This document shows, piece after piece, positions 1 to 64,000 of a DNA stretch of 64,000 nucleotides. This DNA comes from a virus. Taxonomy: Duplodnaviria; Caudoviricetes. The first letter of the stretch is position 1, and each line of letters starts with the position of its first letter. The translations under genes were made by a program, and so were the position numbers. The notes under the pieces were generated by a model. That model had not been told where the DNA came from, did not search any database, and saw only the letters and a list, made by a program, of their open reading frames with translations. The stretch is from the IMG/VR virus record IMGVR_UViG_3300031998_000010; one strand, given 5' to 3'.

Positions 1-783
1 TACGGCATTATAGCCGTATCTGCAAGCAGTAAGACAATTAAAGCAACTTTCTGTTATAACAACAGATTTTGCACCTTTTGGGAGTTCATATAATCCATAA
101 ACAGATTTTGCTTTTCCACTATCCATAAAGAAGAATTTTCCTTTTATACTTCTTCTGCAAAATCCGAGAGTATGTCCTTCTATATCACGAATAGGAAATG
201 TTATACAAGGGATAGGATTCTTCTTTCCTTGAGGTCTGAAATTTGCATCATATCCTACGTCATACTTATTGATTATCTCATCAGTGAGTTTTCTTTCATA
301 CATGTAAGGAACAATCAATCTGTAAGATGCAAGCTCTTTTTCACTGACATATTCAGGAGTTGTATTCATTTTAGATTGAATGTAATTTATAGCATATTTA
401 TTTACTATTTCGGAAGATAATTCAGGTGGAATTAGATAATCGAAGTCAGATTCATCATAATTGAATCCAGGAACATTTTCTTTAAGCCATTCTAGTCCTG
501 AACGAGTAATGTTCTTGTCTTTGAGTAAGTCAGTTACTACATCCGGTAACATCTTGCGATAGCCGCAAGCAAAACAATGACACCATCCTGCAGGAGTTAC
601 TTTACCATCTCTTACTTCGTCACGAAGTAGTATACCACAAGAAGGCCTTTTATCTTCTCCCCCAACATGGCCCGCTTTATTAGGACAGTGAATCTGATAA
701 TAATTACCTACAGGTTTAACTAACTGTAGCATTCCAAAGCTTTCTAGAACCTTTAATGTACTTCTTATCTGTTCTTCAGTCAT
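1..783 (-). CDS. dnaG: DNA primase (CHC2 zinc finger plus start of TOPRIM), truncated by the window edge
   Basis: Hand translation, not in the ORF track: MTEEQ..HCPI..H..DKRPSC..WCHCFACG..ITFPIRD..G..GFCRR..YGL..VVITES. GGAG RBS; next to dnaB. Confidence 0.85.
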   Translation of the reverse strand, partial: MTEEQIRSTLKVLESFGMLQLVKPVGNYYQIHCPNKAGHVGGEDKRPSCGILLRDEVRDGKVTPAGWCHCFACGYRKMLPDVVTDLLKDKNITRSGLEWLKENVPGFNYDESDFDYLIPPELSSEIVNKYAINYIQSKMNTTPEYVSEKELASYRLIVPYMYERKLTDEIINKYDVGYDANFRPQGKKNPIPCITFPIRDIEGHTLGFCRRSIKGKFFFMDSGKAKSVYGLYELPKGAKSVVITESCFNCLTACRYGYNAV

Positions 784-952
784 TTGATTCTCCAAATACT
801 TCGGGAGCATATGTTACTTTACAATATGCAATTCCAACAGGACCTACTACAAGTTTACGAAAGAATATACATCCCTCACAATTCTTATGCTTCTTGCAGT
901 AAGCAAATACTTTATCTAAACAATCGCTAACTTCTTTCTCTTCAGGAGTCAT
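776..952 (-). CDS. small Cys-rich hypothetical protein (58 aa)
   Basis: MTPEEKEVSDCLDKVFAYCKKHKNCEGCIF...; ATGA overlap with the upstream ORF and overlaps the primase start. Confidence 0.6.
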   Translation of the reverse strand: MTPEEKEVSDCLDKVFAYCKKHKNCEGCIFFRKLVVGPVGIAYCKVTYAPEVFGESND

Positions 953-1296
953 CCTTTATACCAATTGTTTCTATCAAATTGAGTTTGAGGATAGGAAGTA
1001 GTTATCTTCAATTCCCCATCAACAATATCACACTCGTGCACCACGAATTGATTTGCATTATTGACAAGTGACAAATCTACAACCTGAGAAATTGATAATG
1101 AGATAGTATCAATATCTTTTCTTTGAATAAAGTTTGTTAACCAATCAACAGCATTTTCAACAGACTCAAAATCATGAATAGCTGAAGGACAATCAGGATT
1201 GCCATCATATACAATGTAAGGCAAATTAGTGTCACTATGAATTCCTACAAATCTTCGATTATTGTAGAATTTATTAATAGGCTGAATAATAAACAT
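949..1296 (-). CDS. hypothetical protein (start moved to MFIIQ)
   Basis: AAGGAGGTGA RBS and class A motif precede the ATG at 1296. Confidence 0.7.
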   Translation of the reverse strand: MFIIQPINKFYNNRRFVGIHSDTNLPYIVYDGNPDCPSAIHDFESVENAVDWLTNFIQRKDIDTISLSISQVVDLSLVNNANQFVVHECDIVDGELKITTSYPQTQFDRNNWYKG

Positions 1297-1322
1297 ATAC
1301 TCACCTCCTTGACACTTTATAT

Positions 1323-1329
1323 AACGATT
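1323..1329 (-). promoter_or_regulatory. class A motif AATCGTT(A), putative phage promoter
   Basis: AATCGTTATATAAAGTGTCAAGGAGG upstream of ATG 1296. Confidence 0.7.
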
Positions 1330-1333
1330 CTGA

Positions 1334-2686
1334 TTAGAACTCAAGGCCTGAATCGTCATCGTCTGTGAGGTCAAGTCCTTGAATGATATCAGGAACAGGG
1401 CCAGTCGAAGGAGTAAGCTCTGAAGTATTGATTTCAGGAGTAGTTATCATCGGGTCTTCATCTGCTCCACCCGGAAGATACTGCATGTTACCATTATTTA
1501 CATCCCAAGAATAAGACAAAGTATTATTCTCGTTTAAGGCCATTCTAGATTTCTCAAGTCTTATTTCAAATACATGTTTGTCAAATATCTGGCGAATTGC
1601 ATATACCTGAGTGGCAATCTGACCTATTGCATCTGAACCTGCTATATTATAGATAGTAGGGAAGGGCACGCCTTTATCATCTTTAGATTCTTTAGTTTCT
1701 CTATTAGCCTGCGCCGCTAATACTACAGCACAACCATATTTCTTACTTAATTGAAATAAATCATGACAGATATTTCCATATTTCTCATGGTCACTAAATC
1801 CCTTTCGGTCATCTACCATGTATGAAATACCGTCTATAAGAAGTATCTGAATATTATGTTTCTTTACAAATGATGAAAGATGTCTCGGAGATACACCCTC
1901 AGGCATATCTTTATCCTCAATTATGTAGAAATCTGCATTAGTTTCTTCAGGAAGTTTCTTTAAGTAGTCGATGTATTCTTGAGAATATTGACCGGTGAAT
2001 ATTTTACTATTCTGATGATGTCCTCTCCAAGTATCAACTCTTGTAGCCAAATATGCGGCCTGCATTTCTGGAGAATAATATGCTACATTAAATCCGGCTC
2101 TATTAGCAGCCTCGCCAATCCTTGTTAAGCACCAGGACTTACCTACATTTGAACGACCTACGAATACAAGTAATTCCTCTACTGTAGAAAGACCACCATA
2201 ACTGAGTTTATCTAACTCGGCAAAACCTGTAGGAATTCTTTTTTGCTTTGACCATTCTATGACCTGGTCACTTCTTTCTTGAGCCTGCTTGATAATATTC
2301 ATAGGAGCTACATCTGTTAAAGAATCAGCAGCATCTAATTGCTGTGCTACAAACTCCCAAGCTACGTCAACATCAGCAGAACCCATATCTGTCAACTTAT
2401 TGAACATATTCAAGAATAAGATATGACGCTTATTCTTCTTTATTTCAGTTACTAAGTAATCAAGAGGTTCATCTACAGCTACAACTTGGAATTTAGGAAA
2501 TTCTGCAGAAAATGTAAATCTATCAGGGACAACATTATACTTATCCCTGTGGTCCAGGATAAACTTTATTTCTTCCTTACAAGCTTCGTAGTAACTTTCG
2601 TCAAAACTACAAAGCTCATCTACCAATGCTTCATCATTGGAGGTAAGTATTTTTGAAATAACCTGTAACTCAATTGAACCTGTCAT
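1334..2686 (-). CDS. dnaB: replicative DnaB-family helicase
   Basis: IPTGFAELD, Walker A GRSNVGKS, SPEM, Walker B ILLIDG, AAQANR, GSDAIGQIA, KSR. Confidence 0.9.
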   Translation of the reverse strand: MTGSIELQVISKILTSNDEALVDELCSFDESYYEACKEEIKFILDHRDKYNVVPDRFTFSAEFPKFQVVAVDEPLDYLVTEIKKNKRHILFLNMFNKLTDMGSADVDVAWEFVAQQLDAADSLTDVAPMNIIKQAQERSDQVIEWSKQKRIPTGFAELDKLSYGGLSTVEELLVFVGRSNVGKSWCLTRIGEAANRAGFNVAYYSPEMQAAYLATRVDTWRGHHQNSKIFTGQYSQEYIDYLKKLPEETNADFYIIEDKDMPEGVSPRHLSSFVKKHNIQILLIDGISYMVDDRKGFSDHEKYGNICHDLFQLSKKYGCAVVLAAQANRETKESKDDKGVPFPTIYNIAGSDAIGQIATQVYAIRQIFDKHVFEIRLEKSRMALNENNTLSYSWDVNNGNMQYLPGGADEDPMITTPEINTSELTPSTGPVPDIIQGLDLTDDDDSGLEF

Positions 2687-2695
2687 TATAAATTA

Positions 2696-3286
2696 TCACT
2701 TCTGAACAGAATTTGTCATCATATTCTTTAACTGACCAAAGAAAATACCATCACCGGCAAGAGATTTTATTTGAGGAGATACAATGATTGTACTTAATCC
2801 ATTTGCGTCTCTATTCTGTAAAAGAGACAACAGCGTCTGACATTGGAACTCCTTGAAATTTACATAATCTATATTTGAGATAATGAGCAATTTTGCAGTT
2901 TCAGCCCATATCTTAATGTATTCAACCTCTTCAGTCATTCCTTTTGTATTCCAACTTTTCTGAATACCGTCAAGATATTGAGAAAATCTGAGGTTGTAAA
3001 CACTCATGTGTAACCTACTATGCTTCCAATGTTTACATATACCACAATATGTTAATAGCTCAGAAGATTCATTTGTATTATTTGCTATTACTGTTATTAA
3101 TCTCTTCTCTTCTGAATTATTAACAATGTCGATATACTTTTGGAGCATTTTAGGGTCTGCATGAAATACATTACTCTTTAACGAGATATTATTCTTTTCA
3201 AGCAAATAAGAAGACTGAACATAATCAGGACAAGCTTTATCACATTCGCCGTTTACACAAAAACCTGTGAAGATACAATCATGCAT
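2696..3286 (-). CDS. DnaC/IstB-like helicase loader (degenerate)
   Basis: N-terminal Cys cluster, LLIISNID Walker-B-like segment, LLQNR..NGLSTIIVS motif, adjacent to dnaB; no canonical Walker A. Confidence 0.55.
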   Translation of the reverse strand: MHDCIFTGFCVNGECDKACPDYVQSSYLLEKNNISLKSNVFHADPKMLQKYIDIVNNSEEKRLITVIANNTNESSELLTYCGICKHWKHSRLHMSVYNLRFSQYLDGIQKSWNTKGMTEEVEYIKIWAETAKLLIISNIDYVNFKEFQCQTLLSLLQNRDANGLSTIIVSPQIKSLAGDGIFFGQLKNMMTNSVQK

Positions 3287-4478
3287 TCTGCTGTAACCTC
3301 CTGATTACTGGATTTCTTGATTGCTTAAAAGCAACACGACTCTTTACACACTGCCTTGCAATATCAATAGGATTATATCCTCTCTTTATATATTCCTCTG
3401 CAGGCATTACAAGAGTTAAGAAAGGATGTAACTCACCATACAAAGGATATTTGAAATAGACATTTCCGATATCTCTATCTAGGAGATACTTTCTTACTAG
3501 ATATTCTTTAACATATTCTGCTTGGCGAGGTATCTGCTTTGAAATCTCTAACGAGTCCCAAATATCCATTGTTGGAACTAATTCGCCGTTTATTTCAATC
3601 CAACCATAGAAACTAGGAAAATCTGTGTTGCTCTGTAGACCTTTCTGATGACGAGCTAACTTATACAAATGTGGATATTCAATTATGCACTTAAGTACCT
3701 GCTCCCTTGTATAGCCTTCGATTGGAATGATATTTCCAAACTGCTCATCTTTGTCTAATCCAATATCTTCATACATTGCTTGAGCACGAGTTTGAATAAA
3801 ATGATTAGGAAATAAATTCAATAAATCACTATCTGACATCTTATTGACATCAGTTGTAGCAGAAATATCTCTTTGTCTCTGTGGAATCTCCGGCAATGTT
3901 GTATAGACTACAAGTTTGTCTACTCCGTCCATTCCTTGCATGAATGGTTTATTATAATCAAATTGAGGAACTTCAGGTGCCTGTAAGTACAAATCGAGCG
4001 GGTCTGTTGGCTTGATAGAATAATCAACAGAAGGAGCTGCATCTACAGGAGTAAATTTAGGTTTTGCTACTTCTATTATATTCTTGACAGGCTCTTTCTT
4101 TACAGGCTTACTTGCATATACAGAATCATCGGGCTCTTCTACTACCTTTAAATCCCAATCAATAGCATCAACTGTAAGGTAAATTTCACCTAATACCCTC
4201 TTAATATCATCTTCATCAATGTCTGTTGGCATATTCACGAAAGGATTCTGAGGAGACCAATCAAACGGAAGAGGTTCAGATGAATATACTGCATAAGTTA
4301 TAATGTTGATAATTTTAACAACCTGTTCCTTATACTTTGCAGTTCCTTGATAATGCTTTACTACATACGTGATTACTGAAGAATGCATTGAAGACAAAGT
4401 GCCTTTATACGATTTCTTCACTTGATAATTTTCTGAAATGTTTGTGAATTTAATCTTATGCTTGTTGGAGTATAACAT
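3279..4478 (-). CDS. hypothetical protein (replication operon)
   Basis: 399-aa ORF with overlapping start/stop junctions on both sides. Confidence 0.8.
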   Translation of the reverse strand: MLYSNKHKIKFTNISENYQVKKSYKGTLSSMHSSVITYVVKHYQGTAKYKEQVVKIINIITYAVYSSEPLPFDWSPQNPFVNMPTDIDEDDIKRVLGEIYLTVDAIDWDLKVVEEPDDSVYASKPVKKEPVKNIIEVAKPKFTPVDAAPSVDYSIKPTDPLDLYLQAPEVPQFDYNKPFMQGMDGVDKLVVYTTLPEIPQRQRDISATTDVNKMSDSDLLNLFPNHFIQTRAQAMYEDIGLDKDEQFGNIIPIEGYTREQVLKCIIEYPHLYKLARHQKGLQSNTDFPSFYGWIEINGELVPTMDIWDSLEISKQIPRQAEYVKEYLVRKYLLDRDIGNVYFKYPLYGELHPFLTLVMPAEEYIKRGYNPIDIARQCVKSRVAFKQSRNPVIRRLQQNA

Positions 4479-5347
4479 TAGATGTTACCTCCTTTTGCTG
4501 TTGATGTAAATTCTAATGTTTCAAGTAAATTGTTCTGATTATTTACTCTTGTTCTAATTGCACCAGTAAGTGCAGGATTATTTGTTCTTACAAGAGATAC
4601 AACATCATTTTCATCAATATTACTAGATAACGAATAGTAACATTTTTCAATCAATAAATCAGAAATTAATACTGCCGACAATGTAAAACATTCTCGCTTA
4701 TCTGACTTACAAGTATTGTAGACACAATAGGGAACCCTATATATGTTATGTGAGTCTTCTTGAACATCTTTGCACCATGAATTAAACTCTTGCTGAAGGT
4801 CATATACTTTGCCTTGTTCAAAGTAGTACCCATATGTTATGATTATCTGTGAAATCCATAAAGGAATTTGATTAATATTATATCTGAAATCTGAATTACT
4901 GTTCTTTGGAAATCTTGTTTGAAACCATTGATTAATTAAACATGCACATTGATTAATTTCTTCATAACCAAAATCGACATTAGTTCCGGTTTGCAAAATT
5001 GTACTATATTTAAGTATTGACGCAGAATTATACTGTTGACCTGATGTATGTAAGTCATCAAAATTCTCCGGACTCCTGACCTTTGAATACTTGATATCAT
5101 CATCTGCCGGCTTACTAAGTTCGTCAAACTCAGTATCATCGGAGGATAAAAGTGTTTCAGATTCTATGAATTTATTGATTTTGTCTAAACACTGCATTAG
5201 AAGTTCTGCTAATTTCTTATACCTGAGGATAGTTTTCTTATACACCTTAGGCTTTTCTTTCAACATCTTATCAAGATGAGCAAGGATTTTCTTAGCAGCA
5301 ACTTCGGAAGGATATATTTCTAAGTACTTTAATTTTTCTTTTTGCAC
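4478..5347 (-). CDS. hypothetical protein
   Basis: 289-aa ORF, GTG start with GGGAGG RBS. Confidence 0.8.
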   Translation of the reverse strand: MQKEKLKYLEIYPSEVAAKKILAHLDKMLKEKPKVYKKTILRYKKLAELLMQCLDKINKFIESETLLSSDDTEFDELSKPADDDIKYSKVRSPENFDDLHTSGQQYNSASILKYSTILQTGTNVDFGYEEINQCACLINQWFQTRFPKNSNSDFRYNINQIPLWISQIIITYGYYFEQGKVYDLQQEFNSWCKDVQEDSHNIYRVPYCVYNTCKSDKRECFTLSAVLISDLLIEKCYYSLSSNIDENDVVSLVRTNNPALTGAIRTRVNNQNNLLETLEFTSTAKGGNI

Positions 5348-5378
5348 TGTTTACCTCCCGATATTTGTTTTGATATGT

Positions 5379-5385
5379 AACGATT
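5379..5385 (-). promoter_or_regulatory. class A motif AATCGTT(A)
   Basis: Heads the replication operon, directly downstream of a terminator. Confidence 0.7.
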
Positions 5386-5395
5386 TGTAGTAGTG

Positions 5396-5486
5396 TAAAA
5401 ATACCGCTACCGGCTCCACTTAAGATAGATAATATGAATGATACCGCAAACATATCAAATATCAAAAATGGAGTCGGCAGCGGTAT
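5396..5486 (-). terminator. large-loop intrinsic terminator or structured RNA
   Basis: 18-nt arms at 5401-5418 and 5469-5486, 50-nt loop, U-tract on the minus strand. Confidence 0.6.
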
Positions 5487-5582
5487 CTGCACAAGTGAAC
5501 TTATCCTTATGATATAATGGAAATGTTGAAAAATAAATAGTAGAACTTAATGAAAAATAAATTATTTTTAAGTGATTCTCAT

Positions 5583-5921
5583 TTAATCATCTATTCCGTA
5601 GTAATGCTCAGAACTGACATTAGGAATGAACCAAATATCAAGAGTGTTATCTGCCTCATTCCACTCGGCACTAATGAATACACCTGACTTTTCACTAGGA
5701 TTCTTTGCCCATTCTCTAGCGTCAAATGTATCAACAGCAACAAGCTCGTGATAATGCCTTTCGACTTCTTCGTCCTCACAAGTAACTACATTAACTTCAA
5801 TATTACTAGGAATTTCTCCTTCAAAAATATAGTCATCAATATCTTCTATGATAGAAGAAATATGAATGCAATCATTTTCATACCTGTTGTTGATTATTTT
5901 AACTAACTCCTGAATTGTCAT
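5583..5921 (-). CDS. hypothetical acidic protein
   Basis: 112 aa, AAGGAGG RBS. Confidence 0.75.
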   Translation of the reverse strand: MTIQELVKIINNRYENDCIHISSIIEDIDDYIFEGEIPSNIEVNVVTCEDEEVERHYHELVAVDTFDAREWAKNPSEKSGVFISAEWNEADNTLDIWFIPNVSSEHYYGIDD

Positions 5922-5957
5922 ACTATCTTCCTCCTTAGCAATATTTACACTATATCT

Positions 5958-5964
5958 AACGATT
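5958..5964 (-). promoter_or_regulatory. class A motif AATCGTT(A)
   Basis: Upstream of ATG 5921. Confidence 0.7.
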
Positions 5965-6530
5965 CACAGGGTACATATACTGCCGGTCAAGGGGACGAAT
6001 GTTGTAGAGCAAGAAATTTCAAAGAGCGAAGCAGCGAGGCGAGCGGGCAATCAATATATAATAATTTAATTAAAAAACGAAAATAAGAATGAAATTAATT
6101 TATAACTTAATTAATTTATATTTCTTATATTTCTTTATATCTCAATTGATATATCTATATATCGGCAACTTCTTGAAATAATTCCTGAATCTTTATTATA
6201 CTATAGTGAAAATTAATAGTCCTACAAGTTGACAAATCTTATCAATTCTGAAATATCTACTGAATTGATTGAAAATATAATCATTTATTTAGATATTGTA
6301 TCAATCTTGAAATAATTTGAAGATTTAATGTAGGTAAATATAAATTTTCTTTTATATGTTGATGTAGTGTAACATTACGATTTCTTTACGGTCTCATCTC
6401 GATGAAATTAAATCTAAAAAATTTAAAAGAAATTTTCTATATTTCTAATGAAATTTACTTTTATTTTTCTAATGTTTATATATAATCTAATTATATCAAT
6501 ATTTTTCAAATCCCTTCCCAGTAACTTAAA
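5965..6530. other. long AT-rich divergent intergenic region, candidate replication origin or control region
   Basis: Largest noncoding gap, extremely AT-rich, CTTGAAATAATT present twice, beside the replication genes and the divergent strand switch. Confidence 0.4.
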
Positions 6531-6557
6531 TTGATGCATGAGAGGTGTACTGTGTTT

Positions 6558-7433
6558 ATGGATTATCCTTCTGCCTATCCTACGAAATTGCCGAAGTTAT
6601 CTGAAGATGCTTCTAAGAAAGAAAAGAATGATTGGATAAAATTGAGGACCTTGGAGCTATATAGTTTCTTACCTCAGACTACTCTTGAAGAAAGAGATTC
6701 TTATAGAGACATCAGAGATGAAATTATATGTATTAATGAAAGTTTCTTTTGGTATGTGGCAAGATTAAAGATACCTGTAAGTAAATATGTAAGTATAGAA
6801 GATAAATATCAGTCCGCAATATGCAGTTTTATGACCAACTGTTTGTGGGCTAAATTTATGTTTAAACCTGAAGTAACAGATTCAAAGAACAGAAGATATC
6901 GTGATGATTTGGCTTTCACTAGTTTCTTTAAGCCCCGACTCACAGAGTGTATTGAAAGAGAATTATTTGATGTTAAATGGTCACTTCGTCGTTCATTATG
7001 TATCAAGGCAGGCGAACAGTTAGGAAAGAAAGGCACTGAGGTTGTTTATGAAGATTTAGTGAATGTTCACCTTCCTCCCGAAGAAATGGAAGCATTGATG
7101 TCAATATTCTGCACTACTAATACTGCAGATGTAAATGATATTTCACTTTATAAGCCGGCAAGTACTATTGTAGAAGACAGAATTGAAGAAATGTATAATG
7201 ACGAATATGATTCTGTCGAAGATTTATTAGTCCACGAAATGCTTGAAAGAGAGGCTAAACTTGAAGATTCATTCTTACTTAAGATGTCAGAAATGTATGG
7301 AATTCCCTTCAATGAATTAGTAGAAGCTAGACCTGGAGCTGAAGAAAAATTAAGGAGACAGCTCGAAGAAGCAATTAGTGTACAAGATGCATTTTCATTT
7401 AGCGATGAGTATTATTCCGAACTTGATGACTGA
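6558..7433 (+). CDS. phage sigma70-family RNA polymerase sigma factor-like protein
   Basis: Region-2-like RDEIICINESFFWYVAR..IEDKYQSA..KF..FTSFFKPRLTECIERE; region-4-like MSEMYGIP..AEEKLRRQL; GAGAGGT RBS; TATAAT at 6481. Confidence 0.65.
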   Translation: MDYPSAYPTKLPKLSEDASKKEKNDWIKLRTLELYSFLPQTTLEERDSYRDIRDEIICINESFFWYVARLKIPVSKYVSIEDKYQSAICSFMTNCLWAKFMFKPEVTDSKNRRYRDDLAFTSFFKPRLTECIERELFDVKWSLRRSLCIKAGEQLGKKGTEVVYEDLVNVHLPPEEMEALMSIFCTTNTADVNDISLYKPASTIVEDRIEEMYNDEYDSVEDLLVHEMLEREAKLEDSFLLKMSEMYGIPFNELVEARPGAEEKLRRQLEEAISVQDAFSFSDEYYSELDD

Positions 7434-7443
7434 AACCATAAAT

Positions 7444-7471
7444 ATGCGGCCTTTTTGATTCAAGACCGCAT
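7444..7471. terminator. hairpin between convergent genes
   Basis: ATGCGGCCTT / AAGACCGCAT inverted repeat. Confidence 0.5.
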
Positions 7472-7555
7472 TAATCAGATAATACCAACTATATTCAAAT
7501 TAGAGATACATAAAATCTCAAAGGGCTAACTTAAGTTATCAGGTATCAAATCCCC

Positions 7556-7852
7556 TTAATCTTTTGTCTCTTCGTCATATTGAGAAATATGATTCTGATG
7601 AACCTTAAGGGCATCCTGATAGTTATTGTAACTCACTCCGTCAACCCAATAAATATCAGAACTAGGATTCATGATGTCGTCATACTGAACATAGCAAATG
7701 CTACCAGGGTAGTCAATTGATTTCTTCTGGGCTAACTTTTCAGCTTCTTCATCTGAAATCTTGAGCCAATCATTATGTAGAACACGACCATTGTCAAATT
7801 CTTCAGTCCTAGCGATTCTTTTGTATGCTGACGATTTAATATAGATTTTCAT
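7556..7852 (-). CDS. hypothetical protein with MKIYIKSS leader
   Basis: 98-aa ORF, ATGA-coupled. Confidence 0.75.
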   Translation of the reverse strand: MKIYIKSSAYKRIARTEEFDNGRVLHNDWLKISDEEAEKLAQKKSIDYPGSICYVQYDDIMNPSSDIYWVDGVSYNNYQDALKVHQNHISQYDEETKD

Positions 7853-8268
7853 AAATCAACCACTTCTCCTTCAAAATAGTAGCCTGTATCTAATCCGTTC
7901 GTTGCATTGTATACTGCACCATCAGTATCAATTAATCTGGGAGCTGACATTGTGTCGTCGTTTTTATCATAAATTCTAAGATAAACACCAGATACTTCGA
8001 CAAATTCATAACCATAGTCTTTTGCTACATCAATAAAAGCCTCATCATTGAGATACTGAAGTAACTGGTCCATATCATCAAGTACCTGCTTACCATTGTT
8101 GAATTCTTGTAACCATCCCTGTTTATCACTATAATCAGGATTGATATAATCGTAAATTGCTACAGGATATAAATTCCAAACGACATAAGGCCCGCTAAAT
8201 CCATAAGATACTTCTAACCTATGTGGATTTGCAAAATATACAATGTTGTCAGATTTTAATAGTTTCAT
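7849..8268 (-). CDS. hypothetical protein
   Basis: 139 aa, GAGGAG RBS. Confidence 0.75.
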   Translation of the reverse strand: MKLLKSDNIVYFANPHRLEVSYGFSGPYVVWNLYPVAIYDYINPDYSDKQGWLQEFNNGKQVLDDMDQLLQYLNDEAFIDVAKDYGYEFVEVSGVYLRIYDKNDDTMSAPRLIDTDGAVYNATNGLDTGYYFEGEVVDL

Positions 8269-8280
8269 GTATGTGTCTCC

Positions 8281-8763
8281 TCAATATTCTTCATCGCCGT
8301 AGTCTTCGTTATAGTCCTCATCTTCGTACCAATCATCCTCTTCCTCTTCTTCATCATAATCTCTGAATTCAAAAGGACCATCACAATCATAAATACTTCC
8401 TTGCTTTTCTGCAAATGTGTTCAAATACTTCAGATAATCAGCATTTAAGAATTTATCTGCAAGAGGACGAAGGATTAAATCTTCATAATCGCTTTCGGTA
8501 TTAGCCTTTTCAATTCTATCAAGAATTTCTTGAGATTCAGGAATATATCTATATAACCAGTTGGCATAACTTGAGAGGTCATTTGCCCAGCCTTCTAATC
8601 CATAAGTATTATCATATACATCACCGTCGTTGTACCATTTATATACAAGTTTAGTGATAGCAGTTACTGCTTGATTAGCTAATGTATCACCTTCACCATA
8701 GTCAGGAAGGAATGTGTCCATTATATCTTCAAACTTATCAAAATAATTCCAATCTGTAGCCAT
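8281..8763 (-). CDS. hypothetical acidic protein
   Basis: 160 aa, D/E-rich tail, AAGGAG RBS. Confidence 0.75.
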   Translation of the reverse strand: MATDWNYFDKFEDIMDTFLPDYGEGDTLANQAVTAITKLVYKWYNDGDVYDNTYGLEGWANDLSSYANWLYRYIPESQEILDRIEKANTESDYEDLILRPLADKFLNADYLKYLNTFAEKQGSIYDCDGPFEFRDYDEEEEEDDWYEDEDYNEDYGDEEY

Positions 8764-8775
8764 GAATATTTCTCC

Positions 8776-9003
8776 TTAGTTAAAATCGATTAGTTTTCTT
8801 ATATCTGAAATTTCAAGAGCTTCTGCTATAGTAGATAGATGTTGAAGATTGATTCCTGACCGGCAACCTCTACAGATTTCACTTATAGTGGATTCTCTGA
8901 TTCCTGTCATATGTGCCAATTCTTTCTGAGAAATTCCTCTTTCTTTGAGGACATCTCTTATTTTAACTTTGATGCTAGGTTTTGTGGAACAATATATTTT
9001 CAT
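8776..9003 (-). CDS. Cro/C1-type HTH transcriptional regulator
   Basis: IRDVLKERGISQKELAHMTGIRESTISEIC..INLQHLSTIAEALEI. Confidence 0.85.
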   Translation of the reverse strand: MKIYCSTKPSIKVKIRDVLKERGISQKELAHMTGIRESTISEICRGCRSGINLQHLSTIAEALEISDIRKLIDFN

Positions 9004-9012
9004 ACTATATCC

Positions 9013-9645
9013 TCAAATTCCGTTAGGAAGATGAGTTCTCTTATCTCCTGTTAATTTTGCATATTTTGCTACATTTCTAATATATTGCCAAAAGAAATGT
9101 CCCTTACTTGGGGCTGCTACGAATTTCTGCCAAATCTTTGTAGGAATATCATAGTATATGTAAATATCATCAGGGCCTCCATTAGCTCCTTTGAATTGAA
9201 TCAACATATCACCTTTGTTATAATCTTTAGGTTGAAATGCATAGCTCCACAAATTAGAAGACTTTACTCTGATTAATTTCTTAATGAAATCCTTTGTAGA
9301 GAAATTAGATTTAGCAAAAATAGGTTTGCCTTTGATTAATTCACTAGACTCAATTTCAACTAATTCTACTGCTTCTAGTCCATATGTATTGAGTATTCTT
9401 TCTACTGTATCAATAAATTCTATTGTAGAATCACAATAAGTTTCATTTAAGAATTTTTCATTTTCATACAATGTTACTGTGATTGTATCAGGAGATAATT
9501 CACAGTAAATATTTATCACCTTAGATTCATCAGGAATTTTATCTGTTCTTCGATAAAAGTTCATTTCAATAGGCTCAAAGCCTAACATAGTGAGAGCCTC
9601 AATTGTATCTAAATAAAATGATTTAGAATTTTGTGAGGTCTGCAT
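9013..9645 (-). CDS. KTSC-domain protein
   Basis: C-terminal VKSSNLWSYAF..IQFKG..YIYYDIP..FVAAPSKGHFFWQYIR; GGGAGG RBS before MQTSQ. Confidence 0.75.
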   Translation of the reverse strand: MQTSQNSKSFYLDTIEALTMLGFEPIEMNFYRRTDKIPDESKVINIYCELSPDTITVTLYENEKFLNETYCDSTIEFIDTVERILNTYGLEAVELVEIESSELIKGKPIFAKSNFSTKDFIKKLIRVKSSNLWSYAFQPKDYNKGDMLIQFKGANGGPDDIYIYYDIPTKIWQKFVAAPSKGHFFWQYIRNVAKYAKLTGDKRTHLPNGI

Positions 9646-9967
9646 ATTCTTCATCCTCCCAAGGGATTTGCATTGATTTCTTATAAGCAATTCTCTTCTT
9701 TTCAAATGCACTATAGACAGCTTCAATGTTTGCTACATTTCTTAACGGTCCATTCATAACACTTTTCAAGATACTTCTGCGAATCGGTAAATAAGTCCGC
9801 TTATCTAATAAAAGGTATTCTTCTTGACTATTTGCAGTTGTTGGAATTTGATAAGAATACTTTATTGCAGAATATGCAATAATTTCTTTTGCTAGACTCA
9901 CCCAGCAATCATCGTCATATCTGCAGTAGAAGGGGTTATCATCTGTGTGAATACCATATACACTCAT
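9623..9967 (-). CDS. hypothetical protein
   Basis: 114-aa coupled ORF. Confidence 0.7.
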   Translation of the reverse strand: MSVYGIHTDDNPFYCRYDDDCWVSLAKEIIAYSAIKYSYQIPTTANSQEEYLLLDKRTYLPIRRSILKSVMNGPLRNVANIEAVYSAFEKKRIAYKKSMQIPWEDEEYADLTKF

Positions 9968-10422
9968 ATTAGTACCTCATATTTCTTGAAGTAATTTTCT
10001 ATTTTCTTATATGTGAAATCTACAAGTTTTTTCTTACAATCAGGTAAGCTGATTAAATCCTTAGGTTCAAACCTCAAATAACCTAATGTTACTTCATATT
10101 TATCAAGTAAGATAACATTTACTCGGATATATTTTCCATATGTAGTGATATTGAAATAGATATTAGCTTCATAAATATCTTCTTCAATACCATTTAATTC
10201 CTTATTGTATTCTTTCATCTGTTTCCGGAGTTCGAGAGGAATCTGATACATTATTGTAGTATAGATAATGTATTCATTCGGAGGTTCTTGTACCTTATAA
10301 ACTCCACTGAGATTTTCTTTTAAATATTTACCTAATCTTTTTATTTGTGAAGGTAAAGGAAGTCTGTTGTAATATTCTTCTCTACCGTCAAAGTGTTGTT
10401 TTGTTTTAGCATAAATTTTCAT
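9964..10422 (-). CDS. hypothetical protein with MKIYAK leader
   Basis: 152 aa, AGAGG RBS. Confidence 0.75.
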   Translation of the reverse strand: MKIYAKTKQHFDGREEYYNRLPLPSQIKRLGKYLKENLSGVYKVQEPPNEYIIYTTIMYQIPLELRKQMKEYNKELNGIEEDIYEANIYFNITTYGKYIRVNVILLDKYEVTLGYLRFEPKDLISLPDCKKKLVDFTYKKIENYFKKYEVLI

Positions 10423-10433
10423 ATGTTAACCTC

Positions 10434-12830
10434 TTAAGTAAATATTCCACTAATATCTTCCCAATGTCCGCCTTCTTCGTCTTCTATGAATTTATAGACA
10501 TGAGCAACTTTATGCCATTGTTGGTCGTCACAAAATTGCCAAACAGGACAATCAATACTATGCCATTTTCCATCTTTTCCAAATTGTCTAATAGGAAGTT
10601 CATACCATTTTGCATAAATAGTAATTTCTGACTCTGAAGCAGGAATTATTAGTCCTTCTTCTCTTGATACAGGTTCAATAAATGCATTATCATAATACCA
10701 ACCTTCAAAAGCATAACTTGAACGCTTAGGTATAGGCAACTGGTCATATGGTACTCTACCAACACCCCATGTTCCAAGCATGTAGAGTTGTGCACCCCAG
10801 TCGGTGTATATTACATTAGAATAATAACGAACCATGATATTAGCATTATTTGCAGGCGCAGTTTCAAATGTTAGAGTAAATTCGTCTGCTGTATAAGTTG
10901 ACGGGTCTTGTATTACATCATCTATAGCAACACTTTCTACTACTGATAAAAGTCCACGAAGTGTAAATACTGTAGTTGTTCCATCACCTTTGAGTTCATT
11001 AGAACGAGTATTATATTGCAAGTATTCAATGTCAACAATAGAACCACTAGCAGGGATAAAATTCAATGTAACTGAATTCTTATACCAAGTATATGTTCCA
11101 GGTTCCTGAACAACTCCGTCAACTTTTACTTTAAAAGCAAAATCACAAAGTTCTTCAAGAATGAATGTATTCCCTACTCCATCTCCTGTATATTGTTCAT
11201 AGAAATATACTGCCACGCCTTCAAATTTAACTTCTATTTCTGTTTCAGCTGCAGGCGCAGTTTCAAATGTAAGTGTCCTACATCTAACAGAATATGAACT
11301 TGCAGGTTGTACTTCTCCGTTAATCTTTATATACCATATAGAATAACAAGGTAAATCAAGTGTAAACTCAGTTGTACTACCATCTCCATGCAGGTCTTGA
11401 ATATACAGCAGCGGAGTGGAATCTACTTGATTGCCAGAAGGGTCTAATTCTTGATAGGAATTCGGCTTGTAATAGATTCTTAAACCGGAATCAGGGGCTG
11501 GAGCTGTTTTTAATCTGTTATTCATATGATAGTAACCGAGTTTTTCTTGTAATACAGCCATACTATCAGGAGAACCAGTTCCTCCATTGTAATCAAAATT
11601 AACTTTTTTATACCCATCAGGCATAGGATTAAGTTGCACTACGCCTGTATCCCAATAAGGTATCATATATACATCACGAGTACCGTTCTTACCTGAAGTA
11701 TCATAAGTATCTCCTGGCTGATATTTTTCACCGGCGTCACGGTATGAATAGTCAGCACCATTGTAATCAATATTTAACTGAGCGCCTTTAGGAGGTGGAG
11801 TTGGTTTAAATACTTTATTATCTATGATACCAATCGTGATACATTTTCCTTCGTAATAAGCTTGTCCAGGAAATGTTGCAGTTTCAAGAGCCCAATAATA
11901 TGGATAATTAGAATCTTTGGGAGATTGCCCAGATGTCCAATTATATAAAGTTATTGAACGTCCTCCAACTATAAGCACTACAAAATTAATCGTATCTACC
12001 CCTGAAGGTAAACTATATGCATAGTTAATATTACTTCCAGAAATGAAATGTCGAGGATATGTAGTATGTTCTCCATCACACTTTCCTATCCATTGGAAGT
12101 GGTTGTTCCTGCTATAATAAGCTTGCCAATATGCAAATCTTCTGTAAACAGTTTCACTATCTGTAAACTGAGATAAATCAAAGCTTCCACCATTTGGATA
12201 ATTGTAATATTTAACCGTAAAAGGAAATTGAGGTACCTGAGTAGATAATACAACATTTTTACCTTGTACTATGGACTGAGGGCTAGGAGCACCGGTGCCT
12301 CTACCTGGTAAATAATATATGTTATAAGAAGCAGAGGAGCTACTTCCTCCACCTCCTCCACCTCCGCTACTACCGCTTGAATAGGAAGGAATACTAACGC
12401 TCTTTGAATAAACGGTGTACCATCCGCTTGACCCAAAACAGTATTGACCATCATTTAAACAGTGGCCACCTTCTACCTGGAATTTAACTGTAACAGAACT
12501 GGATGTAGAAGAAAATGAGCCGCTAAAATCTTCATATACATTTACGGAATTTCTCCATCCTGAACCGGAAGTACTGCCTTTTGAAACTAAATTGTGTGAT
12601 GAGCTACCTACTACCAATTTACAATAGAAGGGATAATCATATCTATAACTATCAGCTGAACCTGTTGATATATCTACACCACCTACGCTCCAACTAACTG
12701 ATTTTGATGTAGAGCTGCTACGAGTAAATGTGATTTCCAAAGATACACAAATATCAGGATAATCACCTGAATTTGCTACTCCGCAACCGTGTAACTGTAT
12801 GCCTATGAATTTAGTAGAAGTTTTTGCCAT
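10434..12830 (-). CDS. putative tail/receptor-binding protein with three GDG-TTxFTL beta repeats and Listeria-Bacteroides-type repeat segments
   Basis: S/G linker, VNFDYNGG and PKRSSYAFEGWY..ITIYAKW motifs, three xGDGxxxxFxL repeats. Confidence 0.6.
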   Translation of the reverse strand: MAKTSTKFIGIQLHGCGVANSGDYPDICVSLEITFTRSSSTSKSVSWSVGGVDISTGSADSYRYDYPFYCKLVVGSSSHNLVSKGSTSGSGWRNSVNVYEDFSGSFSSTSSSVTVKFQVEGGHCLNDGQYCFGSSGWYTVYSKSVSIPSYSSGSSGGGGGGGSSSSASYNIYYLPGRGTGAPSPQSIVQGKNVVLSTQVPQFPFTVKYYNYPNGGSFDLSQFTDSETVYRRFAYWQAYYSRNNHFQWIGKCDGEHTTYPRHFISGSNINYAYSLPSGVDTINFVVLIVGGRSITLYNWTSGQSPKDSNYPYYWALETATFPGQAYYEGKCITIGIIDNKVFKPTPPPKGAQLNIDYNGADYSYRDAGEKYQPGDTYDTSGKNGTRDVYMIPYWDTGVVQLNPMPDGYKKVNFDYNGGTGSPDSMAVLQEKLGYYHMNNRLKTAPAPDSGLRIYYKPNSYQELDPSGNQVDSTPLLYIQDLHGDGSTTEFTLDLPCYSIWYIKINGEVQPASSYSVRCRTLTFETAPAAETEIEVKFEGVAVYFYEQYTGDGVGNTFILEELCDFAFKVKVDGVVQEPGTYTWYKNSVTLNFIPASGSIVDIEYLQYNTRSNELKGDGTTTVFTLRGLLSVVESVAIDDVIQDPSTYTADEFTLTFETAPANNANIMVRYYSNVIYTDWGAQLYMLGTWGVGRVPYDQLPIPKRSSYAFEGWYYDNAFIEPVSREEGLIIPASESEITIYAKWYELPIRQFGKDGKWHSIDCPVWQFCDDQQWHKVAHVYKFIEDEEGGHWEDISGIFT

Positions 12831-12837
12831 TTAATTA

Positions 12838-14727
12838 TTACCAACCTATTCCAATGGAACCTACAGGAATATTTGTTGTACCAGGAGTTTCTGTTGCTAT
12901 GTACAATCTTAAGTTTTCTGTCTGTCCATTTGTCTTAGTATGTGTAAATTCAATATAATTAGTTCCGGTCTTAATTGACTTACCTTTGTCTACAGTTGCA
13001 ACAGATGAATTATAACTTGTTGTTTGAGTAATTCCAATTGCATCAGCACCTGCAGAAGGATTAACTGTGAGCCTTGTAGCTCCAAGATTAGTTATTGTAT
13101 TGTCATTAGTAATACCTATAGTATTAGCAGAACTTAATTCTGAACTAAATGTTGATAATCTTGTTCCTAATATATTTATGGTTTTATTATCTTTTAATGC
13201 TGTAAGCATGTCAGACCAAGAAAGTGTTCTAGAAGCCGTTGTTGCAATCTGTCCACTTGAACCTGATGTACTATAATCAACTCCGCTTGAATTTGTTAAT
13301 GCTACAAATTTTGCAATCTTAGTACTTGTAGTCAGTTTTGCAATAGGTGCATCTAAATATTCTAACTTAACAGAACTGAACCAATTATTCTCATCATTTC
13401 CATCTACAAATGAATATGTATTATTAGTTGTATTATGATAAATTGAGAAATTATTAGGAAGTAATGTACGATAATTGATTGCCTCTTCTTTTGTATTAAA
13501 GCATTTTACTGTTCCAGGGGCAGCTGTATCAACAGGGACTAACATTTGGTCTCCTGAGCTTGCTACTTTTGCGGCGTATAAAGCAGGAGGGAAGAAATTA
13601 CTTACGTCATCATCATTAACAGCAGTTGCTACTTGACTAGATGACATTCCTGGATACCAAGCTATAAGTGCATTATAACTTCCTACAAACCCTAAGTTAA
13701 TAGCAGTCACTTGTTCAGTTATTGTAGGGTCAGCAGAAAAATGCTTAACATTTATATAATAATCAAGTAAATTGATTGAATCAAAATCAATGAAGGGACT
13801 TACATTGGGCTTGTATTCAATGTAATTATTAATGTGGACCTTACTATCAATAGTAATAGGGTCACCATCACCAAAACTGCTAGCCCCTTTAGGAAGTGTT
13901 CTTGTGATATTTGTAGAAAGTGAATAAGCAGAACTTGGAACTGTAAATATGATTTTGCTTGCCCACGGAATTGTTTCAGGACCAATCATTCCACCATTCT
14001 GCCAATTATTAGCAGTAATGTCAGTAGAACCTCCAACTGCTACTCCTCCACTCGATGTAGCCCATCCTGAAATAACATCTAAGAAAGCTTTATGTTCAAA
14101 ACCTGTAAGTAAGATATAAATAGAAGTATTGATTGTTTCAGAAATATATAATCTTACTACACATCTTGAATTTGGAAAATCAGGATTGATATCATCATAA
14201 GGAGTTCCGTCACTTGTAGGAATCCACTGTGCTGTTTTTGTATAAACAATACCATCATTTATTTTTACAAATTCTGTTATTTCATCAATGTAGTCAGAAT
14301 AATCAGGATAACCATCTCTTAATATTGCCGGAATATTGTCAGGAGCAGAACCGGGATGCTTGCCTGAACCGGATACGTTACTAATAAGAGGTCCATAAGA
14401 AGTGACCTTAGTAGCAAAATTACAAGTAGGGTCACCTCCAGGTTGGTCACATGCGATATCGCATTCACCTATGAATAAGCTTCCAATGATTACTCCGGCT
14501 GCAGTAAGTTTAGAATCTGCAGGTAAAGGATAATCAATATATCCTTTAGGAGTATTTGCGTCTACTCGAAGAATCATTGATGTGCCCTTGCACACCATTT
14601 CAGTCAACCATTCATGTTCATCAGGAATATCTTCGGGTGAAATTCCATGAGCAATTGCATCTCTTGCAAATATTTCCCAAGCAGAAAACCCGACTACTCT
14701 TCCTTCATTATATAATTCTTGAGCCAT
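12838..14727 (-). CDS. putative tail/baseplate structural protein
   Basis: 629 aa, S/T/G-rich, N-terminal EGRVVGFSAWE, lies between tail genes. Confidence 0.5.
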   Translation of the reverse strand: MAQELYNEGRVVGFSAWEIFARDAIAHGISPEDIPDEHEWLTEMVCKGTSMILRVDANTPKGYIDYPLPADSKLTAAGVIIGSLFIGECDIACDQPGGDPTCNFATKVTSYGPLISNVSGSGKHPGSAPDNIPAILRDGYPDYSDYIDEITEFVKINDGIVYTKTAQWIPTSDGTPYDDINPDFPNSRCVVRLYISETINTSIYILLTGFEHKAFLDVISGWATSSGGVAVGGSTDITANNWQNGGMIGPETIPWASKIIFTVPSSAYSLSTNITRTLPKGASSFGDGDPITIDSKVHINNYIEYKPNVSPFIDFDSINLLDYYINVKHFSADPTITEQVTAINLGFVGSYNALIAWYPGMSSSQVATAVNDDDVSNFFPPALYAAKVASSGDQMLVPVDTAAPGTVKCFNTKEEAINYRTLLPNNFSIYHNTTNNTYSFVDGNDENNWFSSVKLEYLDAPIAKLTTSTKIAKFVALTNSSGVDYSTSGSSGQIATTASRTLSWSDMLTALKDNKTINILGTRLSTFSSELSSANTIGITNDNTITNLGATRLTVNPSAGADAIGITQTTSYNSSVATVDKGKSIKTGTNYIEFTHTKTNGQTENLRLYIATETPGTTNIPVGSIGIGW

Positions 14728-14740
14728 TATTCATACTCCT

Positions 14741-17700
14741 TTAGATTGTTGGTTTTGTATATCTAACTGTGATGTAAGCAGTAGCATTAGCTAATGCAGT
14801 ACCTGCAAGATATGTAATATTTGTTCCATCTATCTTAATGCACAATTCTTCATCTCCAGCAGTCGAATCATAAGCAGAAATCATTCCACTATATGCAACA
14901 TTAGAAGATGTATAACTTGTAAATCCTTCTTTAATAAAGATGATATTAGCAGAAATTCCATGTGCTACAGTCTGTGAAGATGATGCTGACAATGAACTGA
15001 GAGTTAATGTTTGTTCATATAATGTAGTACCATCTGCCCAAGTACCTACAACTTTTTCTCCTGAAGAATAAATATCATGATACTTCACTAACTCGGTTAC
15101 ACGAATTGAATCCCAATGCGTAGGGTCAAATGCTTCTTGAGCAGTAATTGCTGTATTACACCTATAGAGCTGTGTTGTATCACCATCATAATAAATTACA
15201 TAATCTCCAATTGAGTATGCTAAAGTATAAGTTACAACTATTTCATCATCAACAGCCGGAGCAGATGTAAATGTAATCTTATTTGTTGTGTCATCAAAAG
15301 TATAATCTGATGTTTCCGCACCTGCTACTTTGACCGATGTAATTCCTGATGCAACTTTCGTGAGGGTGAATTCGGTAGTAGAACCATCTCCTGTGAAAGT
15401 ATCGCTTACATTCTCATTGTAATTAGATGCTACGCACGAATTTGATAACTTAGATGCAAGATTAGACTGAATGGGATTAATTCTTGTATTTGTATAGGAC
15501 ATTACCGCACTATTTGTAGGAACATTCTCTGTATTATAGAACGGGTCTTGTACCTTATATGTAATTCCTATTTTAGAAGCAATATATTCATAATATGTGT
15601 CTAATGCAAATGTAGGCGCAATTAATGTTCTTGTGAAATAATCTGTATAATTTGTATCCCAGTCTGCAGGCTTATAATCCAATTCAGTATATGTGCCACC
15701 ATCATACTTCCAAATGTTATCCATAACTTCATCCCAGTTAGGATTATTATTTGAAGTATACTGTGCAGCACCTTCTACAGCAACATATTCATCATCTACT
15801 TTTGTGAAATAATCAGAATAGTTATCTTCCCAATCATCAGGTTCTGTTGTAAGAAGATTGTAATAAGGAACGACTGGAGCCGATGTAAATGTTATTGTAT
15901 AATTAGTTGAATCAAAGGTATAATCTACATTTTCAACTTGAACAACTCCATCAAGTGTTACCTCAAGGAGTTCTTCAATTGGTGAATAATTGATTACAAA
16001 AGTTGTAGTTACACCATCTCCTGTGAATTCATCAGTTATAGTTACTATTGTTTGTTCAACAGTACTTGAAGTTTCAACAAAAGCAGAAGTTCCCAATGAT
16101 TTTCCATCAAATGTTTTATTTGTCATATTCTGATACGAAGTAGTATCTATGAGTTGATTATCATTTGCATAAAGCATATTATTCAATACATATACTCTGT
16201 TATTTGAATATGTTATAGGGCTTGTTGAACCGCCATTCTGTGTCTTTGCACCGATGAGATACAGGATTTCTACTTCAGGTGAATTGTATTCAACAATAAT
16301 ATTAGCCTCATCAGCAGGGGCTGTGTTAAATATGATTTGATTTGAAGTACTATCATAAGTATAAGCTGTCGTTTCTACTGTATCTATTGTTATAGAAATA
16401 ATTTCGGCTACAGAATATTCAAGTGTGAATGCTGTTGTAGTTCCATCACCTGTGAATGCTTCAGTATTTTGTATGCCATATTGTACTTGAGACGAACCGG
16501 CTGTATCTTTTGTATCTGTATTAGCAGACGCTGCCCAAGTACCGTCTGCTCTTAATGAATAACTAGCATCTGCAACTAAAGGAGAAGGGACTAATCCCGC
16601 TTCTGTTGTACTAAATATTTCTCCCCAGTCACCATCGCCTCTTAAGAAGTAATTCATTTCACCGGCTGCAGCAGCAGGAACTAATCCTGCTTCACCGGCA
16701 GCAATAGCAGTAGCACCTTGATAATCATTTACAGGAACAGAATCCCAAGTGCCATCACCTTTAAGGAACTTGGCAGTCTCTCCAGCACCAGAAGGCTTAG
16801 GTACAAGACCATCTGCAGAAGGAGTAAATACTGAATAATCAGAAATAGGTAATTGTACTGTTTTTGATGTATTACCATCAGCAGAAGTTAATGTTAATCC
16901 TACTCCTGTAGTATAGTCTACATCTGCATAATATGTAGCGTCAATCTGATTTCCGGCACTATCATTTGTTGCACTGTCAGCTGATGTAGCCGTTCCAATT
17001 GATATATTTGCTTTATCAACCCACCCAGAACCTGTCAGTACTAAATCAGCTAAAGTTCCACCCGAAGCCGCAGGAACTATTCCTGCTTGTAAACTAGTAA
17101 ATTGAGAATAGACATGGTCTGATACTCTAACTACTTTTGTATTTCCATTTCCTAATGTAAATGTAAGAGCAGAGCCTAAATCAGAAGATGCATTACTGCT
17201 GACATCATGAAGATAATAATCAGTTATTGTATGATTACTACTATCCTTCATTGCACTAGTTGCACTTGTTGCTGTAGTAGCAGAATTTGCACTTGTTGCT
17301 GTAGTAGCAGAACCATCAATATCTGCATGAATCTTTCCAGTAGTTGTGATATAAATATCAGGTGTCTTTAATAAAGTTCCTGTCCAGGTATCTTGTTGAG
17401 CACTTGCTACAAGGTAGGCTTTTGTATTCCAAGGACTTTGCTTAACAGACTGAACTTGAGAATCTGATACTTCAGCATTATTGAATACTGGATAAAATTC
17501 GCTATTGTCTTCATTCCAGCAGTAACCTGTGGTAGCATTTCCTTCTGTTACTACAAATATTGTATCTCTTTCGTGTCTAGCATTTGCTAAATTTTCTACA
17601 TATTCAATAGCACTAGCTTTTCTTCTAACAACAGACTGACCACTTCCTGCAGGATTTCCTACATCATAATATAATCCATCTGTATCAGAAAGTGAAATTA

Positions 17701-17779
17701 CATTTCCTTCAACTAATGGAACTGTAGATAATTCATCAAATGTTGTAACATAATATTTTCTTTGAATACTTGTCGGCAT
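14741..17779 (-). CDS. tail fibre-like protein
   Basis: GLVPAP..FL(K/R)GDGTW fibre repeats, ATSA repeats, three FTGDGxTTxF repeats, YSIGDYV module, YSSGEKVVGTWADG C-terminal domain. Confidence 0.7.
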   Translation of the reverse strand: MPTSIQRKYYVTTFDELSTVPLVEGNVISLSDTDGLYYDVGNPAGSGQSVVRRKASAIEYVENLANARHERDTIFVVTEGNATTGYCWNEDNSEFYPVFNNAEVSDSQVQSVKQSPWNTKAYLVASAQQDTWTGTLLKTPDIYITTTGKIHADIDGSATTATSANSATTATSATSAMKDSSNHTITDYYLHDVSSNASSDLGSALTFTLGNGNTKVVRVSDHVYSQFTSLQAGIVPAASGGTLADLVLTGSGWVDKANISIGTATSADSATNDSAGNQIDATYYADVDYTTGVGLTLTSADGNTSKTVQLPISDYSVFTPSADGLVPKPSGAGETAKFLKGDGTWDSVPVNDYQGATAIAAGEAGLVPAAAAGEMNYFLRGDGDWGEIFSTTEAGLVPSPLVADASYSLRADGTWAASANTDTKDTAGSSQVQYGIQNTEAFTGDGTTTAFTLEYSVAEIISITIDTVETTAYTYDSTSNQIIFNTAPADEANIIVEYNSPEVEILYLIGAKTQNGGSTSPITYSNNRVYVLNNMLYANDNQLIDTTSYQNMTNKTFDGKSLGTSAFVETSSTVEQTIVTITDEFTGDGVTTTFVINYSPIEELLEVTLDGVVQVENVDYTFDSTNYTITFTSAPVVPYYNLLTTEPDDWEDNYSDYFTKVDDEYVAVEGAAQYTSNNNPNWDEVMDNIWKYDGGTYTELDYKPADWDTNYTDYFTRTLIAPTFALDTYYEYIASKIGITYKVQDPFYNTENVPTNSAVMSYTNTRINPIQSNLASKLSNSCVASNYNENVSDTFTGDGSTTEFTLTKVASGITSVKVAGAETSDYTFDDTTNKITFTSAPAVDDEIVVTYTLAYSIGDYVIYYDGDTTQLYRCNTAITAQEAFDPTHWDSIRVTELVKYHDIYSSGEKVVGTWADGTTLYEQTLTLSSLSASSSQTVAHGISANIIFIKEGFTSYTSSNVAYSGMISAYDSTAGDEELCIKIDGTNITYLAGTALANATAYITVRYTKPTI

Positions 17780-17808
17780 TTAAGTGACCTCGCAATGTAT
17801 TTTTACAT

Positions 17809-17846
17809 AAAAATATGAATGTGTAATTAAACCTTACACATTCATA
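17809..17846 (-). terminator. intrinsic terminator overlapping a class B promoter
   Basis: Perfect 13-bp stem 17814-17826/17834-17846 followed by a U5 tract on the minus strand. Confidence 0.75.
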
Positions 17847-17847
17847 A

Positions 17848-17853
17848 AAGGTT
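17848..17853 (-). promoter_or_regulatory. class B motif AACCTT, putative late promoter
   Basis: TAACCTTTTATGA at the head of the 17.8-7.5 kb tail operon. Confidence 0.55.
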
Positions 17854-17873
17854 ATGAGGCCACTAAATATCAG

Positions 17874-18113
17874 TTACCAATCCTCAAAATCTGGTTCGTA
17901 TTTTGATAATTTCTTATGTGTGATATATAACTTCTTACGAAGTTCATCATTTTGTCTAACTAAGTCAGTATTGTCTTTGATAATAGTTTCATTATTCTGT
18001 TCAGACTCAAATAACTGATTCTTTAAGCTATGTACTTCAAAGTGAGTAGAAATCCTAGCAAATAAAATTCCTAATATTAAGCATAAGATTCCAATGATTA
18101 TTTTATCAACCAT
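17874..18113 (-). CDS. small membrane-anchored coiled-coil protein
   Basis: N-terminal hydrophobic helix followed by a heptad region. Confidence 0.7.
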   Translation of the reverse strand: MVDKIIIGILCLILGILFARISTHFEVHSLKNQLFESEQNNETIIKDNTDLVRQNDELRKKLYITHKKLSKYEPDFEDW

Positions 18114-18114
18114 A

Positions 18115-19596
18115 TCATTTAAACAACCTTTCGTAATTTTCTTTCCAAGGAAGATTAGATTCTAATTGTCTACATATTGCAAATACTTTGTCGTCTTCAT
18201 ATCTCTTTCCAATAACTTGTAATCCAATAGGAAGTCCTTCATTTGAAAGTCCGATTGGAATAGAAGCAGCCGGAGTTCCTATCATATTTTCTAAATAAGT
18301 ATAGCCGAATCCAATAAGTGGGTCAACTTTTTCATTCTTGATATATTCAGGTCCCTTTGTATCAAAATCATCTGAATTCTTAACAGGTAAACAACCTGTG
18401 ACAGGGGCTAGTATTATATCATAGTTATCAAATATGTCATAATGTGCATCAAGTATATTTGTCCTGATTTCATGAAATTTTCTATAATCTAGCATACTTG
18501 ATTTTAGAGCAATGTTATTCCATGTTATAAAAGCCTCAGGCAATTCTTCTGCATAATCACGAAGTAAATCAAATCCATTTTGCCTATCAATTTCACAATC
18601 TATAGCAGTGTCAATGCATATTCCACGTAACCATGCATTTTCAAGTTCTTCCCTTGAATATTTGAACTTAAATGTAACAGGTTCAATTTCGTATCCGAGT
18701 GAACGAAGTACTTCAAATGAATTAATCATTGCTTCTTTGATTTCGTCTTCAGGGTCTGCAAATATATTGAAATCAAAAGTATATCCAATCTTGAATTTAC
18801 GACCTTCGACTACAGTTAATCTTGAAATTATATTTCTCACTAAATCAGGAGGAGTAGGAACACTGATAGGGTCTCTAGGGTCATACTTTATCATTGCAGA
18901 AAGAACATTTGCAGCATCGGCTACTGTTCTTGTTATTGGACCTCCACAACAATAGGGATGTGTAGCTGTCCATGCATCTGGTCTGCATACACTTGGAACT
19001 AATCCAGCTGAAGGTTTGAATCCAAAACATCCGCACCATGCAGCAGGAATTCTAATTGAACCTCCAGCATCTCCGCCTTCTGCGATTGCAAGAAGACCTG
19101 AAGCAACTGCTGATGCACTACCTCCTGAAGAACCTCCTGAATTATATCCTATCTTAAAAGGAGTAGATGTAGGTCCATACATCTTATTATCTGTTGTTCC
19201 TCTAAATCCAAATGCTGGTGCATTAGTTTTACCAATTACAATAGCACCTAATTTTTCCATTGCTTTGCATATTTCAGAATCATAATCGTCAGGACATACA
19301 AGGCAGTTAACGCCTCCGTGAGAAGATAACCACCCTTTCTTAGACGGCAAGAAATCCTTTAAACCAACAGGAACTCCTGCAAAGGGTCCGACGTATTCAT
19401 TCTTTGCAATTTTTTCTTCAATCTCTTTTGCACGAATTCTAGCAATTTCAAATTTAGTATATACAATAGCATTGATTTTAGGATTGATTTCTGCAATCCT
19501 CTTTTCATATGCATCAAGAATCTCTGTAGGCTTGATTTTCTTTGATGTAACTAAATTACCTAATTCTAATGCAGAACAATAGAAAATATCTTTCAT
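18115..19596 (-). CDS. amidase-signature family enzyme
   Basis: GVPVGLKD, GKTN, GGSSGGSA, GDAGGSIRIPA, GLPIGLQ (Ser-cisSer-Lys triad motifs). Confidence 0.9.
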   Translation of the reverse strand: MKDIFYCSALELGNLVTSKKIKPTEILDAYEKRIAEINPKINAIVYTKFEIARIRAKEIEEKIAKNEYVGPFAGVPVGLKDFLPSKKGWLSSHGGVNCLVCPDDYDSEICKAMEKLGAIVIGKTNAPAFGFRGTTDNKMYGPTSTPFKIGYNSGGSSGGSASAVASGLLAIAEGGDAGGSIRIPAAWCGCFGFKPSAGLVPSVCRPDAWTATHPYCCGGPITRTVADAANVLSAMIKYDPRDPISVPTPPDLVRNIISRLTVVEGRKFKIGYTFDFNIFADPEDEIKEAMINSFEVLRSLGYEIEPVTFKFKYSREELENAWLRGICIDTAIDCEIDRQNGFDLLRDYAEELPEAFITWNNIALKSSMLDYRKFHEIRTNILDAHYDIFDNYDIILAPVTGCLPVKNSDDFDTKGPEYIKNEKVDPLIGFGYTYLENMIGTPAASIPIGLSNEGLPIGLQVIGKRYEDDKVFAICRQLESNLPWKENYERLFK

Positions 19597-19613
19597 TATT
19601 ATTTTCTCCTAAG

Positions 19614-20408
19614 TTATATTATATCTTTGAATAACGAATGATTAGATGTAAAAATAGTAAGTAAATTCTTACCTAACATTTCTTTATAATTATCAAATGT
19701 ACATTTCTTCATATAATCAATCAATTCAGGAAGATATGTTTCGATATTAAGGTCATCAGAAACTTCTTTTAAGTATTCAAACTGAGCAATCTTCGTTGCT
19801 TTCTGTTCTTCAAATTCTTCTTTTGTGGCAGGTGACCTAAATTTAATTCCACAGCCAAGAGCCCAGTTTCTACCATACTGACTAATTCCGATAGAAGTAG
19901 AACCTGAACTACTATGAAATATTCTTGTATGAGGCATTCTGCAAGTAATACTCCTTACTGGGTGAATCTTGCACCTATATATTCCATCTTTAAGCTTAAA
20001 CAGATGATAACAGACATCTCTTTCTTTTTCAGGGTCTTTTGTGTTTACAACCATTCGCTGCTTTCTTTCGGGACATACATAAACGGTGATTTCTTTTCCA
20101 TTAATGATATGTTTAGTAGGTACGATAGTACTCTGAAGATTGTGAAGATTTTCTACCTGAAGCCCATAATCAATAAAATCCTGGTCTGTATAAGCCATTA
20201 ATCTTTCATATTCTTTTTGTGTAAGAAGTAAGTTTTCTGTGATACAACAACACTTGCCACAACTATCACAACCATCTACGTCAAAGAATGTAGGTGATAA
20301 AATAAGGCTTTTCCGATTAGTATCAAATACCTCATCATCGATTGTAACTGCTTTCTTTGATAAAGGAAGCAAATACTGCATTATCTTACTAAGATTGTTG
20401 ACGCTCAT
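19614..20408 (-). CDS. YkgJ/FliB-like CxxCxxCC Fe-S/Zn-binding protein, paralog 1
   Basis: CDSCGKCCC..CYHL..YRCKIHPVRSITCRMP..WALGC. Confidence 0.65.
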   Translation of the reverse strand: MSVNNLSKIMQYLLPLSKKAVTIDDEVFDTNRKSLILSPTFFDVDGCDSCGKCCCITENLLLTQKEYERLMAYTDQDFIDYGLQVENLHNLQSTIVPTKHIINGKEITVYVCPERKQRMVVNTKDPEKERDVCYHLFKLKDGIYRCKIHPVRSITCRMPHTRIFHSSSGSTSIGISQYGRNWALGCGIKFRSPATKEEFEEQKATKIAQFEYLKEVSDDLNIETYLPELIDYMKKCTFDNYKEMLGKNLLTIFTSNHSLFKDII

Positions 20409-21190
20409 ACAATTCCCTCCAACATTTTTGATTTTGTATTGATAATAGGTAAAATATCTTTACCTAAAAATTGCTTATGATTTTCAAATGCTGCATTGCT
20501 GATGTACTGAATCATTTCTGGAAGATATGTATCACAATTCAAATCATTAGCGACTCTCAAGAGATATTCAAGTAATGCAATTCTGTCTGCTTTGATAGCA
20601 TTGAATTTTTCTTCTGTCTCACATTCTTTGAATTTGATAGGACAACCTACAGCCCAATTTCTACCATACTGACTAACTGCAAATGAAACTGTTCCTTTAT
20701 TATTGCAGAAAAGTCTAACATGCGGTACTCTACAAGTAATACTTCTCACAGGATGAATACCACATCTATAAAGACCTTCATCATTCTTAAATAAGTAATG
20801 ACAAGTTTTACTATCACGATTCTTATAAGGATTATGAATAGTCTGCAAAGGTTGAGAACACCTGTAAAGCTTTATTTCTTTTCCATTGATTATATGTGAC
20901 TCTACTTCGATTGTATCTCTAAATGTATGTAAATTTTCTACTGGGAGGCTATAATCAATGAATTCCTGGTCTGTGCAATTCTTTAAATTTTCATGTTCGT
21001 GTTCAGTAAGTACAACCATCTCTGGGACACACATACAACAAGTTCCGCAACATACACAATCATCAATCAAGAAGAAAGATGGCGAGAATGAAAGTTTCTT
21101 AGCCTGATTATCATATACCTTACCATCAACTTCTATCGGTACTTTACATACAGGCGATATATAATGAAGTAATTTACTGATGTTATCCAT
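20405..21190 (-). CDS. YkgJ/FliB-like CxxCxxCC Fe-S/Zn-binding protein, paralog 2
   Basis: CVCCGTCCMC..CHYL..YRCGIHPVRSITCRVP..WAVGC; colinear with paralog 1. Confidence 0.65.
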   Translation of the reverse strand: MDNISKLLHYISPVCKVPIEVDGKVYDNQAKKLSFSPSFFLIDDCVCCGTCCMCVPEMVVLTEHEHENLKNCTDQEFIDYSLPVENLHTFRDTIEVESHIINGKEIKLYRCSQPLQTIHNPYKNRDSKTCHYLFKNDEGLYRCGIHPVRSITCRVPHVRLFCNNKGTVSFAVSQYGRNWAVGCPIKFKECETEEKFNAIKADRIALLEYLLRVANDLNCDTYLPEMIQYISNAAFENHKQFLGKDILPIINTKSKMLEGIV

Positions 21191-21220
21191 GTAATCCTCC
21201 TAAATTTTACTATTGTAAAT

Positions 21221-21227
21221 AACGATT
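21221..21227 (-). promoter_or_regulatory. class A motif AATCGTT(A)
   Basis: Upstream of ATG 21190. Confidence 0.7.
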
Positions 21228-21252
21228 CTTAATGTTGTCAATACTGCATTTG

Positions 21253-21819
21253 TCATATATTCTCCTGATTTTCTGGAAATACTAATCTAACTAAATCATC
21301 TATAGGCCAATATACATTAATCTGTCCACGATATCCAGATTCATGTTTTCGATGAAAATGATATACAGCTGTTCCTGACATTTTTTGATAATACTGCGGT
21401 TTAAGTTCTTTTGCAATATAGGCCACGGAATCTTTAACTTCATCTCCGTCTATGTTTCTACATCTGCATATCTTTCGTGCTTTCCTTCGTACTTTACCCG
21501 ATTTAGCTACTTCGTATAATTCTTCAAAATCAGGAACAGGTCGCCATTCTTCTGTATCTTCTATAACAGGACCTGGCCATACTAAATCATGCAATCTATC
21601 CACACGAACCATTTTGTGTTCTCCATCTTTAGCTAATAATACATGTGGATGATATGCACCGCACATAACAGGTTTTAATATCCTGGACTTAAATGACCTT
21701 GTCATTAATTTACCTGCACGAATGCATGAAACTGTTCTGTCTAAACTTCGTACTCGACCTAAGTTACTCACTTCGTAGTAACCTTCGTAACCAGGTACAG
21801 CTTTCCATTGTTCTTCCAT
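21253..21819 (-). CDS. double NUMOD4-motif protein, no intact HNH
   Basis: EQWKAVPGYEGYYEVSNLGRVRS and EEWRPVPDFEELYEVAKSGKVR. Confidence 0.8.
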   Translation of the reverse strand: MEEQWKAVPGYEGYYEVSNLGRVRSLDRTVSCIRAGKLMTRSFKSRILKPVMCGAYHPHVLLAKDGEHKMVRVDRLHDLVWPGPVIEDTEEWRPVPDFEELYEVAKSGKVRRKARKICRCRNIDGDEVKDSVAYIAKELKPQYYQKMSGTAVYHFHRKHESGYRGQINVYWPIDDLVRLVFPENQENI

Positions 21820-21822
21820 AGA

Positions 21823-22479
21823 TTAATCCTCTTTATACAATTCAGGGAATGCTGATTTAATTAAATCTTCTGCTTTATAATAAGCATCTGTTTGACCACA
21901 TCGGCCTGTCTTATATCTTTTATGAAGATGATACACTGCTACGCCTGATTTCTTATTAAATCTATAAGGCTTTAATTCTCTAGATTCATATTCAGGGCAA
22001 TCTTCAAACGATATAGCATTTCTACTACGTTCACGCAGAACCCGCCTAGTTATACTCCTTACTTTTCCAGTATTAGATACTTCATATATATTTTCATATC
22101 CAGGAATATTTCGCCATTCTTCTTTTAAATTATTAGATATATTCGACCTAGTATGATATGGAACCCAAACAAGATTATTCGCAGAGTTGTTGGTTTTATC
22201 AGAATCTTTATGATTTATAAAAGAATATTTATTTGGATTAGCTACAAAAGCTTCTGCAACTAAACGACTCAATTTCATAGAAGTAAATGAACCATCTTTA
22301 TACAAATTAACTACAGGGTCTTTACCCGTCTTAAGTGGGCGTAACTCCCTGCCTGAACGGAATCTAACAACAATTCTATTTATCTTAAAAGATTCATATC
22401 TATCTAAACTACGAACTTTTCCTAGATTGCTTACTTCATAAACACCTTCGTAATCTTTTATTGGTCTCCACTCTTCCAT
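21823..22479 (-). CDS. NUMOD4-HNH-NUMOD4 homing endonuclease-like protein
   Basis: Two NUMOD4 motifs flank RLVAEAF..INHKDSDKTNNSANNLVWV. Confidence 0.8.
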   Translation of the reverse strand: MEEWRPIKDYEGVYEVSNLGKVRSLDRYESFKINRIVVRFRSGRELRPLKTGKDPVVNLYKDGSFTSMKLSRLVAEAFVANPNKYSFINHKDSDKTNNSANNLVWVPYHTRSNISNNLKEEWRNIPGYENIYEVSNTGKVRSITRRVLRERSRNAISFEDCPEYESRELKPYRFNKKSGVAVYHLHKRYKTGRCGQTDAYYKAEDLIKSAFPELYKED

Positions 22480-22537
22480 GATTAAATCCTCGGCCTAGGA
22501 ATGTCCTGTGTGTTATCTGTCATAATTTTCTCCTTAT

Positions 22538-22578
22538 AAAAAGATAGAGTGTAACCATAGATGATGGCTACACTCTAT
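22538..22578 (-). terminator. intrinsic terminator overlapping a class A promoter
   Basis: 15-bp stem 22544-22558/22564-22578 with one G-U pair on the minus strand, then CUUUUU. Confidence 0.75.
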
Positions 22579-22580
22579 AT

Positions 22581-22587
22581 AACGATT
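22581..22587 (-). promoter_or_regulatory. class A motif AATCGTT(A)
   Basis: Abuts the terminator 5' arm, upstream of the NUMOD4 genes. Confidence 0.7.
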
Positions 22588-22601
22588 TTAGTTTATGTAA
22601 G

Positions 22602-23357
22602 TTATACTACTGAATACTTTTCAAGATAATCAGAACCTACGTTGTCTTTCTTCCAATTTCTAGACATCTTGTAACCGATAGGGCTGAATACCATCTCAAT
22701 TACAAGTTCCAAGAGCATCATCATAAATGAGCAGACGAAAACCTGTGTGAGTGTCCATCCAAAGAAAATATAAGATACAAACAAGGCAAATACAAGATTA
22801 TCTACAAACTGACCTGCTGCTGTTGATAAGAAACTTCTAATAGCAAATCCGCCAAAATTATCTTTCTTATCTACTTTCTTTCCAATGAACTTATTAACAA
22901 TAGAATTTACAAGTCCACCAAGGTACATTGCTACAGCAGAACCAATTACAATAAACCAAGAAGATGAGAATGTTGCGTCTACGCTTGCATTGATTGCATC
23001 AGCTACTGCAGGGTCTGTGGCTGAATAACTTGCTGCCCAAATTCCGGGAATCTTACAAATTAACATGTAGATTATACCAGTTAATAAGTTTGCAACCATA
23101 GCTACTGTATTGAGAATCGTTGCTGCACGAGCTCCAAATCTCTTACATGTAGCATCCATGCATAAGAAACTTATCCACGAAACAAAAATTCCGGCAGTTG
23201 ATGCAAGCCAAGGTAAGTTAAAGATGGACTTGTTTGCTAAAAGATTCATTGACACAACTGAAAGGATGAAAAAGGCTGTTACCAACCCGGGAATAGCTCT
23301 CATTGTGTCCTTCACTTCTTCGACTAATGAATACTTAGTCTTTGTTTTTGAAACCAT
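22602..23357 (-). CDS. VUT/YhhQ-family queuosine-precursor transporter
   Basis: Multi-TM protein; NLLANKS, FLCMD..KRFG, IGSAVA..NS, RSFLST..GQFVDNLVF. Confidence 0.8.
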   Translation of the reverse strand: MVSKTKTKYSLVEEVKDTMRAIPGLVTAFFILSVVSMNLLANKSIFNLPWLASTAGIFVSWISFLCMDATCKRFGARAATILNTVAMVANLLTGIIYMLICKIPGIWAASYSATDPAVADAINASVDATFSSSWFIVIGSAVAMYLGGLVNSIVNKFIGKKVDKKDNFGGFAIRSFLSTAAGQFVDNLVFALFVSYIFFGWTLTQVFVCSFMMMLLELVIEMVFSPIGYKMSRNWKKDNVGSDYLEKYSVV

Positions 23358-23363
23358 ATGCGG

Positions 23364-23430
23364 TCTCCTCCTTTTATTTTTATTTTATAACGCCGAGGGT
23401 GTCAAGGAATTACAAAACTCGGCGGTTATA
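23364..23430 (-). promoter_or_regulatory. candidate preQ1-I-like riboswitch (pseudoknot that sequesters the SD)
   Basis: P1 UAUAAC(C)GCCGAG/CUCGGCGUUAUA; loop carries UUCCUU complementary to the AAGGAG SD; A-rich linker; upstream of the VUT transporter. Confidence 0.5.
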
Positions 23431-23440
23431 TCTAATTTAT

Positions 23441-23447
23441 AACGATT
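23441..23447 (-). promoter_or_regulatory. class A motif AATCGTT(A)
   Basis: 10 nt upstream of the riboswitch-like stem. Confidence 0.7.
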
Positions 23448-23448
23448 C

Positions 23449-24312
23449 TTAATCTTCTAAAAATGATACGTCTTCGACTTCTAAATCTTCGAGGAACTGT
23501 GCCCAAGCACACATTCTTGCCGAAGTATTATCACTGTATCTAAGATTTTCTGAAGTTTCATTATCTAAAGAAATTTTATAAGGATTTCCTTTAAATGTAA
23601 TTGTCACAGTGCAGTCAAAGTAGTTATCTCCATAATCTCTAAATTGAATATCTTTCCATGTAACTACGTCTAATAACTTATTTTCATAATCATTAATGAC
23701 AATCTCTTTCAGCTGTTCATCAGAGCTTCCTTTAGGTGCTGTTATCTTCATTCTCAAAGGTACGAGATGTGCATCGTAAGGAAGGATATCAACTAAATAT
23801 TTTTGTGTTTTAGGAACATCTACATCAACGGTTACTTCACTGAATTCATACCATCCGCTTATATAGACTGTATCAGCATTTTGATAAATTCCGTTAAATG
23901 AAATTCCGGGAGTATCTTCTGGTTGAAATAAATCAGATGATTTGAATCCGTTGAATTTCTTACTCTTTAATGCTTTGCTCAATGTAGCAAATGCTTTCTT
24001 GCCATATTTTTCACAACCATATACGCAGAATTGAAACTGGCCATGGAGCTTCATCGTGACTGTTTCATCTTTATCTCTTTCTGATGCCCAAGGACCTGCT
24101 TGAAGATAGCCGGAGAGCATAAAATCATCGGGTCCGTCTAAATCAATAGATTCAACGACAGGTCTAAATTGCTCAGCAAGGTAATCAGCAAGTATGTCAA
24201 GATTGTCATCGTCTAATTCTTCATTTTCATACCAATCTCTATTATAAAAATCAAGTAACAAAGATTCAGGAACAATTTGTTTGTATATTTTAGGCAGTTT
24301 AGAATACTTCAT
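23449..24312 (-). CDS. hypothetical acidic protein
   Basis: 287 aa, preceded by a class B motif. Confidence 0.8.
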   Translation of the reverse strand: MKYSKLPKIYKQIVPESLLLDFYNRDWYENEELDDDNLDILADYLAEQFRPVVESIDLDGPDDFMLSGYLQAGPWASERDKDETVTMKLHGQFQFCVYGCEKYGKKAFATLSKALKSKKFNGFKSSDLFQPEDTPGISFNGIYQNADTVYISGWYEFSEVTVDVDVPKTQKYLVDILPYDAHLVPLRMKITAPKGSSDEQLKEIVINDYENKLLDVVTWKDIQFRDYGDNYFDCTVTITFKGNPYKISLDNETSENLRYSDNTSARMCAWAQFLEDLEVEDVSFLED

Positions 24313-24344
24313 TGTAGCACCCCATTAGTTTTGATAATATATTA

Positions 24345-24350
24345 AAGGTT
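24345..24350 (-). promoter_or_regulatory. class B motif AACCTT
   Basis: CAACCTTTAATAT upstream of ATG 24312. Confidence 0.5.
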
Positions 24351-24762
24351 GCTATACCTGATGGTTTTCAGATAATGCCTTGATAGCCATATCTAACGCT
24401 ATCTTGATATCCCTTGTGGTATATCCTTCCATTTCCTCAATAATGATTCCATAGCCCAAATTTGTTGTATGATATAATATCTTGATTGCTTCTTCATTAC
24501 TCATTTTTATTTCCTCTCACCTTTGTGTGCATCGCAATAAGCCTCTTTACTATTTAGTATAATCTTGTGAAAGCCTTCCGAATTGACATTAGTGCAACCA
24601 TAACGACAATTCCAAAATTCACAATTTGAGCAAGAATTTTCATTATCCATAAGCATCATTAGTCCTTCCTCATATGTGCAGGTGATAAAACCGTATGTTC
24701 TGCAACATTCTTTCTTATCGCTTCTTGCCATTCTTCATTAGTCATACCATTTCGCCTCTTTC

Positions 24763-24921
24763 TTAACAGAAATCAGTATACTGTTCATACTCTAATGCCT
24801 TAATAGCAAGGTCATAAGCCTGTTTTGCTTTCTCAAAATCAGGGTTGTGATAAATCTCATGTGTTCTTATAAGCATATTTCTTGCATCTGTTAATATCTT
24901 GATTGCTTCTTCATTAGTCAT
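24763..24921 (-). CDS. small MTNEEAIK-family protein
   Basis: MTNEEAIKIL..AYDLAIKALE; paralog of 24352-24504. Confidence 0.7.
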   Translation of the reverse strand: MTNEEAIKILTDARNMLIRTHEIYHNPDFEKAKQAYDLAIKALEYEQYTDFC

Positions 24922-25098
24922 ACCTTTTCGCCTCTTTCTGCCTTGCAATAATTTAGCGTTGGCGACTCGAAATATCTTTCTACAATAGCTTTTATCTGTT
25001 CATCAGACAATCCTACTTCTTTTTCCTAACTGTCAATTATTTTTGCTTGTTCCTCTAATGCCTTAATAGCAAGGTCATAAGCCAAGGAATTTTCACAT

Positions 25099-25354
25099 TC
25101 AATCTGTTTCCTCCTTTTTCATTGATGCACCACAATATGAGCAAAAGTTATTAAAAAGTTGTTGCTTTTCCCTCATACAATAATTACAGTGAAACATACC
25201 CCCAATTATCCGTAATCCACTCGCCTTGCGTTCTTTCTTCATAAGGTATGCTATTTGGAATTAGTTGAATAAGTGTATCTGCATATTCAGAACAAATGTA
25301 TCCGTGTTTGATGTCATCATATATTTCATCAGGAATATCAATTATCAGTTTCAT
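25099..25354 (-). pseudogene. frameshifted zinc-ribbon ORF
   Basis: Removing one base of the C5 run at 25199-25203 joins MKLIIDIP..GEWITDNW to GMFHCNYC..FCSYCGASM (84 aa). Confidence 0.6.
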
Positions 25355-25676
25355 TCTTTAAACCTCTCAACCAAGAATAGTCTAACTTTTTAATAATTGT
25401 TATATCATCCATAAGTAATGGCTCACCATCAGCACCAGTTAAAAACATTTCTGTCCCTGTAACAAGATATATAGGCTTATCAGAAAACAACATCCGAAAA
25501 TAATCTGTTATTGCATGGAGATTAGGGTTATCAGGCAGTATAGGATAATACTCATCGTCTGCCTGTATGCAATTCCATACACTTACACCACCCTCATTTC
25601 GTACAATTGCATCACCTTTATGCACCTTGGATTGAAAATCTTTTGGTATATCTCCAAATCTAATATAAACTTTCAT
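25338..25676 (-). CDS. hypothetical protein
   Basis: 112 aa, YIRFG..EGGVSV..YLVTG..GADGEPLL; GGGAGG RBS. Confidence 0.75.
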   Translation of the reverse strand: MKVYIRFGDIPKDFQSKVHKGDAIVRNEGGVSVWNCIQADDEYYPILPDNPNLHAITDYFRMLFSDKPIYLVTGTEMFLTGADGEPLLMDDITIIKKLDYSWLRGLKNETDN

Positions 25677-25813
25677 TCTTCTTTACCTCCCTATCACCAT
25701 ATCTGCCCCACAATTCGGACAGAAATCGACGCTACCGTGAATAAATACACCGTTGACTTCATAAGAATATACTAAGCGATTTTCGTACCAGTATGTGCTC
25801 ATTCTTTATTACC

Positions 25814-26023
25814 TCACAATCGAATTCTACCATTCCGTGTTGTACCTAACATAGCATCCTTTGCTCTTAAAGCCTCGATAGCATTAGATAATGCTCGGTA
25901 ATAGGGTTCTTCGGATTCGTCAAAACAGTTGTAATTAGATTTCAATTCTGATAACTTCTCAATGTCTTGCCAAATCTCAGTTCTCCGTTGCTGAATCAAA
26001 TTATTTATATCTTCACTTGTCAT
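25814..26023 (-). CDS. small MTSEDIN-leader protein
   Basis: ORF track, ATGA-coupled. Confidence 0.65.
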   Translation of the reverse strand: MTSEDINNLIQQRRTEIWQDIEKLSELKSNYNCFDESEEPYYRALSNAIEALRAKDAMLGTTRNGRIRL

Positions 26024-26223
26024 TTTTTAACCCCATAAACTTGTAATTCTTTCCCACATATAGGACAGAATTTAATATCTCTAATATAATCAAACCCTAT
26101 ACCATTATCCCAATCAGCAGATTCATACAAAGTATCTCCCATATAATGATACTGACAGAATTTACAGTTGGTTTGATTAGTTATATCTTCACTTGTCATT
26201 TTATTTATATCTTCACTTGTCAT
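26020..26223 (-). CDS. small zinc-ribbon protein with duplicated MTSEDI leader
   Basis: CKFC..FCPICG. Confidence 0.65.
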   Translation of the reverse strand: MTSEDINKMTSEDITNQTNCKFCQYHYMGDTLYESADWDNGIGFDYIRDIKFCPICGKELQVYGVKK

Positions 26224-26432
26224 TATTCTTTACTTCTTATGGAAATAAAACCTCTATCGTAAATCTGTTCTCCGTTATCTCCGCTAATTGACATTTTCTT
26301 GATTGCAAGACCGTACTTCGACAAAACATCCTCGATTTCTTCTTCCATCTTTTTCATATCATCAAAAAACTTATTGGCATCACTCATTTTCTTCATTTGT
26401 TCATCTGTAAGCATGATTTTATCACTTGTCAT
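26223..26432 (-). CDS. small MTSD-leader protein
   Basis: AAGGAG RBS. Confidence 0.65.
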   Translation of the reverse strand: MTSDKIMLTDEQMKKMSDANKFFDDMKKMEEEIEDVLSKYGLAIKKMSISGDNGEQIYDRGFISIRSKE

Positions 26433-26588
26433 TTTGTATCTCCTTTACAGAATTTATCGCATATCCCTTAATATCTGTTAAATCAGGTCTATAAAATCTC
26501 CCATTATGAGTTTTGCAAAAATTACATACATCTTGTATTGCGTTAGGTGGATAGTATTTTCTATTAAAGCAGATAGAACAATCATATT

Positions 26589-26861
26589 TCATTCTTTATC
26601 ACCGCTAGATGCTATCTGTTCCAAAGCATAAATAGCACGGTCAAGAGCATTCTCTGTCAACTCTGTTGTGCTTTCCGCCTTTAAGATTTTAAGTTCTCTA
26701 ATCACTTCCTCATTAGACATATGTGTTCTCGTCATTCTTACACCACAATTCGGGCAAAAATTATAATATTTCTTTGAAACATAACAGCATCTCGAACACT
26801 CACCCTCATCATCATAGGGAGAAATATTTACCCACTCCCCTAAAATTTCCTTATCTGCCAT
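26589..26861 (-). CDS. zinc-ribbon / MSNEE..ALDRAIYALE fusion protein
   Basis: GEW..CSRC..FCPNCG fused to an MSNEEVI module. Confidence 0.7.
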   Translation of the reverse strand: MADKEILGEWVNISPYDDEGECSRCCYVSKKYYNFCPNCGVRMTRTHMSNEEVIRELKILKAESTTELTENALDRAIYALEQIASSGDKE

Positions 26862-27107
26862 TATTCTTTACCTCCACACATCAAATATAATTGATTACCC
26901 TCAAACCTTGACCTATCATTAGATAAACAGTCGTGAAATTCTTTATCAGATAAAGTACAGGCTGCTTCGGGCATACATTCTGGATTCTTTGGAGTAATAA
27001 TTTTTGAGCGAATACACTCTTTACAGGTTTTCATTCTTTCTCTCCTCTCATATCCGGTTCGCTTATATTTATGTTTGATTGATATTTAAAATTCTCCTAA
27101 ATACTAT

Positions 27108-27114
27108 AACGATT
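27108..27114 (-). promoter_or_regulatory. class A motif AATCGTT(A)
   Basis: Heads the small-ORF array. Confidence 0.7.
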
Positions 27115-27763
27115 AGGAGTTGAAGAAATTTATATTGAAGTGCCACCCTGTGACCGGCTCAGTTTCTAAATAACTAACTGAATAAACACCAGTCCAATGT
27201 GAACCGAAATTTGCCATAGATTCATAATCAGGCATAAAAGTATCTATCCAATGACCAACAGCACCGGGACCTGTGTCTTCAGCAACAAAAACCTTTCCAT
27301 CTATTAAGAATAAATCTCCATAGTTGTTTATTGATGTATTTATTCCACATGTGCTTGGGTTCCACCATTCTTCTTCTCTATGTGCTATTGTACCTGTGGA
27401 GGTGACCCAACCATTAGGAAAGTTATCTGTACCGTCTGAATAGACTCTGTATCCGCACTCTTCTGGACAATACGCTGTTATGTAGTATTCTCCGATGTAT
27501 TCAAATTCCATATAAACTGCAGATATAGAAACGCTATCAAGACTTTCTTTGAAGTTATCTTGATAGTATTCAATCATCGGGTTTGGTATAGGTGTTGGAG
27601 TAGGAGTGGGAGAAGGTGTTAATGTAGGTTTAGCAATAACTAAATCATTGCAATCTTCTGTTTCTTGCAAACTCGGTTGAGGTATATTATTAATTTGTTC
27701 TGCTGTAATAACAATTACACATAGAAGCATAACTGTTATTACAGCAGATTTAATTCTACTCAT
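27113..27763 (-). CDS. secreted or membrane-anchored 3D-domain (lytic transglycosylase-like) protein
   Basis: Signal/TM segment, PT-rich linker, ITAYC..TSTG..AEDTG..WIDTF. Confidence 0.7.
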   Translation of the reverse strand: MSRIKSAVITVMLLCVIVITAEQINNIPQPSLQETEDCNDLVIAKPTLTPSPTPTPTPIPNPMIEYYQDNFKESLDSVSISAVYMEFEYIGEYYITAYCPEECGYRVYSDGTDNFPNGWVTSTGTIAHREEEWWNPSTCGINTSINNYGDLFLIDGKVFVAEDTGPGAVGHWIDTFMPDYESMANFGSHWTGVYSVSYLETEPVTGWHFNINFFNS

Positions 27764-27773
27764 TGTGGGAAAA

Positions 27774-28475
27774 TCACCAATCTACTGCGATGTCTACTCC
27801 ATAAGGATAATCGGCAACAAATTCGCCAGTGTCTACAACAATGCTCCATCCTAATGAAGTTTCCAGGATAGTGCCTAATGGTCTTATTTTCCAATTGGCC
27901 GCAATCATCACGTAGCGACCAAGCATCTTAGCACCATCGTCTCTGACCCAATAAGGGTACTCTTCTTCGCTGTAGCCTAACTCTCTCATTTTATTTATAC
28001 AACCATTCATATTCAGGTTGTAATATGTTTCTCTGCCCGCAGGTCCCATATTTCCTCCAATCTCTTTTGTAAGGATAGGACCTTCCCAAGTAGTCGGAAG
28101 CTCAATCTTAGGGGCAACTTCTTCTAATGCTAATTCATATGCATTTAATTCATTCTTCAAATCTGTGACATGCTGTTCATAGTTTAGTAGCATTTCAGAT
28201 TGTTCTTCTAGAGTAAGACTCTGCATTGCATTTTCTGATTTCAACCTATCAATTTCTTCTTGTAATTCTGCAATATCTTCTGAATTTTCCGAATGCAATG
28301 AATGTAAAGTCGAAACTGAATAATCATGCACCGCTACTAATTCATTAATATCATGCTTTAAATCGAATATTTTTATCTGATGCATTGTGAATACTAATGC
28401 AATTATTACAAAAATCAAGAAAAAGCAAAATACTGGAGTTTTTATTACTTGTTTAATCTTCGTCCAATTCATCAT
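27774..28475 (-). CDS. membrane-anchored coiled-coil protein with 3D-like C-terminal domain
   Basis: TM, coiled coil, ETYYNL..VMIAA..RPLGT..VVDTG..VDIAVDW. Confidence 0.6.
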   Translation of the reverse strand: MMNWTKIKQVIKTPVFCFFLIFVIIALVFTMHQIKIFDLKHDINELVAVHDYSVSTLHSLHSENSEDIAELQEEIDRLKSENAMQSLTLEEQSEMLLNYEQHVTDLKNELNAYELALEEVAPKIELPTTWEGPILTKEIGGNMGPAGRETYYNLNMNGCINKMRELGYSEEEYPYWVRDDGAKMLGRYVMIAANWKIRPLGTILETSLGWSIVVDTGEFVADYPYGVDIAVDW

Positions 28476-28578
28476 AGATTTTGTTATACAAATCCCAGAT
28501 TTCATCAGGGACTTCATTCCTTTCGTGATTTTTGATAAAGGTCAATATAGCCTGTAATTCATCTTCTGTAAGGTACAT
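28453..28578 (-). CDS. 41-aa acidic peptide
   Basis: MYLTEDELQAIL..; AAGGAGGT RBS right after a class A motif. Confidence 0.6.
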   Translation of the reverse strand: MYLTEDELQAILTFIKNHERNEVPDEIWDLYNKIYDELDED

Positions 28579-28601
28579 ACCTGACCTCCTTCATCTATAC
28601 T

Positions 28602-28608
28602 AACGATT
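28602..28608 (-). promoter_or_regulatory. class A motif AATCGTT(A)
   Basis: Upstream of ATG 28578. Confidence 0.7.
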
Positions 28609-28688
28609 GAAATGTCTAAAATCAATGGAGAAATTAAGTATCAACTAAATTCGTAATGAAAAGGTAATATTAGATATATGAATTTAAG

Positions 28689-28922
28689 TTATGCTTCAAC
28701 ATCCTGTACAGGCGGGATGGGATGTGAAATATATTCTTTATACCCATCAACAACGCAAAGTTCGGTATCTACAATCATTACACATGCAGTAATTACATCA
28801 GGAGCGTTCCATAATGTCTGACAAAGACCATGGAAATTTGTTTTTGCCTGACAAATATCTGTTATTCCTTCAGCATAAATTGCATAAGAATCATTCACTA
28901 CCTTTACTATTGCATAGACCAT
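28689..28922 (-). CDS. small protein downstream of the tail fibre gene
   Basis: 77 aa, AAGGAGG RBS. Confidence 0.7.
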   Translation of the reverse strand: MVYAIVKVVNDSYAIYAEGITDICQAKTNFHGLCQTLWNAPDVITACVMIVDTELCVVDGYKEYISHPIPPVQDVEA

Positions 28923-28939
28923 GTAAAATTCCTCCTTAA

Positions 28940-30778
28940 TTAAGATTTATTTATAAACTGCTCTAATTTAGCAACTTTTTTCTCAAGATTGTCAACTTTT
29001 GCAACGAGCAAAGCAACATAATCAAGAGTTCTATTATATTCAGCATCTTTCGTCACAAGATAAGGTAGAACTTTTTCTACATCTTGGGCAATATATCCTA
29101 TATGTTCATTAGTATCCCTCCCTACTGACTTCTTCCATCTAAATTTAACAGCTCTAATAGATGAAACATCAGGCAATTCTTCATCAATAATATCTTTTAA
29201 TCTACTGTCAGAAGATTGTGTTAAAGTTCCTGCTAATGTTTCATTCCCATTCCAATCAAGAGTTCTTGCGTTTGACCTGTAATTAGAACTCACACCCTTA
29301 CCTATAATTTCAACATAAGTACCTCTTGTTGTTGTTCCTGAACCTCCCGTATCAGCAACATTATTTTCTCCAAAAGCATATTGAGCCTGACGATTTGCTA
29401 TTGTTTCTGAACCTATGGCGAAACTTCTTAAACCACTTGCGGTCGTTTCCATCCCAGTAGCAAAACTACAATTACCACTTGCTGTACAATCAAATCCTGC
29501 CGTAACCGATAAAGGACCGACTGTTGTTCCTGATTTTCTATTTAAACTTAAAGAGCCTTCGCCTGTTGGGTTATTTGCAGATAAATGACCATAAGCTGTA
29601 ACAGTAGTTTGTAATGTAGATAATGATGATACCGAAGATATTGTAAACAACCCATTATAATTTGTAAGTTGTGTATACCCGTTTGTTACATCACTTATTG
29701 AAACACCTGTATAATTGCCCCCATCAAATCCTACCCACAGATTATTAGCACTATCATAGCCAAAATATACCGATATTGAAGTAGCACCGTCACTATCTCC
29801 TAATAAAACGGCTTCGGGCTGATACCAATAATTAGAACCATACTGATAACCACTAATCATTACTTTACTTGCTTTATATCCTTGGTATAAAGTAACTACA
29901 AAGCAAAGCATCCATGAACTTGTAGAATTTATCTTTATCTTTATCTTAGTTGTGGAAGATTTAGTGCCATAACGAGTACCAGTAGGATATTCTGTAGCAT
30001 CTGCTATATTTAGCCAATCCTGCCAAGCACCATTATTTTTACCTCTAACAGATAATCTACCTGTACGATAATCTTGGTATATTTCTCCAAGCCAACTCGA
30101 ACTATAAAATTGAGTGTATAATGCACCATCTGTGTTTTGATAATTCCATGCGGATTTTGTCAAACCACTAACATAACCGATAGCATTAGTTCCGGGTGCG
30201 TCTATTCCTAAATTAGAATTTGTTGTTACTTTAAAATTAGTAAGATTTGTAGCCGTTGTAGCCGTTGTAGCCGTAGCCGCATTTCCTGAAACAGATATTC
30301 CCCAAGTACCTGATGCACCAGTACCATCTGCAAGAGGTAATGTACCTGAATATAACGAAGTACCGTCAGATTTATATACTCGGTACTGTGGACCACTTTT
30401 TGAAGTATAGTCATTAGCGGTCCAAAGTCTTGATTTTTCTTTACCATTACCATAATACCAAACAATATCTCCACTATCGTCTGAACTTGAACTGGGGGTT
30501 CTTAAATTTATGTTTGATGTAAGATATAAGTTGCTAAAAGGATATGATGTATTACCTAAATCACCGGAAACACATAAAATACTTTTATTAAAAATAAAAT
30601 TAGCATTAGTAGAATTATATATATGACAAAAAGAAGAGTTCTGCGAGCCTATCGTGGTAGTAGTGCCATTATTAGTTATCTTCAATAATCCATTAGTTGA
30701 GTTAATGCCCCCACTAACATTTAATGAATTAAGTAATCTTGTAGCACCATTAACAATAAGGTCATTTAGTTGAGCCAC
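28940..30778 (-). CDS. tail fibre/spike protein with C-terminal intramolecular chaperone (peptidase S74-like)
   Basis: MAQLNDLIVNG, YadA-like ASG..SFA.G repeats, SDSRLK..IGYIAQDVEKVLP..DY..L coiled coil. Confidence 0.8.
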   Translation of the reverse strand: MAQLNDLIVNGATRLLNSLNVSGGINSTNGLLKITNNGTTTTIGSQNSSFCHIYNSTNANFIFNKSILCVSGDLGNTSYPFSNLYLTSNINLRTPSSSSDDSGDIVWYYGNGKEKSRLWTANDYTSKSGPQYRVYKSDGTSLYSGTLPLADGTGASGTWGISVSGNAATATTATTATNLTNFKVTTNSNLGIDAPGTNAIGYVSGLTKSAWNYQNTDGALYTQFYSSSWLGEIYQDYRTGRLSVRGKNNGAWQDWLNIADATEYPTGTRYGTKSSTTKIKIKINSTSSWMLCFVVTLYQGYKASKVMISGYQYGSNYWYQPEAVLLGDSDGATSISVYFGYDSANNLWVGFDGGNYTGVSISDVTNGYTQLTNYNGLFTISSVSSLSTLQTTVTAYGHLSANNPTGEGSLSLNRKSGTTVGPLSVTAGFDCTASGNCSFATGMETTASGLRSFAIGSETIANRQAQYAFGENNVADTGGSGTTTRGTYVEIIGKGVSSNYRSNARTLDWNGNETLAGTLTQSSDSRLKDIIDEELPDVSSIRAVKFRWKKSVGRDTNEHIGYIAQDVEKVLPYLVTKDAEYNRTLDYVALLVAKVDNLEKKVAKLEQFINKS

Positions 30779-30820
30779 AGGTTATAGCCTCCAAATAAAG
30801 AAAAACATATATTATTAGAT

Positions 30821-30826
30821 AAGGTT
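30821..30826 (-). promoter_or_regulatory. class B motif AACCTT
   Basis: TAACCTTATCTAA upstream of the tail fibre GTG. Confidence 0.55.
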
Positions 30827-31424
30827 ATAATTCGTAAAATTGGTTAGCTTCATATACACCATCATAGATCTTGGCTTGATCAACCGGACTTTCAAAAAAT
30901 CCACAATCATTCTCAATATAATTAGTATCTGCACTATTAGCTACCCAAGGTGTAGGGTGTGAACCTGCTTCTAACTTTACACATTTCATAGACACAACTC
31001 CTGTGCCTGTCGCACCCCCGGATGCCTGACTAAACATTCTTGGACAAATTACATGCTTAACTGCCGTTGTTTCGGTTTGAGTATAAACAACCCAATATCT
31101 TTCCCATTTAGTAGAAAGTGTAAAATCCATATTTCCGTCACTTGCGGTTTTAGTTGTTCCCTGACTTGATACACAAGTAGTAGTCGTATTCGGGCTATAA
31201 TAATGAGTTCTTATTTTATCTCCTGCTACTGTAGATTTTGCGTAAAACGATAAAGTATATTGTGTTGCGGTTGGAATCACCGTTGTTATAGGTGAAAATT
31301 TATCTGAATAACTGGAATCAGGATAAGTATATTGTGCTTCGATATTGGATGTATTAGGGATTATGTTTGCACCTAATACCATATCGGCTTGTGCAACACC
31401 TTGTTTAGTAATATTTGCACTCAT
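30825..31424 (-). CDS. tail-associated carbohydrate-binding-like protein
   Basis: YTLSFYAK, LSTKWERYWV, VKLEAGSHPTPW motifs. Confidence 0.6.
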   Translation of the reverse strand: MSANITKQGVAQADMVLGANIIPNTSNIEAQYTYPDSSYSDKFSPITTVIPTATQYTLSFYAKSTVAGDKIRTHYYSPNTTTTCVSSQGTTKTASDGNMDFTLSTKWERYWVVYTQTETTAVKHVICPRMFSQASGGATGTGVVSMKCVKLEAGSHPTPWVANSADTNYIENDCGFFESPVDQAKIYDGVYEANQFYEL

Positions 31425-31426
31425 AG

Positions 31427-33184
31427 TTAGACCTCTTTTAATTCATAGGCATACATATTACCTGACTTATCTATACTTGCACCTACTTGATATAATTCTT
31501 TTATATCATCTGAGGATAAGCATGTTGCATATATTCTAAAATCCGACATTAAACCATAATAATTTTGACTGGTAAGTCCGTTCCAAGAACCAAGTCGATA
31601 AGCACCAGTAGGCATAGATTTCGCCTCAATTGTTTTCTTCAAATCTCCATTTACATAATATAATTCATTAGTCCCATCTCGCACCATTGTAATCATATTC
31701 CATTTATTAAACTCTAACGGAGAAAATATATTACCACCACGAGTACTTGCCATATATAAAGATAAAGTTGTTGCAGAACCAGCTCTTGTATCCATCTCAA
31801 AGCCTGAAGGTCCACCAAATAATGTTTCATAGTTCTTGGAGCCAAGTGCATCTTTGTAAAACCATATATTTATTGTAAATATATTAGTTGGGCATATAGT
31901 ATTGAATGGAATTGTTATAGTATTGTCAGTACCATTAAAACTGGTGCTGACTGAATATCTTGATGTATTACTACTAATTGTCATGGCAGTATTTATTGTC
32001 CCATGATAATTATATCCACTACTATCATATACTGTTGTATCACTACGAGTACCACCCATTCCAGCATAACCAGTAGCATGATTTTTGGCTTCTAGTTGAA
32101 TATTATAAAATATTGCTTTATTAGCATAATCAGGTCGTAATTCATCATCAATTAAAGCATTAGTAATCCCATTTAATGAACTATCCGCAGTAAAAGTGTA
32201 GGTATTATATCCATTATAGATAAAAAATGGAAATGATGTATTGTTATTAAATCTAAACTTCCAATAAGAATCAACAGATATTCCTTTAGCACACATACTT
32301 AATGTATATGTCGTTCCACTAACAAGTGCAGGAGTATTTATTCTAAAATATGTATCTGAATTTTCACCTGTAGTCTGTACCGCATTACCATTATCAATAA
32401 GGGTAGTTCTACCTCCAGCAGTATAACTTGTAATAAGATTAGTAGTACCCTCTAAATAACTATCTCCCAAAGTATAATGAGCAACTAAGCCTTTACTCAA
32501 TTCTTTGATTTCTTTAACTGATAGTGCATGATCATATACTCTTAAATCATTACAATAATATGGGATAGCACACGCTGGACCACTACCAGCGTAAATATGA
32601 GCATAATTTATATAAATATCCCTTACTACCGCTTCGGTGAAAGCCGTTATATTAGTAGTAGCATATAATTGCCCATTAAAATATGAAAATAATTTTAAAG
32701 CATCTTTATCAAATACAACGCATATATGAATCCACTCATCAAAAGTTATTGTCTTTGTAGTAGTTGTATAATTATTTGCAGGAGTAGCAGTTCTTAATGC
32801 TCCAAAAATATTAAGAGCAGATAAAACCCCACTATCTGCATATAAATTATTTGTGGTAAAGCATATCCCGATACCACCATAGCTATTATTACCAATTAGA
32901 TTAGCTGTAGCATTTACAGCGGAAGAAGTATATGTCTTTGTTGATACTACGGCTTGAATCTCTGCTTTATTGAATTTAAACCAACCGCATAATGATACAC
33001 TTGTTTTAGTCAAATCTACAGAATACCCTGTATCGAGGTCTCCAGTAGAAGTTGTATGAAAGCAATTTCCTAATTTACCATTACTGGTGATTGAACCATA
33101 AGTCGAAGTAATATTAGGAGCAACTGAACTTACCCCTTGATTATTAGTATCTCTAACAAATGGCAACCATACTTGTAATGACAT
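31427..33184 (-). CDS. LamG/concanavalin-domain tail protein
   Basis: EWIHICVVFD..YFNGQ..DLRVYDHALS; second LamG domain WNMITMV..YYVNG..SDFRIYATCLS. Confidence 0.75.
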   Translation of the reverse strand: MSLQVWLPFVRDTNNQGVSSVAPNITSTYGSITSNGKLGNCFHTTSTGDLDTGYSVDLTKTSVSLCGWFKFNKAEIQAVVSTKTYTSSAVNATANLIGNNSYGGIGICFTTNNLYADSGVLSALNIFGALRTATPANNYTTTTKTITFDEWIHICVVFDKDALKLFSYFNGQLYATTNITAFTEAVVRDIYINYAHIYAGSGPACAIPYYCNDLRVYDHALSVKEIKELSKGLVAHYTLGDSYLEGTTNLITSYTAGGRTTLIDNGNAVQTTGENSDTYFRINTPALVSGTTYTLSMCAKGISVDSYWKFRFNNNTSFPFFIYNGYNTYTFTADSSLNGITNALIDDELRPDYANKAIFYNIQLEAKNHATGYAGMGGTRSDTTVYDSSGYNYHGTINTAMTISSNTSRYSVSTSFNGTDNTITIPFNTICPTNIFTINIWFYKDALGSKNYETLFGGPSGFEMDTRAGSATTLSLYMASTRGGNIFSPLEFNKWNMITMVRDGTNELYYVNGDLKKTIEAKSMPTGAYRLGSWNGLTSQNYYGLMSDFRIYATCLSSDDIKELYQVGASIDKSGNMYAYELKEV

Positions 33185-33185
33185 A

Positions 33186-34775
33186 TTAAACGAAAACGAA
33201 ATCTATTGATTGGGTTGTAGAATTATATTCCATTCTTGCACCAGATGTATTGGTAGCATTTCCACCTACTGTTACTGAGCCGTTGAAAACGGCATTACCA
33301 TCTCCACTGATTGAAGCTACATTTGCACTAGCATGTCTATAAACTAAACCTCGTGTAGTTGCTCCTGCAAAATAAAAATAACCACCCCAATCTCCTTGAA
33401 CATATCCATGTTTACCACTATTAGCAGTAGTACGCATAGCAATTCCATAATTGGTTACATTTCCAGCACCACCATATAAAGAAATACCTCCTGAAGTACC
33501 TGCAGTTTGACTAACACCTAAATTAGCAGACGCAACAACATTATTAGCAGTTAAAGTGCCATTTGTAGCATACACCTGGTCATCAGAATAAGTTTGAGGA
33601 TTAGCCGCCTGACTTGTAGCACCAATTAAATAAATCTTTGATGAGGTATCAGTAGAACCTGCAGTATTTTTAGTGTCATTATCCTGTTGGTCAAATGTAA
33701 AGGTGGAACCATTAAGTCGTGTAGCGGTAAAAGTTGTTCCACTACGACTGATATCTTTTATAGCTATGGCACTATTGCCTCCAGTAGTAGTGAAATCGTT
33801 AGTTACTGCATAACCATCAGGAACTGTAGTACCATCTGTAAATGTGGTATATGGTGTTAATGTAGTAGAAGCAAAAGGCACAAAGCAACAATTCCAAGTC
33901 TGAGTTGTACCTGATGCAATACTAGCCTTATCGTCATAAATCTCAAAATAATAAAATCCACTAGCATTTACAACAATACGAGTTCGTACTTGAGTATAAT
34001 TACAAGAAGAAATACACTGACAAGTAGAATATGCATATCCATTATGGGAAGTAGTGATATAAAAAGTGGCGTTAGTTACCATTGAACTTCTAGTAGCGGT
34101 TATGTTTAAAAATCCACTGGAACCAACGGTTGCTATTCCGGGAGTAGCAAGGTACAACCTACTCCATGTTTGACCTTTTGTAACTGCAGTCCATCTTTGC
34201 CCTACACTAAAGGAATTATTAACTAGAGTTAAACCCATATCGGCAGAATAAGTTGTACCGACAGGAACTTGCCAACTACCATCATTCCTCAAATATTTAG
34301 TAGTATCTGAACCTAAAGCAGGGCCGTTAGTGACAGTATTAGCACCATTAAATTTTGTGAGATAACCACTTGTACCCGAACCCGTTATGTTATTTGCAAT
34401 ACTAGGTGTTACTGTTACAGTTTGAGCCGTACCACCACTTGGTGTTACTGTAAATCCATTCGTGCCATTGGCAAATGTATAAGTAGTATCATTATCTGTA
34501 AATTTAGGGTTACTACCGATAGTTACACCATTCAGCTGTGTTGCCTGAAGATTTCCGGTTGAAGGATTGAATTTCAAATTACTATTCTTACCAGTCTCTT
34601 CAATGCGAGTAGTATTATCTGCTGTTTGAGAAAACAACACTTCGTAATCAGCATTAGTAGTAGTTGCAGATTGCTTCACGGTTTTAGCCGCATCTGCAAT
34701 CTTCGACTTTACTTCTGTTGCAAGGGTATCAATACCCTCTCTATCTAAATAGTAATTCTTATCAATATCAGGCAT
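33186..34775 (-). CDS. tail fibre-like protein
   Basis: T/S/G-rich, KYLRNDGSW, DTKNTAGS..IYLIGA motif. Confidence 0.7.
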   Translation of the reverse strand: MPDIDKNYYLDREGIDTLATEVKSKIADAAKTVKQSATTTNADYEVLFSQTADNTTRIEETGKNSNLKFNPSTGNLQATQLNGVTIGSNPKFTDNDTTYTFANGTNGFTVTPSGGTAQTVTVTPSIANNITGSGTSGYLTKFNGANTVTNGPALGSDTTKYLRNDGSWQVPVGTTYSADMGLTLVNNSFSVGQRWTAVTKGQTWSRLYLATPGIATVGSSGFLNITATRSSMVTNATFYITTSHNGYAYSTCQCISSCNYTQVRTRIVVNASGFYYFEIYDDKASIASGTTQTWNCCFVPFASTTLTPYTTFTDGTTVPDGYAVTNDFTTTGGNSAIAIKDISRSGTTFTATRLNGSTFTFDQQDNDTKNTAGSTDTSSKIYLIGATSQAANPQTYSDDQVYATNGTLTANNVVASANLGVSQTAGTSGGISLYGGAGNVTNYGIAMRTTANSGKHGYVQGDWGGYFYFAGATTRGLVYRHASANVASISGDGNAVFNGSVTVGGNATNTSGARMEYNSTTQSIDFVFV

Positions 34776-34790
34776 ATCTTAAAATAGTCC

Positions 34791-35990
34791 TTATGCAAAT
34801 AAACTCTGAATGTATGCACTCGGTATCGGCTGGAATGAAGTCATTACTTTTGAATCTGTCCAGTTTGTATTTCCTGTCCAAGCACCTGGTGTTGTTACTG
34901 CCGTAGTACACTCATAAAGTTTTCCGTTATACATAACATAATCACCTAAGGCATAAGTCAAAGTTGTATTAAATGCATCAGCAATTACATCTGACTGTAC
35001 TGCGGTATCCGCTTTTGCTAAGGAAGCCTGAACGGAAGCAGATAAATCAAATGTAATTACATTTGAACCATCAATTGAAATTGTACCTGATGTAGTCGTA
35101 CCGCCTGTGTATAAATCTACAAGGTCTGTGACCTTAATATAAATTGCTGTGCTTGAAGCATTGGCAATTATGAGTTTAATATATTTACCTGCATCAGCCG
35201 CAGTAGCTGTTCCACTTCCTTTAATAGCAGTTGTTACATCGGGTCCTGAAGCTGAACCTTCGTGGAGTGAATCATCGGTGTCAACAAAAACGATTTCAAC
35301 TACAGAACCGCTTTCGACTACCATATCTTTTGGTATGTCGATATTAGCAAGTAATTCTGCAGGAACAGGAGAAGAAGATGAACCATTACCGCCCTGATAA
35401 ATGCCATAACGCTTTGAATATAAATCGCCTGAACCACCTGCGGTTTCTGTAATATATACTGTCTTAGCAGCTACTCCACCACCCGTTGCTTGTGCAATAG
35501 ATTCAATAGCTCCCTGAACGGTGCTTGAACCTGTCTGTGCGGTAGTATCATCAAAAGGTACATTTGTAGCATTAAGAGTTAAACCCTTTACTGTCGGAGC
35601 GCCACTTGCGGTATCTGTACCGAATATGGCTACTTGTCCAGAAGTAAATGATGCACTGGCATCCCCAGATTTTCTGATAACATCATCTTCAGCAAGTCCG
35701 CTATCTACTACTTGACCATTAGAATCCAATGTAGCAATATGACCAGATGTAGCACTTGCTACTTTTGTCATCAATGTAGAAGCGTCAGGGAATGTTACTG
35801 TATATGCTGCAGTAGCTCCTGTTTCTGTCGGGTCAACCTTCCAGAAACTCAATGTAGTAGGTGTTGTCGCAGTATCATAAGTGATATACTTAATTGCCAA
35901 AGCGTCTGCGTCATCCACATACTGCTTTATGAGAGCATCATATTGGGCTAACCCTGCTTTATCTAAATAAAAGAACTTTTCGGTTGCCAT
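34791..35990 (-). CDS. putative virion structural protein
   Basis: YLDKAGL N-terminus like the neighbouring gene, IDIPKDMVVESG, YALGDYV..LYECTTA module. Confidence 0.6.
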   Translation of the reverse strand: MATEKFFYLDKAGLAQYDALIKQYVDDADALAIKYITYDTATTPTTLSFWKVDPTETGATAAYTVTFPDASTLMTKVASATSGHIATLDSNGQVVDSGLAEDDVIRKSGDASASFTSGQVAIFGTDTASGAPTVKGLTLNATNVPFDDTTAQTGSSTVQGAIESIAQATGGGVAAKTVYITETAGGSGDLYSKRYGIYQGGNGSSSSPVPAELLANIDIPKDMVVESGSVVEIVFVDTDDSLHEGSASGPDVTTAIKGSGTATAADAGKYIKLIIANASSTAIYIKVTDLVDLYTGGTTTSGTISIDGSNVITFDLSASVQASLAKADTAVQSDVIADAFNTTLTYALGDYVMYNGKLYECTTAVTTPGAWTGNTNWTDSKVMTSFQPIPSAYIQSLFA

Positions 35991-36006
35991 ATCTTATCTC
36001 CTTTAA

Positions 36007-36558
36007 TTAGTAATTGTATAAAGAATCTCCGTGTTCGTTTAATACTCTTTCTATCTTATCTAAATCCTTAAAAGATGCTCGCTCTCTTATGATTCTATAT
36101 ATGGTTCCTACCCAAGTATCTCCAAAATTAGTATAGGCTAAATATATTGCTTCTCGAACTGCTTTGTTCGATAATAAACTGGGAGGTATCTCATCTACAA
36201 GTTCATCTTCTATATAAATAGAACCGTTTTCGGCATAAATTGAACATCCTTTATATGTATATACTTTCCCGTCAGCAGAAGGATATTGATTAGAAATTGA
36301 TGCTCCCTGAGAAACATCATATGTATCAGCATCTTCAATATTACTATTATCTAATATATCTTTAAGTTTTACTAAATCGGAAGTAGATAAATTAGAATAC
36401 ATTCCATCAGGACCTCTATCATCCCACTCTCCGTCAGCATTAAAGAGCTTATCTTCAAACATATCTATCATTGTCTGTTCAAGAAAATCAGCGGTAACTT
36501 CATTAGTATTATAAGTGTTATCAATATAATTTATTAAACTGTCTCTGTCCATTGACAT
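36007..36558 (-). CDS. hypothetical acidic protein
   Basis: 183 aa, AAGGAG RBS. Confidence 0.75.
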   Translation of the reverse strand: MSMDRDSLINYIDNTYNTNEVTADFLEQTMIDMFEDKLFNADGEWDDRGPDGMYSNLSTSDLVKLKDILDNSNIEDADTYDVSQGASISNQYPSADGKVYTYKGCSIYAENGSIYIEDELVDEIPPSLLSNKAVREAIYLAYTNFGDTWVGTIYRIIRERASFKDLDKIERVLNEHGDSLYNY

Positions 36559-36571
36559 CTTTTATTCTCCT

Positions 36572-38005
36572 TTAATTAAATAAATTATCAATATATTCTT
36601 CTTCAATGCCGTTGAGGGCAATATCCAAGACTTCATAAACAATTTCCATAACCTTATCGTGAAATTCCGAAATTATTTCAGAAATTTCTGCTTCGACTAC
36701 GGCAATCTTATCATCAACATAAATCTTCGTTGCATAATTTTGCTCGACATATAGTTCTGTTGCATAGTTATTTGTGAATGTTACATCATCACCTTCAACT
36801 ATATAGTCCGTGATGTTATGCTCCGTGATTACTTTGATATTATCATCTTCATCTACAAAAGATAAATGGTCTATAGTAGTGATGAAGGTTGTAGGATGAT
36901 TCGGAGAAATCTTATAAGTTCCTCTAATTCTATATAAGGAGGGTTCTAATTCAGATAGGATTATAGGATTTTCAGTAGTACCAACTCTTTCAGGTATTCC
37001 GAACACTTCTAAAAAATCCCAACTCTGTGTTTCTGCGTTCCATACATAATAGTTAGCAGGACCTTCTTCATTATTGACTCTGACCATCTTACCGTTAATG
37101 AGTTTATGGGGGTCAATATTATCTCTCTGTTCTAATGTATCGAGTGTAATAAAAGTCCTGTTAAGTATTTCTGCATCTGCAAGAGTAAATGGCCTTGTAT
37201 AATTAACAACCTTACCGTCTGCTATTCCAGAACCCTGTGTCTTTGTAGTATCAAGAGTACACAATGTTAAATCTATTGCAGAAACAGGAAGTATATCTCC
37301 GTTTTTAATTGATACAAAATACCAACCGAAGTTTTGTACTTCGTTATAAATATACCAACCTACATGAACAACCCATTTAATCTTCGGTTTATTTGATACT
37401 TTTACAATATCACCATCATATAATCTGATGTCTGTTCCAGGGATTACTATGAATTTGCTTTCCGCAGGAGTCGTATCAATATCCTGTAATGTCGGGCGGA
37501 ATTCAGAAGTACCAAGCACCTGCTCTTTTACAATAGTAGATAAGTCTATATCATTTGCAGGAATTATTGACCTATCTTCTAATGATATAAAGTACCATCC
37601 GTTTTCACTTCTATTATTATATGAATACCATCCGTGTTTTGCTACGAGATTTAATCCAGATGATGTAATTACTATGTCATTAGCATAAATCTTGGTATCT
37701 GTAGCATCGCAATAGAGATACTTAATTTCAGGCAACTGTTCTGCTGTCGATTCAGGCTCAGGTCTAACTGCAGTTGATTGTTGATTAGTTTCTTTCGATA
37801 TATTTTTGATATCTACTATATCTATAGGAATAATATACTTATCTACGATAGATACAAAGTACCAGCCATTTTTCTGTGCTTCACCTATCTTATACCAGCC
37901 AGTTTTAGCTATCCACTTACTTTCAGGATAAGTGGATATTGATACAACATCATTGGGATATATCTTTGTATCTGTTTCTTCGCAGTATAAGAAATTTCTA
38001 GCCAT
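36572..38005 (-). CDS. protein with three GWY repeats, putative structural
   Basis: Three (K/R)(I/L)YxxD(I/V)V..GWY..GWYF units; homologous to 40209-40985. Confidence 0.7.
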   Translation of the reverse strand: MARNFLYCEETDTKIYPNDVVSISTYPESKWIAKTGWYKIGEAQKNGWYFVSIVDKYIIPIDIVDIKNISKETNQQSTAVRPEPESTAEQLPEIKYLYCDATDTKIYANDIVITSSGLNLVAKHGWYSYNNRSENGWYFISLEDRSIIPANDIDLSTIVKEQVLGTSEFRPTLQDIDTTPAESKFIVIPGTDIRLYDGDIVKVSNKPKIKWVVHVGWYIYNEVQNFGWYFVSIKNGDILPVSAIDLTLCTLDTTKTQGSGIADGKVVNYTRPFTLADAEILNRTFITLDTLEQRDNIDPHKLINGKMVRVNNEEGPANYYVWNAETQSWDFLEVFGIPERVGTTENPIILSELEPSLYRIRGTYKISPNHPTTFITTIDHLSFVDEDDNIKVITEHNITDYIVEGDDVTFTNNYATELYVEQNYATKIYVDDKIAVVEAEISEIISEFHDKVMEIVYEVLDIALNGIEEEYIDNLFN

Positions 38006-38043
38006 AAGTATCCTTGTATATAAAAGTATTATATTAAATATAC

Positions 38044-38049
38044 AAGGTT
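38044..38049 (-). promoter_or_regulatory. class B motif AACCTT
   Basis: TAACCTTGTATAT upstream of ATG 38005. Confidence 0.6.
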
Positions 38050-38061
38050 ATGTAGTTATTC

Positions 38062-38655
38062 TTATTCGTCGCCAAATAAATTGAAACTAATTGCAATATC
38101 GTCACCAGGTTCCAATGTTACAGGTGTTTCTAAATATTCTTTAATGAGCAAAAAATCCCCGTCGCTATACTGCCCATGCCAAGCAGTATAAGAACTAGAA
38201 TGATGAATATGAAAAAATAGAGCAATCTCGTCAATGGTAATAGTTTCTGTGCTATTACTATTATTTAGATTTCCCTTTATTAAATAATTATATACATCTA
38301 GCGACGAACCACTAGTAGTCATCATGCCTACTTTTAAACCTGTTGGAACATTTCCTAAAGTATAATCTGGCTCATTTTCTATGCGTTGACCACCTAATAT
38401 ATAAAATCCATTACTCGTATATGTCTTAATGTAACTCCAATCACAATAATTTCCAGGAGCAATAGATGTATGCGTAGTAAAACTGCCATAACTTATATTA
38501 TAAAATAGTGTTTCTCCATGAGAATAATCTAAGCCGTCTTGAACCCCTGTATAACCAGTTATATCTGTAAAATTTTTTATCCATGGTTTAGTGCTTGTAG
38601 ATGATGAGCCTCTAGAAAACAACCTCATCAGCTTCCTAAAATTATTGTGTATCAT
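38062..38655 (-). CDS. hypothetical protein, putative structural
   Basis: C-terminal ITIDEIAL..LIKEYLETPVTLEPGD, tail-collar-like. Confidence 0.6.
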   Translation of the reverse strand: MIHNNFRKLMRLFSRGSSSTSTKPWIKNFTDITGYTGVQDGLDYSHGETLFYNISYGSFTTHTSIAPGNYCDWSYIKTYTSNGFYILGGQRIENEPDYTLGNVPTGLKVGMMTTSGSSLDVYNYLIKGNLNNSNSTETITIDEIALFFHIHHSSSYTAWHGQYSDGDFLLIKEYLETPVTLEPGDDIAISFNLFGDE

Positions 38656-39365
38656 TCAGTAGTTACCTCCACAGAATAATTTAATTGCCCCTCTTTATTT
38701 GAATGACCCATAGCAGATGTTCTATATATTGGTGGTTCTCCTGATGATGGAGATTCAGGCACCCAACTATATACAGGCTCATTATCTACTATTGTTATAT
38801 TTAAAACATAATTACCTGCGGTTATAGGTAATGTTGGAATCTGAGGGATAGGTATATTTGATATTGCCGTATATACCGCACCAGAAGTAATTAACTTTGT
38901 ACTATCTTGCGTTACTGTTGTATCATAATCGGCAGATAGAGTTATTGAACTGTTAGTTTCACTCTCTACAAATGTACTTGTAATATTATCTCCAGCAATT
39001 ACTTTTGAGAAAGTATTTCTCACTGTTACTGTCCACTTATTAGCATTAGTTAATTTATATACATATACCTGATTGCCTTGTTGAGAATCAGTATGCTTGT
39101 TCATAGAGCGATAATACTGGAACTCTACATTTGTAGGATTAGTCATATCTGTAACATAAGCCATGAACGCTAATCGAGTTTGAGAACCTGTCGCAGGATT
39201 ACTGTTAGAAGAGGCTCGGCAATACACTACACAGTTATCTTGATATGCAGTTATAAAATCAGTCCAGGTAGAAATGCCATAGCGAAGAATAACCATTCTT
39301 GCTTTGGCATCTTTTATCTCATATTCAAGATTCCCTGGTAATACGATTTTAGATATATCAGCCAT
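38652..39365 (-). CDS. putative tail-associated protein
   Basis: ADISKIVLPG..YEIKDAKAR N-terminus typical of phage fibre modules. Confidence 0.6.
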   Translation of the reverse strand: MADISKIVLPGNLEYEIKDAKARMVILRYGISTWTDFITAYQDNCVVYCRASSNSNPATGSQTRLAFMAYVTDMTNPTNVEFQYYRSMNKHTDSQQGNQVYVYKLTNANKWTVTVRNTFSKVIAGDNITSTFVESETNSSITLSADYDTTVTQDSTKLITSGAVYTAISNIPIPQIPTLPITAGNYVLNITIVDNEPVYSWVPESPSSGEPPIYRTSAMGHSNKEGQLNYSVEVTTE

Positions 39366-39374
39366 ATATTTACC

Positions 39375-40196
39375 TTATTGTGCAGTCGGATATACTGTAT
39401 GTGTTACTTCTGTTCCTGTAAATGTTTGAGCTGCTGCGGTTCCTGAAATAGTGCCTGAACTTGCCGAACCTGTAAATGTAAGTTCTGCACCTGTCCCTGT
39501 AAATGAGGGGTCAGTCACGGTATCTACACCGGTTGCTACTGATACGCTAGACACTGTAGGGACTGCCCCAGCAGTAATTGTAAGCACTTCATTTGCTACA
39601 GTATAAGTGGGCATTGAACCTGCGTCTGTCACACTTCCAACACTACTACTTGTAAGCGTTACACCTGTCCCTGAAATTGAACCTGCAGGCGTGTAATTAG
39701 CATTACCGCTTCCTATGCTAATTGTCCCCGAAGGAGTAACGGAACAACTTCCCGTCACAGAACTGGATGAATTACTACCTGAAGGTGTAAGTGTGACATA
39801 TCCAGTATCGACAAAAGCAAATGATTTAAGCGTTCCAATACTTGCACCAAATTGTTGCCAAGCATTAGGGTTTACTTTATCACTAAAAATGTATTCCTGA
39901 CCATTACTATCTTGAACAATATCACCGCCAACGGCAGTAACGCTACTTCCATTAATAGTAATAGGATTAGTTGTTGAACCATCCTCTAATGATGTAGTAG
40001 TAATACCTAACCAATGTGTCGCATTTGCAAGAGCTGATACTGCTGATTCTACATCTGATAATCGTTTTTCAGCTCCTGATGTAACACCATCACCTACCCA
40101 ATTTCTCACATCTTCATCTTTGAAGTAGTAAGTATTGCCACTGGGTAATGTAATTCGCATAATTGTAGGAGTTAAAGTCCAAATGATTGCTGACAT
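39375..40196 (-). CDS. putative fibre/structural protein
   Basis: ITLPSG.TYYFKD..R; TPSG/TPAG and FTGT repeats. Confidence 0.6.
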   Translation of the reverse strand: MSAIIWTLTPTIMRITLPSGNTYYFKDEDVRNWVGDGVTSGAEKRLSDVESAVSALANATHWLGITTTSLEDGSTTNPITINGSSVTAVGGDIVQDSNGQEYIFSDKVNPNAWQQFGASIGTLKSFAFVDTGYVTLTPSGSNSSSSVTGSCSVTPSGTISIGSGNANYTPAGSISGTGVTLTSSSVGSVTDAGSMPTYTVANEVLTITAGAVPTVSSVSVATGVDTVTDPSFTGTGAELTFTGSASSGTISGTAAAQTFTGTEVTHTVYPTAQ

Positions 40197-40208
40197 AATT
40201 TCATCTCC

Positions 40209-40985
40209 TTAATCGGTTGTAAATATTATATGTTGTGAATCTTGTAAATCTATGTAACATCTTACTTTATTATTCCAAGCGGTGCGTTCTTCTGGGGTTA
40301 TATGTATAGCGGAATTTAAGATATGTTCAGTAGATTTTTCATCTACAAAAGGCATATCTATAAGATAAGAAGTCCCGTCTCCTATCTTCACTCCTGGAAT
40401 TTCATTACCTTGAGCATCTACGGCATGGTCGCTATAAACATAAATACACCCTCTTGTTGACATCAACTTAGGTTGACTATCCCAGTATTCTTGAGTACCA
40501 TATAATACTTCTTTTTCGTCTAACTCAGCTTTGTTCCATTGCTGTGTGGCAGAATCCCAAGCAAAATATGCAACACTACCCAAGTAATCATTTACTCTAA
40601 CTAATCTGCCATTAGGTATTTTAGTTTTATCAAGATTATCTCGTTGTGTTACTGTATCAACAGAAATAAATGTTCTATTGAGAGTTTCTGCATCTTCTTG
40701 TGTAAATACTGCGGTGTATCCGACAGCTTTACCATCATGGTAAGTAGAACCTAAAGTTTTTGATGTAGCTAAAGATACTGTAGTCAAGTCTACATAGGAT
40801 ACTGGGAGATTTTCGCCATTATGTATTGCAGAAAAATACCAATCATGAAATTGCGAATTATTAAATATAAACCAGCCATAATGCACCACCCATTTAACAT
40901 TAGGGTGATTAGTCATAGTAACTAAATCACCATCATATAATCTAATATTGGTAGATGGGATAACTATAGACTTCTTTTCTGACAT
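40209..40985 (-). CDS. GWY-repeat family protein
   Basis: IPSTNIRLYDGD..LNRTFI..QRDN shared with 36572-38005; KIGDG motif. Confidence 0.7.
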   Translation of the reverse strand: MSEKKSIVIPSTNIRLYDGDLVTMTNHPNVKWVVHYGWFIFNNSQFHDWYFSAIHNGENLPVSYVDLTTVSLATSKTLGSTYHDGKAVGYTAVFTQEDAETLNRTFISVDTVTQRDNLDKTKIPNGRLVRVNDYLGSVAYFAWDSATQQWNKAELDEKEVLYGTQEYWDSQPKLMSTRGCIYVYSDHAVDAQGNEIPGVKIGDGTSYLIDMPFVDEKSTEHILNSAIHITPEERTAWNNKVRCYIDLQDSQHIIFTTD

Positions 40986-41003
40986 AATAACAGATAAATC
41001 CTA

Positions 41004-41237
41004 TCAACCTGTTGTTATAATATAAATATCATCTAAATCTATCTTAAAAATAGGTTTAATCTCTTGACCAGATTCAGCTTCAAGATACCAACCGCATACC
41101 GACCTATTCCCACCAAAAGAATACCACCCGAATCTGACAATCCAAACTTTAGCATCAAATCTTCCGATTTGAATTTTATTCCCAGGTGATATAGTCGTAT
41201 TAGCATTAGGAACTTCTAAAGTCATTTGTGTTGGCAT
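41004..41237 (-). CDS. single-domain GWY-repeat protein
   Basis: Start moved to MPTQ (AGGAG RBS); WIVRFGWY..GWYL. Confidence 0.7.
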   Translation of the reverse strand: MPTQMTLEVPNANTTISPGNKIQIGRFDAKVWIVRFGWYSFGGNRSVCGWYLEAESGQEIKPIFKIDLDDIYIITTG

Positions 41238-41277
41238 ATTGAATCTCCTATTTATAAATATATTACATCTATTATAC

Positions 41278-41283
41278 AAGGTT
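41278..41283 (-). promoter_or_regulatory. class B motif AACCTT
   Basis: TAACCTTGTATAA right after a terminator. Confidence 0.6.
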
Positions 41284-41315
41284 AAAGAAACCTCGGTACA
41301 TTTAGTGTACCGAGG
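41284..41315 (-). terminator. intrinsic terminator
   Basis: CCTCGGTACA/TGTACCGAGG stem followed by UUUCUUU. Confidence 0.8.
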
Positions 41316-41352
41316 CTCTCGATGAAAGGAAGTAAGAATGATGGGTAGTGTC

Positions 41353-42117
41353 TTAATCAGAATTTTCCTCTGGATTTGGCTCTGGTTCAGGGTCAAATAA
41401 AGGAACTAAAAGATTAGTTTCCAAAGAAAGATATTCTTGACCATTATAAGTTATAATATTAAATTTATCTGTGATAAGCGGTGATATACCACTCGTAGAC
41501 CCACTCGGAATTTGATGTGTTTGACTTACTGTCGATGAATTAAAAAAGTTCTTATCTTCAATTCGTGTGATTACTTTGCCACTTGGGTCGAATAAAACAT
41601 CAGTACAATATTCCAAGGTATCTTCTCCGAATTCATTTTGAGGAGCAACATAATTAAGCATTTTACCATGTTTATATGCGGCTCCTGTTTCTTTGTTACG
41701 AAGAAGATATTCATAAATATGAATATCAGAACCACTACCACCACTCCTCGAAAGCCAGCCTTCATAGTCCCCAGTGTCTAACTTTTCATAGAGATAACTG
41801 AATTTTGCACCACCGCCAAACCATTGAGCAGAATAATCATAAAAGAATAATAATGTATCAGAATACACTAAAACCCATACCATAGGATTACCCCAGTTCA
41901 CCAAGGAATCCTCTTTAGTTGTCCCATCTATTGTAATGTAAGTAAATCCTCTATCTTCTACAGTGATTTTTAAATTAGTACTGTCATCTACTACAAGCTC
42001 TACTCCATTATCTATATTTGTAACAGATAAAAATGGGCAGGATACATCTTCGAAAAATTCCTGTATTTCAGGGACTCTCTGTTCTATAACGCTATTCATA
42101 TATTTATAAGTAGCCAT
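41353..42117 (-). CDS. hypothetical protein, paralog triplet member 1
   Basis: Shares YSDTL.F, YLYE..YEGW, D.NF.. and acidic tail with the next two ORFs. Confidence 0.75.
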   Translation of the reverse strand: MATYKYMNSVIEQRVPEIQEFFEDVSCPFLSVTNIDNGVELVVDDSTNLKITVEDRGFTYITIDGTTKEDSLVNWGNPMVWVLVYSDTLLFFYDYSAQWFGGGAKFSYLYEKLDTGDYEGWLSRSGGSGSDIHIYEYLLRNKETGAAYKHGKMLNYVAPQNEFGEDTLEYCTDVLFDPSGKVITRIEDKNFFNSSTVSQTHQIPSGSTSGISPLITDKFNIITYNGQEYLSLETNLLVPLFDPEPEPNPEENSD

Positions 42118-42119
42118 AT

Positions 42120-42893
42120 TTATTCCTCAGAATCTTCGTCTTCAGGTTGTTCATATTCATAATCTTCTGCAGGTTCTAATTCTACCAATGTATTTGTATC
42201 AATAGCATAATGTCGTGTTTCTTCAAAGGATACAATTGCATCAACTGGGACATTAGAGCAAGATAAAAAATTATTATCTGCATAAGGAGTAATAACCCAT
42301 TTATTTTCGTCTGCGTCATATCTAAATATTCTGCTATAAGTATAATCTATAGTTTTGAACTTTGTTTTATAAGGCAACATAGGAAAATGTCTTAATTTAT
42401 CTTCCTCATTATCTCTTTCTTTTAATTCTAAACTTTGAAGATATGAACCTCCGTCCCAGCCTTCATACTGCTTGACTACAAATAACCCTTCGGGAGAAAA
42501 AGTTTCTACAATCTCATAAATATAAGTAAAACATCTACTATTATCAAATGCGTGAGCAATATAGAACAGCGTATCTGAATAAAGTATCCAAGTTGTAACG
42601 GTGTGACCATATTCACTAATATTTGTAAAATGTTCGTCGTTTACCTGTAATTCAATACCACTTCTACTATACACATAAGTAATTGTAGTTTTTTCTTCAG
42701 ATTCTTCATCTTCCGCTATTGTCATAATGGTTTTATTTTCAGCAGATTTATATTCAATACTAACCAATGGACAATCTATTTGAGCTAGGATAGCGTCAAA
42801 TAGTTCACTATAACAATAGGGATACCATTCATCATTACCTTCTTCAACTGCAGGAGTTGGTATTATACTTGTTTTTAACCAAATAGCTGGCAT
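42120..42893 (-). CDS. hypothetical protein, paralog triplet member 2
   Basis: YSDTLFY, YIYE..YEGW, DNNFLSC. Confidence 0.75.
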   Translation of the reverse strand: MPAIWLKTSIIPTPAVEEGNDEWYPYCYSELFDAILAQIDCPLVSIEYKSAENKTIMTIAEDEESEEKTTITYVYSRSGIELQVNDEHFTNISEYGHTVTTWILYSDTLFYIAHAFDNSRCFTYIYEIVETFSPEGLFVVKQYEGWDGGSYLQSLELKERDNEEDKLRHFPMLPYKTKFKTIDYTYSRIFRYDADENKWVITPYADNNFLSCSNVPVDAIVSFEETRHYAIDTNTLVELEPAEDYEYEQPEDEDSEE

Positions 42894-43561
42894 TATGATT
42901 CTTCTGTCTCCTCTTCAGCTTCGTCCCACATGGCTACTAATATATGTGGACTCATTGAATAATATTCATGCATATTAAAAACAACTACTTGGTCTTCGGT
43001 GACTTCTGTACAAGCGAAGAAATTTGGGTCTACCACAATTTTTGTATCGTTTTGAAATAAAACATCTGAAGTATATAGAATAGTCCCTGGCTCTGTATTG
43101 AAATTTAATCGGGCATTATGAGTATATTGATATCCAGTTTCTTTATCTATAATCGCACCTATCGTACCAAATGAAGTAGTAATATCATTTCTAATCTTTG
43201 TATCCCATTTATATAAATGCATACCACCGACAAGTTCATAAAAGAATCTCCAACTTGCACGAGCATGGTCATAATAACCAGCATTATCAAGAATAGTAAA
43301 CCAAACAAAATCTGGGCTACATACGCAAGTAACAATTGCACCATATGTATTAAGTTCAGACGAAACAGCTGTAGGTTCGTCATTGACATACAGTTCCATC
43401 TGTCGAAGATTACCTTCACCTACGAACTTAAATCGGAACACATCACTTATACAGATAAAACCTTCTTCATCTACAGTTAATAATTCGCAATTCATGCTTT
43501 CAGCGAAATAAATCCAAGCATCCATATCTAGACCGAGTTGTGTTCGCTTAATATCTGCCAT
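42893..43561 (-). CDS. hypothetical protein, paralog triplet member 3
   Basis: FFYE, KETG..Y.H..LN, TSDVLF, DPNFFAC. Confidence 0.75.
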   Translation of the reverse strand: MADIKRTQLGLDMDAWIYFAESMNCELLTVDEEGFICISDVFRFKFVGEGNLRQMELYVNDEPTAVSSELNTYGAIVTCVCSPDFVWFTILDNAGYYDHARASWRFFYELVGGMHLYKWDTKIRNDITTSFGTIGAIIDKETGYQYTHNARLNFNTEPGTILYTSDVLFQNDTKIVVDPNFFACTEVTEDQVVVFNMHEYYSMSPHILVAMWDEAEEETEES

Positions 43562-43563
43562 AA

Positions 43564-43923
43564 TTATTCCTCGTCTAAAGGTCGAATTTCTTCAATAACA
43601 GCTTCTTGAATATCAACTTCCAAAGAAGCCAAGCCAATACCACTATAAGCTCTTAATTTTTCTGTCAAAACATCAAGAGCTGTCTGAACATTCGTGGCAT
43701 CAAGTTCACTTGTAGTATTATCATAACTAACTTCAGAGGCTCTAACTTTTTTGCCACCACCGCCTCCACCTCCTGAAGTTCCGAGGTAATCGGCTAATTC
43801 ATTAAGAGTAACACTACGGGTGATATACTTATTGTTGGCTTTTTGCTCAAGAACGAATACATCTTCACCTTCAAGATTAGTTGTTAAACCTATTTTATTT
43901 ATTTGTACTTTATCATTTGGCAT
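43564..43923 (-). CDS. small structural-type protein, paralog of 43943-44242
   Basis: EDVFV.E.K..NKYIT.SVTL..GGGGK..ASEVSY.N..SELDAT.VQ.A.D.L. Confidence 0.75.
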   Translation of the reverse strand: MPNDKVQINKIGLTTNLEGEDVFVLEQKANNKYITRSVTLNELADYLGTSGGGGGGGKKVRASEVSYDNTTSELDATNVQTALDVLTEKLRAYSGIGLASLEVDIQEAVIEEIRPLDEE

Positions 43924-43942
43924 TTGAATTTATCCTTATATT

Positions 43943-44242
43943 TTACTCATCACTAACTTCTTTTAATTTTTCAGCTAATTCATCAATCGCCTTCTGGACA
44001 TCAGTGGCATCTAATTCACTAATAGCGTTAGAATAGCTGACCTCACGTGCTTTAATATCAGTAGGTTTTCCGCCACCTCCGCTTTGACTAGAAGCGTCAA
44101 GATATTCGTACAACTGCTGTAGAGTGACACTATAAGTTATGTATTTGTTTTCTACTTTTTTCTCAAATACAAATACATCTTCATCGCCAACACTTGCAGT
44201 TCTTCCAATCCTATGTATCGGAACTTTATTATATTTTGCCAT
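43943..44242 (-). CDS. small structural-type protein, paralog of 43564-43923
   Basis: Colinear similarity with its neighbour. Confidence 0.75.
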   Translation of the reverse strand: MAKYNKVPIHRIGRTASVGDEDVFVFEKKVENKYITYSVTLQQLYEYLDASSQSGGGGKPTDIKAREVSYSNAISELDATDVQKAIDELAEKLKEVSDE

Positions 44243-44284
44243 GCAGTGTCACTCCTCTAACTATCCTTTCTGTATAAATTATAC

Positions 44285-44290
44285 AAGGTT
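44285..44290 (-). promoter_or_regulatory. class B motif AACCTT
   Basis: AAACCTTGTATAA right after a terminator, heading the structural block. Confidence 0.6.
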
Positions 44291-44291
44291 T

Positions 44292-44329
44292 AAAATAGCC
44301 GCCACCTGAATGAGAAAAGAGGTGGCGGC
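44292..44329 (-). terminator. intrinsic terminator
   Basis: GCCGCCACCT/AGGTGGCGGC stem followed by UAUUUU. Confidence 0.8.
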
Positions 44330-44361
44330 CGGAGGTATGAACTATAGCCCAAGCAAAGCTA

Positions 44362-44517
44362 TTAGTTGGTTGAATTTAATTTTTCGTGTTCACGAAAATA
44401 TCGTTGAGAATCATTGCTGGTAGGTTCTACTTCTCTAGGTCGCATCTTAATCATAGTTGAATTTGGCTGCACTAGAGTTACATCTTCTGTGGCTATCACT
44501 ATTTTATTATCTTCCAT
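44362..44517 (-). CDS. small hypothetical protein (MEDNKIV..)
   Basis: GAGGAGG RBS before ATG 44517. Confidence 0.6.
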   Translation of the reverse strand: MEDNKIVIATEDVTLVQPNSTMIKMRPREVEPTSNDSQRYFREHEKLNSTN

Positions 44518-44641
44518 AATTTCCTCCTCAAAAGAATATGAATGGCAAATAATCAAGACATAAGATTACTACTCCGCATAGGGCAATAAGTAATATTATA
44601 AATGCAAATATTTCTGAAAAGAATTCATTCATAATTTTGCT

Positions 44642-44815
44642 TTATTCCCACTTTTTTGCTAATCCTGCTTGAAATCCTTTGTAGTAATCATCAGGAATTT
44701 CTGTAGGCTGAGAATCAATAACAAGTAATGCTTCTTCAATAGAATGGCATTTTGAAATTGCAATCTTAACTTTATCTCGACTAATCAAATCACCTTTGAG
44801 ATTGGTCTCTGTCAT
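44642..44815 (-). CDS. small phage protein (DLISR..QPT motif)
   Basis: GAGGAG RBS before MTETN. Confidence 0.65.
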   Translation of the reverse strand: MTETNLKGDLISRDKVKIAISKCHSIEEALLVIDSQPTEIPDDYYKGFQAGLAKKWE

Positions 44816-45134
44816 ATGTTTTCTCCTCGTCTTCAAGTTCAGCAAGCTGTTCTTCTATATGTTCTTTCCAGCTATTGAAAGCTACTTTGTCTAACATGAA
44901 ATCGTTGTCCATTTCATCTAAATATCCTTTTGCTAAAAGAATAAAACAAAGTTTGGCTACTAAATCTTGTTCAACATCTTCATACTTAGACTTCAAATCA
45001 GAGTCAGATATGCGAATTCCTTTAACTCCAATCTGGCCTATCATTTTTATCAAGAATGCAGTCAAAACAATAAAGGAAATTAATGTTCCAATAACACAAC
45101 CTCCTAAGAATACTTGCCAAGGTTCTAGATACAT
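44790..45134 (-). CDS. membrane protein (start moved to MYLEPW)
   Basis: AAAGGAG RBS, one TM helix; the upstream part of the track ORF is the tRNA. Confidence 0.7.
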   Translation of the reverse strand: MYLEPWQVFLGGCVIGTLISFIVLTAFLIKMIGQIGVKGIRISDSDLKSKYEDVEQDLVAKLCFILLAKGYLDEMDNDFMLDKVAFNSWKEHIEEQLAELEDEEKTYDRDQSQR

Positions 45135-45157
45135 CTGAACTCCTTTGAAATATGTAT

Positions 45158-45232
45158 TGGTTGAGGATGCAGGAGTTGAACCTGCCCCTACGGTGTCAAA
45201 GACCGCTGTACGAACCGATATACGAATCCTCA
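45158..45232 (-). tRNA. tRNA-Gln (UUG)
   Basis: TGAGGAT/ATCCTCA acceptor stem, GCGGT-CTTTGAC-ACCGT anticodon arm, GCAGG-TTCAACT-CCTGC T arm, encoded CCA. Confidence 0.92.
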
Positions 45233-45241
45233 ATATCTAGA

Positions 45242-45247
45242 AAGGTT
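45242..45247 (-). promoter_or_regulatory. class B motif AACCTT
   Basis: 9 nt before the tRNA 5' end, inside a 10-bp inverted repeat. Confidence 0.4.
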
Positions 45248-45271
45248 ATCATTAACCTTTCTCAATAGAAT

Positions 45272-45278
45272 AACGATT
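45272..45278 (-). promoter_or_regulatory. class A motif AATCGTT(A)
   Basis: Upstream of tRNA-Gln. Confidence 0.7.
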
Positions 45279-45888
45279 AAGAATTTGGTAACTTTATCTT
45301 GCCGAAAGCCATCTTGTAAATTTCCATTCCATTTGATAACTTTCTTGTATAGTGTAAGTTATCATTAGCAATTTCCATGTCCTTGAAAACATGAGCTTCT
45401 TGTAATATTTCAGGTTCAATAATATACTTGCTTGAGAAGTTATTTCTTATTAATCCTTCGAGGGCTCCACTAGCTTCAATCCAACCATGCTTCAGAGTCC
45501 AACCAAGCTGTTGCTTAAGGGCATCACTTGCACGAAGTTTCTTTGTCTTCCTTTCTTCTTCGTCATCAATACCATAGTATCTATTATTTCCGGCACCAAC
45601 TAACTTGATACCAAACTTCTGCTTAAATACACTCACAGTATATACTTTTGAGATGTCAAAATCATCCATATTCTCAAGCTTGCCGTCATATGTAATATAC
45701 CATAAAAAGGAATTATCGATGAAATCATATTCATCATCAAATGAGTGGAAACCTCCAATATACTTATAAGCAGTATTTAAGAATTCAAATGTATCGGAAC
45801 TCAGCATCTGCTTAATCTTCCTATCAGTAATGAGATGATGTGATGCAGTGATTGCTGTAGAATTAGGACTTACTCTGTAGATTTTCAT
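45277..45888 (-). CDS. hypothetical protein with MKIY..ITAS leader
   Basis: 203 aa, ATGA-coupled. Confidence 0.75.
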   Translation of the reverse strand: MKIYRVSPNSTAITASHHLITDRKIKQMLSSDTFEFLNTAYKYIGGFHSFDDEYDFIDNSFLWYITYDGKLENMDDFDISKVYTVSVFKQKFGIKLVGAGNNRYYGIDDEEERKTKKLRASDALKQQLGWTLKHGWIEASGALEGLIRNNFSSKYIIEPEILQEAHVFKDMEIANDNLHYTRKLSNGMEIYKMAFGKIKLPNS

Positions 45889-46406
45889 TTTAACTGCTCC
45901 TTAAACCAAAGTTCGTACTGTTCTCCGCTAAGTGAATGTCCACCATTAATTATAGTAATTCTATTATGCGAAGGATTCAATGTATTCAAGGTTTTCTGGA
46001 TATCAAGTACTTCGTCGGAATCACCTAGAAGTAAGCTATAATTAAAGTTAGTACCTGAATATCTTGTCCAAATACTTCTTAAATCATCAGTAAACATATA
46101 ATCTGAAACTAATTCAGGAATATATTCATAAGGAGGAATACACGGATTAACCAATAAGGTCTTAGCTCCCAATGCTGCACCATAAACATAAGCAAAAAAT
46201 CCACCAAAGGAATTTCCTACAATTATATCAGGTTTAGTACATTCGTGAATTAAATTGAGCAAGAGGACTGACGGTGATATATTCTCGTAATCAATCTGAG
46301 GAGATATGATTTCTACATCATCTCTGTCTTTGAAGTACTCTACTAATGTGTTGTAATTAGTATTGTGACTTGAACCGTTAAGTCCGTGAAGATTGAGGAT
46401 TTTCAT
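45885..46406 (-). CDS. YqiA/UPF0227-like alpha/beta hydrolase (esterase)
   Basis: LHGLNGS, GNSFGG nucleophile elbow, LVNP, DEVLD, GGH. Confidence 0.85.
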   Translation of the reverse strand: MKILNLHGLNGSSHNTNYNTLVEYFKDRDDVEIISPQIDYENISPSVLLLNLIHECTKPDIIVGNSFGGFFAYVYGAALGAKTLLVNPCIPPYEYIPELVSDYMFTDDLRSIWTRYSGTNFNYSLLLGDSDEVLDIQKTLNTLNPSHNRITIINGGHSLSGEQYELWFKEQLK

Positions 46407-46430
46407 ATTTGTCACCTCCTTGGTCGCTTA

Positions 46431-46646
46431 CTATAACGATTCTTGTTTTACTTCTTTGCTTTCTCCTCTTCCACAAACATGTTCACCTCGATGAATTCCT
46501 ATCACAGATTCAACATTTACACAGTAGTAGTTATCATGTCTTGCATCAACAGGCAAAGAGTGCTTGCAAGATTTGCAAGGCACTCCTTCCGGTATGTAAT
46601 CTATCATCTTAGGTCGTCTTTTTTGTTCTTCGTCTTCTCTACTCAT
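46431..46646 (-). CDS. small Cys-rich protein
   Basis: CKSCKH..YC..C. Confidence 0.6.
   Translation of the reverse strand: MSREDEEQKRRPKMIDYIPEGVPCKSCKHSLPVDARHDNYYCVNVESVIGIHRGEHVCGRGESKEVKQESL
46435..46441 (-). promoter_or_regulatory. class A motif AATCGTT(A)
   Basis: Upstream of AAGGAGGTGA and ATG 46406. Confidence 0.7.
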
Positions 46647-46647
46647 A

Positions 46648-47568
46648 TCACAATGTAGCTACTCTGTTAAAAATCTGATTAAGTGCAATAGATAAGAAAG
46701 TTGTATTGACAAACATTGCATCTGCAGAAGATTTTCTTTGTCCCTGATGATGAGTGAGATAGTCTGCTGCACCATTGATTGCACCCCAAGCAGTTCCCTT
46801 AAAATTCTGATTATCCTCTGAGTTGTAGCAACTGATAAATTCTGCTCTATTCATATCAAAATTAGTTACCTGACGATTTGTCATCTTTTCGGGGTCATAC
46901 TTGAATACATCATTAAAAATCTTAATCAGCTGGTCCTGTGTAATCTTCTTAGTTGCAAGCTCAGTTGCTGTATCTTCGAATGTAGACATATAAGAAGCAA
47001 CTTCCTGCATCATATTCCTTGCAGTCATCAATCTTGTATCCATCTGAGAAGAATGCACAATTCTAACTGTATTAGAAGCTTCTCTAAAAGCAATATTGAA
47101 CTGATTCTGACAAACAATTCTCAGAGGAGAAATAGTAGCTTTTACTGAATTCATACCATCGTGAGAATTCTGGAAGATGATATAAGGAGTAACTGTGTCT
47201 CCCATAAGAGTTATATCAGGAATCTTGGAAATGATGTAGACAAGACCACTGCTGCTTCCATTAGAAATTTCTCCGGCCTTGACATATTCAAAACCCTCAT
47301 TATCATTTCCAATGTAATCTATGAAGTTGAAAGCGTCACGATTCTGACAAATTTCATACTTAGAAGAAACTACACCAAATACATTGCCTGTAGATTCATT
47401 AACTGTAAGAACCTTATCAGGATAATCATAGAATGTACCGTCATCACCCTGATACTTGATGCTCTTCTTGATTACATTGTAGTTAAGTCCTGCCTTATTG
47501 AGGACTTCTTCAGAAGAATTACAAGATGAAATATCTGTTCCAATGTTTGCAAATGTTGATGTTCTCAT
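46648..47568 (-). CDS. DUF932/DUF945-family phage/plasmid protein
   Basis: AGLNY.V, GVVS.KY..QNRDAF, NSHDG, PLRIVCQNQ, GTAWGAING..DYLTH. Confidence 0.8.
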   Translation of the reverse strand: MRTSTFANIGTDISSCNSSEEVLNKAGLNYNVIKKSIKYQGDDGTFYDYPDKVLTVNESTGNVFGVVSSKYEICQNRDAFNFIDYIGNDNEGFEYVKAGEISNGSSSGLVYIISKIPDITLMGDTVTPYIIFQNSHDGMNSVKATISPLRIVCQNQFNIAFREASNTVRIVHSSQMDTRLMTARNMMQEVASYMSTFEDTATELATKKITQDQLIKIFNDVFKYDPEKMTNRQVTNFDMNRAEFISCYNSEDNQNFKGTAWGAINGAADYLTHHQGQRKSSADAMFVNTTFLSIALNQIFNRVATL

Positions 47569-47601
47569 GATTGATACCTCCGGTATTTTGATATGCAATA
47601 T

Positions 47602-47608
47602 AACGATT
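47602..47608 (-). promoter_or_regulatory. class A motif AATCGTT(A)
   Basis: Upstream of ATG 47568. Confidence 0.7.
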
Positions 47609-47622
47609 TAAACTAGTGTAAA

Positions 47623-48090
47623 TCAAATAGAGGACTTATCTTCCGGGATGACTTCATTCTTATCATTTCCGGCATTTTCAGCTTCAGCAGATGCATTAGC
47701 TTGCTGTAAAGAAACAAATAAAGCATGAGCAGCAGTAAGTATATTTGCAGTAAATGTTTCTAAATCAAATCCATTATCAGGATTGATAGAACTAAAAAGC
47801 AGTTTAGCTGCCTCATCAATGATATCACTAACTTTAGTGCCATCTTGAATTTCTATATCTTTGTCTTTGTCTACATTTAAAATAACTTCTACTAAATCTC
47901 TATTTGCATATTTACAAGCGAGTGTGACACATTGATAGAGTGATAACAAATTTCCTGTCATCTGAAAATTAGACAACTCAATCATGGCCTGTCTGCCTGC
48001 AGCCTTTCTATCGTCTTTGACGAATTCTCCCTTATCATCCTGAGATACATCAGGCATAAAAGGAACAAACATGTCGTAATAAAGTTTCAT
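47623..48090 (-). CDS. hypothetical protein
   Basis: 155 aa, AGGAGG RBS. Confidence 0.75.
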   Translation of the reverse strand: MKLYYDMFVPFMPDVSQDDKGEFVKDDRKAAGRQAMIELSNFQMTGNLLSLYQCVTLACKYANRDLVEVILNVDKDKDIEIQDGTKVSDIIDEAAKLLFSSINPDNGFDLETFTANILTAAHALFVSLQQANASAEAENAGNDKNEVIPEDKSSI

Positions 48091-48110
48091 TTTTATATCC
48101 TCCTAATTTT

Positions 48111-49928
48111 TTAATTTTTACCAAATAAAATATCAAACAATTCTGGATGCTGTTTAAATGATAATTGATTATCGACTATGAATTTTGATATACCATCTTT
48201 GTCTTGAATCAGTTTATACACTTTTTCATCAACAGTGTCCTTAGTAATGATGCTGTATACATTTACAGTAGAAGTAGTTCCGGTTCGATGACATCTATCC
48301 TCAGCTTGCTCCATTGTAGCAGGATTCCAAGGTAAATCATAGAAGATTACATTGTTGGCTACTGTAAGGGTATGTGATACTCCTAATGCACCAACTGTTC
48401 CTATAAGAATAGGGCAACTTGGGTCATTAATGAATTTCTGTTTATCTTGTTCTCTAACAGACTGTTCCATTGTTCCTGTATAACAACATACTTTATAATC
48501 TTTTGCTAGGAATCTATAAATTGTCCTTAGCGATTCAACCCAGTTAGAGAATATGACAACTTTCTCTCCATTTGCTATGATGTTGTTAACTAAATCTAGC
48601 AATCGAGCCATCTTAGAATTTTTAGTGAGATAAGATTTGTCTACTTTAAGGCCTTGGTCTACTAATTCAGGACTACCATTTACCTGCCTAAGTTTAAGCA
48701 TCTTAACCATTGGATTCTTTGACGATAAGATATCATCTCTATGATTGATTGTGTCAGTTAGAATCTTTTTGTAGAGCTTATCCTGATATGCTGTATTTTC
48801 TACATATTCTATAGTATGTAATTTTGGAGGCAAGTCTAATACTTCTGATTTCAATCTTCTTAGCATATTGCCTTGAAGCATCTGCTTTAGTTGAGGAATA
48901 TTCTTATATCCTATTATATCTCCAAAATTTCCATAAATACAGAAATTATCTCTCCAATTGTAGTAACTATTAAATGTATGGCCGTCAATTAATTTGAGAG
49001 GTGTAAATACATCAGTAGGTTTATTGACGATAGGCGTGCCTGTCATAGGCAACCATTCTACTTTAGCAGTACAGTCTTTCTTTAACTTAAGTATCTGCTT
49101 GCCCTGCTTGCTGAGCGGACTGCAGTTTTTGTGGACTTCGTCTAGTATCACCATTCCAATATAACCCTTATTCAAAAGAGTAGTCAATCTTTCTCTAAAT
49201 AAGTAATGTCTATCTTTCCTATAATGAAATGCTTCAATGTTTACAACTAAGAAGAAAGGTAAAAGAGGTTGGTCTTTCTTGCCATACATATGACCGCACA
49301 TCAGGTCTTGTAACTTTTCAGCTCCGCCTCCATCTGTTCTCACTGTACCGTCTCTTTTCAATCTAGAACCTAGAATGTAAGGGCTATATTCGCCATTAGT
49401 ATGTTTCTCAATATCAGCTACCCAGTTATACTTTGCAGAATTGACACATGCTATGATAAGGCAGTGTTTGATTTTATTTACTTTCTTATTGTATAATGCA
49501 AGATTCAATCCTTCAAGCGTCTTGCCCAAGCCCTGCTCATCTGCTAATAAGAAACCACTATAAAGACCTCTTTTCTGTCGGTCAATAGCAAATTTCATAA
49601 AATCTTTTTGATGTTGAAATACATTACTGCCTTCTTGAACATATAATTGTACTTTTGAAATATCAACATCAGGAATATTATTCTGACTTGTGGAATCTAG
49701 CGAAGCATTTTCATACAGATGCTCTGCAGAATATATTTTAAGTTGGTCTGAATACGGACTATTTTTAAATTGTTCAATCAAGAAACCTAATCTGTCAACA
49801 GGAATAGTCCAGTATTTTTGTTCCGGAACATATTGTCGTCCCGGAACATTTTTAACTAACTGAATTACCTCAGGATTATAACTAAACCTGATTTCGTAAA
49901 TATCCTGTTTCTGAACTACTGTAATCAT
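48111..49928 (-). CDS. SNF2-family helicase/ATPase with HARP-like N-terminus
   Basis: LADEQGLGKT, ILDEVH, MTGTPIVN, LRRLKSEVLDLPPK, WNPA..QAEDRCHRTG. Confidence 0.9.
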   Translation of the reverse strand: MITVVQKQDIYEIRFSYNPEVIQLVKNVPGRQYVPEQKYWTIPVDRLGFLIEQFKNSPYSDQLKIYSAEHLYENASLDSTSQNNIPDVDISKVQLYVQEGSNVFQHQKDFMKFAIDRQKRGLYSGFLLADEQGLGKTLEGLNLALYNKKVNKIKHCLIIACVNSAKYNWVADIEKHTNGEYSPYILGSRLKRDGTVRTDGGGAEKLQDLMCGHMYGKKDQPLLPFFLVVNIEAFHYRKDRHYLFRERLTTLLNKGYIGMVILDEVHKNCSPLSKQGKQILKLKKDCTAKVEWLPMTGTPIVNKPTDVFTPLKLIDGHTFNSYYNWRDNFCIYGNFGDIIGYKNIPQLKQMLQGNMLRRLKSEVLDLPPKLHTIEYVENTAYQDKLYKKILTDTINHRDDILSSKNPMVKMLKLRQVNGSPELVDQGLKVDKSYLTKNSKMARLLDLVNNIIANGEKVVIFSNWVESLRTIYRFLAKDYKVCCYTGTMEQSVREQDKQKFINDPSCPILIGTVGALGVSHTLTVANNVIFYDLPWNPATMEQAEDRCHRTGTTSTVNVYSIITKDTVDEKVYKLIQDKDGISKFIVDNQLSFKQHPELFDILFGKN

Positions 49929-51163
49929 TAGCCGTAAAGATACTTTTTCTGCTTTTCTGTCAATTCGTCTATTGTCTTATTGAGTGCCTTCAATTTGAGT
50001 CTTGCTACTCTATCGTCAATTTCATCAGGAACATTCATCAATGTTGTAAGAATATTGCCTTCATGCTTAACAAGGAATTCTGCAGAAAGCGCCTGAATTG
50101 CAAAACTCATATCCATTATTTCTGCTGGATGCCCATCTCCACAAGCAAGATTTACTAATCTGCCCTCTCCAAGGACATATACTGTCTTACCAGAAGGAAG
50201 ATTATATCCTACAATATTATTTCTTGCTTCAAATTTGCTTGTAGCAATTTCTTCAATCTGAGACATCTCCACTTCACAATCAAAGTGACCTGCATTGCAA
50301 AGGATAACACCTTCCTTCATATTGAGGAAGTGTTCTTTTGTAATAACATCGCAACAACCTGTAACTGTGATAAAGAAATCACCTAACTTACAAGCTTCCG
50401 ACATTGGCATTACATCAAATCCATCCATGATAGCTTCACAAGCTTTTACAGGGTCAACTTCTGTTACTATTACCTGAGCTCCAAGCCCCTTTGCTCTCAT
50501 TGCTACACCCTTGCCACACCATCCGTAGCCAGCTACTACAGCTGTCTTTCCGGCTACAATGAGGTTTGTTGTTCTATTGATGCCATCCCAAACTGACTGG
50601 CCTGTACCATAACGATTATCGAAGAAATGCTTCATCTTTGCATTATTGACCTTAATCATAGGGAACCTGAGTTCGTCTGCTTTATACATCTGCTCAAGAC
50701 GTAAGATACCTGTTGTAGTTTCTTCACACCCTCCGATGACATTAGGAAGTAAATGAGGGTACTTTGTATGAATTAAAGTTACAAGGTCTCCGCCGTCATC
50801 AATAATGATATTAGGGCCAATTTTGATAACCTGCTCAATATCAGTTTCATACTGTTCGGGAGATGCTCCATGATGAGCAAACACTTCCATTCCTGATTTA
50901 ACAAGAGCTGCTGCAATATCATCTTGAGTAGATAATGGATTAGAACCTGTTACATACATTTCAGCTCCGCCTGCTTTGAGTACTTTACATAAGTAAGCAG
51001 TTTTTGCTTCAAGGTGAACTGAAAGGGCTACTTTCAAATTTGCAAAGGGCTTTGTCTCCTCAAATTCGTTTTCAAGTTGTCTGAGTAAATCACAATGATT
51101 CTTAACCCATTCAATCTTCTGTTCTCCACTCTTGTACAAGTTAATGTCTGTAATTTCTGACAT
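49928..51163 (-). CDS. ahcY: adenosylhomocysteinase (SAH hydrolase)
   Basis: HLEAKTA, SNPLSTQD, DDGGD, EETTTG, FDNRYGTGQS, GYGWCGKG, NAGHF, GRLVNL..GHPAEIMDMSF. Confidence 0.95.
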   Translation of the reverse strand: MSEITDINLYKSGEQKIEWVKNHCDLLRQLENEFEETKPFANLKVALSVHLEAKTAYLCKVLKAGGAEMYVTGSNPLSTQDDIAAALVKSGMEVFAHHGASPEQYETDIEQVIKIGPNIIIDDGGDLVTLIHTKYPHLLPNVIGGCEETTTGILRLEQMYKADELRFPMIKVNNAKMKHFFDNRYGTGQSVWDGINRTTNLIVAGKTAVVAGYGWCGKGVAMRAKGLGAQVIVTEVDPVKACEAIMDGFDVMPMSEACKLGDFFITVTGCCDVITKEHFLNMKEGVILCNAGHFDCEVEMSQIEEIATSKFEARNNIVGYNLPSGKTVYVLGEGRLVNLACGDGHPAEIMDMSFAIQALSAEFLVKHEGNILTTLMNVPDEIDDRVARLKLKALNKTIDELTEKQKKYLYG

Positions 51164-51247
51164 CTTTAACCTCCGTTGATATTTATATTTGTATCTTTTT
51201 ATCGCTTTAAGTATCTCTTATTTGACCTAATTTTTCTTACTTATCTT

Positions 51248-51276
51248 ATTATAATATAAATCGCTTAAAGATGCAA
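51248..51276 (-). promoter_or_regulatory. host sigmaA-type promoter for ahcY
   Basis: TTGCAT-17 bp-TATAAT. Confidence 0.55.
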
Positions 51277-51282
51277 AATAGT

Positions 51283-51936
51283 TTACCATATGAATTTGTG
51301 ATTGAACATCTCACCATTATCAATTATTATATCTTGAGCAGTGCAGCTCTTATTTACTGTAGCAAGGAAATATATCCAATCTGCAGCTTCTGTAGATGTT
51401 GCCCACTTCTGTAAAGGTGTCATAGACATAATTTTATTCCACTTTTTCATGTCATTCATGACATCCCAATTTACAGGAGAAATAACTCCTCCAAAGCTAA
51501 TACTATTGCAAGTAGCTCCATATTTTGCTATCTCTTTTGCTGTATATCTTGTATAAGCGATAACTCCGCCTTTACTTGCTACATATTCACCAAAATCAGC
51601 ACCTGTGGTTCCTGATGCTGCTGCTTGATTAATAACTGCTCTAATTGCAGAATTCTTAAGTGCATATTTCTCAGTACACCTTATAAGACCTCGAAGATTG
51701 ACTTCCATATCATTTTCGGTGCCTTGAACTCCAGCGTTATTAATTAATACATGAATGTCATCAACCTGGTCAGGGAGTTTGTCTTTTGATATGTCACATA
51801 CATAATGATAATACTTGGGGTCATCTATAGAAGATTCTGCAATATCAATACCCCAAACTTTATGACCTTCAGATAGAAACTTAATTGCAGCCTCTCTGCC
51901 CATTCCTCTTGAGCTACCTGTTATCATCACATTCAT
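51283..51936 (-). CDS. short-chain dehydrogenase/reductase
   Basis: TGSSRGMG, LINNAG, YVASK catalytic motif. Confidence 0.88.
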   Translation of the reverse strand: MNVMITGSSRGMGREAAIKFLSEGHKVWGIDIAESSIDDPKYYHYVCDISKDKLPDQVDDIHVLINNAGVQGTENDMEVNLRGLIRCTEKYALKNSAIRAVINQAAASGTTGADFGEYVASKGGVIAYTRYTAKEIAKYGATCNSISFGGVISPVNWDVMNDMKKWNKIMSMTPLQKWATSTEAADWIYFLATVNKSCTAQDIIIDNGEMFNHKFIW

Positions 51937-52111
51937 TGTCGTCACCTTCCTTAATCAGCTCGTGAAAGAGTTCGTCTGCATAATCTCCTACAATCATAGT
52001 TATGATTTCTTTGTTCCCATTCGGCAAAGTTTTATATGGGTCAGCTACAATGAGCTGGCTCAAACTATCTTCGTCTCCTTTGACGTATTTCAATATGTAA
52101 AGCTTTTCCAT
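51914..52111 (-). CDS. small hypothetical protein
   Basis: 65 aa, in operon. Confidence 0.6.
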   Translation of the reverse strand: MEKLYILKYVKGDEDSLSQLIVADPYKTLPNGNKEIITMIVGDYADELFHELIKEGDDNECDDNR

Positions 52112-52112
52112 G

Positions 52113-52445
52113 TTAGTTTAATATGATTTTAGACTTTTTCATCAATGCCTGATGTACTAATCCTTCAAGTCTTCTTAACGATTCTGCGTCGTAATCTTGA
52201 AGTGCTACAGAAACTTTATCATCTGTCTCAGGTAAGCAGAGACATCTACAACCGTTGTCCTGACAGAAAGAAATAACTTCTTGTAAGATTTCAGAAGTCA
52301 TATCTGGGTCTTTTGTTGAATCATATGTAACAAATATGAATTCATCTTCTTTACAAGTAATAATTTTCTTTAAAGAATCTTGATTTATTTCTTGAATCTC
52401 CATTTCATACCTCTCTGTATAATCTAACTTTATCTTTTGTGGCAT
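52113..52445 (-). CDS. hypothetical protein
   Basis: About 100 aa; start may be MEIQE. Confidence 0.65.
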   Translation of the reverse strand: MPQKIKLDYTERYEMEIQEINQDSLKKIITCKEDEFIFVTYDSTKDPDMTSEILQEVISFCQDNGCRCLCLPETDDKVSVALQDYDAESLRRLEGLVHQALMKKSKIILN

Positions 52446-52725
52446 TAACTTCTAAGAAAACTTTGCAGTCTTCTACACTTTGCCTAGAAATTGTTGAAAA
52501 GTCTTCTAATACCATAGGTTTAATTAATTTTCCAAACATATTAAAAGGATATCTTTGATTCTTCCATCTAAAGTATGTTAATGTCAATTTTTTACCTGTT
52601 CCCGCATTGTCTGCATATTTAGCAAAACGATTATTATCTGCAATGATTGTATAATCAAGATTATTCCATCTGCTGATTCTTTCAAATCTTCGTCCACCGT
52701 TTCGTTCTTTGACTAATGAACTCAT
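52405..52725 (-). CDS. hypothetical basic protein
   Basis: 106 aa, AGGAGG RBS. Confidence 0.7.
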   Translation of the reverse strand: MSSLVKERNGGRRFERISRWNNLDYTIIADNNRFAKYADNAGTGKKLTLTYFRWKNQRYPFNMFGKLIKPMVLEDFSTISRQSVEDCKVFLEVNATKDKVRLYREV

Positions 52726-52789
52726 TGTATCCTCCTAATTATAAATTATATTTTATTTATACTAAATTGATATTGAAATAATTTCAATA

Positions 52790-54394
52790 TTAGTCATACC
52801 AACCGGCTACTTTATAGACGAATAATCGATTTTTAGCTCGTGTGCATGCCACATAATACAAATTACTCATTTCTTCATCTTTGTCTATCTGAAAACAATA
52901 AGAATTTACGTTCATGACAAATACATTATCGTATTCAAGACCCTTAACAGAATGAATAGTTCCTACATATAACTCATTTGACTTTATTTCTTCTGCGTGG
53001 TCTTTGACATATTTTAGAAATTCAATTCCAAATAAATCAGAATCAGGAACTCCCATTCCTTTTAATTTGAGTAATTCTTCTACTGCTTTGATTTTCTGCG
53101 CTACTGCTCCAGGAGTTGTAGCAATCTCTCTAAGTTTATTGACCTTTGTTGCGTCTTTTGATATTTTTGAATTATTTCCGTATAAAGATAAGAACCAATT
53201 AATATCAGGGGCTGTCTTATTAGCCGACAATCTTATGTATTCACCATACTTGTCAGATGTCAGATATGAAGCTAACCAACCAATCATATATTCATCTGAG
53301 ACAGAACATTCAAGTAAATGCATAAGTTTTGTATCTCTACTAGATGTATAAGCTATTCCTTTTTCTTTTAGATAAGCGGTAACTTCGGCTAATTCTTTAT
53401 TTGTTCTAACAAGAATAGCTGAGGTCCCAGATAACATATCAAGTTCATTTAGTACATCATCAATACTAGATAATTTGATTGATTCCTGTCTATTTGGAGC
53501 TTCTATGAGTTTAGTGATAACTTTATCTCCATCTCTAGTTGCTTTCATCTCAACACGATAAGAATCTTTAGCATAACTTTTGCTGAATCTATTTGCAAAA
53601 TCAACTATTTCAGAAGTAGAACGATAGTTGGTGTAAAGTTTGATAACTTCCCATCCAGGTGTTTCTGAAAGTGCTTTTATAAATTCATTACTTGTGCCTC
53701 TCCAAGAATAGAGATTCTGTAAACAATCACCACAAAAATAAAAATATGTATTAGGGAAAGAATTTAAGAATTTAATCTGATATGCGTCTGTATCCTGAAA
53801 TTCATCTACAAATATATATTTGTATTTCATCTTATATGGATGTGTTGATGTATGGTCTGCAGCAAACAAATCAGCTACTTCGCTATTTAGTTTATCAAAT
53901 GTAATCAGATTTTCTTGCTTCATCAATCTAAGAACAGCTTTATCATATAACTCAGCTTGGAATTGTTCCTTCTTTGATAATCCTACACGATGTGTTAATT
54001 GGTCAGAAGAAAGTGATATCTTACACTGTGTTTTAGCTCTTTCTTTAATATCTTTTTCTTCGGCTTCTGATGCAATATTAGGCACTGTTGTATATCCTAA
54101 AGCTGACCTAATAGCAAAATCTTTACATACAATTGAATAACAGAAAGAATGGAAAGTCCTAAATTCGGGAGTTAACTGTCCAATATGTTTAGTTTCGTAT
54201 CTTTCTCTCATCTCTGTAGCAGCAGCATTTGTAAATGTTAACGCAAGAATAGACGAAGGCATAACACCATCGTCTACTATCTTTGAAATTCTCTCAATAA
54301 ATGTTGCAGTCTTTCCGCTACCTGCCCCTGCAAGACAAAGAATTCTATCTGATTTGGAATCTACTGCAAGCTGTTGTTCTGTGTTTAAATTCAT
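52790..54394 (-). CDS. UvrD/Rep/PcrA-family SF1 helicase
   Basis: AGAGSGKT, TFTNAAA, TFHSF, VDEFQD, NYRS, TIHSVKGLEYD, YYVACTRAK. Confidence 0.93.
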   Translation of the reverse strand: MNLNTEQQLAVDSKSDRILCLAGAGSGKTATFIERISKIVDDGVMPSSILALTFTNAAATEMRERYETKHIGQLTPEFRTFHSFCYSIVCKDFAIRSALGYTTVPNIASEAEEKDIKERAKTQCKISLSSDQLTHRVGLSKKEQFQAELYDKAVLRLMKQENLITFDKLNSEVADLFAADHTSTHPYKMKYKYIFVDEFQDTDAYQIKFLNSFPNTYFYFCGDCLQNLYSWRGTSNEFIKALSETPGWEVIKLYTNYRSTSEIVDFANRFSKSYAKDSYRVEMKATRDGDKVITKLIEAPNRQESIKLSSIDDVLNELDMLSGTSAILVRTNKELAEVTAYLKEKGIAYTSSRDTKLMHLLECSVSDEYMIGWLASYLTSDKYGEYIRLSANKTAPDINWFLSLYGNNSKISKDATKVNKLREIATTPGAVAQKIKAVEELLKLKGMGVPDSDLFGIEFLKYVKDHAEEIKSNELYVGTIHSVKGLEYDNVFVMNVNSYCFQIDKDEEMSNLYYVACTRAKNRLFVYKVAGWYD

Positions 54395-54409
54395 CTCTTC
54401 TCCTGATTA

Positions 54410-54530
54410 TATAACAGATATTAAAATGCTCATTGAGGAGATATTTCTTTTAGTGCGGTTGGTTAATAATAAATGCGGTGATAAGCATATGATACGGAGA
54501 ACCTCAATGAGCACATCAATATCTGTTATA
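54410..54530. other. long interrupted inverted repeat with 63-nt loop upstream of the UvrD gene
   Basis: 13-bp outer (54410-54422/54518-54530) and 12-bp inner (54427-54438/54502-54513) perfect stems. Confidence 0.7.
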
Positions 54531-54879
54531 CGATGTCCTTTAAAATAAGGTACTTATCGAACATATACTGAGTGTATGCAAACAGCTTCCGATAAGAACT
54601 ATTATTCATCTTATATACTCTATGTGTATTCCTAGTGAATCGTGTCATAACTATCTTATGTTTATATGCCCAAGCACTTATGCAAACCAAAATAGGATAA
54701 GTATACCTCCTAATTAATGTAATATGACTTATAGTCAATGCAATAACTAAGCATATAAACCATACTGCAAAGAAAGGCCTTGCTATATCCCACCATTCTT
54801 TGACTTCTTTGATTCCAGATGCTATCAAAACTGATGCAAATGAAATTGTATAAAGTAAGTATAAGATAATCTTTTTCAT
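54526..54879 (-). CDS. small membrane protein
   Basis: Two or three hydrophobic helices; GAGGTG RBS. Confidence 0.7.
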   Translation of the reverse strand: MKKIILYLLYTISFASVLIASGIKEVKEWWDIARPFFAVWFICLVIALTISHITLIRRYTYPILVCISAWAYKHKIVMTRFTRNTHRVYKMNNSSYRKLFAYTQYMFDKYLILKDIV

Positions 54880-55043
54880 TCTTTCACCTCTGTAACTGCC
54901 CAACATTTAATATGTTTCACAACTAAATTCTTTATCTGTTCATCATTCATACTAGACACTTGTTGCATTTCTTCATAACTCCCTGCACAAGTCTCTAAAA
55001 TAGTTCTTGCTTTTTCAATGTCGATGTCAACAAGTACTTTCAT
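54876..55043 (-). CDS. small hypothetical protein
   Basis: MKVLVDID.., follows a class A motif. Confidence 0.65.
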   Translation of the reverse strand: MKVLVDIDIEKARTILETCAGSYEEMQQVSSMNDEQIKNLVVKHIKCWAVTEVKE

Positions 55044-55065
55044 ATTTATTTCCTTCACTGAATAT

Positions 55066-55072
55066 AACGATT
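55066..55072 (-). promoter_or_regulatory. class A motif AATCGTT(A)
   Basis: Upstream of ATG 55043. Confidence 0.7.
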
Positions 55073-55076
55073 CTAG

Positions 55077-55793
55077 TTATCCTTCACTTGCTGCCATCTG
55101 GTCAGAAAATTGAATAAGCATAACAAGCGGAATAGAAGAACATTTGTTCAAGTCATTGATGTCATAAGAAGTAACATCGTATGTATACATATGCCACCTT
55201 ATTGCTGCCATTTCTTCAAATGAAAGATGTGTTTCCTTTGTATTACAAAGCTGAGTAATCATTACAAGTGACTGAGGCCCATGCCCAAGACCGATAGAAT
55301 TTTCTTTACATCTATAAGCAGACTGTTCTTCCCAAGCGTGTGTTAGAGGATTCTTAACATTTTTGAAATAGGTTTCATACCTGTCAATTTTACACCAATC
55401 GTGACATAAAGACATAAGTGTAGCCGAACCTTTGTTGACTTCATTGAAGTGCTTTATTTTAGTTAACTCCATTGCATGATTATACACTCTCAGTGAATGA
55501 ACTAGTAATCCACAAGGACAAGCTCCATGATATTTTGTAGAAGCAGGACAACAATAGAAATCTGTTGTTCTCAACCATTCAATGATTATTTTAATTACAG
55601 GGATTACTTTACTAAAATCTCCAGAATTTGATTCAAGCGAATGACTGAGCGAACGAATTGCTAAAGAACCTGCAATTAAACTCTCATAGAGTGTTGTCAA
55701 ATCTTCTTGAGATTTCCTGTTTAAATCATATTCTTGACCTACCATGTCAATGTAATCGGATAAATAAATTTCAAGTAATGATGTATCAATCAT
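55077..55793 (-). CDS. HD-domain phosphohydrolase
   Basis: PASTKYH..GLLVHS, CHDWCK, GHG, AIRWHM, SD. Confidence 0.85.
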   Translation of the reverse strand: MIDTSLLEIYLSDYIDMVGQEYDLNRKSQEDLTTLYESLIAGSLAIRSLSHSLESNSGDFSKVIPVIKIIIEWLRTTDFYCCPASTKYHGACPCGLLVHSLRVYNHAMELTKIKHFNEVNKGSATLMSLCHDWCKIDRYETYFKNVKNPLTHAWEEQSAYRCKENSIGLGHGPQSLVMITQLCNTKETHLSFEEMAAIRWHMYTYDVTSYDINDLNKCSSIPLVMLIQFSDQMAASEG

Positions 55794-55794
55794 A

Positions 55795-55855
55795 AAAATC
55801 CTCCCAAATCGTTTGTTTGAAGGTGTGGTGTTATGTATGTTAACGATTCGGGAGG
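55795..55855 (-). terminator. terminator and SD-occluding hairpin containing a class A motif (55842-55848)
   Basis: CCUCCCGAAUCGUU pairs with AACGAUUUGGGAGG (14 bp, one G-U), then AUUUUU and AUG. Confidence 0.7.
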
Positions 55856-55885
55856 CACTATAAGTAGAAATGTATGGATTATATG

Positions 55886-56725
55886 TTATATAAACAAGTC
55901 ATCAGCTAAATCCTCTAATAATTCGTGATTTACAGGATAAGAAGGCTTAGATGAGCTATATTCTCCATATACATCAAACAAATCTTCTAACCATTGGGTA
56001 TATGGGTCTGTTAACATATCGAATTCATATGTTTTATATTTTGTGAGGTATATCCTGAGTTGCGGATGTTCTTCCACATCTTTGATTTCCGATTCAACTT
56101 CAATGTCGATATTCCACATATCTTTAACTTCTTTTGAAACTTGTGCATCGAGTAAATGAGTTAAATTATCCGGAACAGGTTTATTGTACCCTCTTAATTT
56201 TTGTATCGCCCATCTACATGCTTTTTCAAAATTATTATCTAAGAATCTTGCGGCTTCGTCTTGCAACTTCCATCTATCTTCTTTTTCTTGGTCGTAAGGA
56301 GTGACTACAAGGACTGGATATTCTTTCTTAGTCCACCCATATAAATCGCCTAAGACCATCATTCTGTGCAATCCTTCTTGTGAATGGTCGGCATAATTAA
56401 GAACAGGGAGCCAGAACTTCTTGCCGCTTTCTAGCATCTCTCTCAGCTCTTCAAGTTGCTTGGCATCAACTCTGCGTTGTCTCTTTAGCTCATTTTCAGA
56501 CACATAATGATTGAAACCGCTGTGACTACATTCCCAAAAATACATATCAGGAGTCATCATCACGATTTTACCGTCACGATTCTTTGCTTTTCGCTTATAA
56601 TCTAATTCCTTGGTATTAAGAAATTCGTTATAATATGACATACCTGTATCAGGAATAATAGGTGTGCCTTCAAATAAACTTGTATCAATGTCTACTTCAA
56701 CCGAAGATTTAATATATCGTTTCAT
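55886..56725 (-). CDS. ParB/Srx-like domain protein with MKRYIKSS leader
   Basis: IVMMTP..LP.LNY..QEGLHRM..PVLVV. Confidence 0.5.
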   Translation of the reverse strand: MKRYIKSSVEVDIDTSLFEGTPIIPDTGMSYYNEFLNTKELDYKRKAKNRDGKIVMMTPDMYFWECSHSGFNHYVSENELKRQRRVDAKQLEELREMLESGKKFWLPVLNYADHSQEGLHRMMVLGDLYGWTKKEYPVLVVTPYDQEKEDRWKLQDEAARFLDNNFEKACRWAIQKLRGYNKPVPDNLTHLLDAQVSKEVKDMWNIDIEVESEIKDVEEHPQLRIYLTKYKTYEFDMLTDPYTQWLEDLFDVYGEYSSSKPSYPVNHELLEDLADDLFI

Positions 56726-56735
56726 AGTTATAGAA

Positions 56736-56741
56736 AAGGTT
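56736..56741 (-). promoter_or_regulatory. class B motif AACCTT, probably giving a leaderless mRNA
   Basis: TAACCTTTTCTATAACT-ATG, no SD. Confidence 0.55.
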
Positions 56742-57513
56742 ATTGCTTAAGTAAAACAAAAGAATGCAGTTTATTCTTAGGATTTATTGCGTTAAGGTAT
56801 CGATTTATCTCTTTTAATGTAGCTCCGCTGGTTGCTAAATCATCATAAACTAATACATCTACTCCTTGTAAAGCTTCATACGCGATTTTTTCATCTTCAT
56901 CAGCGAATTTAAGATAGTTGAGAAAGCCTGAACGAATTTCTCGAGGTAAAAACATTTTGATTTCAAATAGCTTATCTGTTTGTTTCAAAGCATCAAATCT
57001 ATAAACTACTTCAGAAATAATTCGCTCTATCTCTCGTTCAGGCATGTTCCTTCTGCGAAGTGCTGTTTTAGCTTTTTCTGCATCAAATGTTACATTCTTA
57101 TATGCTTCTTTGATAAGTTCAAAATCTGACATAGTTGCATCACTATATTCCATAATCCAACTTCCCATCAATTCTATTATATCATGCCCAGTTCGAGATT
57201 GTGGATGTACTGCATAACCTAAGTTATCCAGATTAAAGATATAATCAAGATGAAGTATTCCATATTCAACAAACTGTTGAACATCTTCAGAAATTAATGC
57301 ATTTGCTTTAATAAAATCTCGAAATACTTTCATATCAGCTTTACTCGCATTTTTCTTAAATTCATACCCGTATATAACAGGAATATCACTAATCAATACT
57401 TCTCCATAATTCGGGTTTGCTAATCGCAATATATCGACAGCTTCATTGTCAACATTCCAGTTAAACACAGGTTTAGAATGTTCTATTGTTACACCTGCAT
57501 ATATGTTTTCCAT
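56740..57513 (-). CDS. type I phosphoribosyltransferase-domain protein
   Basis: PRPP-binding motif VLVYDDLATSGATL; GAGGAG RBS before MENIYAG. Confidence 0.75.
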   Translation of the reverse strand: MENIYAGVTIEHSKPVFNWNVDNEAVDILRLANPNYGEVLISDIPVIYGYEFKKNASKADMKVFRDFIKANALISEDVQQFVEYGILHLDYIFNLDNLGYAVHPQSRTGHDIIELMGSWIMEYSDATMSDFELIKEAYKNVTFDAEKAKTALRRRNMPEREIERIISEVVYRFDALKQTDKLFEIKMFLPREIRSGFLNYLKFADEDEKIAYEALQGVDVLVYDDLATSGATLKEINRYLNAINPKNKLHSFVLLKQ

Positions 57514-57527
57514 ATTTTTCTCCTCAA

Positions 57528-57649
57528 ATAAAAAGCACCGCCTCGGTATCATAGTGTCAACGCAGATTACTCGATTTAGCGGTGCTTATATCAAATGAAT
57601 GATATCACAAATATTAAATTATTGATACCGAAACGTATCTGCATTGACA
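57528..57649 (-). ncRNA. candidate structured sRNA or attenuator (about 120 nt)
   Basis: Starts at the predicted TSS of a consensus promoter, has three interlocked helices, ends in an AAGCACCGC/GCGGTGCTTTTT terminator. Confidence 0.55.
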
Positions 57650-57654
57650 ACTTG

Positions 57655-57683
57655 ATTATAATATGTAATAACCTTGATGTCAA
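57655..57683 (-). promoter_or_regulatory. perfect consensus sigma70/sigmaA promoter
   Basis: TTGACA-17 bp-TATAAT. Confidence 0.85.
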
Positions 57684-57690
57684 TATGAAT

Positions 57691-57697
57691 AACGATT
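57691..57697 (-). promoter_or_regulatory. class A motif AATCGTT(A)
   Basis: In tandem with the sigmaA promoter upstream of the structured RNA. Confidence 0.65.
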
Positions 57698-59295
57698 CAA
57701 ACTTCGTATTTACATTTATTTGGAAATTTTTCTTCAAAAATATCAATCAATTCCTGTCTAGATTTCTTATAATCTTTTATCTTATCTGAATCGTTGAGAC
57801 ATACAATTTGAAATTCACTGTTGATTATTGCAGGCCTGACATACGATAAATCGTTTTTGATATCTACATACAAAAATCTATGCAAATATTGCACATACTC
57901 TCCAGTTAGATACTGATAGTAAGAATAAATATGTTGGTTCACATTTGTTTTCTTACGTAGCATTGAAACAGATTGCGATAGTTTTTCTCCACATAATCCG
58001 CCAACTTTCTCTAATGTAGATTTAAGCATCGGAATTATTGTGTGTTCTGGCCTCACTATTTCGCCTGCAGGATATTTATCGTGATGAAGTGCATTACACA
58101 TCATATCAATCCCTGTCCTGCTTTGATGTTCAAACATGCTTGTTGGATTCATGTGTATGTGTTCTTGAAAGTAGATATGCGGTTTATCTCCTGTAAAGAA
58201 ATCACTTGCTCCCATTGGATTAAGAGGAAACATATCATCATTGAAATATATGAACTTTTCTGATAAATCAGGAATTCTCCATAAGAATGATTCAATAGTA
58301 CAACTATTAAATGTAGGAAAATATTGTTTAGGAATAAAATCAGAATGATAAACAATCTTAACCTTACTCGTATCTAACCATACAGGAATCTGACTCTCAC
58401 GAGCAACAATTAAGATTATTCGCTTCACAAAGGGCATGTATTCATCAATTCCGCGAATCAGATACTTCAATGTACCCCAAGAACGAAATCTAACTCCTGA
58501 AGCAGAGTAACTTCCTGTTGCTTTATTGAAATCAAGTATCCAATGTTTATCTGCACTATTCACATAAGGAATTACTGCGTCCATTGTGGGCTGCACATCT
58601 TCTTCTGTATATTCTCGCTTATTATTCATTCCCTCAAGTTGTGCATTTGTGAGCTTTCGCATGTAGTTCCAATCATATTCTTTTTCCTTAGCCCAAGTAG
58701 AAGGACATGCTCCAGGGCCTGTATATTTCAACGAAAATTCTTCAATGCATCCTTCAGGAAAATCATATGCTTTATCAGGGAATTGAGAAAAGCATTTTGC
58801 TACAAAGATATCGTCTTCAAAACCTTCTCCCCTTTCTGGGTCAATATCTGGCATATCTATTTTACTGTAGATAGCTTTTGATATTGCTAAAAACATCAAT
58901 GGACAACTTCTATGCCTAATTACTCCAATACCGTCAGGATGCTCATCTATTGTGTTAACATATAACTGAGGGTCAGCTTTCAATATACGACCATCATCAT
59001 CTAACATGATTAAGTAATCATATTTAGAATCTAAAAATTTTCTTCTGAGTTCTTTTCTTGCTCCAAGTATCCCGAGTTTGTCATAGTTATATATTGTGAT
59101 AGTATTAGGTGTAGGAGGTACCTGATAATTTTGCCAATTTTGTGCAATAATCATTATATCAATATCAGGCCATAATTCTCCTAATCTAAGTAATAACTCG
59201 GAGCAACGCCTGGAACGTTCTCTCCGAGTTTCAATATGATATTGACTATCATTATCTGGAAAGTATGAAATAATTCCAAATACTTTACGAATCAT
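57697..59295 (-). CDS. glycosyltransferase (GT-A-like) / Stealth-family hexose-1-phosphate transferase fusion
   Basis: N-terminal DYLIMLDDD; Stealth CR1 DAVIPYVN..D..W, CR2 LKYLIRGI..PTFNS..IE..LSEKFIYFNDDMF, CR4 CLND..FPNKCKYE. Confidence 0.85.
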   Translation of the reverse strand: MIRKVFGIISYFPDNDSQYHIETRRERSRRCSELLLRLGELWPDIDIMIIAQNWQNYQVPPTPNTITIYNYDKLGILGARKELRRKFLDSKYDYLIMLDDDGRILKADPQLYVNTIDEHPDGIGVIRHRSCPLMFLAISKAIYSKIDMPDIDPERGEGFEDDIFVAKCFSQFPDKAYDFPEGCIEEFSLKYTGPGACPSTWAKEKEYDWNYMRKLTNAQLEGMNNKREYTEEDVQPTMDAVIPYVNSADKHWILDFNKATGSYSASGVRFRSWGTLKYLIRGIDEYMPFVKRIILIVARESQIPVWLDTSKVKIVYHSDFIPKQYFPTFNSCTIESFLWRIPDLSEKFIYFNDDMFPLNPMGASDFFTGDKPHIYFQEHIHMNPTSMFEHQSRTGIDMMCNALHHDKYPAGEIVRPEHTIIPMLKSTLEKVGGLCGEKLSQSVSMLRKKTNVNQHIYSYYQYLTGEYVQYLHRFLYVDIKNDLSYVRPAIINSEFQIVCLNDSDKIKDYKKSRQELIDIFEEKFPNKCKYEV

Positions 59296-59298
59296 TAC

Positions 59299-59634
59299 TT
59301 ACTCCGGGTAGTCTTTAATAATCCACTTTAACTGCTGTGTAGTTTCTTTATTACAAAGAGGGCAAACACCGTTGACACTATCTACTTCTTGTTCGGAAGC
59401 AATCATTGCAGAAATAAAAATTCCTTTGCAATTTTCACATTCTGCAATAAGATGATTGACAATATTGTTTTCAATGTCTATTGCTTCGTCATCTTCTTCA
59501 ATATCATCTACTGTATCTTGAATGTCTTCAATGTTGTCTTGAATATTATCAAGCTGGTCACCTAAAGCTTGGTCATCAGCTTCAAAATCATCAAATTCAT
59601 CGGCAGCAAAAATTGAACGCCTTGTAATTTTCAT
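59299..59634 (-). CDS. acidic coiled-coil / zinc-ribbon protein with MKITRRSIFAA leader
   Basis: D/E-rich heptads, CENC..CPLC. Confidence 0.7.
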   Translation of the reverse strand: MKITRRSIFAADEFDDFEADDQALGDQLDNIQDNIEDIQDTVDDIEEDDEAIDIENNIVNHLIAECENCKGIFISAMIASEQEVDSVNGVCPLCNKETTQQLKWIIKDYPE

Positions 59635-59661
59635 ACTTAGACCTCCTATAGATTCATACTT

Positions 59662-59910
59662 CTATAAAAGGTTGTTAAATGTGCATAGACCACATGCGCC
59701 TTGGTTAAAATATGAACAATTGGTTCTATCTGCAAAAGGACACTTATCCGTAGAAGTACTTGATTCTGATGCTTTTCTAATAGAATATATTTTCTGGTCA
59801 ACTAAATGAAATTTTTCATACAATTTAGAATCAGGTGTGAATTTAACAAGGACTTCATCAAGAGCCATTTCAATAAGAAATAATTCTTCGTGAGATAATT
59901 CAACTGTCAT
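59662..59910 (-). CDS. small Cys-containing hypothetical protein
   Basis: GGAGGT RBS. Confidence 0.7.
   Translation of the reverse strand: MTVELSHEELFLIEMALDEVLVKFTPDSKLYEKFHLVDQKIYSIRKASESSTSTDKCPFADRTNCSYFNQGACGLCTFNNLL
59668..59673 (-). promoter_or_regulatory. class B motif AACCTT
   Basis: CAACCTTTTATAG upstream of ATG 59634. Confidence 0.55.
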
Positions 59911-59922
59911 GTTATACCTCCG

Positions 59923-61836
59923 TCAAATATTGAACCTTGCTCTGAAATCTGCTTCTGTTATCTTTTCAATACCAAGCTGTGTAGCTTTTTTATTCTTTGA
60001 ACTTGAGCTATCAGGGTCATCAGTAATCAAGTATTTTGTATCCTTGGTAATATCTCCGACTATGAATCCCTTGTTATTAAGAAGCTGTTCAAATGATTTC
60101 CTCGGAATACTTAACGAACCCGTAATTGCTACCTTAATTTTTGAATTATTACTGTTTTCATTGTCAAATACTAAATTTTCCTTTATTAAATTCAATCTCT
60201 TAAATTTGTCAATATGTTGAATGATTGAACGAGAATTAGCATCACCTAATCTATAAGCCATATTATAAGGAATTTCGCCATTCATCAATTTGACTACATC
60301 TTCAGGATAATGAGATAATAAATCGGCAGTAGCGTCACCTAATCTAGGAATATTAAGAGCCTTGAGAGCAGATATAATAGAAACTTTATTCTTGTACAAA
60401 CCATTGAGCATCTGTGCAAATAATCTATACTGAGCACCAATTATCTGGTCACCTGAAGAGAATCTTGCGGCCATAATAAGATGGTCGTTCTTAGGGTCAT
60501 ATACAGATTCAATGGATATGTTGTCCTTCAAAAATTCTGTAAAGAACTTCAACTTCAAAATATCCCCAAGTCCATCAATAGGTGCTATATTATTACACCA
60601 TACAAGCAAATCTTGAATCTGAATATCTCTGCAATCAGGATTAGGACACTTGAGGTGAACACCTTCTACTGTGAGAGCAGTTCCACAGCAAGGGCAAGTA
60701 TCCGGAACTTCAGGTGCAACTGGCTTAAGTGTTTCTTCAATATAAGGAATGACTTCTCCGCTTCTAAGCATTCTAACTCTTGCCCCTACACCCCAACCAT
60801 TCATTGTGACCATCTTTGCATTACAGCCGGCACATTTCTTGACGGTAGCTCCTGACAACTGAATAGGCTCGACATGAAGAATTGGAATCAAATATTTCAT
60901 CTTACTAAGATTCCACTCAATTCCTGTTATTGTAGTTACTGCAGATTCTGCTTTGAACTTAAATGCAGAAGCATTATAGGAGATATTAGTACCTACTTCA
61001 GCTTGATTAAATGTGATATCATTAGAAGTGATAACAAGCCCATCTGCTGGATAATGTGTATACCAACTTCCTTTTAAGGATTTCATATCATTTTCAAACT
61101 GTTCGAGATTTGAGTACTCCCGAGATACCATACATACAACATTTCTGAAATTAGCAACTAACCAGCTATGCATTGATTCATAATCTGAGAAAGGATAAAG
61201 AGGAAAAGGATATGATTGATTTGATTCAATTCCAATAGCTGTATAAACAACTACTGTTAGATATCTGAGGTCGTCGCTTACTTCTTTCATGCCAATCAAC
61301 CCTGCAGTAGAATTTCTAGGATTCTTTGCATCTTCATGTGTCAGTGAGAACTCTTCAAACTTATCTAAAGACATCAATATCTCGCCTCTAACTGCACCTG
61401 TAAATTCTTTATCTTCAAGAGTGAAGTACTCGGGAACTATTCTATGTATCTTGTCAGTAATGTCAATTCCAATGTTACCATCACCTCTAGTTAGGGCTTG
61501 ATACATTACACCATTTCGATAATACATCGCACAGCTTAAGCCGTCTAACTTGAGCGTTACGCAAGTTTTCTTATCTCTCAGTCCTTTAGGAAATTCATCC
61601 CAACTATGACACTTAGGCAAGCTTCCAACTACACCATATTTATGAGGAAACTTGTCTCCTGAAGTGCTTGAAATATCATAACCATGACCAACTGACAATA
61701 GAGGAGAATTTGGATTCTCAGCCCGTTCCTCTTCAATCAATGCATCAAATTCAGCATCAGAAAGCGGAGATGTTCCGTTGGAATAGTACTTCTGTGATGC
61801 TTCTTTGATTAGTTTCTGTCTTGTTTCAGTATCCAT
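59923..61836 (-). CDS. ligA: NAD-dependent DNA ligase
   Basis: YY..G..SDAEFD, KLDGLS adenylation motif, TRGDG, NPRN..AG, RSGEVIP, zinc finger CPCC..CPNPDC, BRCT VAITGSL. Confidence 0.93.
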   Translation of the reverse strand: MDTETRQKLIKEASQKYYSNGTSPLSDAEFDALIEEERAENPNSPLLSVGHGYDISSTSGDKFPHKYGVVGSLPKCHSWDEFPKGLRDKKTCVTLKLDGLSCAMYYRNGVMYQALTRGDGNIGIDITDKIHRIVPEYFTLEDKEFTGAVRGEILMSLDKFEEFSLTHEDAKNPRNSTAGLIGMKEVSDDLRYLTVVVYTAIGIESNQSYPFPLYPFSDYESMHSWLVANFRNVVCMVSREYSNLEQFENDMKSLKGSWYTHYPADGLVITSNDITFNQAEVGTNISYNASAFKFKAESAVTTITGIEWNLSKMKYLIPILHVEPIQLSGATVKKCAGCNAKMVTMNGWGVGARVRMLRSGEVIPYIEETLKPVAPEVPDTCPCCGTALTVEGVHLKCPNPDCRDIQIQDLLVWCNNIAPIDGLGDILKLKFFTEFLKDNISIESVYDPKNDHLIMAARFSSGDQIIGAQYRLFAQMLNGLYKNKVSIISALKALNIPRLGDATADLLSHYPEDVVKLMNGEIPYNMAYRLGDANSRSIIQHIDKFKRLNLIKENLVFDNENSNNSKIKVAITGSLSIPRKSFEQLLNNKGFIVGDITKDTKYLITDDPDSSSSKNKKATQLGIEKITEADFRARFNI

Positions 61837-61859
61837 ATTTATTACCTCCTACAATATAT

Positions 61860-61866
61860 AACGATT
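61860..61866 (-). promoter_or_regulatory. class A motif AATCGTT(A)
   Basis: Upstream of the ligA AGGAGGT RBS. Confidence 0.7.
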
Positions 61867-61872
61867 ATCATA

Positions 61873-63999
61873 TTATATATTGATATCTGTTACCTGTGTG
61901 AACATTTCATTAGTAATCTGCTGAGGTTCACCATCATTAATCCACATGGTACCACAAATCAGATTATTATTTTTCTGTCCATTTATAACTCCCGAACCTC
62001 GCTGTAAATCTCCTAATTTCAAGATGCCTTGCTGAATATCTTCCCAACATTCTTTGTTAAAATTAGGACGCATTGCAAGTGATACTTTATCTTCACCTAA
62101 GGTCTTTTCTACTACAAATTTAGGACTATATTTTAATGCGAACTTATCATTTTCTTGAACTATGCGAAACTGTAAAACACCTGTACAATTTCCAAAAGAT
62201 AGCGGATGTTTATAAGTATAATAATTACCTCGTTTTGTAGGAGTTATATCAATACTGCACATCAGCTTATTTGAATCGTCAGACAAGTATGCAAGATATT
62301 CAAGAGCATGAACTGCATTTTTGAATGTTTTCTTATCAAATGTTTTGCTATCTGATACTAAATGACCATCTAACAAAATTCTACCTCTGTAGATATCATT
62401 TTCACATATAGGATTCCCATCTTCGATAGTAACTAATATCTTTCCAATACCTTTAGCGCTTACACCGAGTGTATTACCAGATATGTCATTCAATACATTA
62501 ATCTTGCGTAAGGATACTAGATTGCTAGCAGATGCACCTATAGATGCAAATAATTTTGTTACATTTTTCTTAGGTCTATTTTTTAATTTATCTTCAGCTG
62601 ATTTAGGCGGACGAATATTCCTGTAGAAATTATCAGGCAGTCCTAATTCTTTAGCAATAAATGTTTTAATGCGAACAGTTATATCATAATCTGCACCTGA
62701 TACTATACCAATAGAATTAACAGGAAATTTCAATAATGATTGAGATTTATTGTAGTAAACTTTAATATTCTCCCCTGCAGTATCTGCATGTGAACTGATT
62801 CTAGATAATACTTTATCTTCAGGCCAATTTGATTTGAACTGCTTCTCGATATACTCACAGCTGAATTGCAAATTCATCTGCTTAGGTTGCATACATGCCA
62901 TAACAGGTTTACCATTATACTTCTTTGAGAATTCTCTGTATGCGTTTCCTAAATTCTGTCGAACATACAACGTGTTTATGAATGTACTCAACTTCACCTT
63001 AGATTGCTCAATATCATCTATAATATTTACTACTAAGGGTTCATTTGCATAATCAAAAAATCTAATTGTGGATGCATCATGTTTAAGTACGATAGCAGGA
63101 TTGAAATTAGAATACCTTGCTATACATTCATCTTTATATTTATTTAAGATATCCATGACATCATTCTTCTTTGATTTAACAGCCGTAGCTTTATTTATCC
63201 TTGCTAGTAAATCAAGCAATTCTGATTTTGATTTACTTTCATTTATCATATTGCCAGAATTATCAAGCGGCACTACTATCTTGATATTCTTAACTGGAAT
63301 TGATTTATTATTAATTACAGTAATATTGAATACACGAGCATCAAGATTAAAATTCAGCTTATACGGGGAAGTATTTGATTCATTCCACATATCTGTTAGC
63401 GTAGTTTCAACAAGGTATGCATTATACTTGAACAAATCTCTTGTATATTTACGATAATCAATTGCATAATCAGATAAGAGTGAAAGATACATCTTTGCTA
63501 CATTTAAGCAATTTGATTTAGAATAATAAGGGTCGACATCTATATTATCTTTCAGCATTTCAGCCATTGATTGCACAGTCTTTATTGCAAAAATATTATC
63601 TTCACGAGCATAGTTAGGATATGAAGAATAAAATTTTGCAATAGTTGTTATCTTATCAAAGTTTTCTGATTTCTGTAATAAAAATTTACTAGCCCACTGA
63701 GTTTGAGATATATCATCATAACTATCAAGTATCTCTATTACCTGTTTGCAACAAACTTTTATGTTATTTGTTGTCTTATTGAATATGCAATATAATGCTA
63801 GATAATCTAGCAGGTTGTAATCTGCAAAATATTGAGGAGATACTTTGCCTTCATGTTCAATTACATTTGAAATCTCTTTCATGAGGTCAAAGTATGAAGT
63901 ATCAAAATGTTCTTTTATACAAGAGGAACCTACCTGATACATTTTATCTGGAGTATCAGCTCGTCTTATATAAAATAACTTATTTCGGTCTCTACTAGT
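61873..63999 (-). CDS. large hypothetical protein, 5' end outside the window
   Basis: The frame stays open upstream of the ATG at 63942 to the window edge (TSRDRNKLFYIRRADTPDKMYQVGSSC). Confidence 0.75.
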   Translation of the reverse strand, partial: TSRDRNKLFYIRRADTPDKMYQVGSSCIKEHFDTSYFDLMKEISNVIEHEGKVSPQYFADYNLLDYLALYCIFNKTTNNIKVCCKQVIEILDSYDDISQTQWASKFLLQKSENFDKITTIAKFYSSYPNYAREDNIFAIKTVQSMAEMLKDNIDVDPYYSKSNCLNVAKMYLSLLSDYAIDYRKYTRDLFKYNAYLVETTLTDMWNESNTSPYKLNFNLDARVFNITVINNKSIPVKNIKIVVPLDNSGNMINESKSKSELLDLLARINKATAVKSKKNDVMDILNKYKDECIARYSNFNPAIVLKHDASTIRFFDYANEPLVVNIIDDIEQSKVKLSTFINTLYVRQNLGNAYREFSKKYNGKPVMACMQPKQMNLQFSCEYIEKQFKSNWPEDKVLSRISSHADTAGENIKVYYNKSQSLLKFPVNSIGIVSGADYDITVRIKTFIAKELGLPDNFYRNIRPPKSAEDKLKNRPKKNVTKLFASIGASASNLVSLRKINVLNDISGNTLGVSAKGIGKILVTIEDGNPICENDIYRGRILLDGHLVSDSKTFDKKTFKNAVHALEYLAYLSDDSNKLMCSIDITPTKRGNYYTYKHPLSFGNCTGVLQFRIVQENDKFALKYSPKFVVEKTLGEDKVSLAMRPNFNKECWEDIQQGILKLGDLQRGSGVINGQKNNNLICGTMWINDGEPQQITNEMFTQVTDINI

Positions 64000-64000
64000 C

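Follow-up and report, generated by a model that had tools for sequence, protein, structure and literature searches.

The gp36-dependent middle/late promoters of phage phiEco32 consist of a single element, tAATGTAtA, with transcription starting 6-8 bp after it (PMC8948821, PMC12276001). The late promoters of T4 (TATAAATA) are 8 bp long, extend from -13 to -6 and are read by gp55 together with gp33 and the gp45 clamp (PMC1524935). In the Bacillus phage SPO1, a cascade leads from sigma-A to gp28 and then to gp33/gp34 (PMC13401047).

Here we describe an octamer, AATCGTTA, in a 64,000-nt stretch (referred to as the window in the rest of the paper) of a 175,559-bp phage record. Motif A designates the AATCGTTA class, and motif B, or class B, the AACCTTnwAT class. 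Motif statistics, positions, conservation and sigma-like folds were computed, and from these we infer a promoter role, a start site and a sigma reader: as far as sequence patterns can tell, AATCGTTA is quite probably a single-element promoter of non-structural genes that lacks a -35 element and is read by a phage sigma on the host RNA polymerase. Two phage genes are candidates for encoding this reader:

6558..7433, plus strand: sigma-1 gene, 291 aa, sigma-70-family-like by fold; the only sizeable plus-strand gene there
genome 96863-97525: sigma-2 gene, 220 aa, 393 nt beyond the low end of the window, within the replication module

As in phiEco32, one highly conserved element without a -35 stands just upstream of the (here predicted) start, and the two sequences are alike (AAT-GTA-tA in phiEco32, AAT-CGTTA-tA here); a few early genes on host-sigma promoters, followed by takeover by a phage sigma, are also what we propose for this phage. 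Unlike phiEco32, it has two sigma-like proteins, two motif classes, a host probably of Firmicute type and a 175-kb genome; no co-factor like gp79 was identified, and gp36 gave no match in the sequence and structure searches run. With the T4 late promoters, motif A shares an 8-bp layout confined to the -10 region and, as its putative reader, a small and very divergent phage sigma. However, its sequence differs, the TATAAATA box being absent here, and it serves replication and accessory rather than late genes. Fold matches to gp55 (PDB 7d7d) are weak for both sigma-2 (Z 5.0) and sigma-1 (Z 6.7), each of which is predicted to have a region-4-like C-terminal domain that gp55 lacks, and a clamp candidate encoded by a 367-aa gene beside the clamp loader matched no family. 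As in SPO1, the host here is probably of Firmicute type, and under our proposal the first phage sigma gene would be expressed early from a host promoter and successive sigmas would set the gene classes. The middle and late promoters of SPO1 have two parts, a -35 and a -10 element, whereas both classes here are single elements; no sequence similarity was found.

A reading made from the sequence alone had likened the octamer to the -10 elements of ECF sigma factors. Its CGT core followed by TA-rich bases does resemble these elements, of which that of B. subtilis sigma-W (CGTATA) is an example. ECF promoters, however, need an AAC-type -35 at a fixed spacing of 16-17 bp, and since none is present upstream of motif A the comparison is a resemblance only; no anti-sigma partner is evident either. 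With one element, no -35 and a phage sigma predicted at the level of fold, motif A shares these features with single-element, -35-less phage promoters, and it is most likely a further example of this known phage strategy, a sigma-read promoter without a -35.

Distribution of the octamer

Exact search of the window found 18 copies of AATCGTTA, 17 on the minus (coding) strand and a single one on the plus strand (33794-33801), the latter absent from the sequence-only reading. One hundred dinucleotide-preserving shuffles of the window gave a mean of 2.2 and a maximum of 6 copies for both strands together, so that the 2-3 chance copies per strand estimated earlier were about twice too high. All 15 minus-strand copies that the sequence-only reading had placed at gene boundaries were recovered, their start numbers having been given one base too high and the end coordinate 61866 correctly; the two copies that it had noticed within ORFs (50610 and 52176) lie exactly where it put them. 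The minus-strand copies are the following:

1322..1329, minus strand: motif A; SD 11 nt downstream, 115-aa gene, then primase gene
5378..5385, minus strand: motif A; operon with genes of 289 and 399 aa, a DnaC-like loader and the DnaB helicase
5957..5964, minus strand: motif A before a 112-aa gene, bordering a divergent, AT-rich intergenic region of 570 bp
21220..21227, minus strand: motif A overlapping a sigma-A-like TTGACA-18-TACAAT; genes of 261, 264 and 493 aa downstream
22580..22587, minus strand: motif A, then a hairpin and T-run, then two HNH endonuclease genes
23440..23447, minus strand: motif A, then a structured leader and a Vut_1-family transporter gene
27107..27114, minus strand: motif A at the head of a small-gene cassette
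28601..28608, minus strand: motif A; SD 9 nt downstream, then membrane-protein genes
45271..45278, minus strand: motif A; tRNA-Gln follows 38 nt downstream, beyond an intervening class B (AACCTT) element
46434..46441, minus strand: motif A before a UPF0227-family hydrolase gene
47601..47608, minus strand: motif A before a DUF932 gene
50610..50617, minus strand: in-ORF copy, within the S-adenosylhomocysteine hydrolase gene
52176..52183, minus strand: in-ORF copy, within a coding region
55065..55072, minus strand: motif A; SD 9 nt downstream, then two small genes
55841..55848, minus strand: motif A before a 238-aa gene without assigned function
57690..57697, minus strand: motif A 6 nt upstream of a perfect TTGACA-17-TATAAT
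61859..61866, minus strand: motif A; SD exactly 8 nt downstream, NAD-dependent DNA ligase gene

Over the whole record, AATCGTTA occurs 48 times on the minus and 5 times on the plus strand, and about 31 of the 48 minus-strand copies are intergenic, although intergenic DNA makes up only 9% of the genome. Once ribosome-binding-site words are set aside, the octamer tops the intergenic 8-mers (27 intergenic and 17 coding copies, a 16.6-fold enrichment), and its one-mismatch variants show no intergenic enrichment genome-wide (9 intergenic, 84 coding). Roughly 12 minus-strand copies lie deep within coding regions of the genome, compared to 5 plus-strand copies, and some of them may be chance occurrences or internal promoters. 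The two in-ORF copies of the window, neither of which is followed by the TAnTA consensus, are probably due to chance.

Transcription units behind the two motif classes

Replication genes stand behind motif A, as do genes of nucleotide and DNA metabolism, accessory cassettes, a tRNA gene and small-RNA genes. This bears out the suggestion that the motif heads replication and accessory, non-structural units: motif A is absent from the virion-gene blocks, which have AACCTTnwAT instead. Two units are of particular relevance to the nature of the signal. The small RNA ahead of the PRTase-like gene is headed by the motif A copy at 57690 together with the consensus sigma-A promoter, and the copy at 45271 precedes a tRNA gene; since motif A heads both, it is not a translation signal.

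45158..45232, minus strand: tRNA-Gln(UUG) gene, untranslated target behind motif A
44281..44290, minus strand: class B copy (AACCTTGTAT) preceded by a hairpin and heading a 16-kb virion-gene block without motif A
41274, 38040 and 17844: further class B copies, virion-gene class

A second motif class for virion genes calls for two readers. Shuffled sequence contains strict sigma-A-type promoters as often as the genome does; without motifs A and B, therefore, most of the genome lacks a recognisable promoter.

Conservation in related phages

No cultured relative was found. We compared 42 dereplicated related loci (742 kb) whose sigma-2 proteins are 27-95% identical. The most strand-skewed 8-mer of these loci is again AATCGTTA, with 146 forward and 11 reverse copies; 87 of the 146 forward copies are intergenic, the intergenic share of bases being 10.7%. 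Directly after the sigma-2 gene, nnTCGTTA is kept in 31 of the 42 loci within diverged flanks, and the slot of the 5378..5385 copy retains motif A in three relatives (L016, L017 and L018). Whole relatives have the same strand skew, two of them using the variants ACTCGTTATA and TTTCGTTA. The motif A signal is common to the whole clade of related phages.

Two sigma-like proteins as candidate readers

Predicted folds, at moderate scores (Z 5-8), point to two sigma-like phage proteins that Pfam and PHROGs overlook. The Pfam sigma-70 r2 and r4_2 models match nothing in the genome. The sequence of sigma-1 matches no Pfam or PHROG family at E <= 0.1, and a PDB profile search returned only SigW region 4 (E 0.47). 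Its AF2 model (mean pLDDT 79) is more informative: the best 50 Foldseek matches are all sigma chains (best E 3.7e-3), headed by B. subtilis SigD with probability 1.0, and in the VIA-wide comparison the best 27 rows are all sigma factors, SigB aligning with Z 8.3 over 173 aa (residues 28-271). The predicted fold comprises regions 2, 3 and 4. Sigma-2 would consist of two domains, region 2 and region 4, and ECF sigmas are frequent among its best fold matches. Among its best VIA-wide matches, residues 1-117 align only to sigma region 2 (Z 5.0-6.2) and the C-terminal domain aligns to sigma-E region 4 (Z 4.7), values that are modest for helical domains; all of its Foldseek E values exceed 0.5. Sigma-1 is conserved in the relatives, and both sigma genes were found in every large relative tested, so that presence or absence cannot pair a sigma with a motif.

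A near-consensus TTGACw-17-TATAAT precedes the sigma-2 gene in 27 of the 42 relatives and is the most consistently conserved host-type promoter; motif B never occurs there among the 42. The promoter before the sigma-1 gene varies among relatives and may be host-type, A or B. In the wiring that we prefer, motif A would be read by the host's core RNA polymerase with a sigma-like subunit supplied by the phage: the sigma-2 gene would be transcribed by host sigma-A, sigma-2 would read AATCGTTA, and sigma-1 would read AACCTT. Sigma-2 is preferred as the first switch because its host-type promoter is the most consistently conserved.

The assignment of sigma-2 to AATCGTTA is preferred on promoter-wiring logic only, and the reverse, in which sigma-1 reads the same promoter and sigma-2 is a gp55-like late factor for AACCTT, is a tentative possibility not far behind in likelihood. 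In its favour, sigma-1 is the more complete sigma of the two in architecture, as shown by its SigB and Foldseek matches, and its best Foldseek match, SigD, recognises a long -10 element whose core is CG (GCCGATAT). Motif A stands directly upstream of sigma-1 in some relatives, as expected for autoregulation, and sigma-2 sits in the replication module and has an N-terminal domain that also matches T4 gp55 (Z 5.0). However, about 8-11 of 55 relatives have motif B before sigma-1, an arrangement in which the reverse assignment would have a late factor drive a middle factor, and the most consistently conserved host-type promoter is that of sigma-2, which is what the first switch in a cascade should have. 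The earlier proposal that the 6558-7433 product is the factor gains a predicted sigma-70-family fold, but sigma-2 is an equal or slightly better candidate.

We give about even chances to a broader proposal: that in a large clade of uncultured 120-250 kb Firmicute-type phages nearly all transcription runs on two orthogonal sigma-promoter pairs, with two very divergent, unannotated sigma-70-family lineages each reading a nearly invariant, -35-less single element of 8-12 bp (AATCGTTA-type or AACCT-type), the elements remaining constant as the sigmas drift to about 30% identity and individual lineages occasionally re-coding them (ACTCGTTATA, AACCTGACGTA). If true, the clade would offer natural, compact expression switches that are orthogonal to each other, and sigma-promoter co-evolution could be modelled on it. 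The two motifs provide a transcription map of poorly annotated large phages, A marking replication/accessory units and B virion units, and the motif work exposes two sigma-like proteins missed by standard annotation. Confirmation would yield orthogonal expression parts for Firmicutes and make operons, small-RNA genes and timing classes predictable in hundreds of metagenomic phage genomes.

Architecture of the putative promoter

The full motif A signal reads gAATCGTTA-TAnTAnrT-R, the octamer being its invariant core, and the information content of the alignment is limited to positions -1 to +19. Upstream, no position or k-mer is informative except for terminator debris, which confirms that the copies share no -35 element. 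Downstream, a pyrimidine-purine step (T, then R) is kept at +8/+9, and where an SD is close by (67 sites), it never begins 2-7 nt past the motif but often does so at 8-11 nt. The octamer had been described as usually lying 10-25 nt before an SD, which is roughly right: 10 of the 15 boundary copies lie 8-20 nt before one, and the others are followed by tRNA-Gln (45271), a small RNA (57690) or leaders of 36-100 nt. Strong terminator hairpins directly precede at least 4-5 copies. Judging from the pyrimidine-purine step and the SD-free zone, transcription probably begins 8-11 nt past the octamer; this would put the latter at about -16 to -9. Intergenic enrichment, the lack of a -35, the pyrimidine-purine step, the SD-free zone, the copies before a tRNA and a small RNA and behind terminators, the gene-following orientation and conservation in matching intergenic slots of distant relatives all support the earlier suggestion of a phage promoter made of a -10-proximal element only.

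Part of this signal, T6-A7-T8-A9-n-T11, is also similar to a TATAAT hexamer, which would allow for a contribution of host sigma-A. It is nevertheless unlikely that sigma-A reads the TATAnT-like positions 6-11 while a phage co-factor, or an appropriated sigma-A, reads AATCGT in the manner of T4 MotA/AsiA. T6 and A7 are indeed invariant and T11 is common, and the octamer overlaps a good TTGACT-17-TACAAT promoter in two relatives, much as the copy at 21220 does in the window. Yet the hexamer beyond T6-A7 is only 47-69% conserved, which is weak for a -10 without a -35; the specifying bases directly adjoin the hexamer, at a place where the DNA is in contact with sigma itself and an activator would have no space; and direct reading is the simpler account of two sigma-like proteins and two motif classes.

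We consider it improbable that the octamer is a repressor or activator operator, or an RNA-level site such as an endonuclease cut or stability element, rather than a core promoter element. Its gene-oriented 5' location would also fit an RNA signal, and it precedes a tRNA and small RNAs, transcripts that are subject to 5' processing. But the octamer is asymmetric, without dyad or repeat, it keeps a fixed phase with the pyrimidine-purine step and an 8-nt zone without SD starts, copies right behind strong terminators would be included in little RNA, and most operons would be promoterless without motif A.

It is very unlikely that the octamer just reflects composition or codon usage, or that it serves as a Chi-like or KOPS-like replication-strand signal: it is a strand-skewed 8-mer, as Chi is, in a genome transcribed almost wholly from one strand, but it is about 16-fold enriched in intergenic DNA, shuffles of the window yield 2.2 copies, its orientation flips with the local genes in relative G003 (agreeing in 32 of 35 copies), and start codons follow it at a median of 48 nt in the related loci.

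An extended -10 promoter of the sigma-A type (TGnTATAAT) was considered and rejected, as with T6-T11 taken as the hexamer the place of the TG is occupied by an invariant CG. One copy, at genome position 29929, has an SD immediately after motif A and does not fit the model. The start predicted by the sequence-only reading (9-11 nt downstream) and the one that we infer (8-11 nt) agree in range.

Motif A is a strand-biased intergenic octamer

The window corresponds to bases 97918-161917 of the 175,559-bp IMG/VR phage record, whose minus strand holds nearly all genes. The octamer AATCGTTA, core of the promoter-like signal referred to here as motif A (class A), occurs in the window in 17 minus-strand copies and 1 plus-strand copy, whereas dinucleotide-preserving shuffles averaged 2.2 copies and never exceeded 6. 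The 15 copies that the sequence-only reading had placed at gene boundaries were correct, except that each coordinate was 1 base too high. Across the whole genome we found 48 minus-strand and 5 plus-strand copies, and 31 of the 48 minus-strand copies are intergenic according to a simple gene call, compared to 9% of the genome; as that reading implied, the motif is not equally frequent in coding sequences or on the plus strand. Ribosome-binding site aside, AATCGTTA is the 8-mer with the highest intergenic enrichment (16.6-fold; 27 intergenic and 17 coding copies). Since its one-mismatch variants showed no intergenic enrichment (9 intergenic, 84 coding), the octamer is a sharply delimited sequence. 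At least 4-5 copies lie directly 3′ of strong terminator hairpins; the proposal that the motif usually follows terminators was dropped, as a strict terminator scan found a canonical terminator ahead of only 4-5 of the 31 intergenic copies.

Motif A heads coding operons and untranslated RNAs

Transcription units in the window with motif A upstream
Operon with the primase gene
Operon with the DnaC-like loader and DnaB helicase genes
NAD-dependent ligase gene
DUF932 gene; UPF0227-family hydrolase gene
Two HNH endonuclease genes
Vut_1-family transporter gene
Membrane-protein genes; small-gene cassettes
45158-45232, minus strand: tRNA-Gln(UUG), untranslated, motif A copy at 45271, 38 nt upstream
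57690: small RNA, untranslated, motif A plus a perfect TTGACA-17-TATAAT promoter

Outside the window, motif A heads the ssb gene, the dnaX gene and a tRNA-like RNA operon. The presence of the motif ahead of two untranslated targets, tRNA-Gln and the small RNA at 57690, excludes a translation signal; Rfam returned only the tRNA in the window. Three auxiliary metabolic genes under predicted class-A control (49928-51163, 51283-51936 and 57697-59295) code for an S-adenosylhomocysteine hydrolase, a short-chain dehydrogenase and a Stealth-family (CR2/CR4) phosphotransferase. On the minus strand, GC-rich hairpins with T-runs, matching no Rfam family, directly follow two motif A copies (22530-22579 and 23370-23439) and precede the HNH endonuclease and Vut_1 transporter genes; possible roles are promoter-proximal attenuation or the production of very short RNAs.

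Anatomy of motif A and predicted transcript start

Alignment of the motif A copies yielded gAATCGTTA-T-A-n-T-A-n-r-T-R. Numbering from the first A as position 0, 29 of the 39 boundary copies have T at position 15 and 35 have a purine at position 16. No conserved upstream sequence emerged from the alignment, in agreement with the earlier statement that a shared -35 element is absent, and the k-mers enriched at -45 to -3 of the motif are only GC stems and T-runs, the remains of terminators. We measured the spacing to the ribosome-binding site in 67 copies with a nearby site, pooling this genome with its relatives: the site starts 2-7 nt after the octamer in 0 of 67 copies and 8-11 nt after it in 20 of 67. 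The 8 nt located 3′ of the octamer thus seem to be reserved, and transcripts would probably start at about +8 to +11, a spacing-based estimate that fits both the pyrimidine-purine step and the start predicted by the sequence-only reading.

A second motif precedes virion genes

The stretches free of motif A (7.5-20.4 kb and 28.6-45.3 kb of the window; 1-27.5 kb of the genome) encode tail-fibre and virion proteins and carry AACCTTnwAT instead. This promoter-like class ahead of virion and tail-fibre operons, referred to as motif B (class B), likewise lacks a -35 element. A stricter pattern, AACCTT[ATG][ATG]AT, has 16 minus-strand copies in the whole genome, 12 of them intergenic, and a single plus-strand copy.

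Motif B (AACCTTnwAT) in the window
17844-17853, minus strand
24341-24350, minus strand
38040-38049, minus strand
41274-41283, minus strand
44281-44290, minus strand
59664-59673, minus strand

Motif A and AACCTT stand in tandem ahead of tRNA-Gln(UUG), where the first base of AACCTT lies 15 nt upstream of the 5′ end of the mature tRNA. Genome-wide, sigma-A-type promoters are not over-represented (59 strict matches compared to 55-82 in shuffles), and given this shuffle-level count motifs A and B seem to be responsible for most transcription of the phage.

Motif A is conserved and follows gene orientation in relatives

Homologues of the 220-aa sigma-like protein sigma-2 (see below) number 57 in the protein collection and are also found in 59 IMG/VR loci, with 27-95% identity. 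Across 742 kb from 42 dereplicated loci, AATCGTTA shows the strongest strand asymmetry of any 8-mer, and 39 loci together contain its 146 forward and 11 reverse copies; 87 of the 146 forward copies are intergenic, compared to 10.7% of bases. The logo matches that of this genome, and the next start codon lies a median of 48 nt away. The same answer came from a test independent of selection on the motif: nnTCGTTA is present in the intergenic slot 3′ of the sigma-2 stop codon, between unalignable flanks, in 31 of 42 loci, 22 of which have the exact octamer. Motif A is real and conserved. Motif B is kept in four of five whole related phage genomes, and few independent motif switches were seen among relatives.

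Motif copies in whole related genomes (coding strand / opposite strand; motif B as AACCTTnnAT)
G002: motif A AATCGTTA 46 / 6; motif B 26 / 6
G003: motif A AATCGTTA 28 / 7; motif B 0 / 1, with AACCTGACGTA in its place
G004: motif A AATCGTTA 30 / 5; motif B 25 / 7
G005: motif A variant ACTCGTTATA in place of the octamer; motif B 23 / 5
G006: motif A variant TTTCGTTA in place of the octamer; motif B 26 / 8

G003 contains a 25-kb block of reverse-strand genes, and reverse AATCGTTA copies lie 30-75 nt upstream of such genes. Overall, 32 of 35 copies in G003 match the local gene orientation, thereby ruling out a replication-strand signal. Motif A is almost certainly a transcriptional signal.

GenBank phages gave no match to 24 kb of the window by nucleotide search or to sigma-2 by tblastn, and PolA shares only ~35% identity with the polymerases of Clostridium, Bacillus and Streptococcus phages, so there is no cultured relative as a source of start-site data. 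In one relative (L019), intein/HINT and HNH insertions interrupt the PolA and DnaX genes (11591-14146 and 18495-20684) and a GIY-YIG gene splits PolA; such mobile-element traffic is absent from the genome studied here.

Two phage proteins are predicted to fold like sigma factors

Pfam and PHROGs revealed no sigma factor and no RNA polymerase among the genes tested, the whole genome gave no match to Pfam Sigma70_r2 or r4_2, and PDB sequence-profile searches with sigma-1 and sigma-2 returned chance-level matches only. Structural models nevertheless suggest that these two proteins fold like sigma factors.

Sigma-like proteins
Sigma-1: window 6558-7433, plus strand, 291 aa, the candidate reader in the sequence-only reading
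Sigma-2: genome 96863-97525 (L013:16863-17525), minus strand, 220 aa, 393 nt past the low end of the window

For the sigma-1 AlphaFold model (mean pLDDT 79), sigma chains made up all 50 top Foldseek matches (best E 3.7e-3) and sigma factors all top 27 rows VIA-wide, SigB aligning at Z 8.3 over 173 residues of regions 2-4. The sigma-2 gene, flanked by the primase and ssb genes, has no Pfam or PHROG match, and its profile found no paralogue in its own genome. In its model (mean pLDDT 75), the N-terminal domain had only sigma region 2 domains among its top VIA-wide matches, at modest Z of 5.0-6.2, and the C-terminal domain matched sigma-E region 4, also modestly (Z 4.7). Clade-wide, (C/T)ATATCAA(A/C)A words recur 2-4 times between promoter and SD in the 5′ leader sequences of the sigma-2 and ssb genes (L013:16690-16720 and 17545-17600, with matching leaders in L015-L075); these words look like a translational operator or sRNA target.

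A proposed sigma cascade

Both sigma genes are present in 10 of 10 large relatives tested, which carry both motif classes or variants thereof. There is thus no natural knock-out, and presence or absence cannot assign readers to motifs. The promoter arrangement of the two genes offers a hint. Upstream of sigma-2, a near-consensus host-type promoter, TTGACw-17-TATAAT, was found in 27 of 42 relatives, motif A occasionally overlapping it and motif B never occurring. Upstream of sigma-1, 25 of 55 relatives have a host-type promoter, about 6-7 a convincing motif A and about 8 a convincing motif B, sometimes in tandem. The most economical scheme is a cascade in which host sigma-A would transcribe the sigma-2 gene, sigma-2 would turn on class A, including the sigma-1 gene in some phages, and sigma-1 would turn on class B, with autoregulation. 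The opposite pairing, in which sigma-1 reads class A and sigma-2 class B, is slightly less likely.

Under the proposed mechanism, motif A would act as a single-element promoter: the octamer would span about -16 to -9, and the adjoining A/T-rich stretch, from -8 to -3, would melt. The octamer would be recognised by a phage sigma on host core RNA polymerase, and the region-4-like domain of that sigma would dock on the beta flap with no -35 element to read. Motif A probably belongs with the known phage-sigma single-element promoters. Its closest analogue is the phiEco32 gp36 promoter, a single element (tAATGTAtA) also lacking a -35, with starts 6-8 bp downstream, in a phage whose early genes are under host sigma-70 (PMC8948821, PMC12276001). 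A -10-only logic also underlies the T4 late promoters, whose element TATAAATA spans -13 to -6 and is recognised by gp55 together with gp33 and gp45 (PMC1524935), and SPO1, with a Firmicute host, resembles the proposed scheme in using host sigma and then phage sigmas (PMC13401047). Motif A recalls ECF and extended -10 promoters only in part of its sequence, as it lacks the AAC -35 of the former and, at -15/-14, has CG rather than the TG of the latter. A full-text literature search for the octamer returned primers only, plus one coincidental match in a table of SigN promoters, which have a different consensus (TTTACGTTT-N14-GATATAA); no description of the octamer as a phage promoter was found in this literature.

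Between the divergent sigma-1 gene and a motif A unit lies a 570-bp AT-rich gene-free region (5965-6530) in which TTGAAATAATT-like and ATCAAT words are repeated; it may serve as a replication origin or as a control region.

Follow-up and report, generated by a model that had tools for sequence, protein, structure and literature searches.

Sequence comparison identifies the leader of a phosphoribosyltransferase (PRTase)-like phage gene as a member of a real RNA family which is absent from Rfam 15 and undescribed. This leader RNA of about 125 nt, which starts at a consensus promoter and ends in a terminator just 5' of the gene, was found in the window (the whole stretch of 64,000 nucleotides that was analysed), part of an uncultured phage whose 175,559-bp virus record has a G+C content of 35% and is rated as complete by CheckV. 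Alternative folds computed for the leader and its relatives suggest that the terminator would stop transcripts derived from upstream and that those started at the leader's own promoter would pass. The reading that we favour, tentatively and with somewhat less than even confidence, is that of a portable promoter-leader-terminator cassette working as an attenuator which senses where its transcript started. It is favoured because extending the RNA upstream flips its computed fold and because the underlying complementarity between the promoter region and the RNA 5' end is cognate-specific.

The sequence-only reading of this locus had described three helices, A:A', B:B' and T:T', with a U tract, a consensus promoter and a GAATCGTTA motif in tandem. 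When the minus strand is read directly, all of these elements lie where they had been placed, and the order A-B-T-A'-B'-T' is a crossing one. Hereafter H designates the helix that starts at the RNA 5' end and consists of P1 (A:A') continued by a nested P2, and U designates a promoter-region segment lying upstream of it. The features of the locus are the following:

59923-61836, minus strand: NAD-dependent DNA ligase gene, upstream neighbour
57697-59295, minus strand: gene for a Stealth CR2/CR4 protein of 532 aa, hexose-1-phosphoryl transferase type, upstream neighbour
57698-57690, minus strand: GAATCGTTA ("class A") motif, which shares bases with the stop codon of the Stealth-domain gene upstream
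57686-57668, minus strand: U segment of the promoter region, with complementarity to the H 5' strand
57683-57655, minus strand: sigma70-type promoter TTGACA-17-TATAAT, 12 of 12 consensus matches
57649-57637, minus strand: A, 5' strand of P1 (base of H), 13 bp with A', one of them U.G
57632-57623, minus strand: B segment, with three partners (nested, local and the window-specific B')
57591-57586, minus strand: AUAUAA motif, immediately 5' of T and overlapping it
57587-57579, minus strand: T, terminator stem 5' strand, RNA positions +63 to +71
57567-57555, minus strand: A', 3' strand of P1, within the loop of the T:T' hairpin
57554-57542, minus strand: spacer of 13 nt from H to T', containing the window-specific B'
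57541-57525, minus strand: T' (57541-57533) and U tract, T' being followed by UUUAUUU
57525-57520, minus strand: ribosome-binding site (RBS) GAGGAG
57513-57511, minus strand: ATG of the downstream gene
57513-56740, minus strand: type I PRTase-like gene, 257 aa, ComF-like fold
57698, 55849, 55073, 52184 and 46442, minus strand: examples of the GAATCGTTA word in the window

The perfect TTGACA-17-TATAAT promoter occurs once in the 64-kb window, where 0.18 sites are expected by chance, and the 5' end of A falls 5-6 nt past the -10 hexamer, at the predicted transcription start (57649). No promoter other than that of the cassette serves the PRTase-like gene. A folding energy of -32.8 kcal/mol was computed for the 125-nt RNA, which corresponds to z = -3.0 relative to shuffled sequences. 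An inverted-repeat search returned T:T' and B:B' (57631-57623 with 57551-57543) as 9 perfect bp each, with 100% complementary arms; the nested partner of B, at 57575-57570, provides 6 bp and is the equivalent of P2. A simple terminator scan of the window leader reported only a weak alternative hairpin of 5 bp, and no direct repeats were found in the leader.

The word GAATCGTTA(T/A)A is found in 28 copies on the coding strand versus 4 on the other strand over the whole 175.6-kb genome, and the GAATCGTTA copies mostly stand 12-30 nt 5' of an RBS. This distribution suggests a promoter word particular to the phage, which is probably a single-element promoter recognised by a phage-specific factor; a search of the genome for a phage-encoded sigma region 2 found none. 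At two related loci (L006:1590-1700 and L008:30-90) this word is all that lies ahead of the PRTase-like gene, which begins only 24 nt after a "stop codon-TTTGAATCGTTA" junction. The window has the same stop-codon/TTTGAATCGTTA junction (57513-57700), followed by a promoter-plus-leader of 165 nt, a layout which gives the impression that a cassette was placed between the RBS and an older promoter word. The DNA ligase encoded upstream has its best matches, at about 33% identity, in the large Firmicute phages Listeria LIS04, Streptococcus GXN1 and Bacillus SP-15.

Relatives of the locus were sought with a profile of the downstream protein, which recovered 15 loci. Four of them (L002, L004, L005 and L010) have the leader ahead of PRTase-like homologues sharing 37-58% protein identity, and two others (L003 and L014) are identical to L002; among the 15 profile loci the leader is absent at L001/L009, L006-L008, L011 and L012, the last of these being leaderless with only a consensus promoter ahead of its RBS. 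A sixth member, L016, was found by a pattern made of the promoter, an AUAU(A/U)A-CAC word and GUG-UU, which specified neither H nor T:T' complementarity. The family counted here comprises six members (the window, L002, L004, L005, L010 and L016), drawn from loci other than those of the closest protein homologues, P0001-P0006 (64-91% identity), which exist only in Logan assemblies. The phage of the window and the 200-kb phage of L002 each carry one copy of the leader. No new member appeared among the matches listed from the pattern scans after filtering, nor in an exhaustive tighter pattern scan with the covariance model, and no similar DNA was matched in the phage collection or IMG/VR. Against Rfam 15, whose families include purine, preQ1-I/II/III, PRPP/ppGpp ykkC, ZTP and THF-II, no member matches: the best overlap of the window leader is with Ocean-V, at 20.2 bits versus a threshold of 75, and the leaders of L002, L004, L005, L010 and L016 return nothing at E up to 1.

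All six members have a near-consensus sigma70-type promoter, and exactly 5 nt always separate TATAAT from the UG that opens helix H. This helix, a near-perfect duplex of about 21-30 bp from +1, measures 21-24 bp in the window, L002, L004 and L010 and about 30 bp in L016, and is weak in L005; its nested P2 part amounts to 8-11 bp in L002, L004, L010 and L016. The apical region carries an inner hairpin, P3, which L016 does not have. The motif AUAU(A/U)A is invariant in the six members and, as AUAU(A/U)A-N-CAC, forms together with the 5' UG the only invariant sequence, a weak test of a ligand pocket with six sequences. The same motif was considered as a second promoter class and rejected, as it shows neither recurrence nor strand bias in the genome and a promoter scan finds nothing there. 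T begins at +62 to +64 in five of the six members, and the 3' strand of H starts 0-3 nt past T, never overlapping it. The T:T' stem has 9-12 bp with 4-6 G-C pairs and is followed in every member by a UUUU(U)AU-type tract, the gap from T' to the RBS being 8-12 nt in all six. Its loop is not a short one of 3-10 nt: it spans 36-53 nt and holds the 3' strand of H, so that H and T:T' have to be either alternatives or the two halves of a pseudoknot. Self-folding of the loop is not improved relative to versions in which the spacer was shuffled (z = -0.1 to -1.7), and a classical upper terminator stem, formed by the spacer with the 3' strand of H, was likewise discarded as no better than with shuffled spacers. 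The genes neighbouring the cassette differ between phages, and the cargo of L016 differs as well. As a separate observation, the -35 hexamer TTGACA (57683-57678, minus strand) occurs again within A' (57560-57555), both copies being complementary to UGUCAA, the six bases with which the RNA begins; L016 shows this complementarity too, as does L005 with GUCAA at +13 to +17.

Across the members H, P3 and T:T' stay paired through compensatory changes. In P1, columns 3, 4, 6, 7, 9, 10 and 11 vary in relatives with pairing kept, and the T cores CACCGC, CACCAC and CACUACUCC are each compensated in T' (both determined by script); the pair before CAC in T is G-C, A-U or U-A, also with compensation, and six of the nine pairs of P3 change on both sides. 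A covariance model built from L002 alone recovers L004 (E = 1.5e-6), L010 (4e-4) and the window (1.5e-3), all over their full length, and gives a single hit in the 64-kb window. With the window, L004 and L010 as its basis, a second model (R2) recovers L002 at E = 2.9e-20; since the R2 alignment derived from the L002 model, this hit is not independent. In the four model-aligned sequences (window, L002, L004 and L010), 94.6% of the cells are paired versus 71.5% in shuffles, with 36-46% in slid controls, and 24 of 38 pairs change on both sides; these counts are biased in favour of the structure, to which the alignment had been fitted. A script was used for L016 and L005, as the covariance model mis-registers L016; a MAFFT alignment of the leaders was structurally wrong.

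The sequence-only reading had named the lack of compensatory substitutions in homologous loci as refuting it; such substitutions are present, and the reading is not refuted on this ground. Its three helices fare differently: A:A' and T:T' recur in the five relatives with compensatory changes, and B:B' has no counterpart there. A conserved B:B' or spacer:H5' pairing (H5' being the 5' strand of H) was rejected on energies of -13.9 kcal/mol in the window against -3 to -7 in the other members, in which B pairs with a segment nested inside A:A'; B:B' has to be abandoned as a conserved element, its strength being confined to the window.

These comparisons also make it highly improbable that the arms arose by chance as inverted repeats, or that they form an operator or a cruciform at the DNA level and have no function as RNA. 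Such an origin would agree with an AT-rich sequence containing palindromic TATA-like words, and with U:H5' arms that flank the -10 hexamer. It is at odds with two-sided changes that keep pairing between loci whose proteins are only 40-58% identical, and with an arm spacing of anything between 8 and 39 nt, a variation ill suited to a protein operator. G.U pairs are found on the sense strand, and in five of five members H gains 4-16 kcal/mol of stability on the sense strand relative to the antisense strand, which argues for RNA rather than DNA. Covariation may be regarded as having already largely refuted this explanation.

The evidence which orients the interpretation towards the origin of the transcript comes from the DNA just upstream of the leader. 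In five of the six members, promoter DNA located there is complementary to the 5' strand of H, and this U segment is present only in RNAs which start further upstream. In the window it appears as an inverted repeat, I1 (57684-57668 with 57659-57643; 17 nt, 76% complementary), and the U:H5' pairing is seen in the minimum free energy (MFE) structure of the upstream-extended RNA. The cognate assignment of U segments to H5' strands is the best of the 720 permutations possible among six members, and cognate pairing beats far-upstream controls in five of the six; compared with shuffled U segments, the P values are 0.003, 0.005, 0.008, 0.027, 0.15 and 0.79. L010 is devoid of U:H5'. It is the complementarity of U to H5' that makes an upstream extension of the RNA flip its computed fold. 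With 36 additional upstream nucleotides, the MFE structure goes from H to the full T:T' in the window, L002, L004 and L016, and shuffled extensions do so in 36, 0, 0 and 0 of 100 trials, respectively; in five of the six members T:T' goes from an ensemble probability of at most 0.03 to one of 0.65-0.995. All of these flip figures come from pseudoknot-free folding, in which H and T:T' are mutually exclusive.

Based on these folds, the proposed mechanism would operate as follows. An RNA from the cassette's own promoter would begin at the first base of H, which would form once its 3' strand has been made. With this 3' strand lying in the T:T' loop and adjoining T, a rigid helix of 21-33 bp would part T from T', disfavour the terminator hairpin and let RNA polymerase read into the gene. 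An RNA derived from upstream would carry U, which would pair first with H5' and delay or prevent the formation of H; T:T' would then close as an ordinary hairpin and transcription would stop before the gene. The cassette would in this way insulate its cargo from upstream transcription and leave it under its own host-type promoter. Formulated in full, as a self-contained cassette for gene expression, horizontally mobile, in which a terminator 3' of the promoter reads the origin of the transcript, a 5' helix holds this terminator open and a promoter-derived strand disarms the helix, the proposal is one that we hold with some reserve and would place short of an even chance.

Several observations point in the direction of this origin-sensing attenuator. 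The same architecture is found in five independent loci, four reached through protein homology and one (L016) through the pattern, with differing flanking genes and a different cargo in L016. Transcripts from the cassette's own promoter are expected to be productive because the leaderless L012 drives its gene directly from a consensus promoter. A second hairpin of the window is also concerned:

55853-55800, minus strand: hairpin of 14 bp, CCUCCCGAAUCGUU with AACGAUUUGGGAGG, one G.U, 27-nt loop

This hairpin is followed by AUUUUU and by the ATG of an HD-phosphohydrolase-like gene (55793-55077, minus strand), and has a GAATCGTTA word in its 5' arm and the Shine-Dalgarno sequence (SD) in its 3' arm. 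RNAs starting inside its loop would escape both occlusion and termination. It would thus use the same logic of starting inside in order to escape, and we count it as support for the attenuator. The sequence-only reading had offered two functions, an abundant small RNA (decoy or antitoxin mimic) and an attenuator in which A:A' and B:B' oppose the terminator. Of these the attenuator fits best, as far as A:A' is concerned, H and T:T' excluding each other in pseudoknot-free folding; the part given to B:B' is not conserved, and nothing was found in support of an antitoxin mimic.

The main arguments against an attenuator concern the compatibility of the helices and the order of events. The two helices H and T:T' may be present together in an H-type pseudoknot, and both classes of RNA would then terminate: their order is a crossing one, and a spacer of 13-20 nt could, by our own geometric estimate, just span 21-33 bp. 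Since H does not overlap T, its antiterminator action would be topological. H is far stronger (-27 to -43 kcal/mol) than U:H5' (-10 to -17 kcal/mol), so the switch would have to be kinetic, and with toeholds left unpaired, H could be regained in time through strand displacement. L010, without U:H5', and L005, with its weak H, also count against it. A terminator placed before the promoter would insulate equally well and more simply. Finally, P3, AUAU(A/U)A and the fixed position of T at +62 to +64 are left unexplained by this model, which leaves room for a bound factor or ligand.

If the two helices do coexist, the leader could be a stand-alone small RNA, in which H and T:T' would form a long coaxial pseudoknot and most transcripts would end at the U tract, the RNA of about 125 nt being a decoy, a regulator or a protein partner and the gene being expressed only by leaky read-through. 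We consider this rather doubtful, but it stays live because the spacer can, by our estimate, just span H and grows with it: the spacer has 13-20 nt where H has 21-33 bp (27 nt in L005), lengths of 13, 13, 14, 18 and 20 nt going with an H of about 21, 23, 22, 24 and 33 bp, respectively. The consensus promoter, the canonical T:T' with its U tract and the gap of 0-3 nt between T and the 3' strand of H, which suits coaxial stacking, are all in keeping with such an RNA. So is the burial of its 5' end in a helix, a known stabilising feature of RNAs. A small RNA gives no role, however, to the co-varying U:H5' complementarity, nor does it account for an RBS lying immediately past the U tract in every member when no other promoter is available for the gene. 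The leaderless relative uses the same kind of promoter simply for gene expression, and with T paired no conserved single-stranded seed would be left.

The unexplained conserved elements can also be assigned to a binding function, and the nature of the cargo has to be considered in this respect. The protein encoded downstream in the window scores 19.3 bits with Pfam PF00156 (cut-off 26.3) over a C-terminal YDDxxTSGxT loop which is invariant in 15 homologues; with this score below the cut-off it is therefore classed as a divergent member of the type I PRTases. Its AlphaFold2 model (257 aa, pLDDT 90) has its best PDB fold match in H. pylori ComF (E = 2.5e-4), followed by HGPRT, APRT and OPRT, and on this modelled fold we identify it as a divergent type I phosphoribosyltransferase. 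The PADLOC search produced nothing beyond a weak match to ShosT (E = 0.0047), located at the PRPP loop. The only match from a cultured phage is gp114 of Sphingomonas phage PAU, at 27% identity, the others being in uncultured phage contigs; no homologue was found in the genome contig collection, and single-protein scans found nothing. L001, a 126-kb phage with terminal repeats, has two tandem PRTase-like paralogues of 262 aa each (L001:2564-4568), located after a dCMP-deaminase-like gene and with no leader. The cargo of L016 is of another kind:

L016:4522-7569: leader and operon on a 7.6-kb IMG/VR fragment, a 124-aa ORF followed by queF, queC, queD and queE

The queF product of L016 is a preQ1 synthase above the NCBIfam cut-off, and the locus thus presents a phage 7-deazaguanine operon behind a leader that is not of a preQ1 type. 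The product of the 124-aa ORF is unrelated to the PRTase-like protein; its own homologues, at L268 and L269, are without the leader.

In an attenuator responding to a ligand or protein, riboswitch-like or with an autoregulation of the PyrR kind, P3 and AUAU(A/U)A-CAC would be the binding site for a small molecule or for a protein, perhaps the PRTase-fold product of the gene, and binding would free or sequester T and in this way determine termination. Several features would suit this unlikely alternative. P3 covaries at six of its nine pairs, AUAU(A/U)A is invariant, and the cargoes, a PRTase-like gene and a queF-queC-queD-queE operon, recall bacterial genes of the PRTase and que types, which sit behind purine and preQ1 riboswitches; PRTase folds also include the nucleic-acid binders PyrR, PurR and ComF. 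Weighing against it, searches of Rfam match no member to any family, even with E allowed up to 1-10, the conserved unpaired bases are very few for an aptamer, L016 dispenses with P3, and H is a long sequence-free rod, not a pocket. The proposal that PRPP, purines or ppGpp are the ligands finds no support, in view of the first two of these points. Neither QueC nor TGT was found in the phage of the window, so that the two cargoes share no obvious ligand; a shared 7-deazaguanine ligand was discarded on this ground and on the unrelatedness of the L016 124-aa protein to the PRTase-like protein.

It is distinctly improbable that the leader serves mainly in RNA processing or stability, H being a 5' stabiliser or an RNase III site and T:T' ending or protecting the upstream message, with expression set by RNA decay and not by conditional termination. 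H, as a near-perfect duplex from +1, is long enough for RNase III, and 5'-terminal helices stabilise mRNAs in Firmicutes; such a role leaves unexplained why T' directly abuts the RBS of the gene and why U covaries with the 5' strand of H.

If the preferred attenuator holds, the position of the RNA 5' end would be a new input for attenuation, and own and foreign transcripts would be discriminated at the level of transcription by an RNA family absent from Rfam. Large phages could then move a gene together with its own timing control, free of interference from neighbouring operons, and the cassette would be a compact natural insulator, of interest to research on phage transcription and on synthetic gene circuits. 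Even under another mechanism, the leader belongs to an undescribed family of structured RNAs that covariation supports; its members come from uncultured phages of the gut or rumen and go with nucleotide-related cargo, namely preQ1 synthesis genes and a ComF-like PRTase.

Comparison with known systems places the cassette close to several of them without coinciding with any. With the morons, independent transcription units spread among phage genomes (PMC3594210), it shares the promoter-gene unit found in different genomic neighbourhoods; morons are promoter-gene-terminator units, whereas here a terminator and a structured RNA stand between promoter and gene. The succession of a strong promoter, a short structured RNA, a terminator and a gene also recalls the 6S RNA of lambda PR'-tR' and the type III toxin-antitoxin systems (ToxIN). 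Unlike lambda PR'-tR', the leader has no Q-type binding site with a promoter-proximal pause element; unlike type III systems, it contains no tandem repeats and is followed not by the gene of a ToxN-like endoribonuclease (ToxN/AbiEii type) but by that of a protein with a PRTase/ComF-like fold. A crossed helix topology, and the position of one member before a que operon, liken the family to the preQ1-I/II/III, SAM-II and guanidine-IV riboswitches, and in guanidine-IV a contact with the terminator loop opposes termination, as proposed for H; the family differs from them by matching no Rfam model, by a much longer H and by few conserved unpaired bases.

Discrimination between a mobile unit's own transcripts and outside read-through has a precedent in IS10 and IS50, in which, as Davis, Simons and Kleckner reportedly described in 1985, fold-back inhibition protects from impinging transcription. 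In IS10 the inhibitory hairpin has its 5' arm upstream of the site at which the element's own transcripts begin, and only outside transcripts form the hairpin. These elements act on translation, by sequestering the SD, and in this differ from the attenuator proposed here. IS200 has a terminator at its left end, before the start site, acting against impinging transcription (PMC4513863); in the present cassette the terminator is downstream of the promoter and would be bypassed through a 5'-terminal helix.

The closest likeness is with the trp, pyr and T-box attenuators, in which a leader between promoter and RBS also ends in a terminator directly before the gene, and an upstream strand (here U) competes for a strand of the helix that opposes the terminator (here H). 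The terminator itself has the G+C-rich stem and U tract of an intrinsic terminator, without its short loop. Mutually exclusive helices tied to the terminator, which characterise a three-helix attenuator, are found in nested folding, with U:H5' shifting the ensemble to T:T' in five of the six members. In those systems the antiterminator shares nucleotides with the terminator stem, whereas H shares none and pairs with the terminator's loop. Their inputs are a ribosome, a tRNA, a protein or a metabolite, none of which is proposed here, where the input would be an RNA 5' end located upstream or downstream of U. The logic would thus be that of a three-helix attenuator, and it departs from the known cases in a non-overlapping antiterminator and in the proposed signal, the origin of the transcript.
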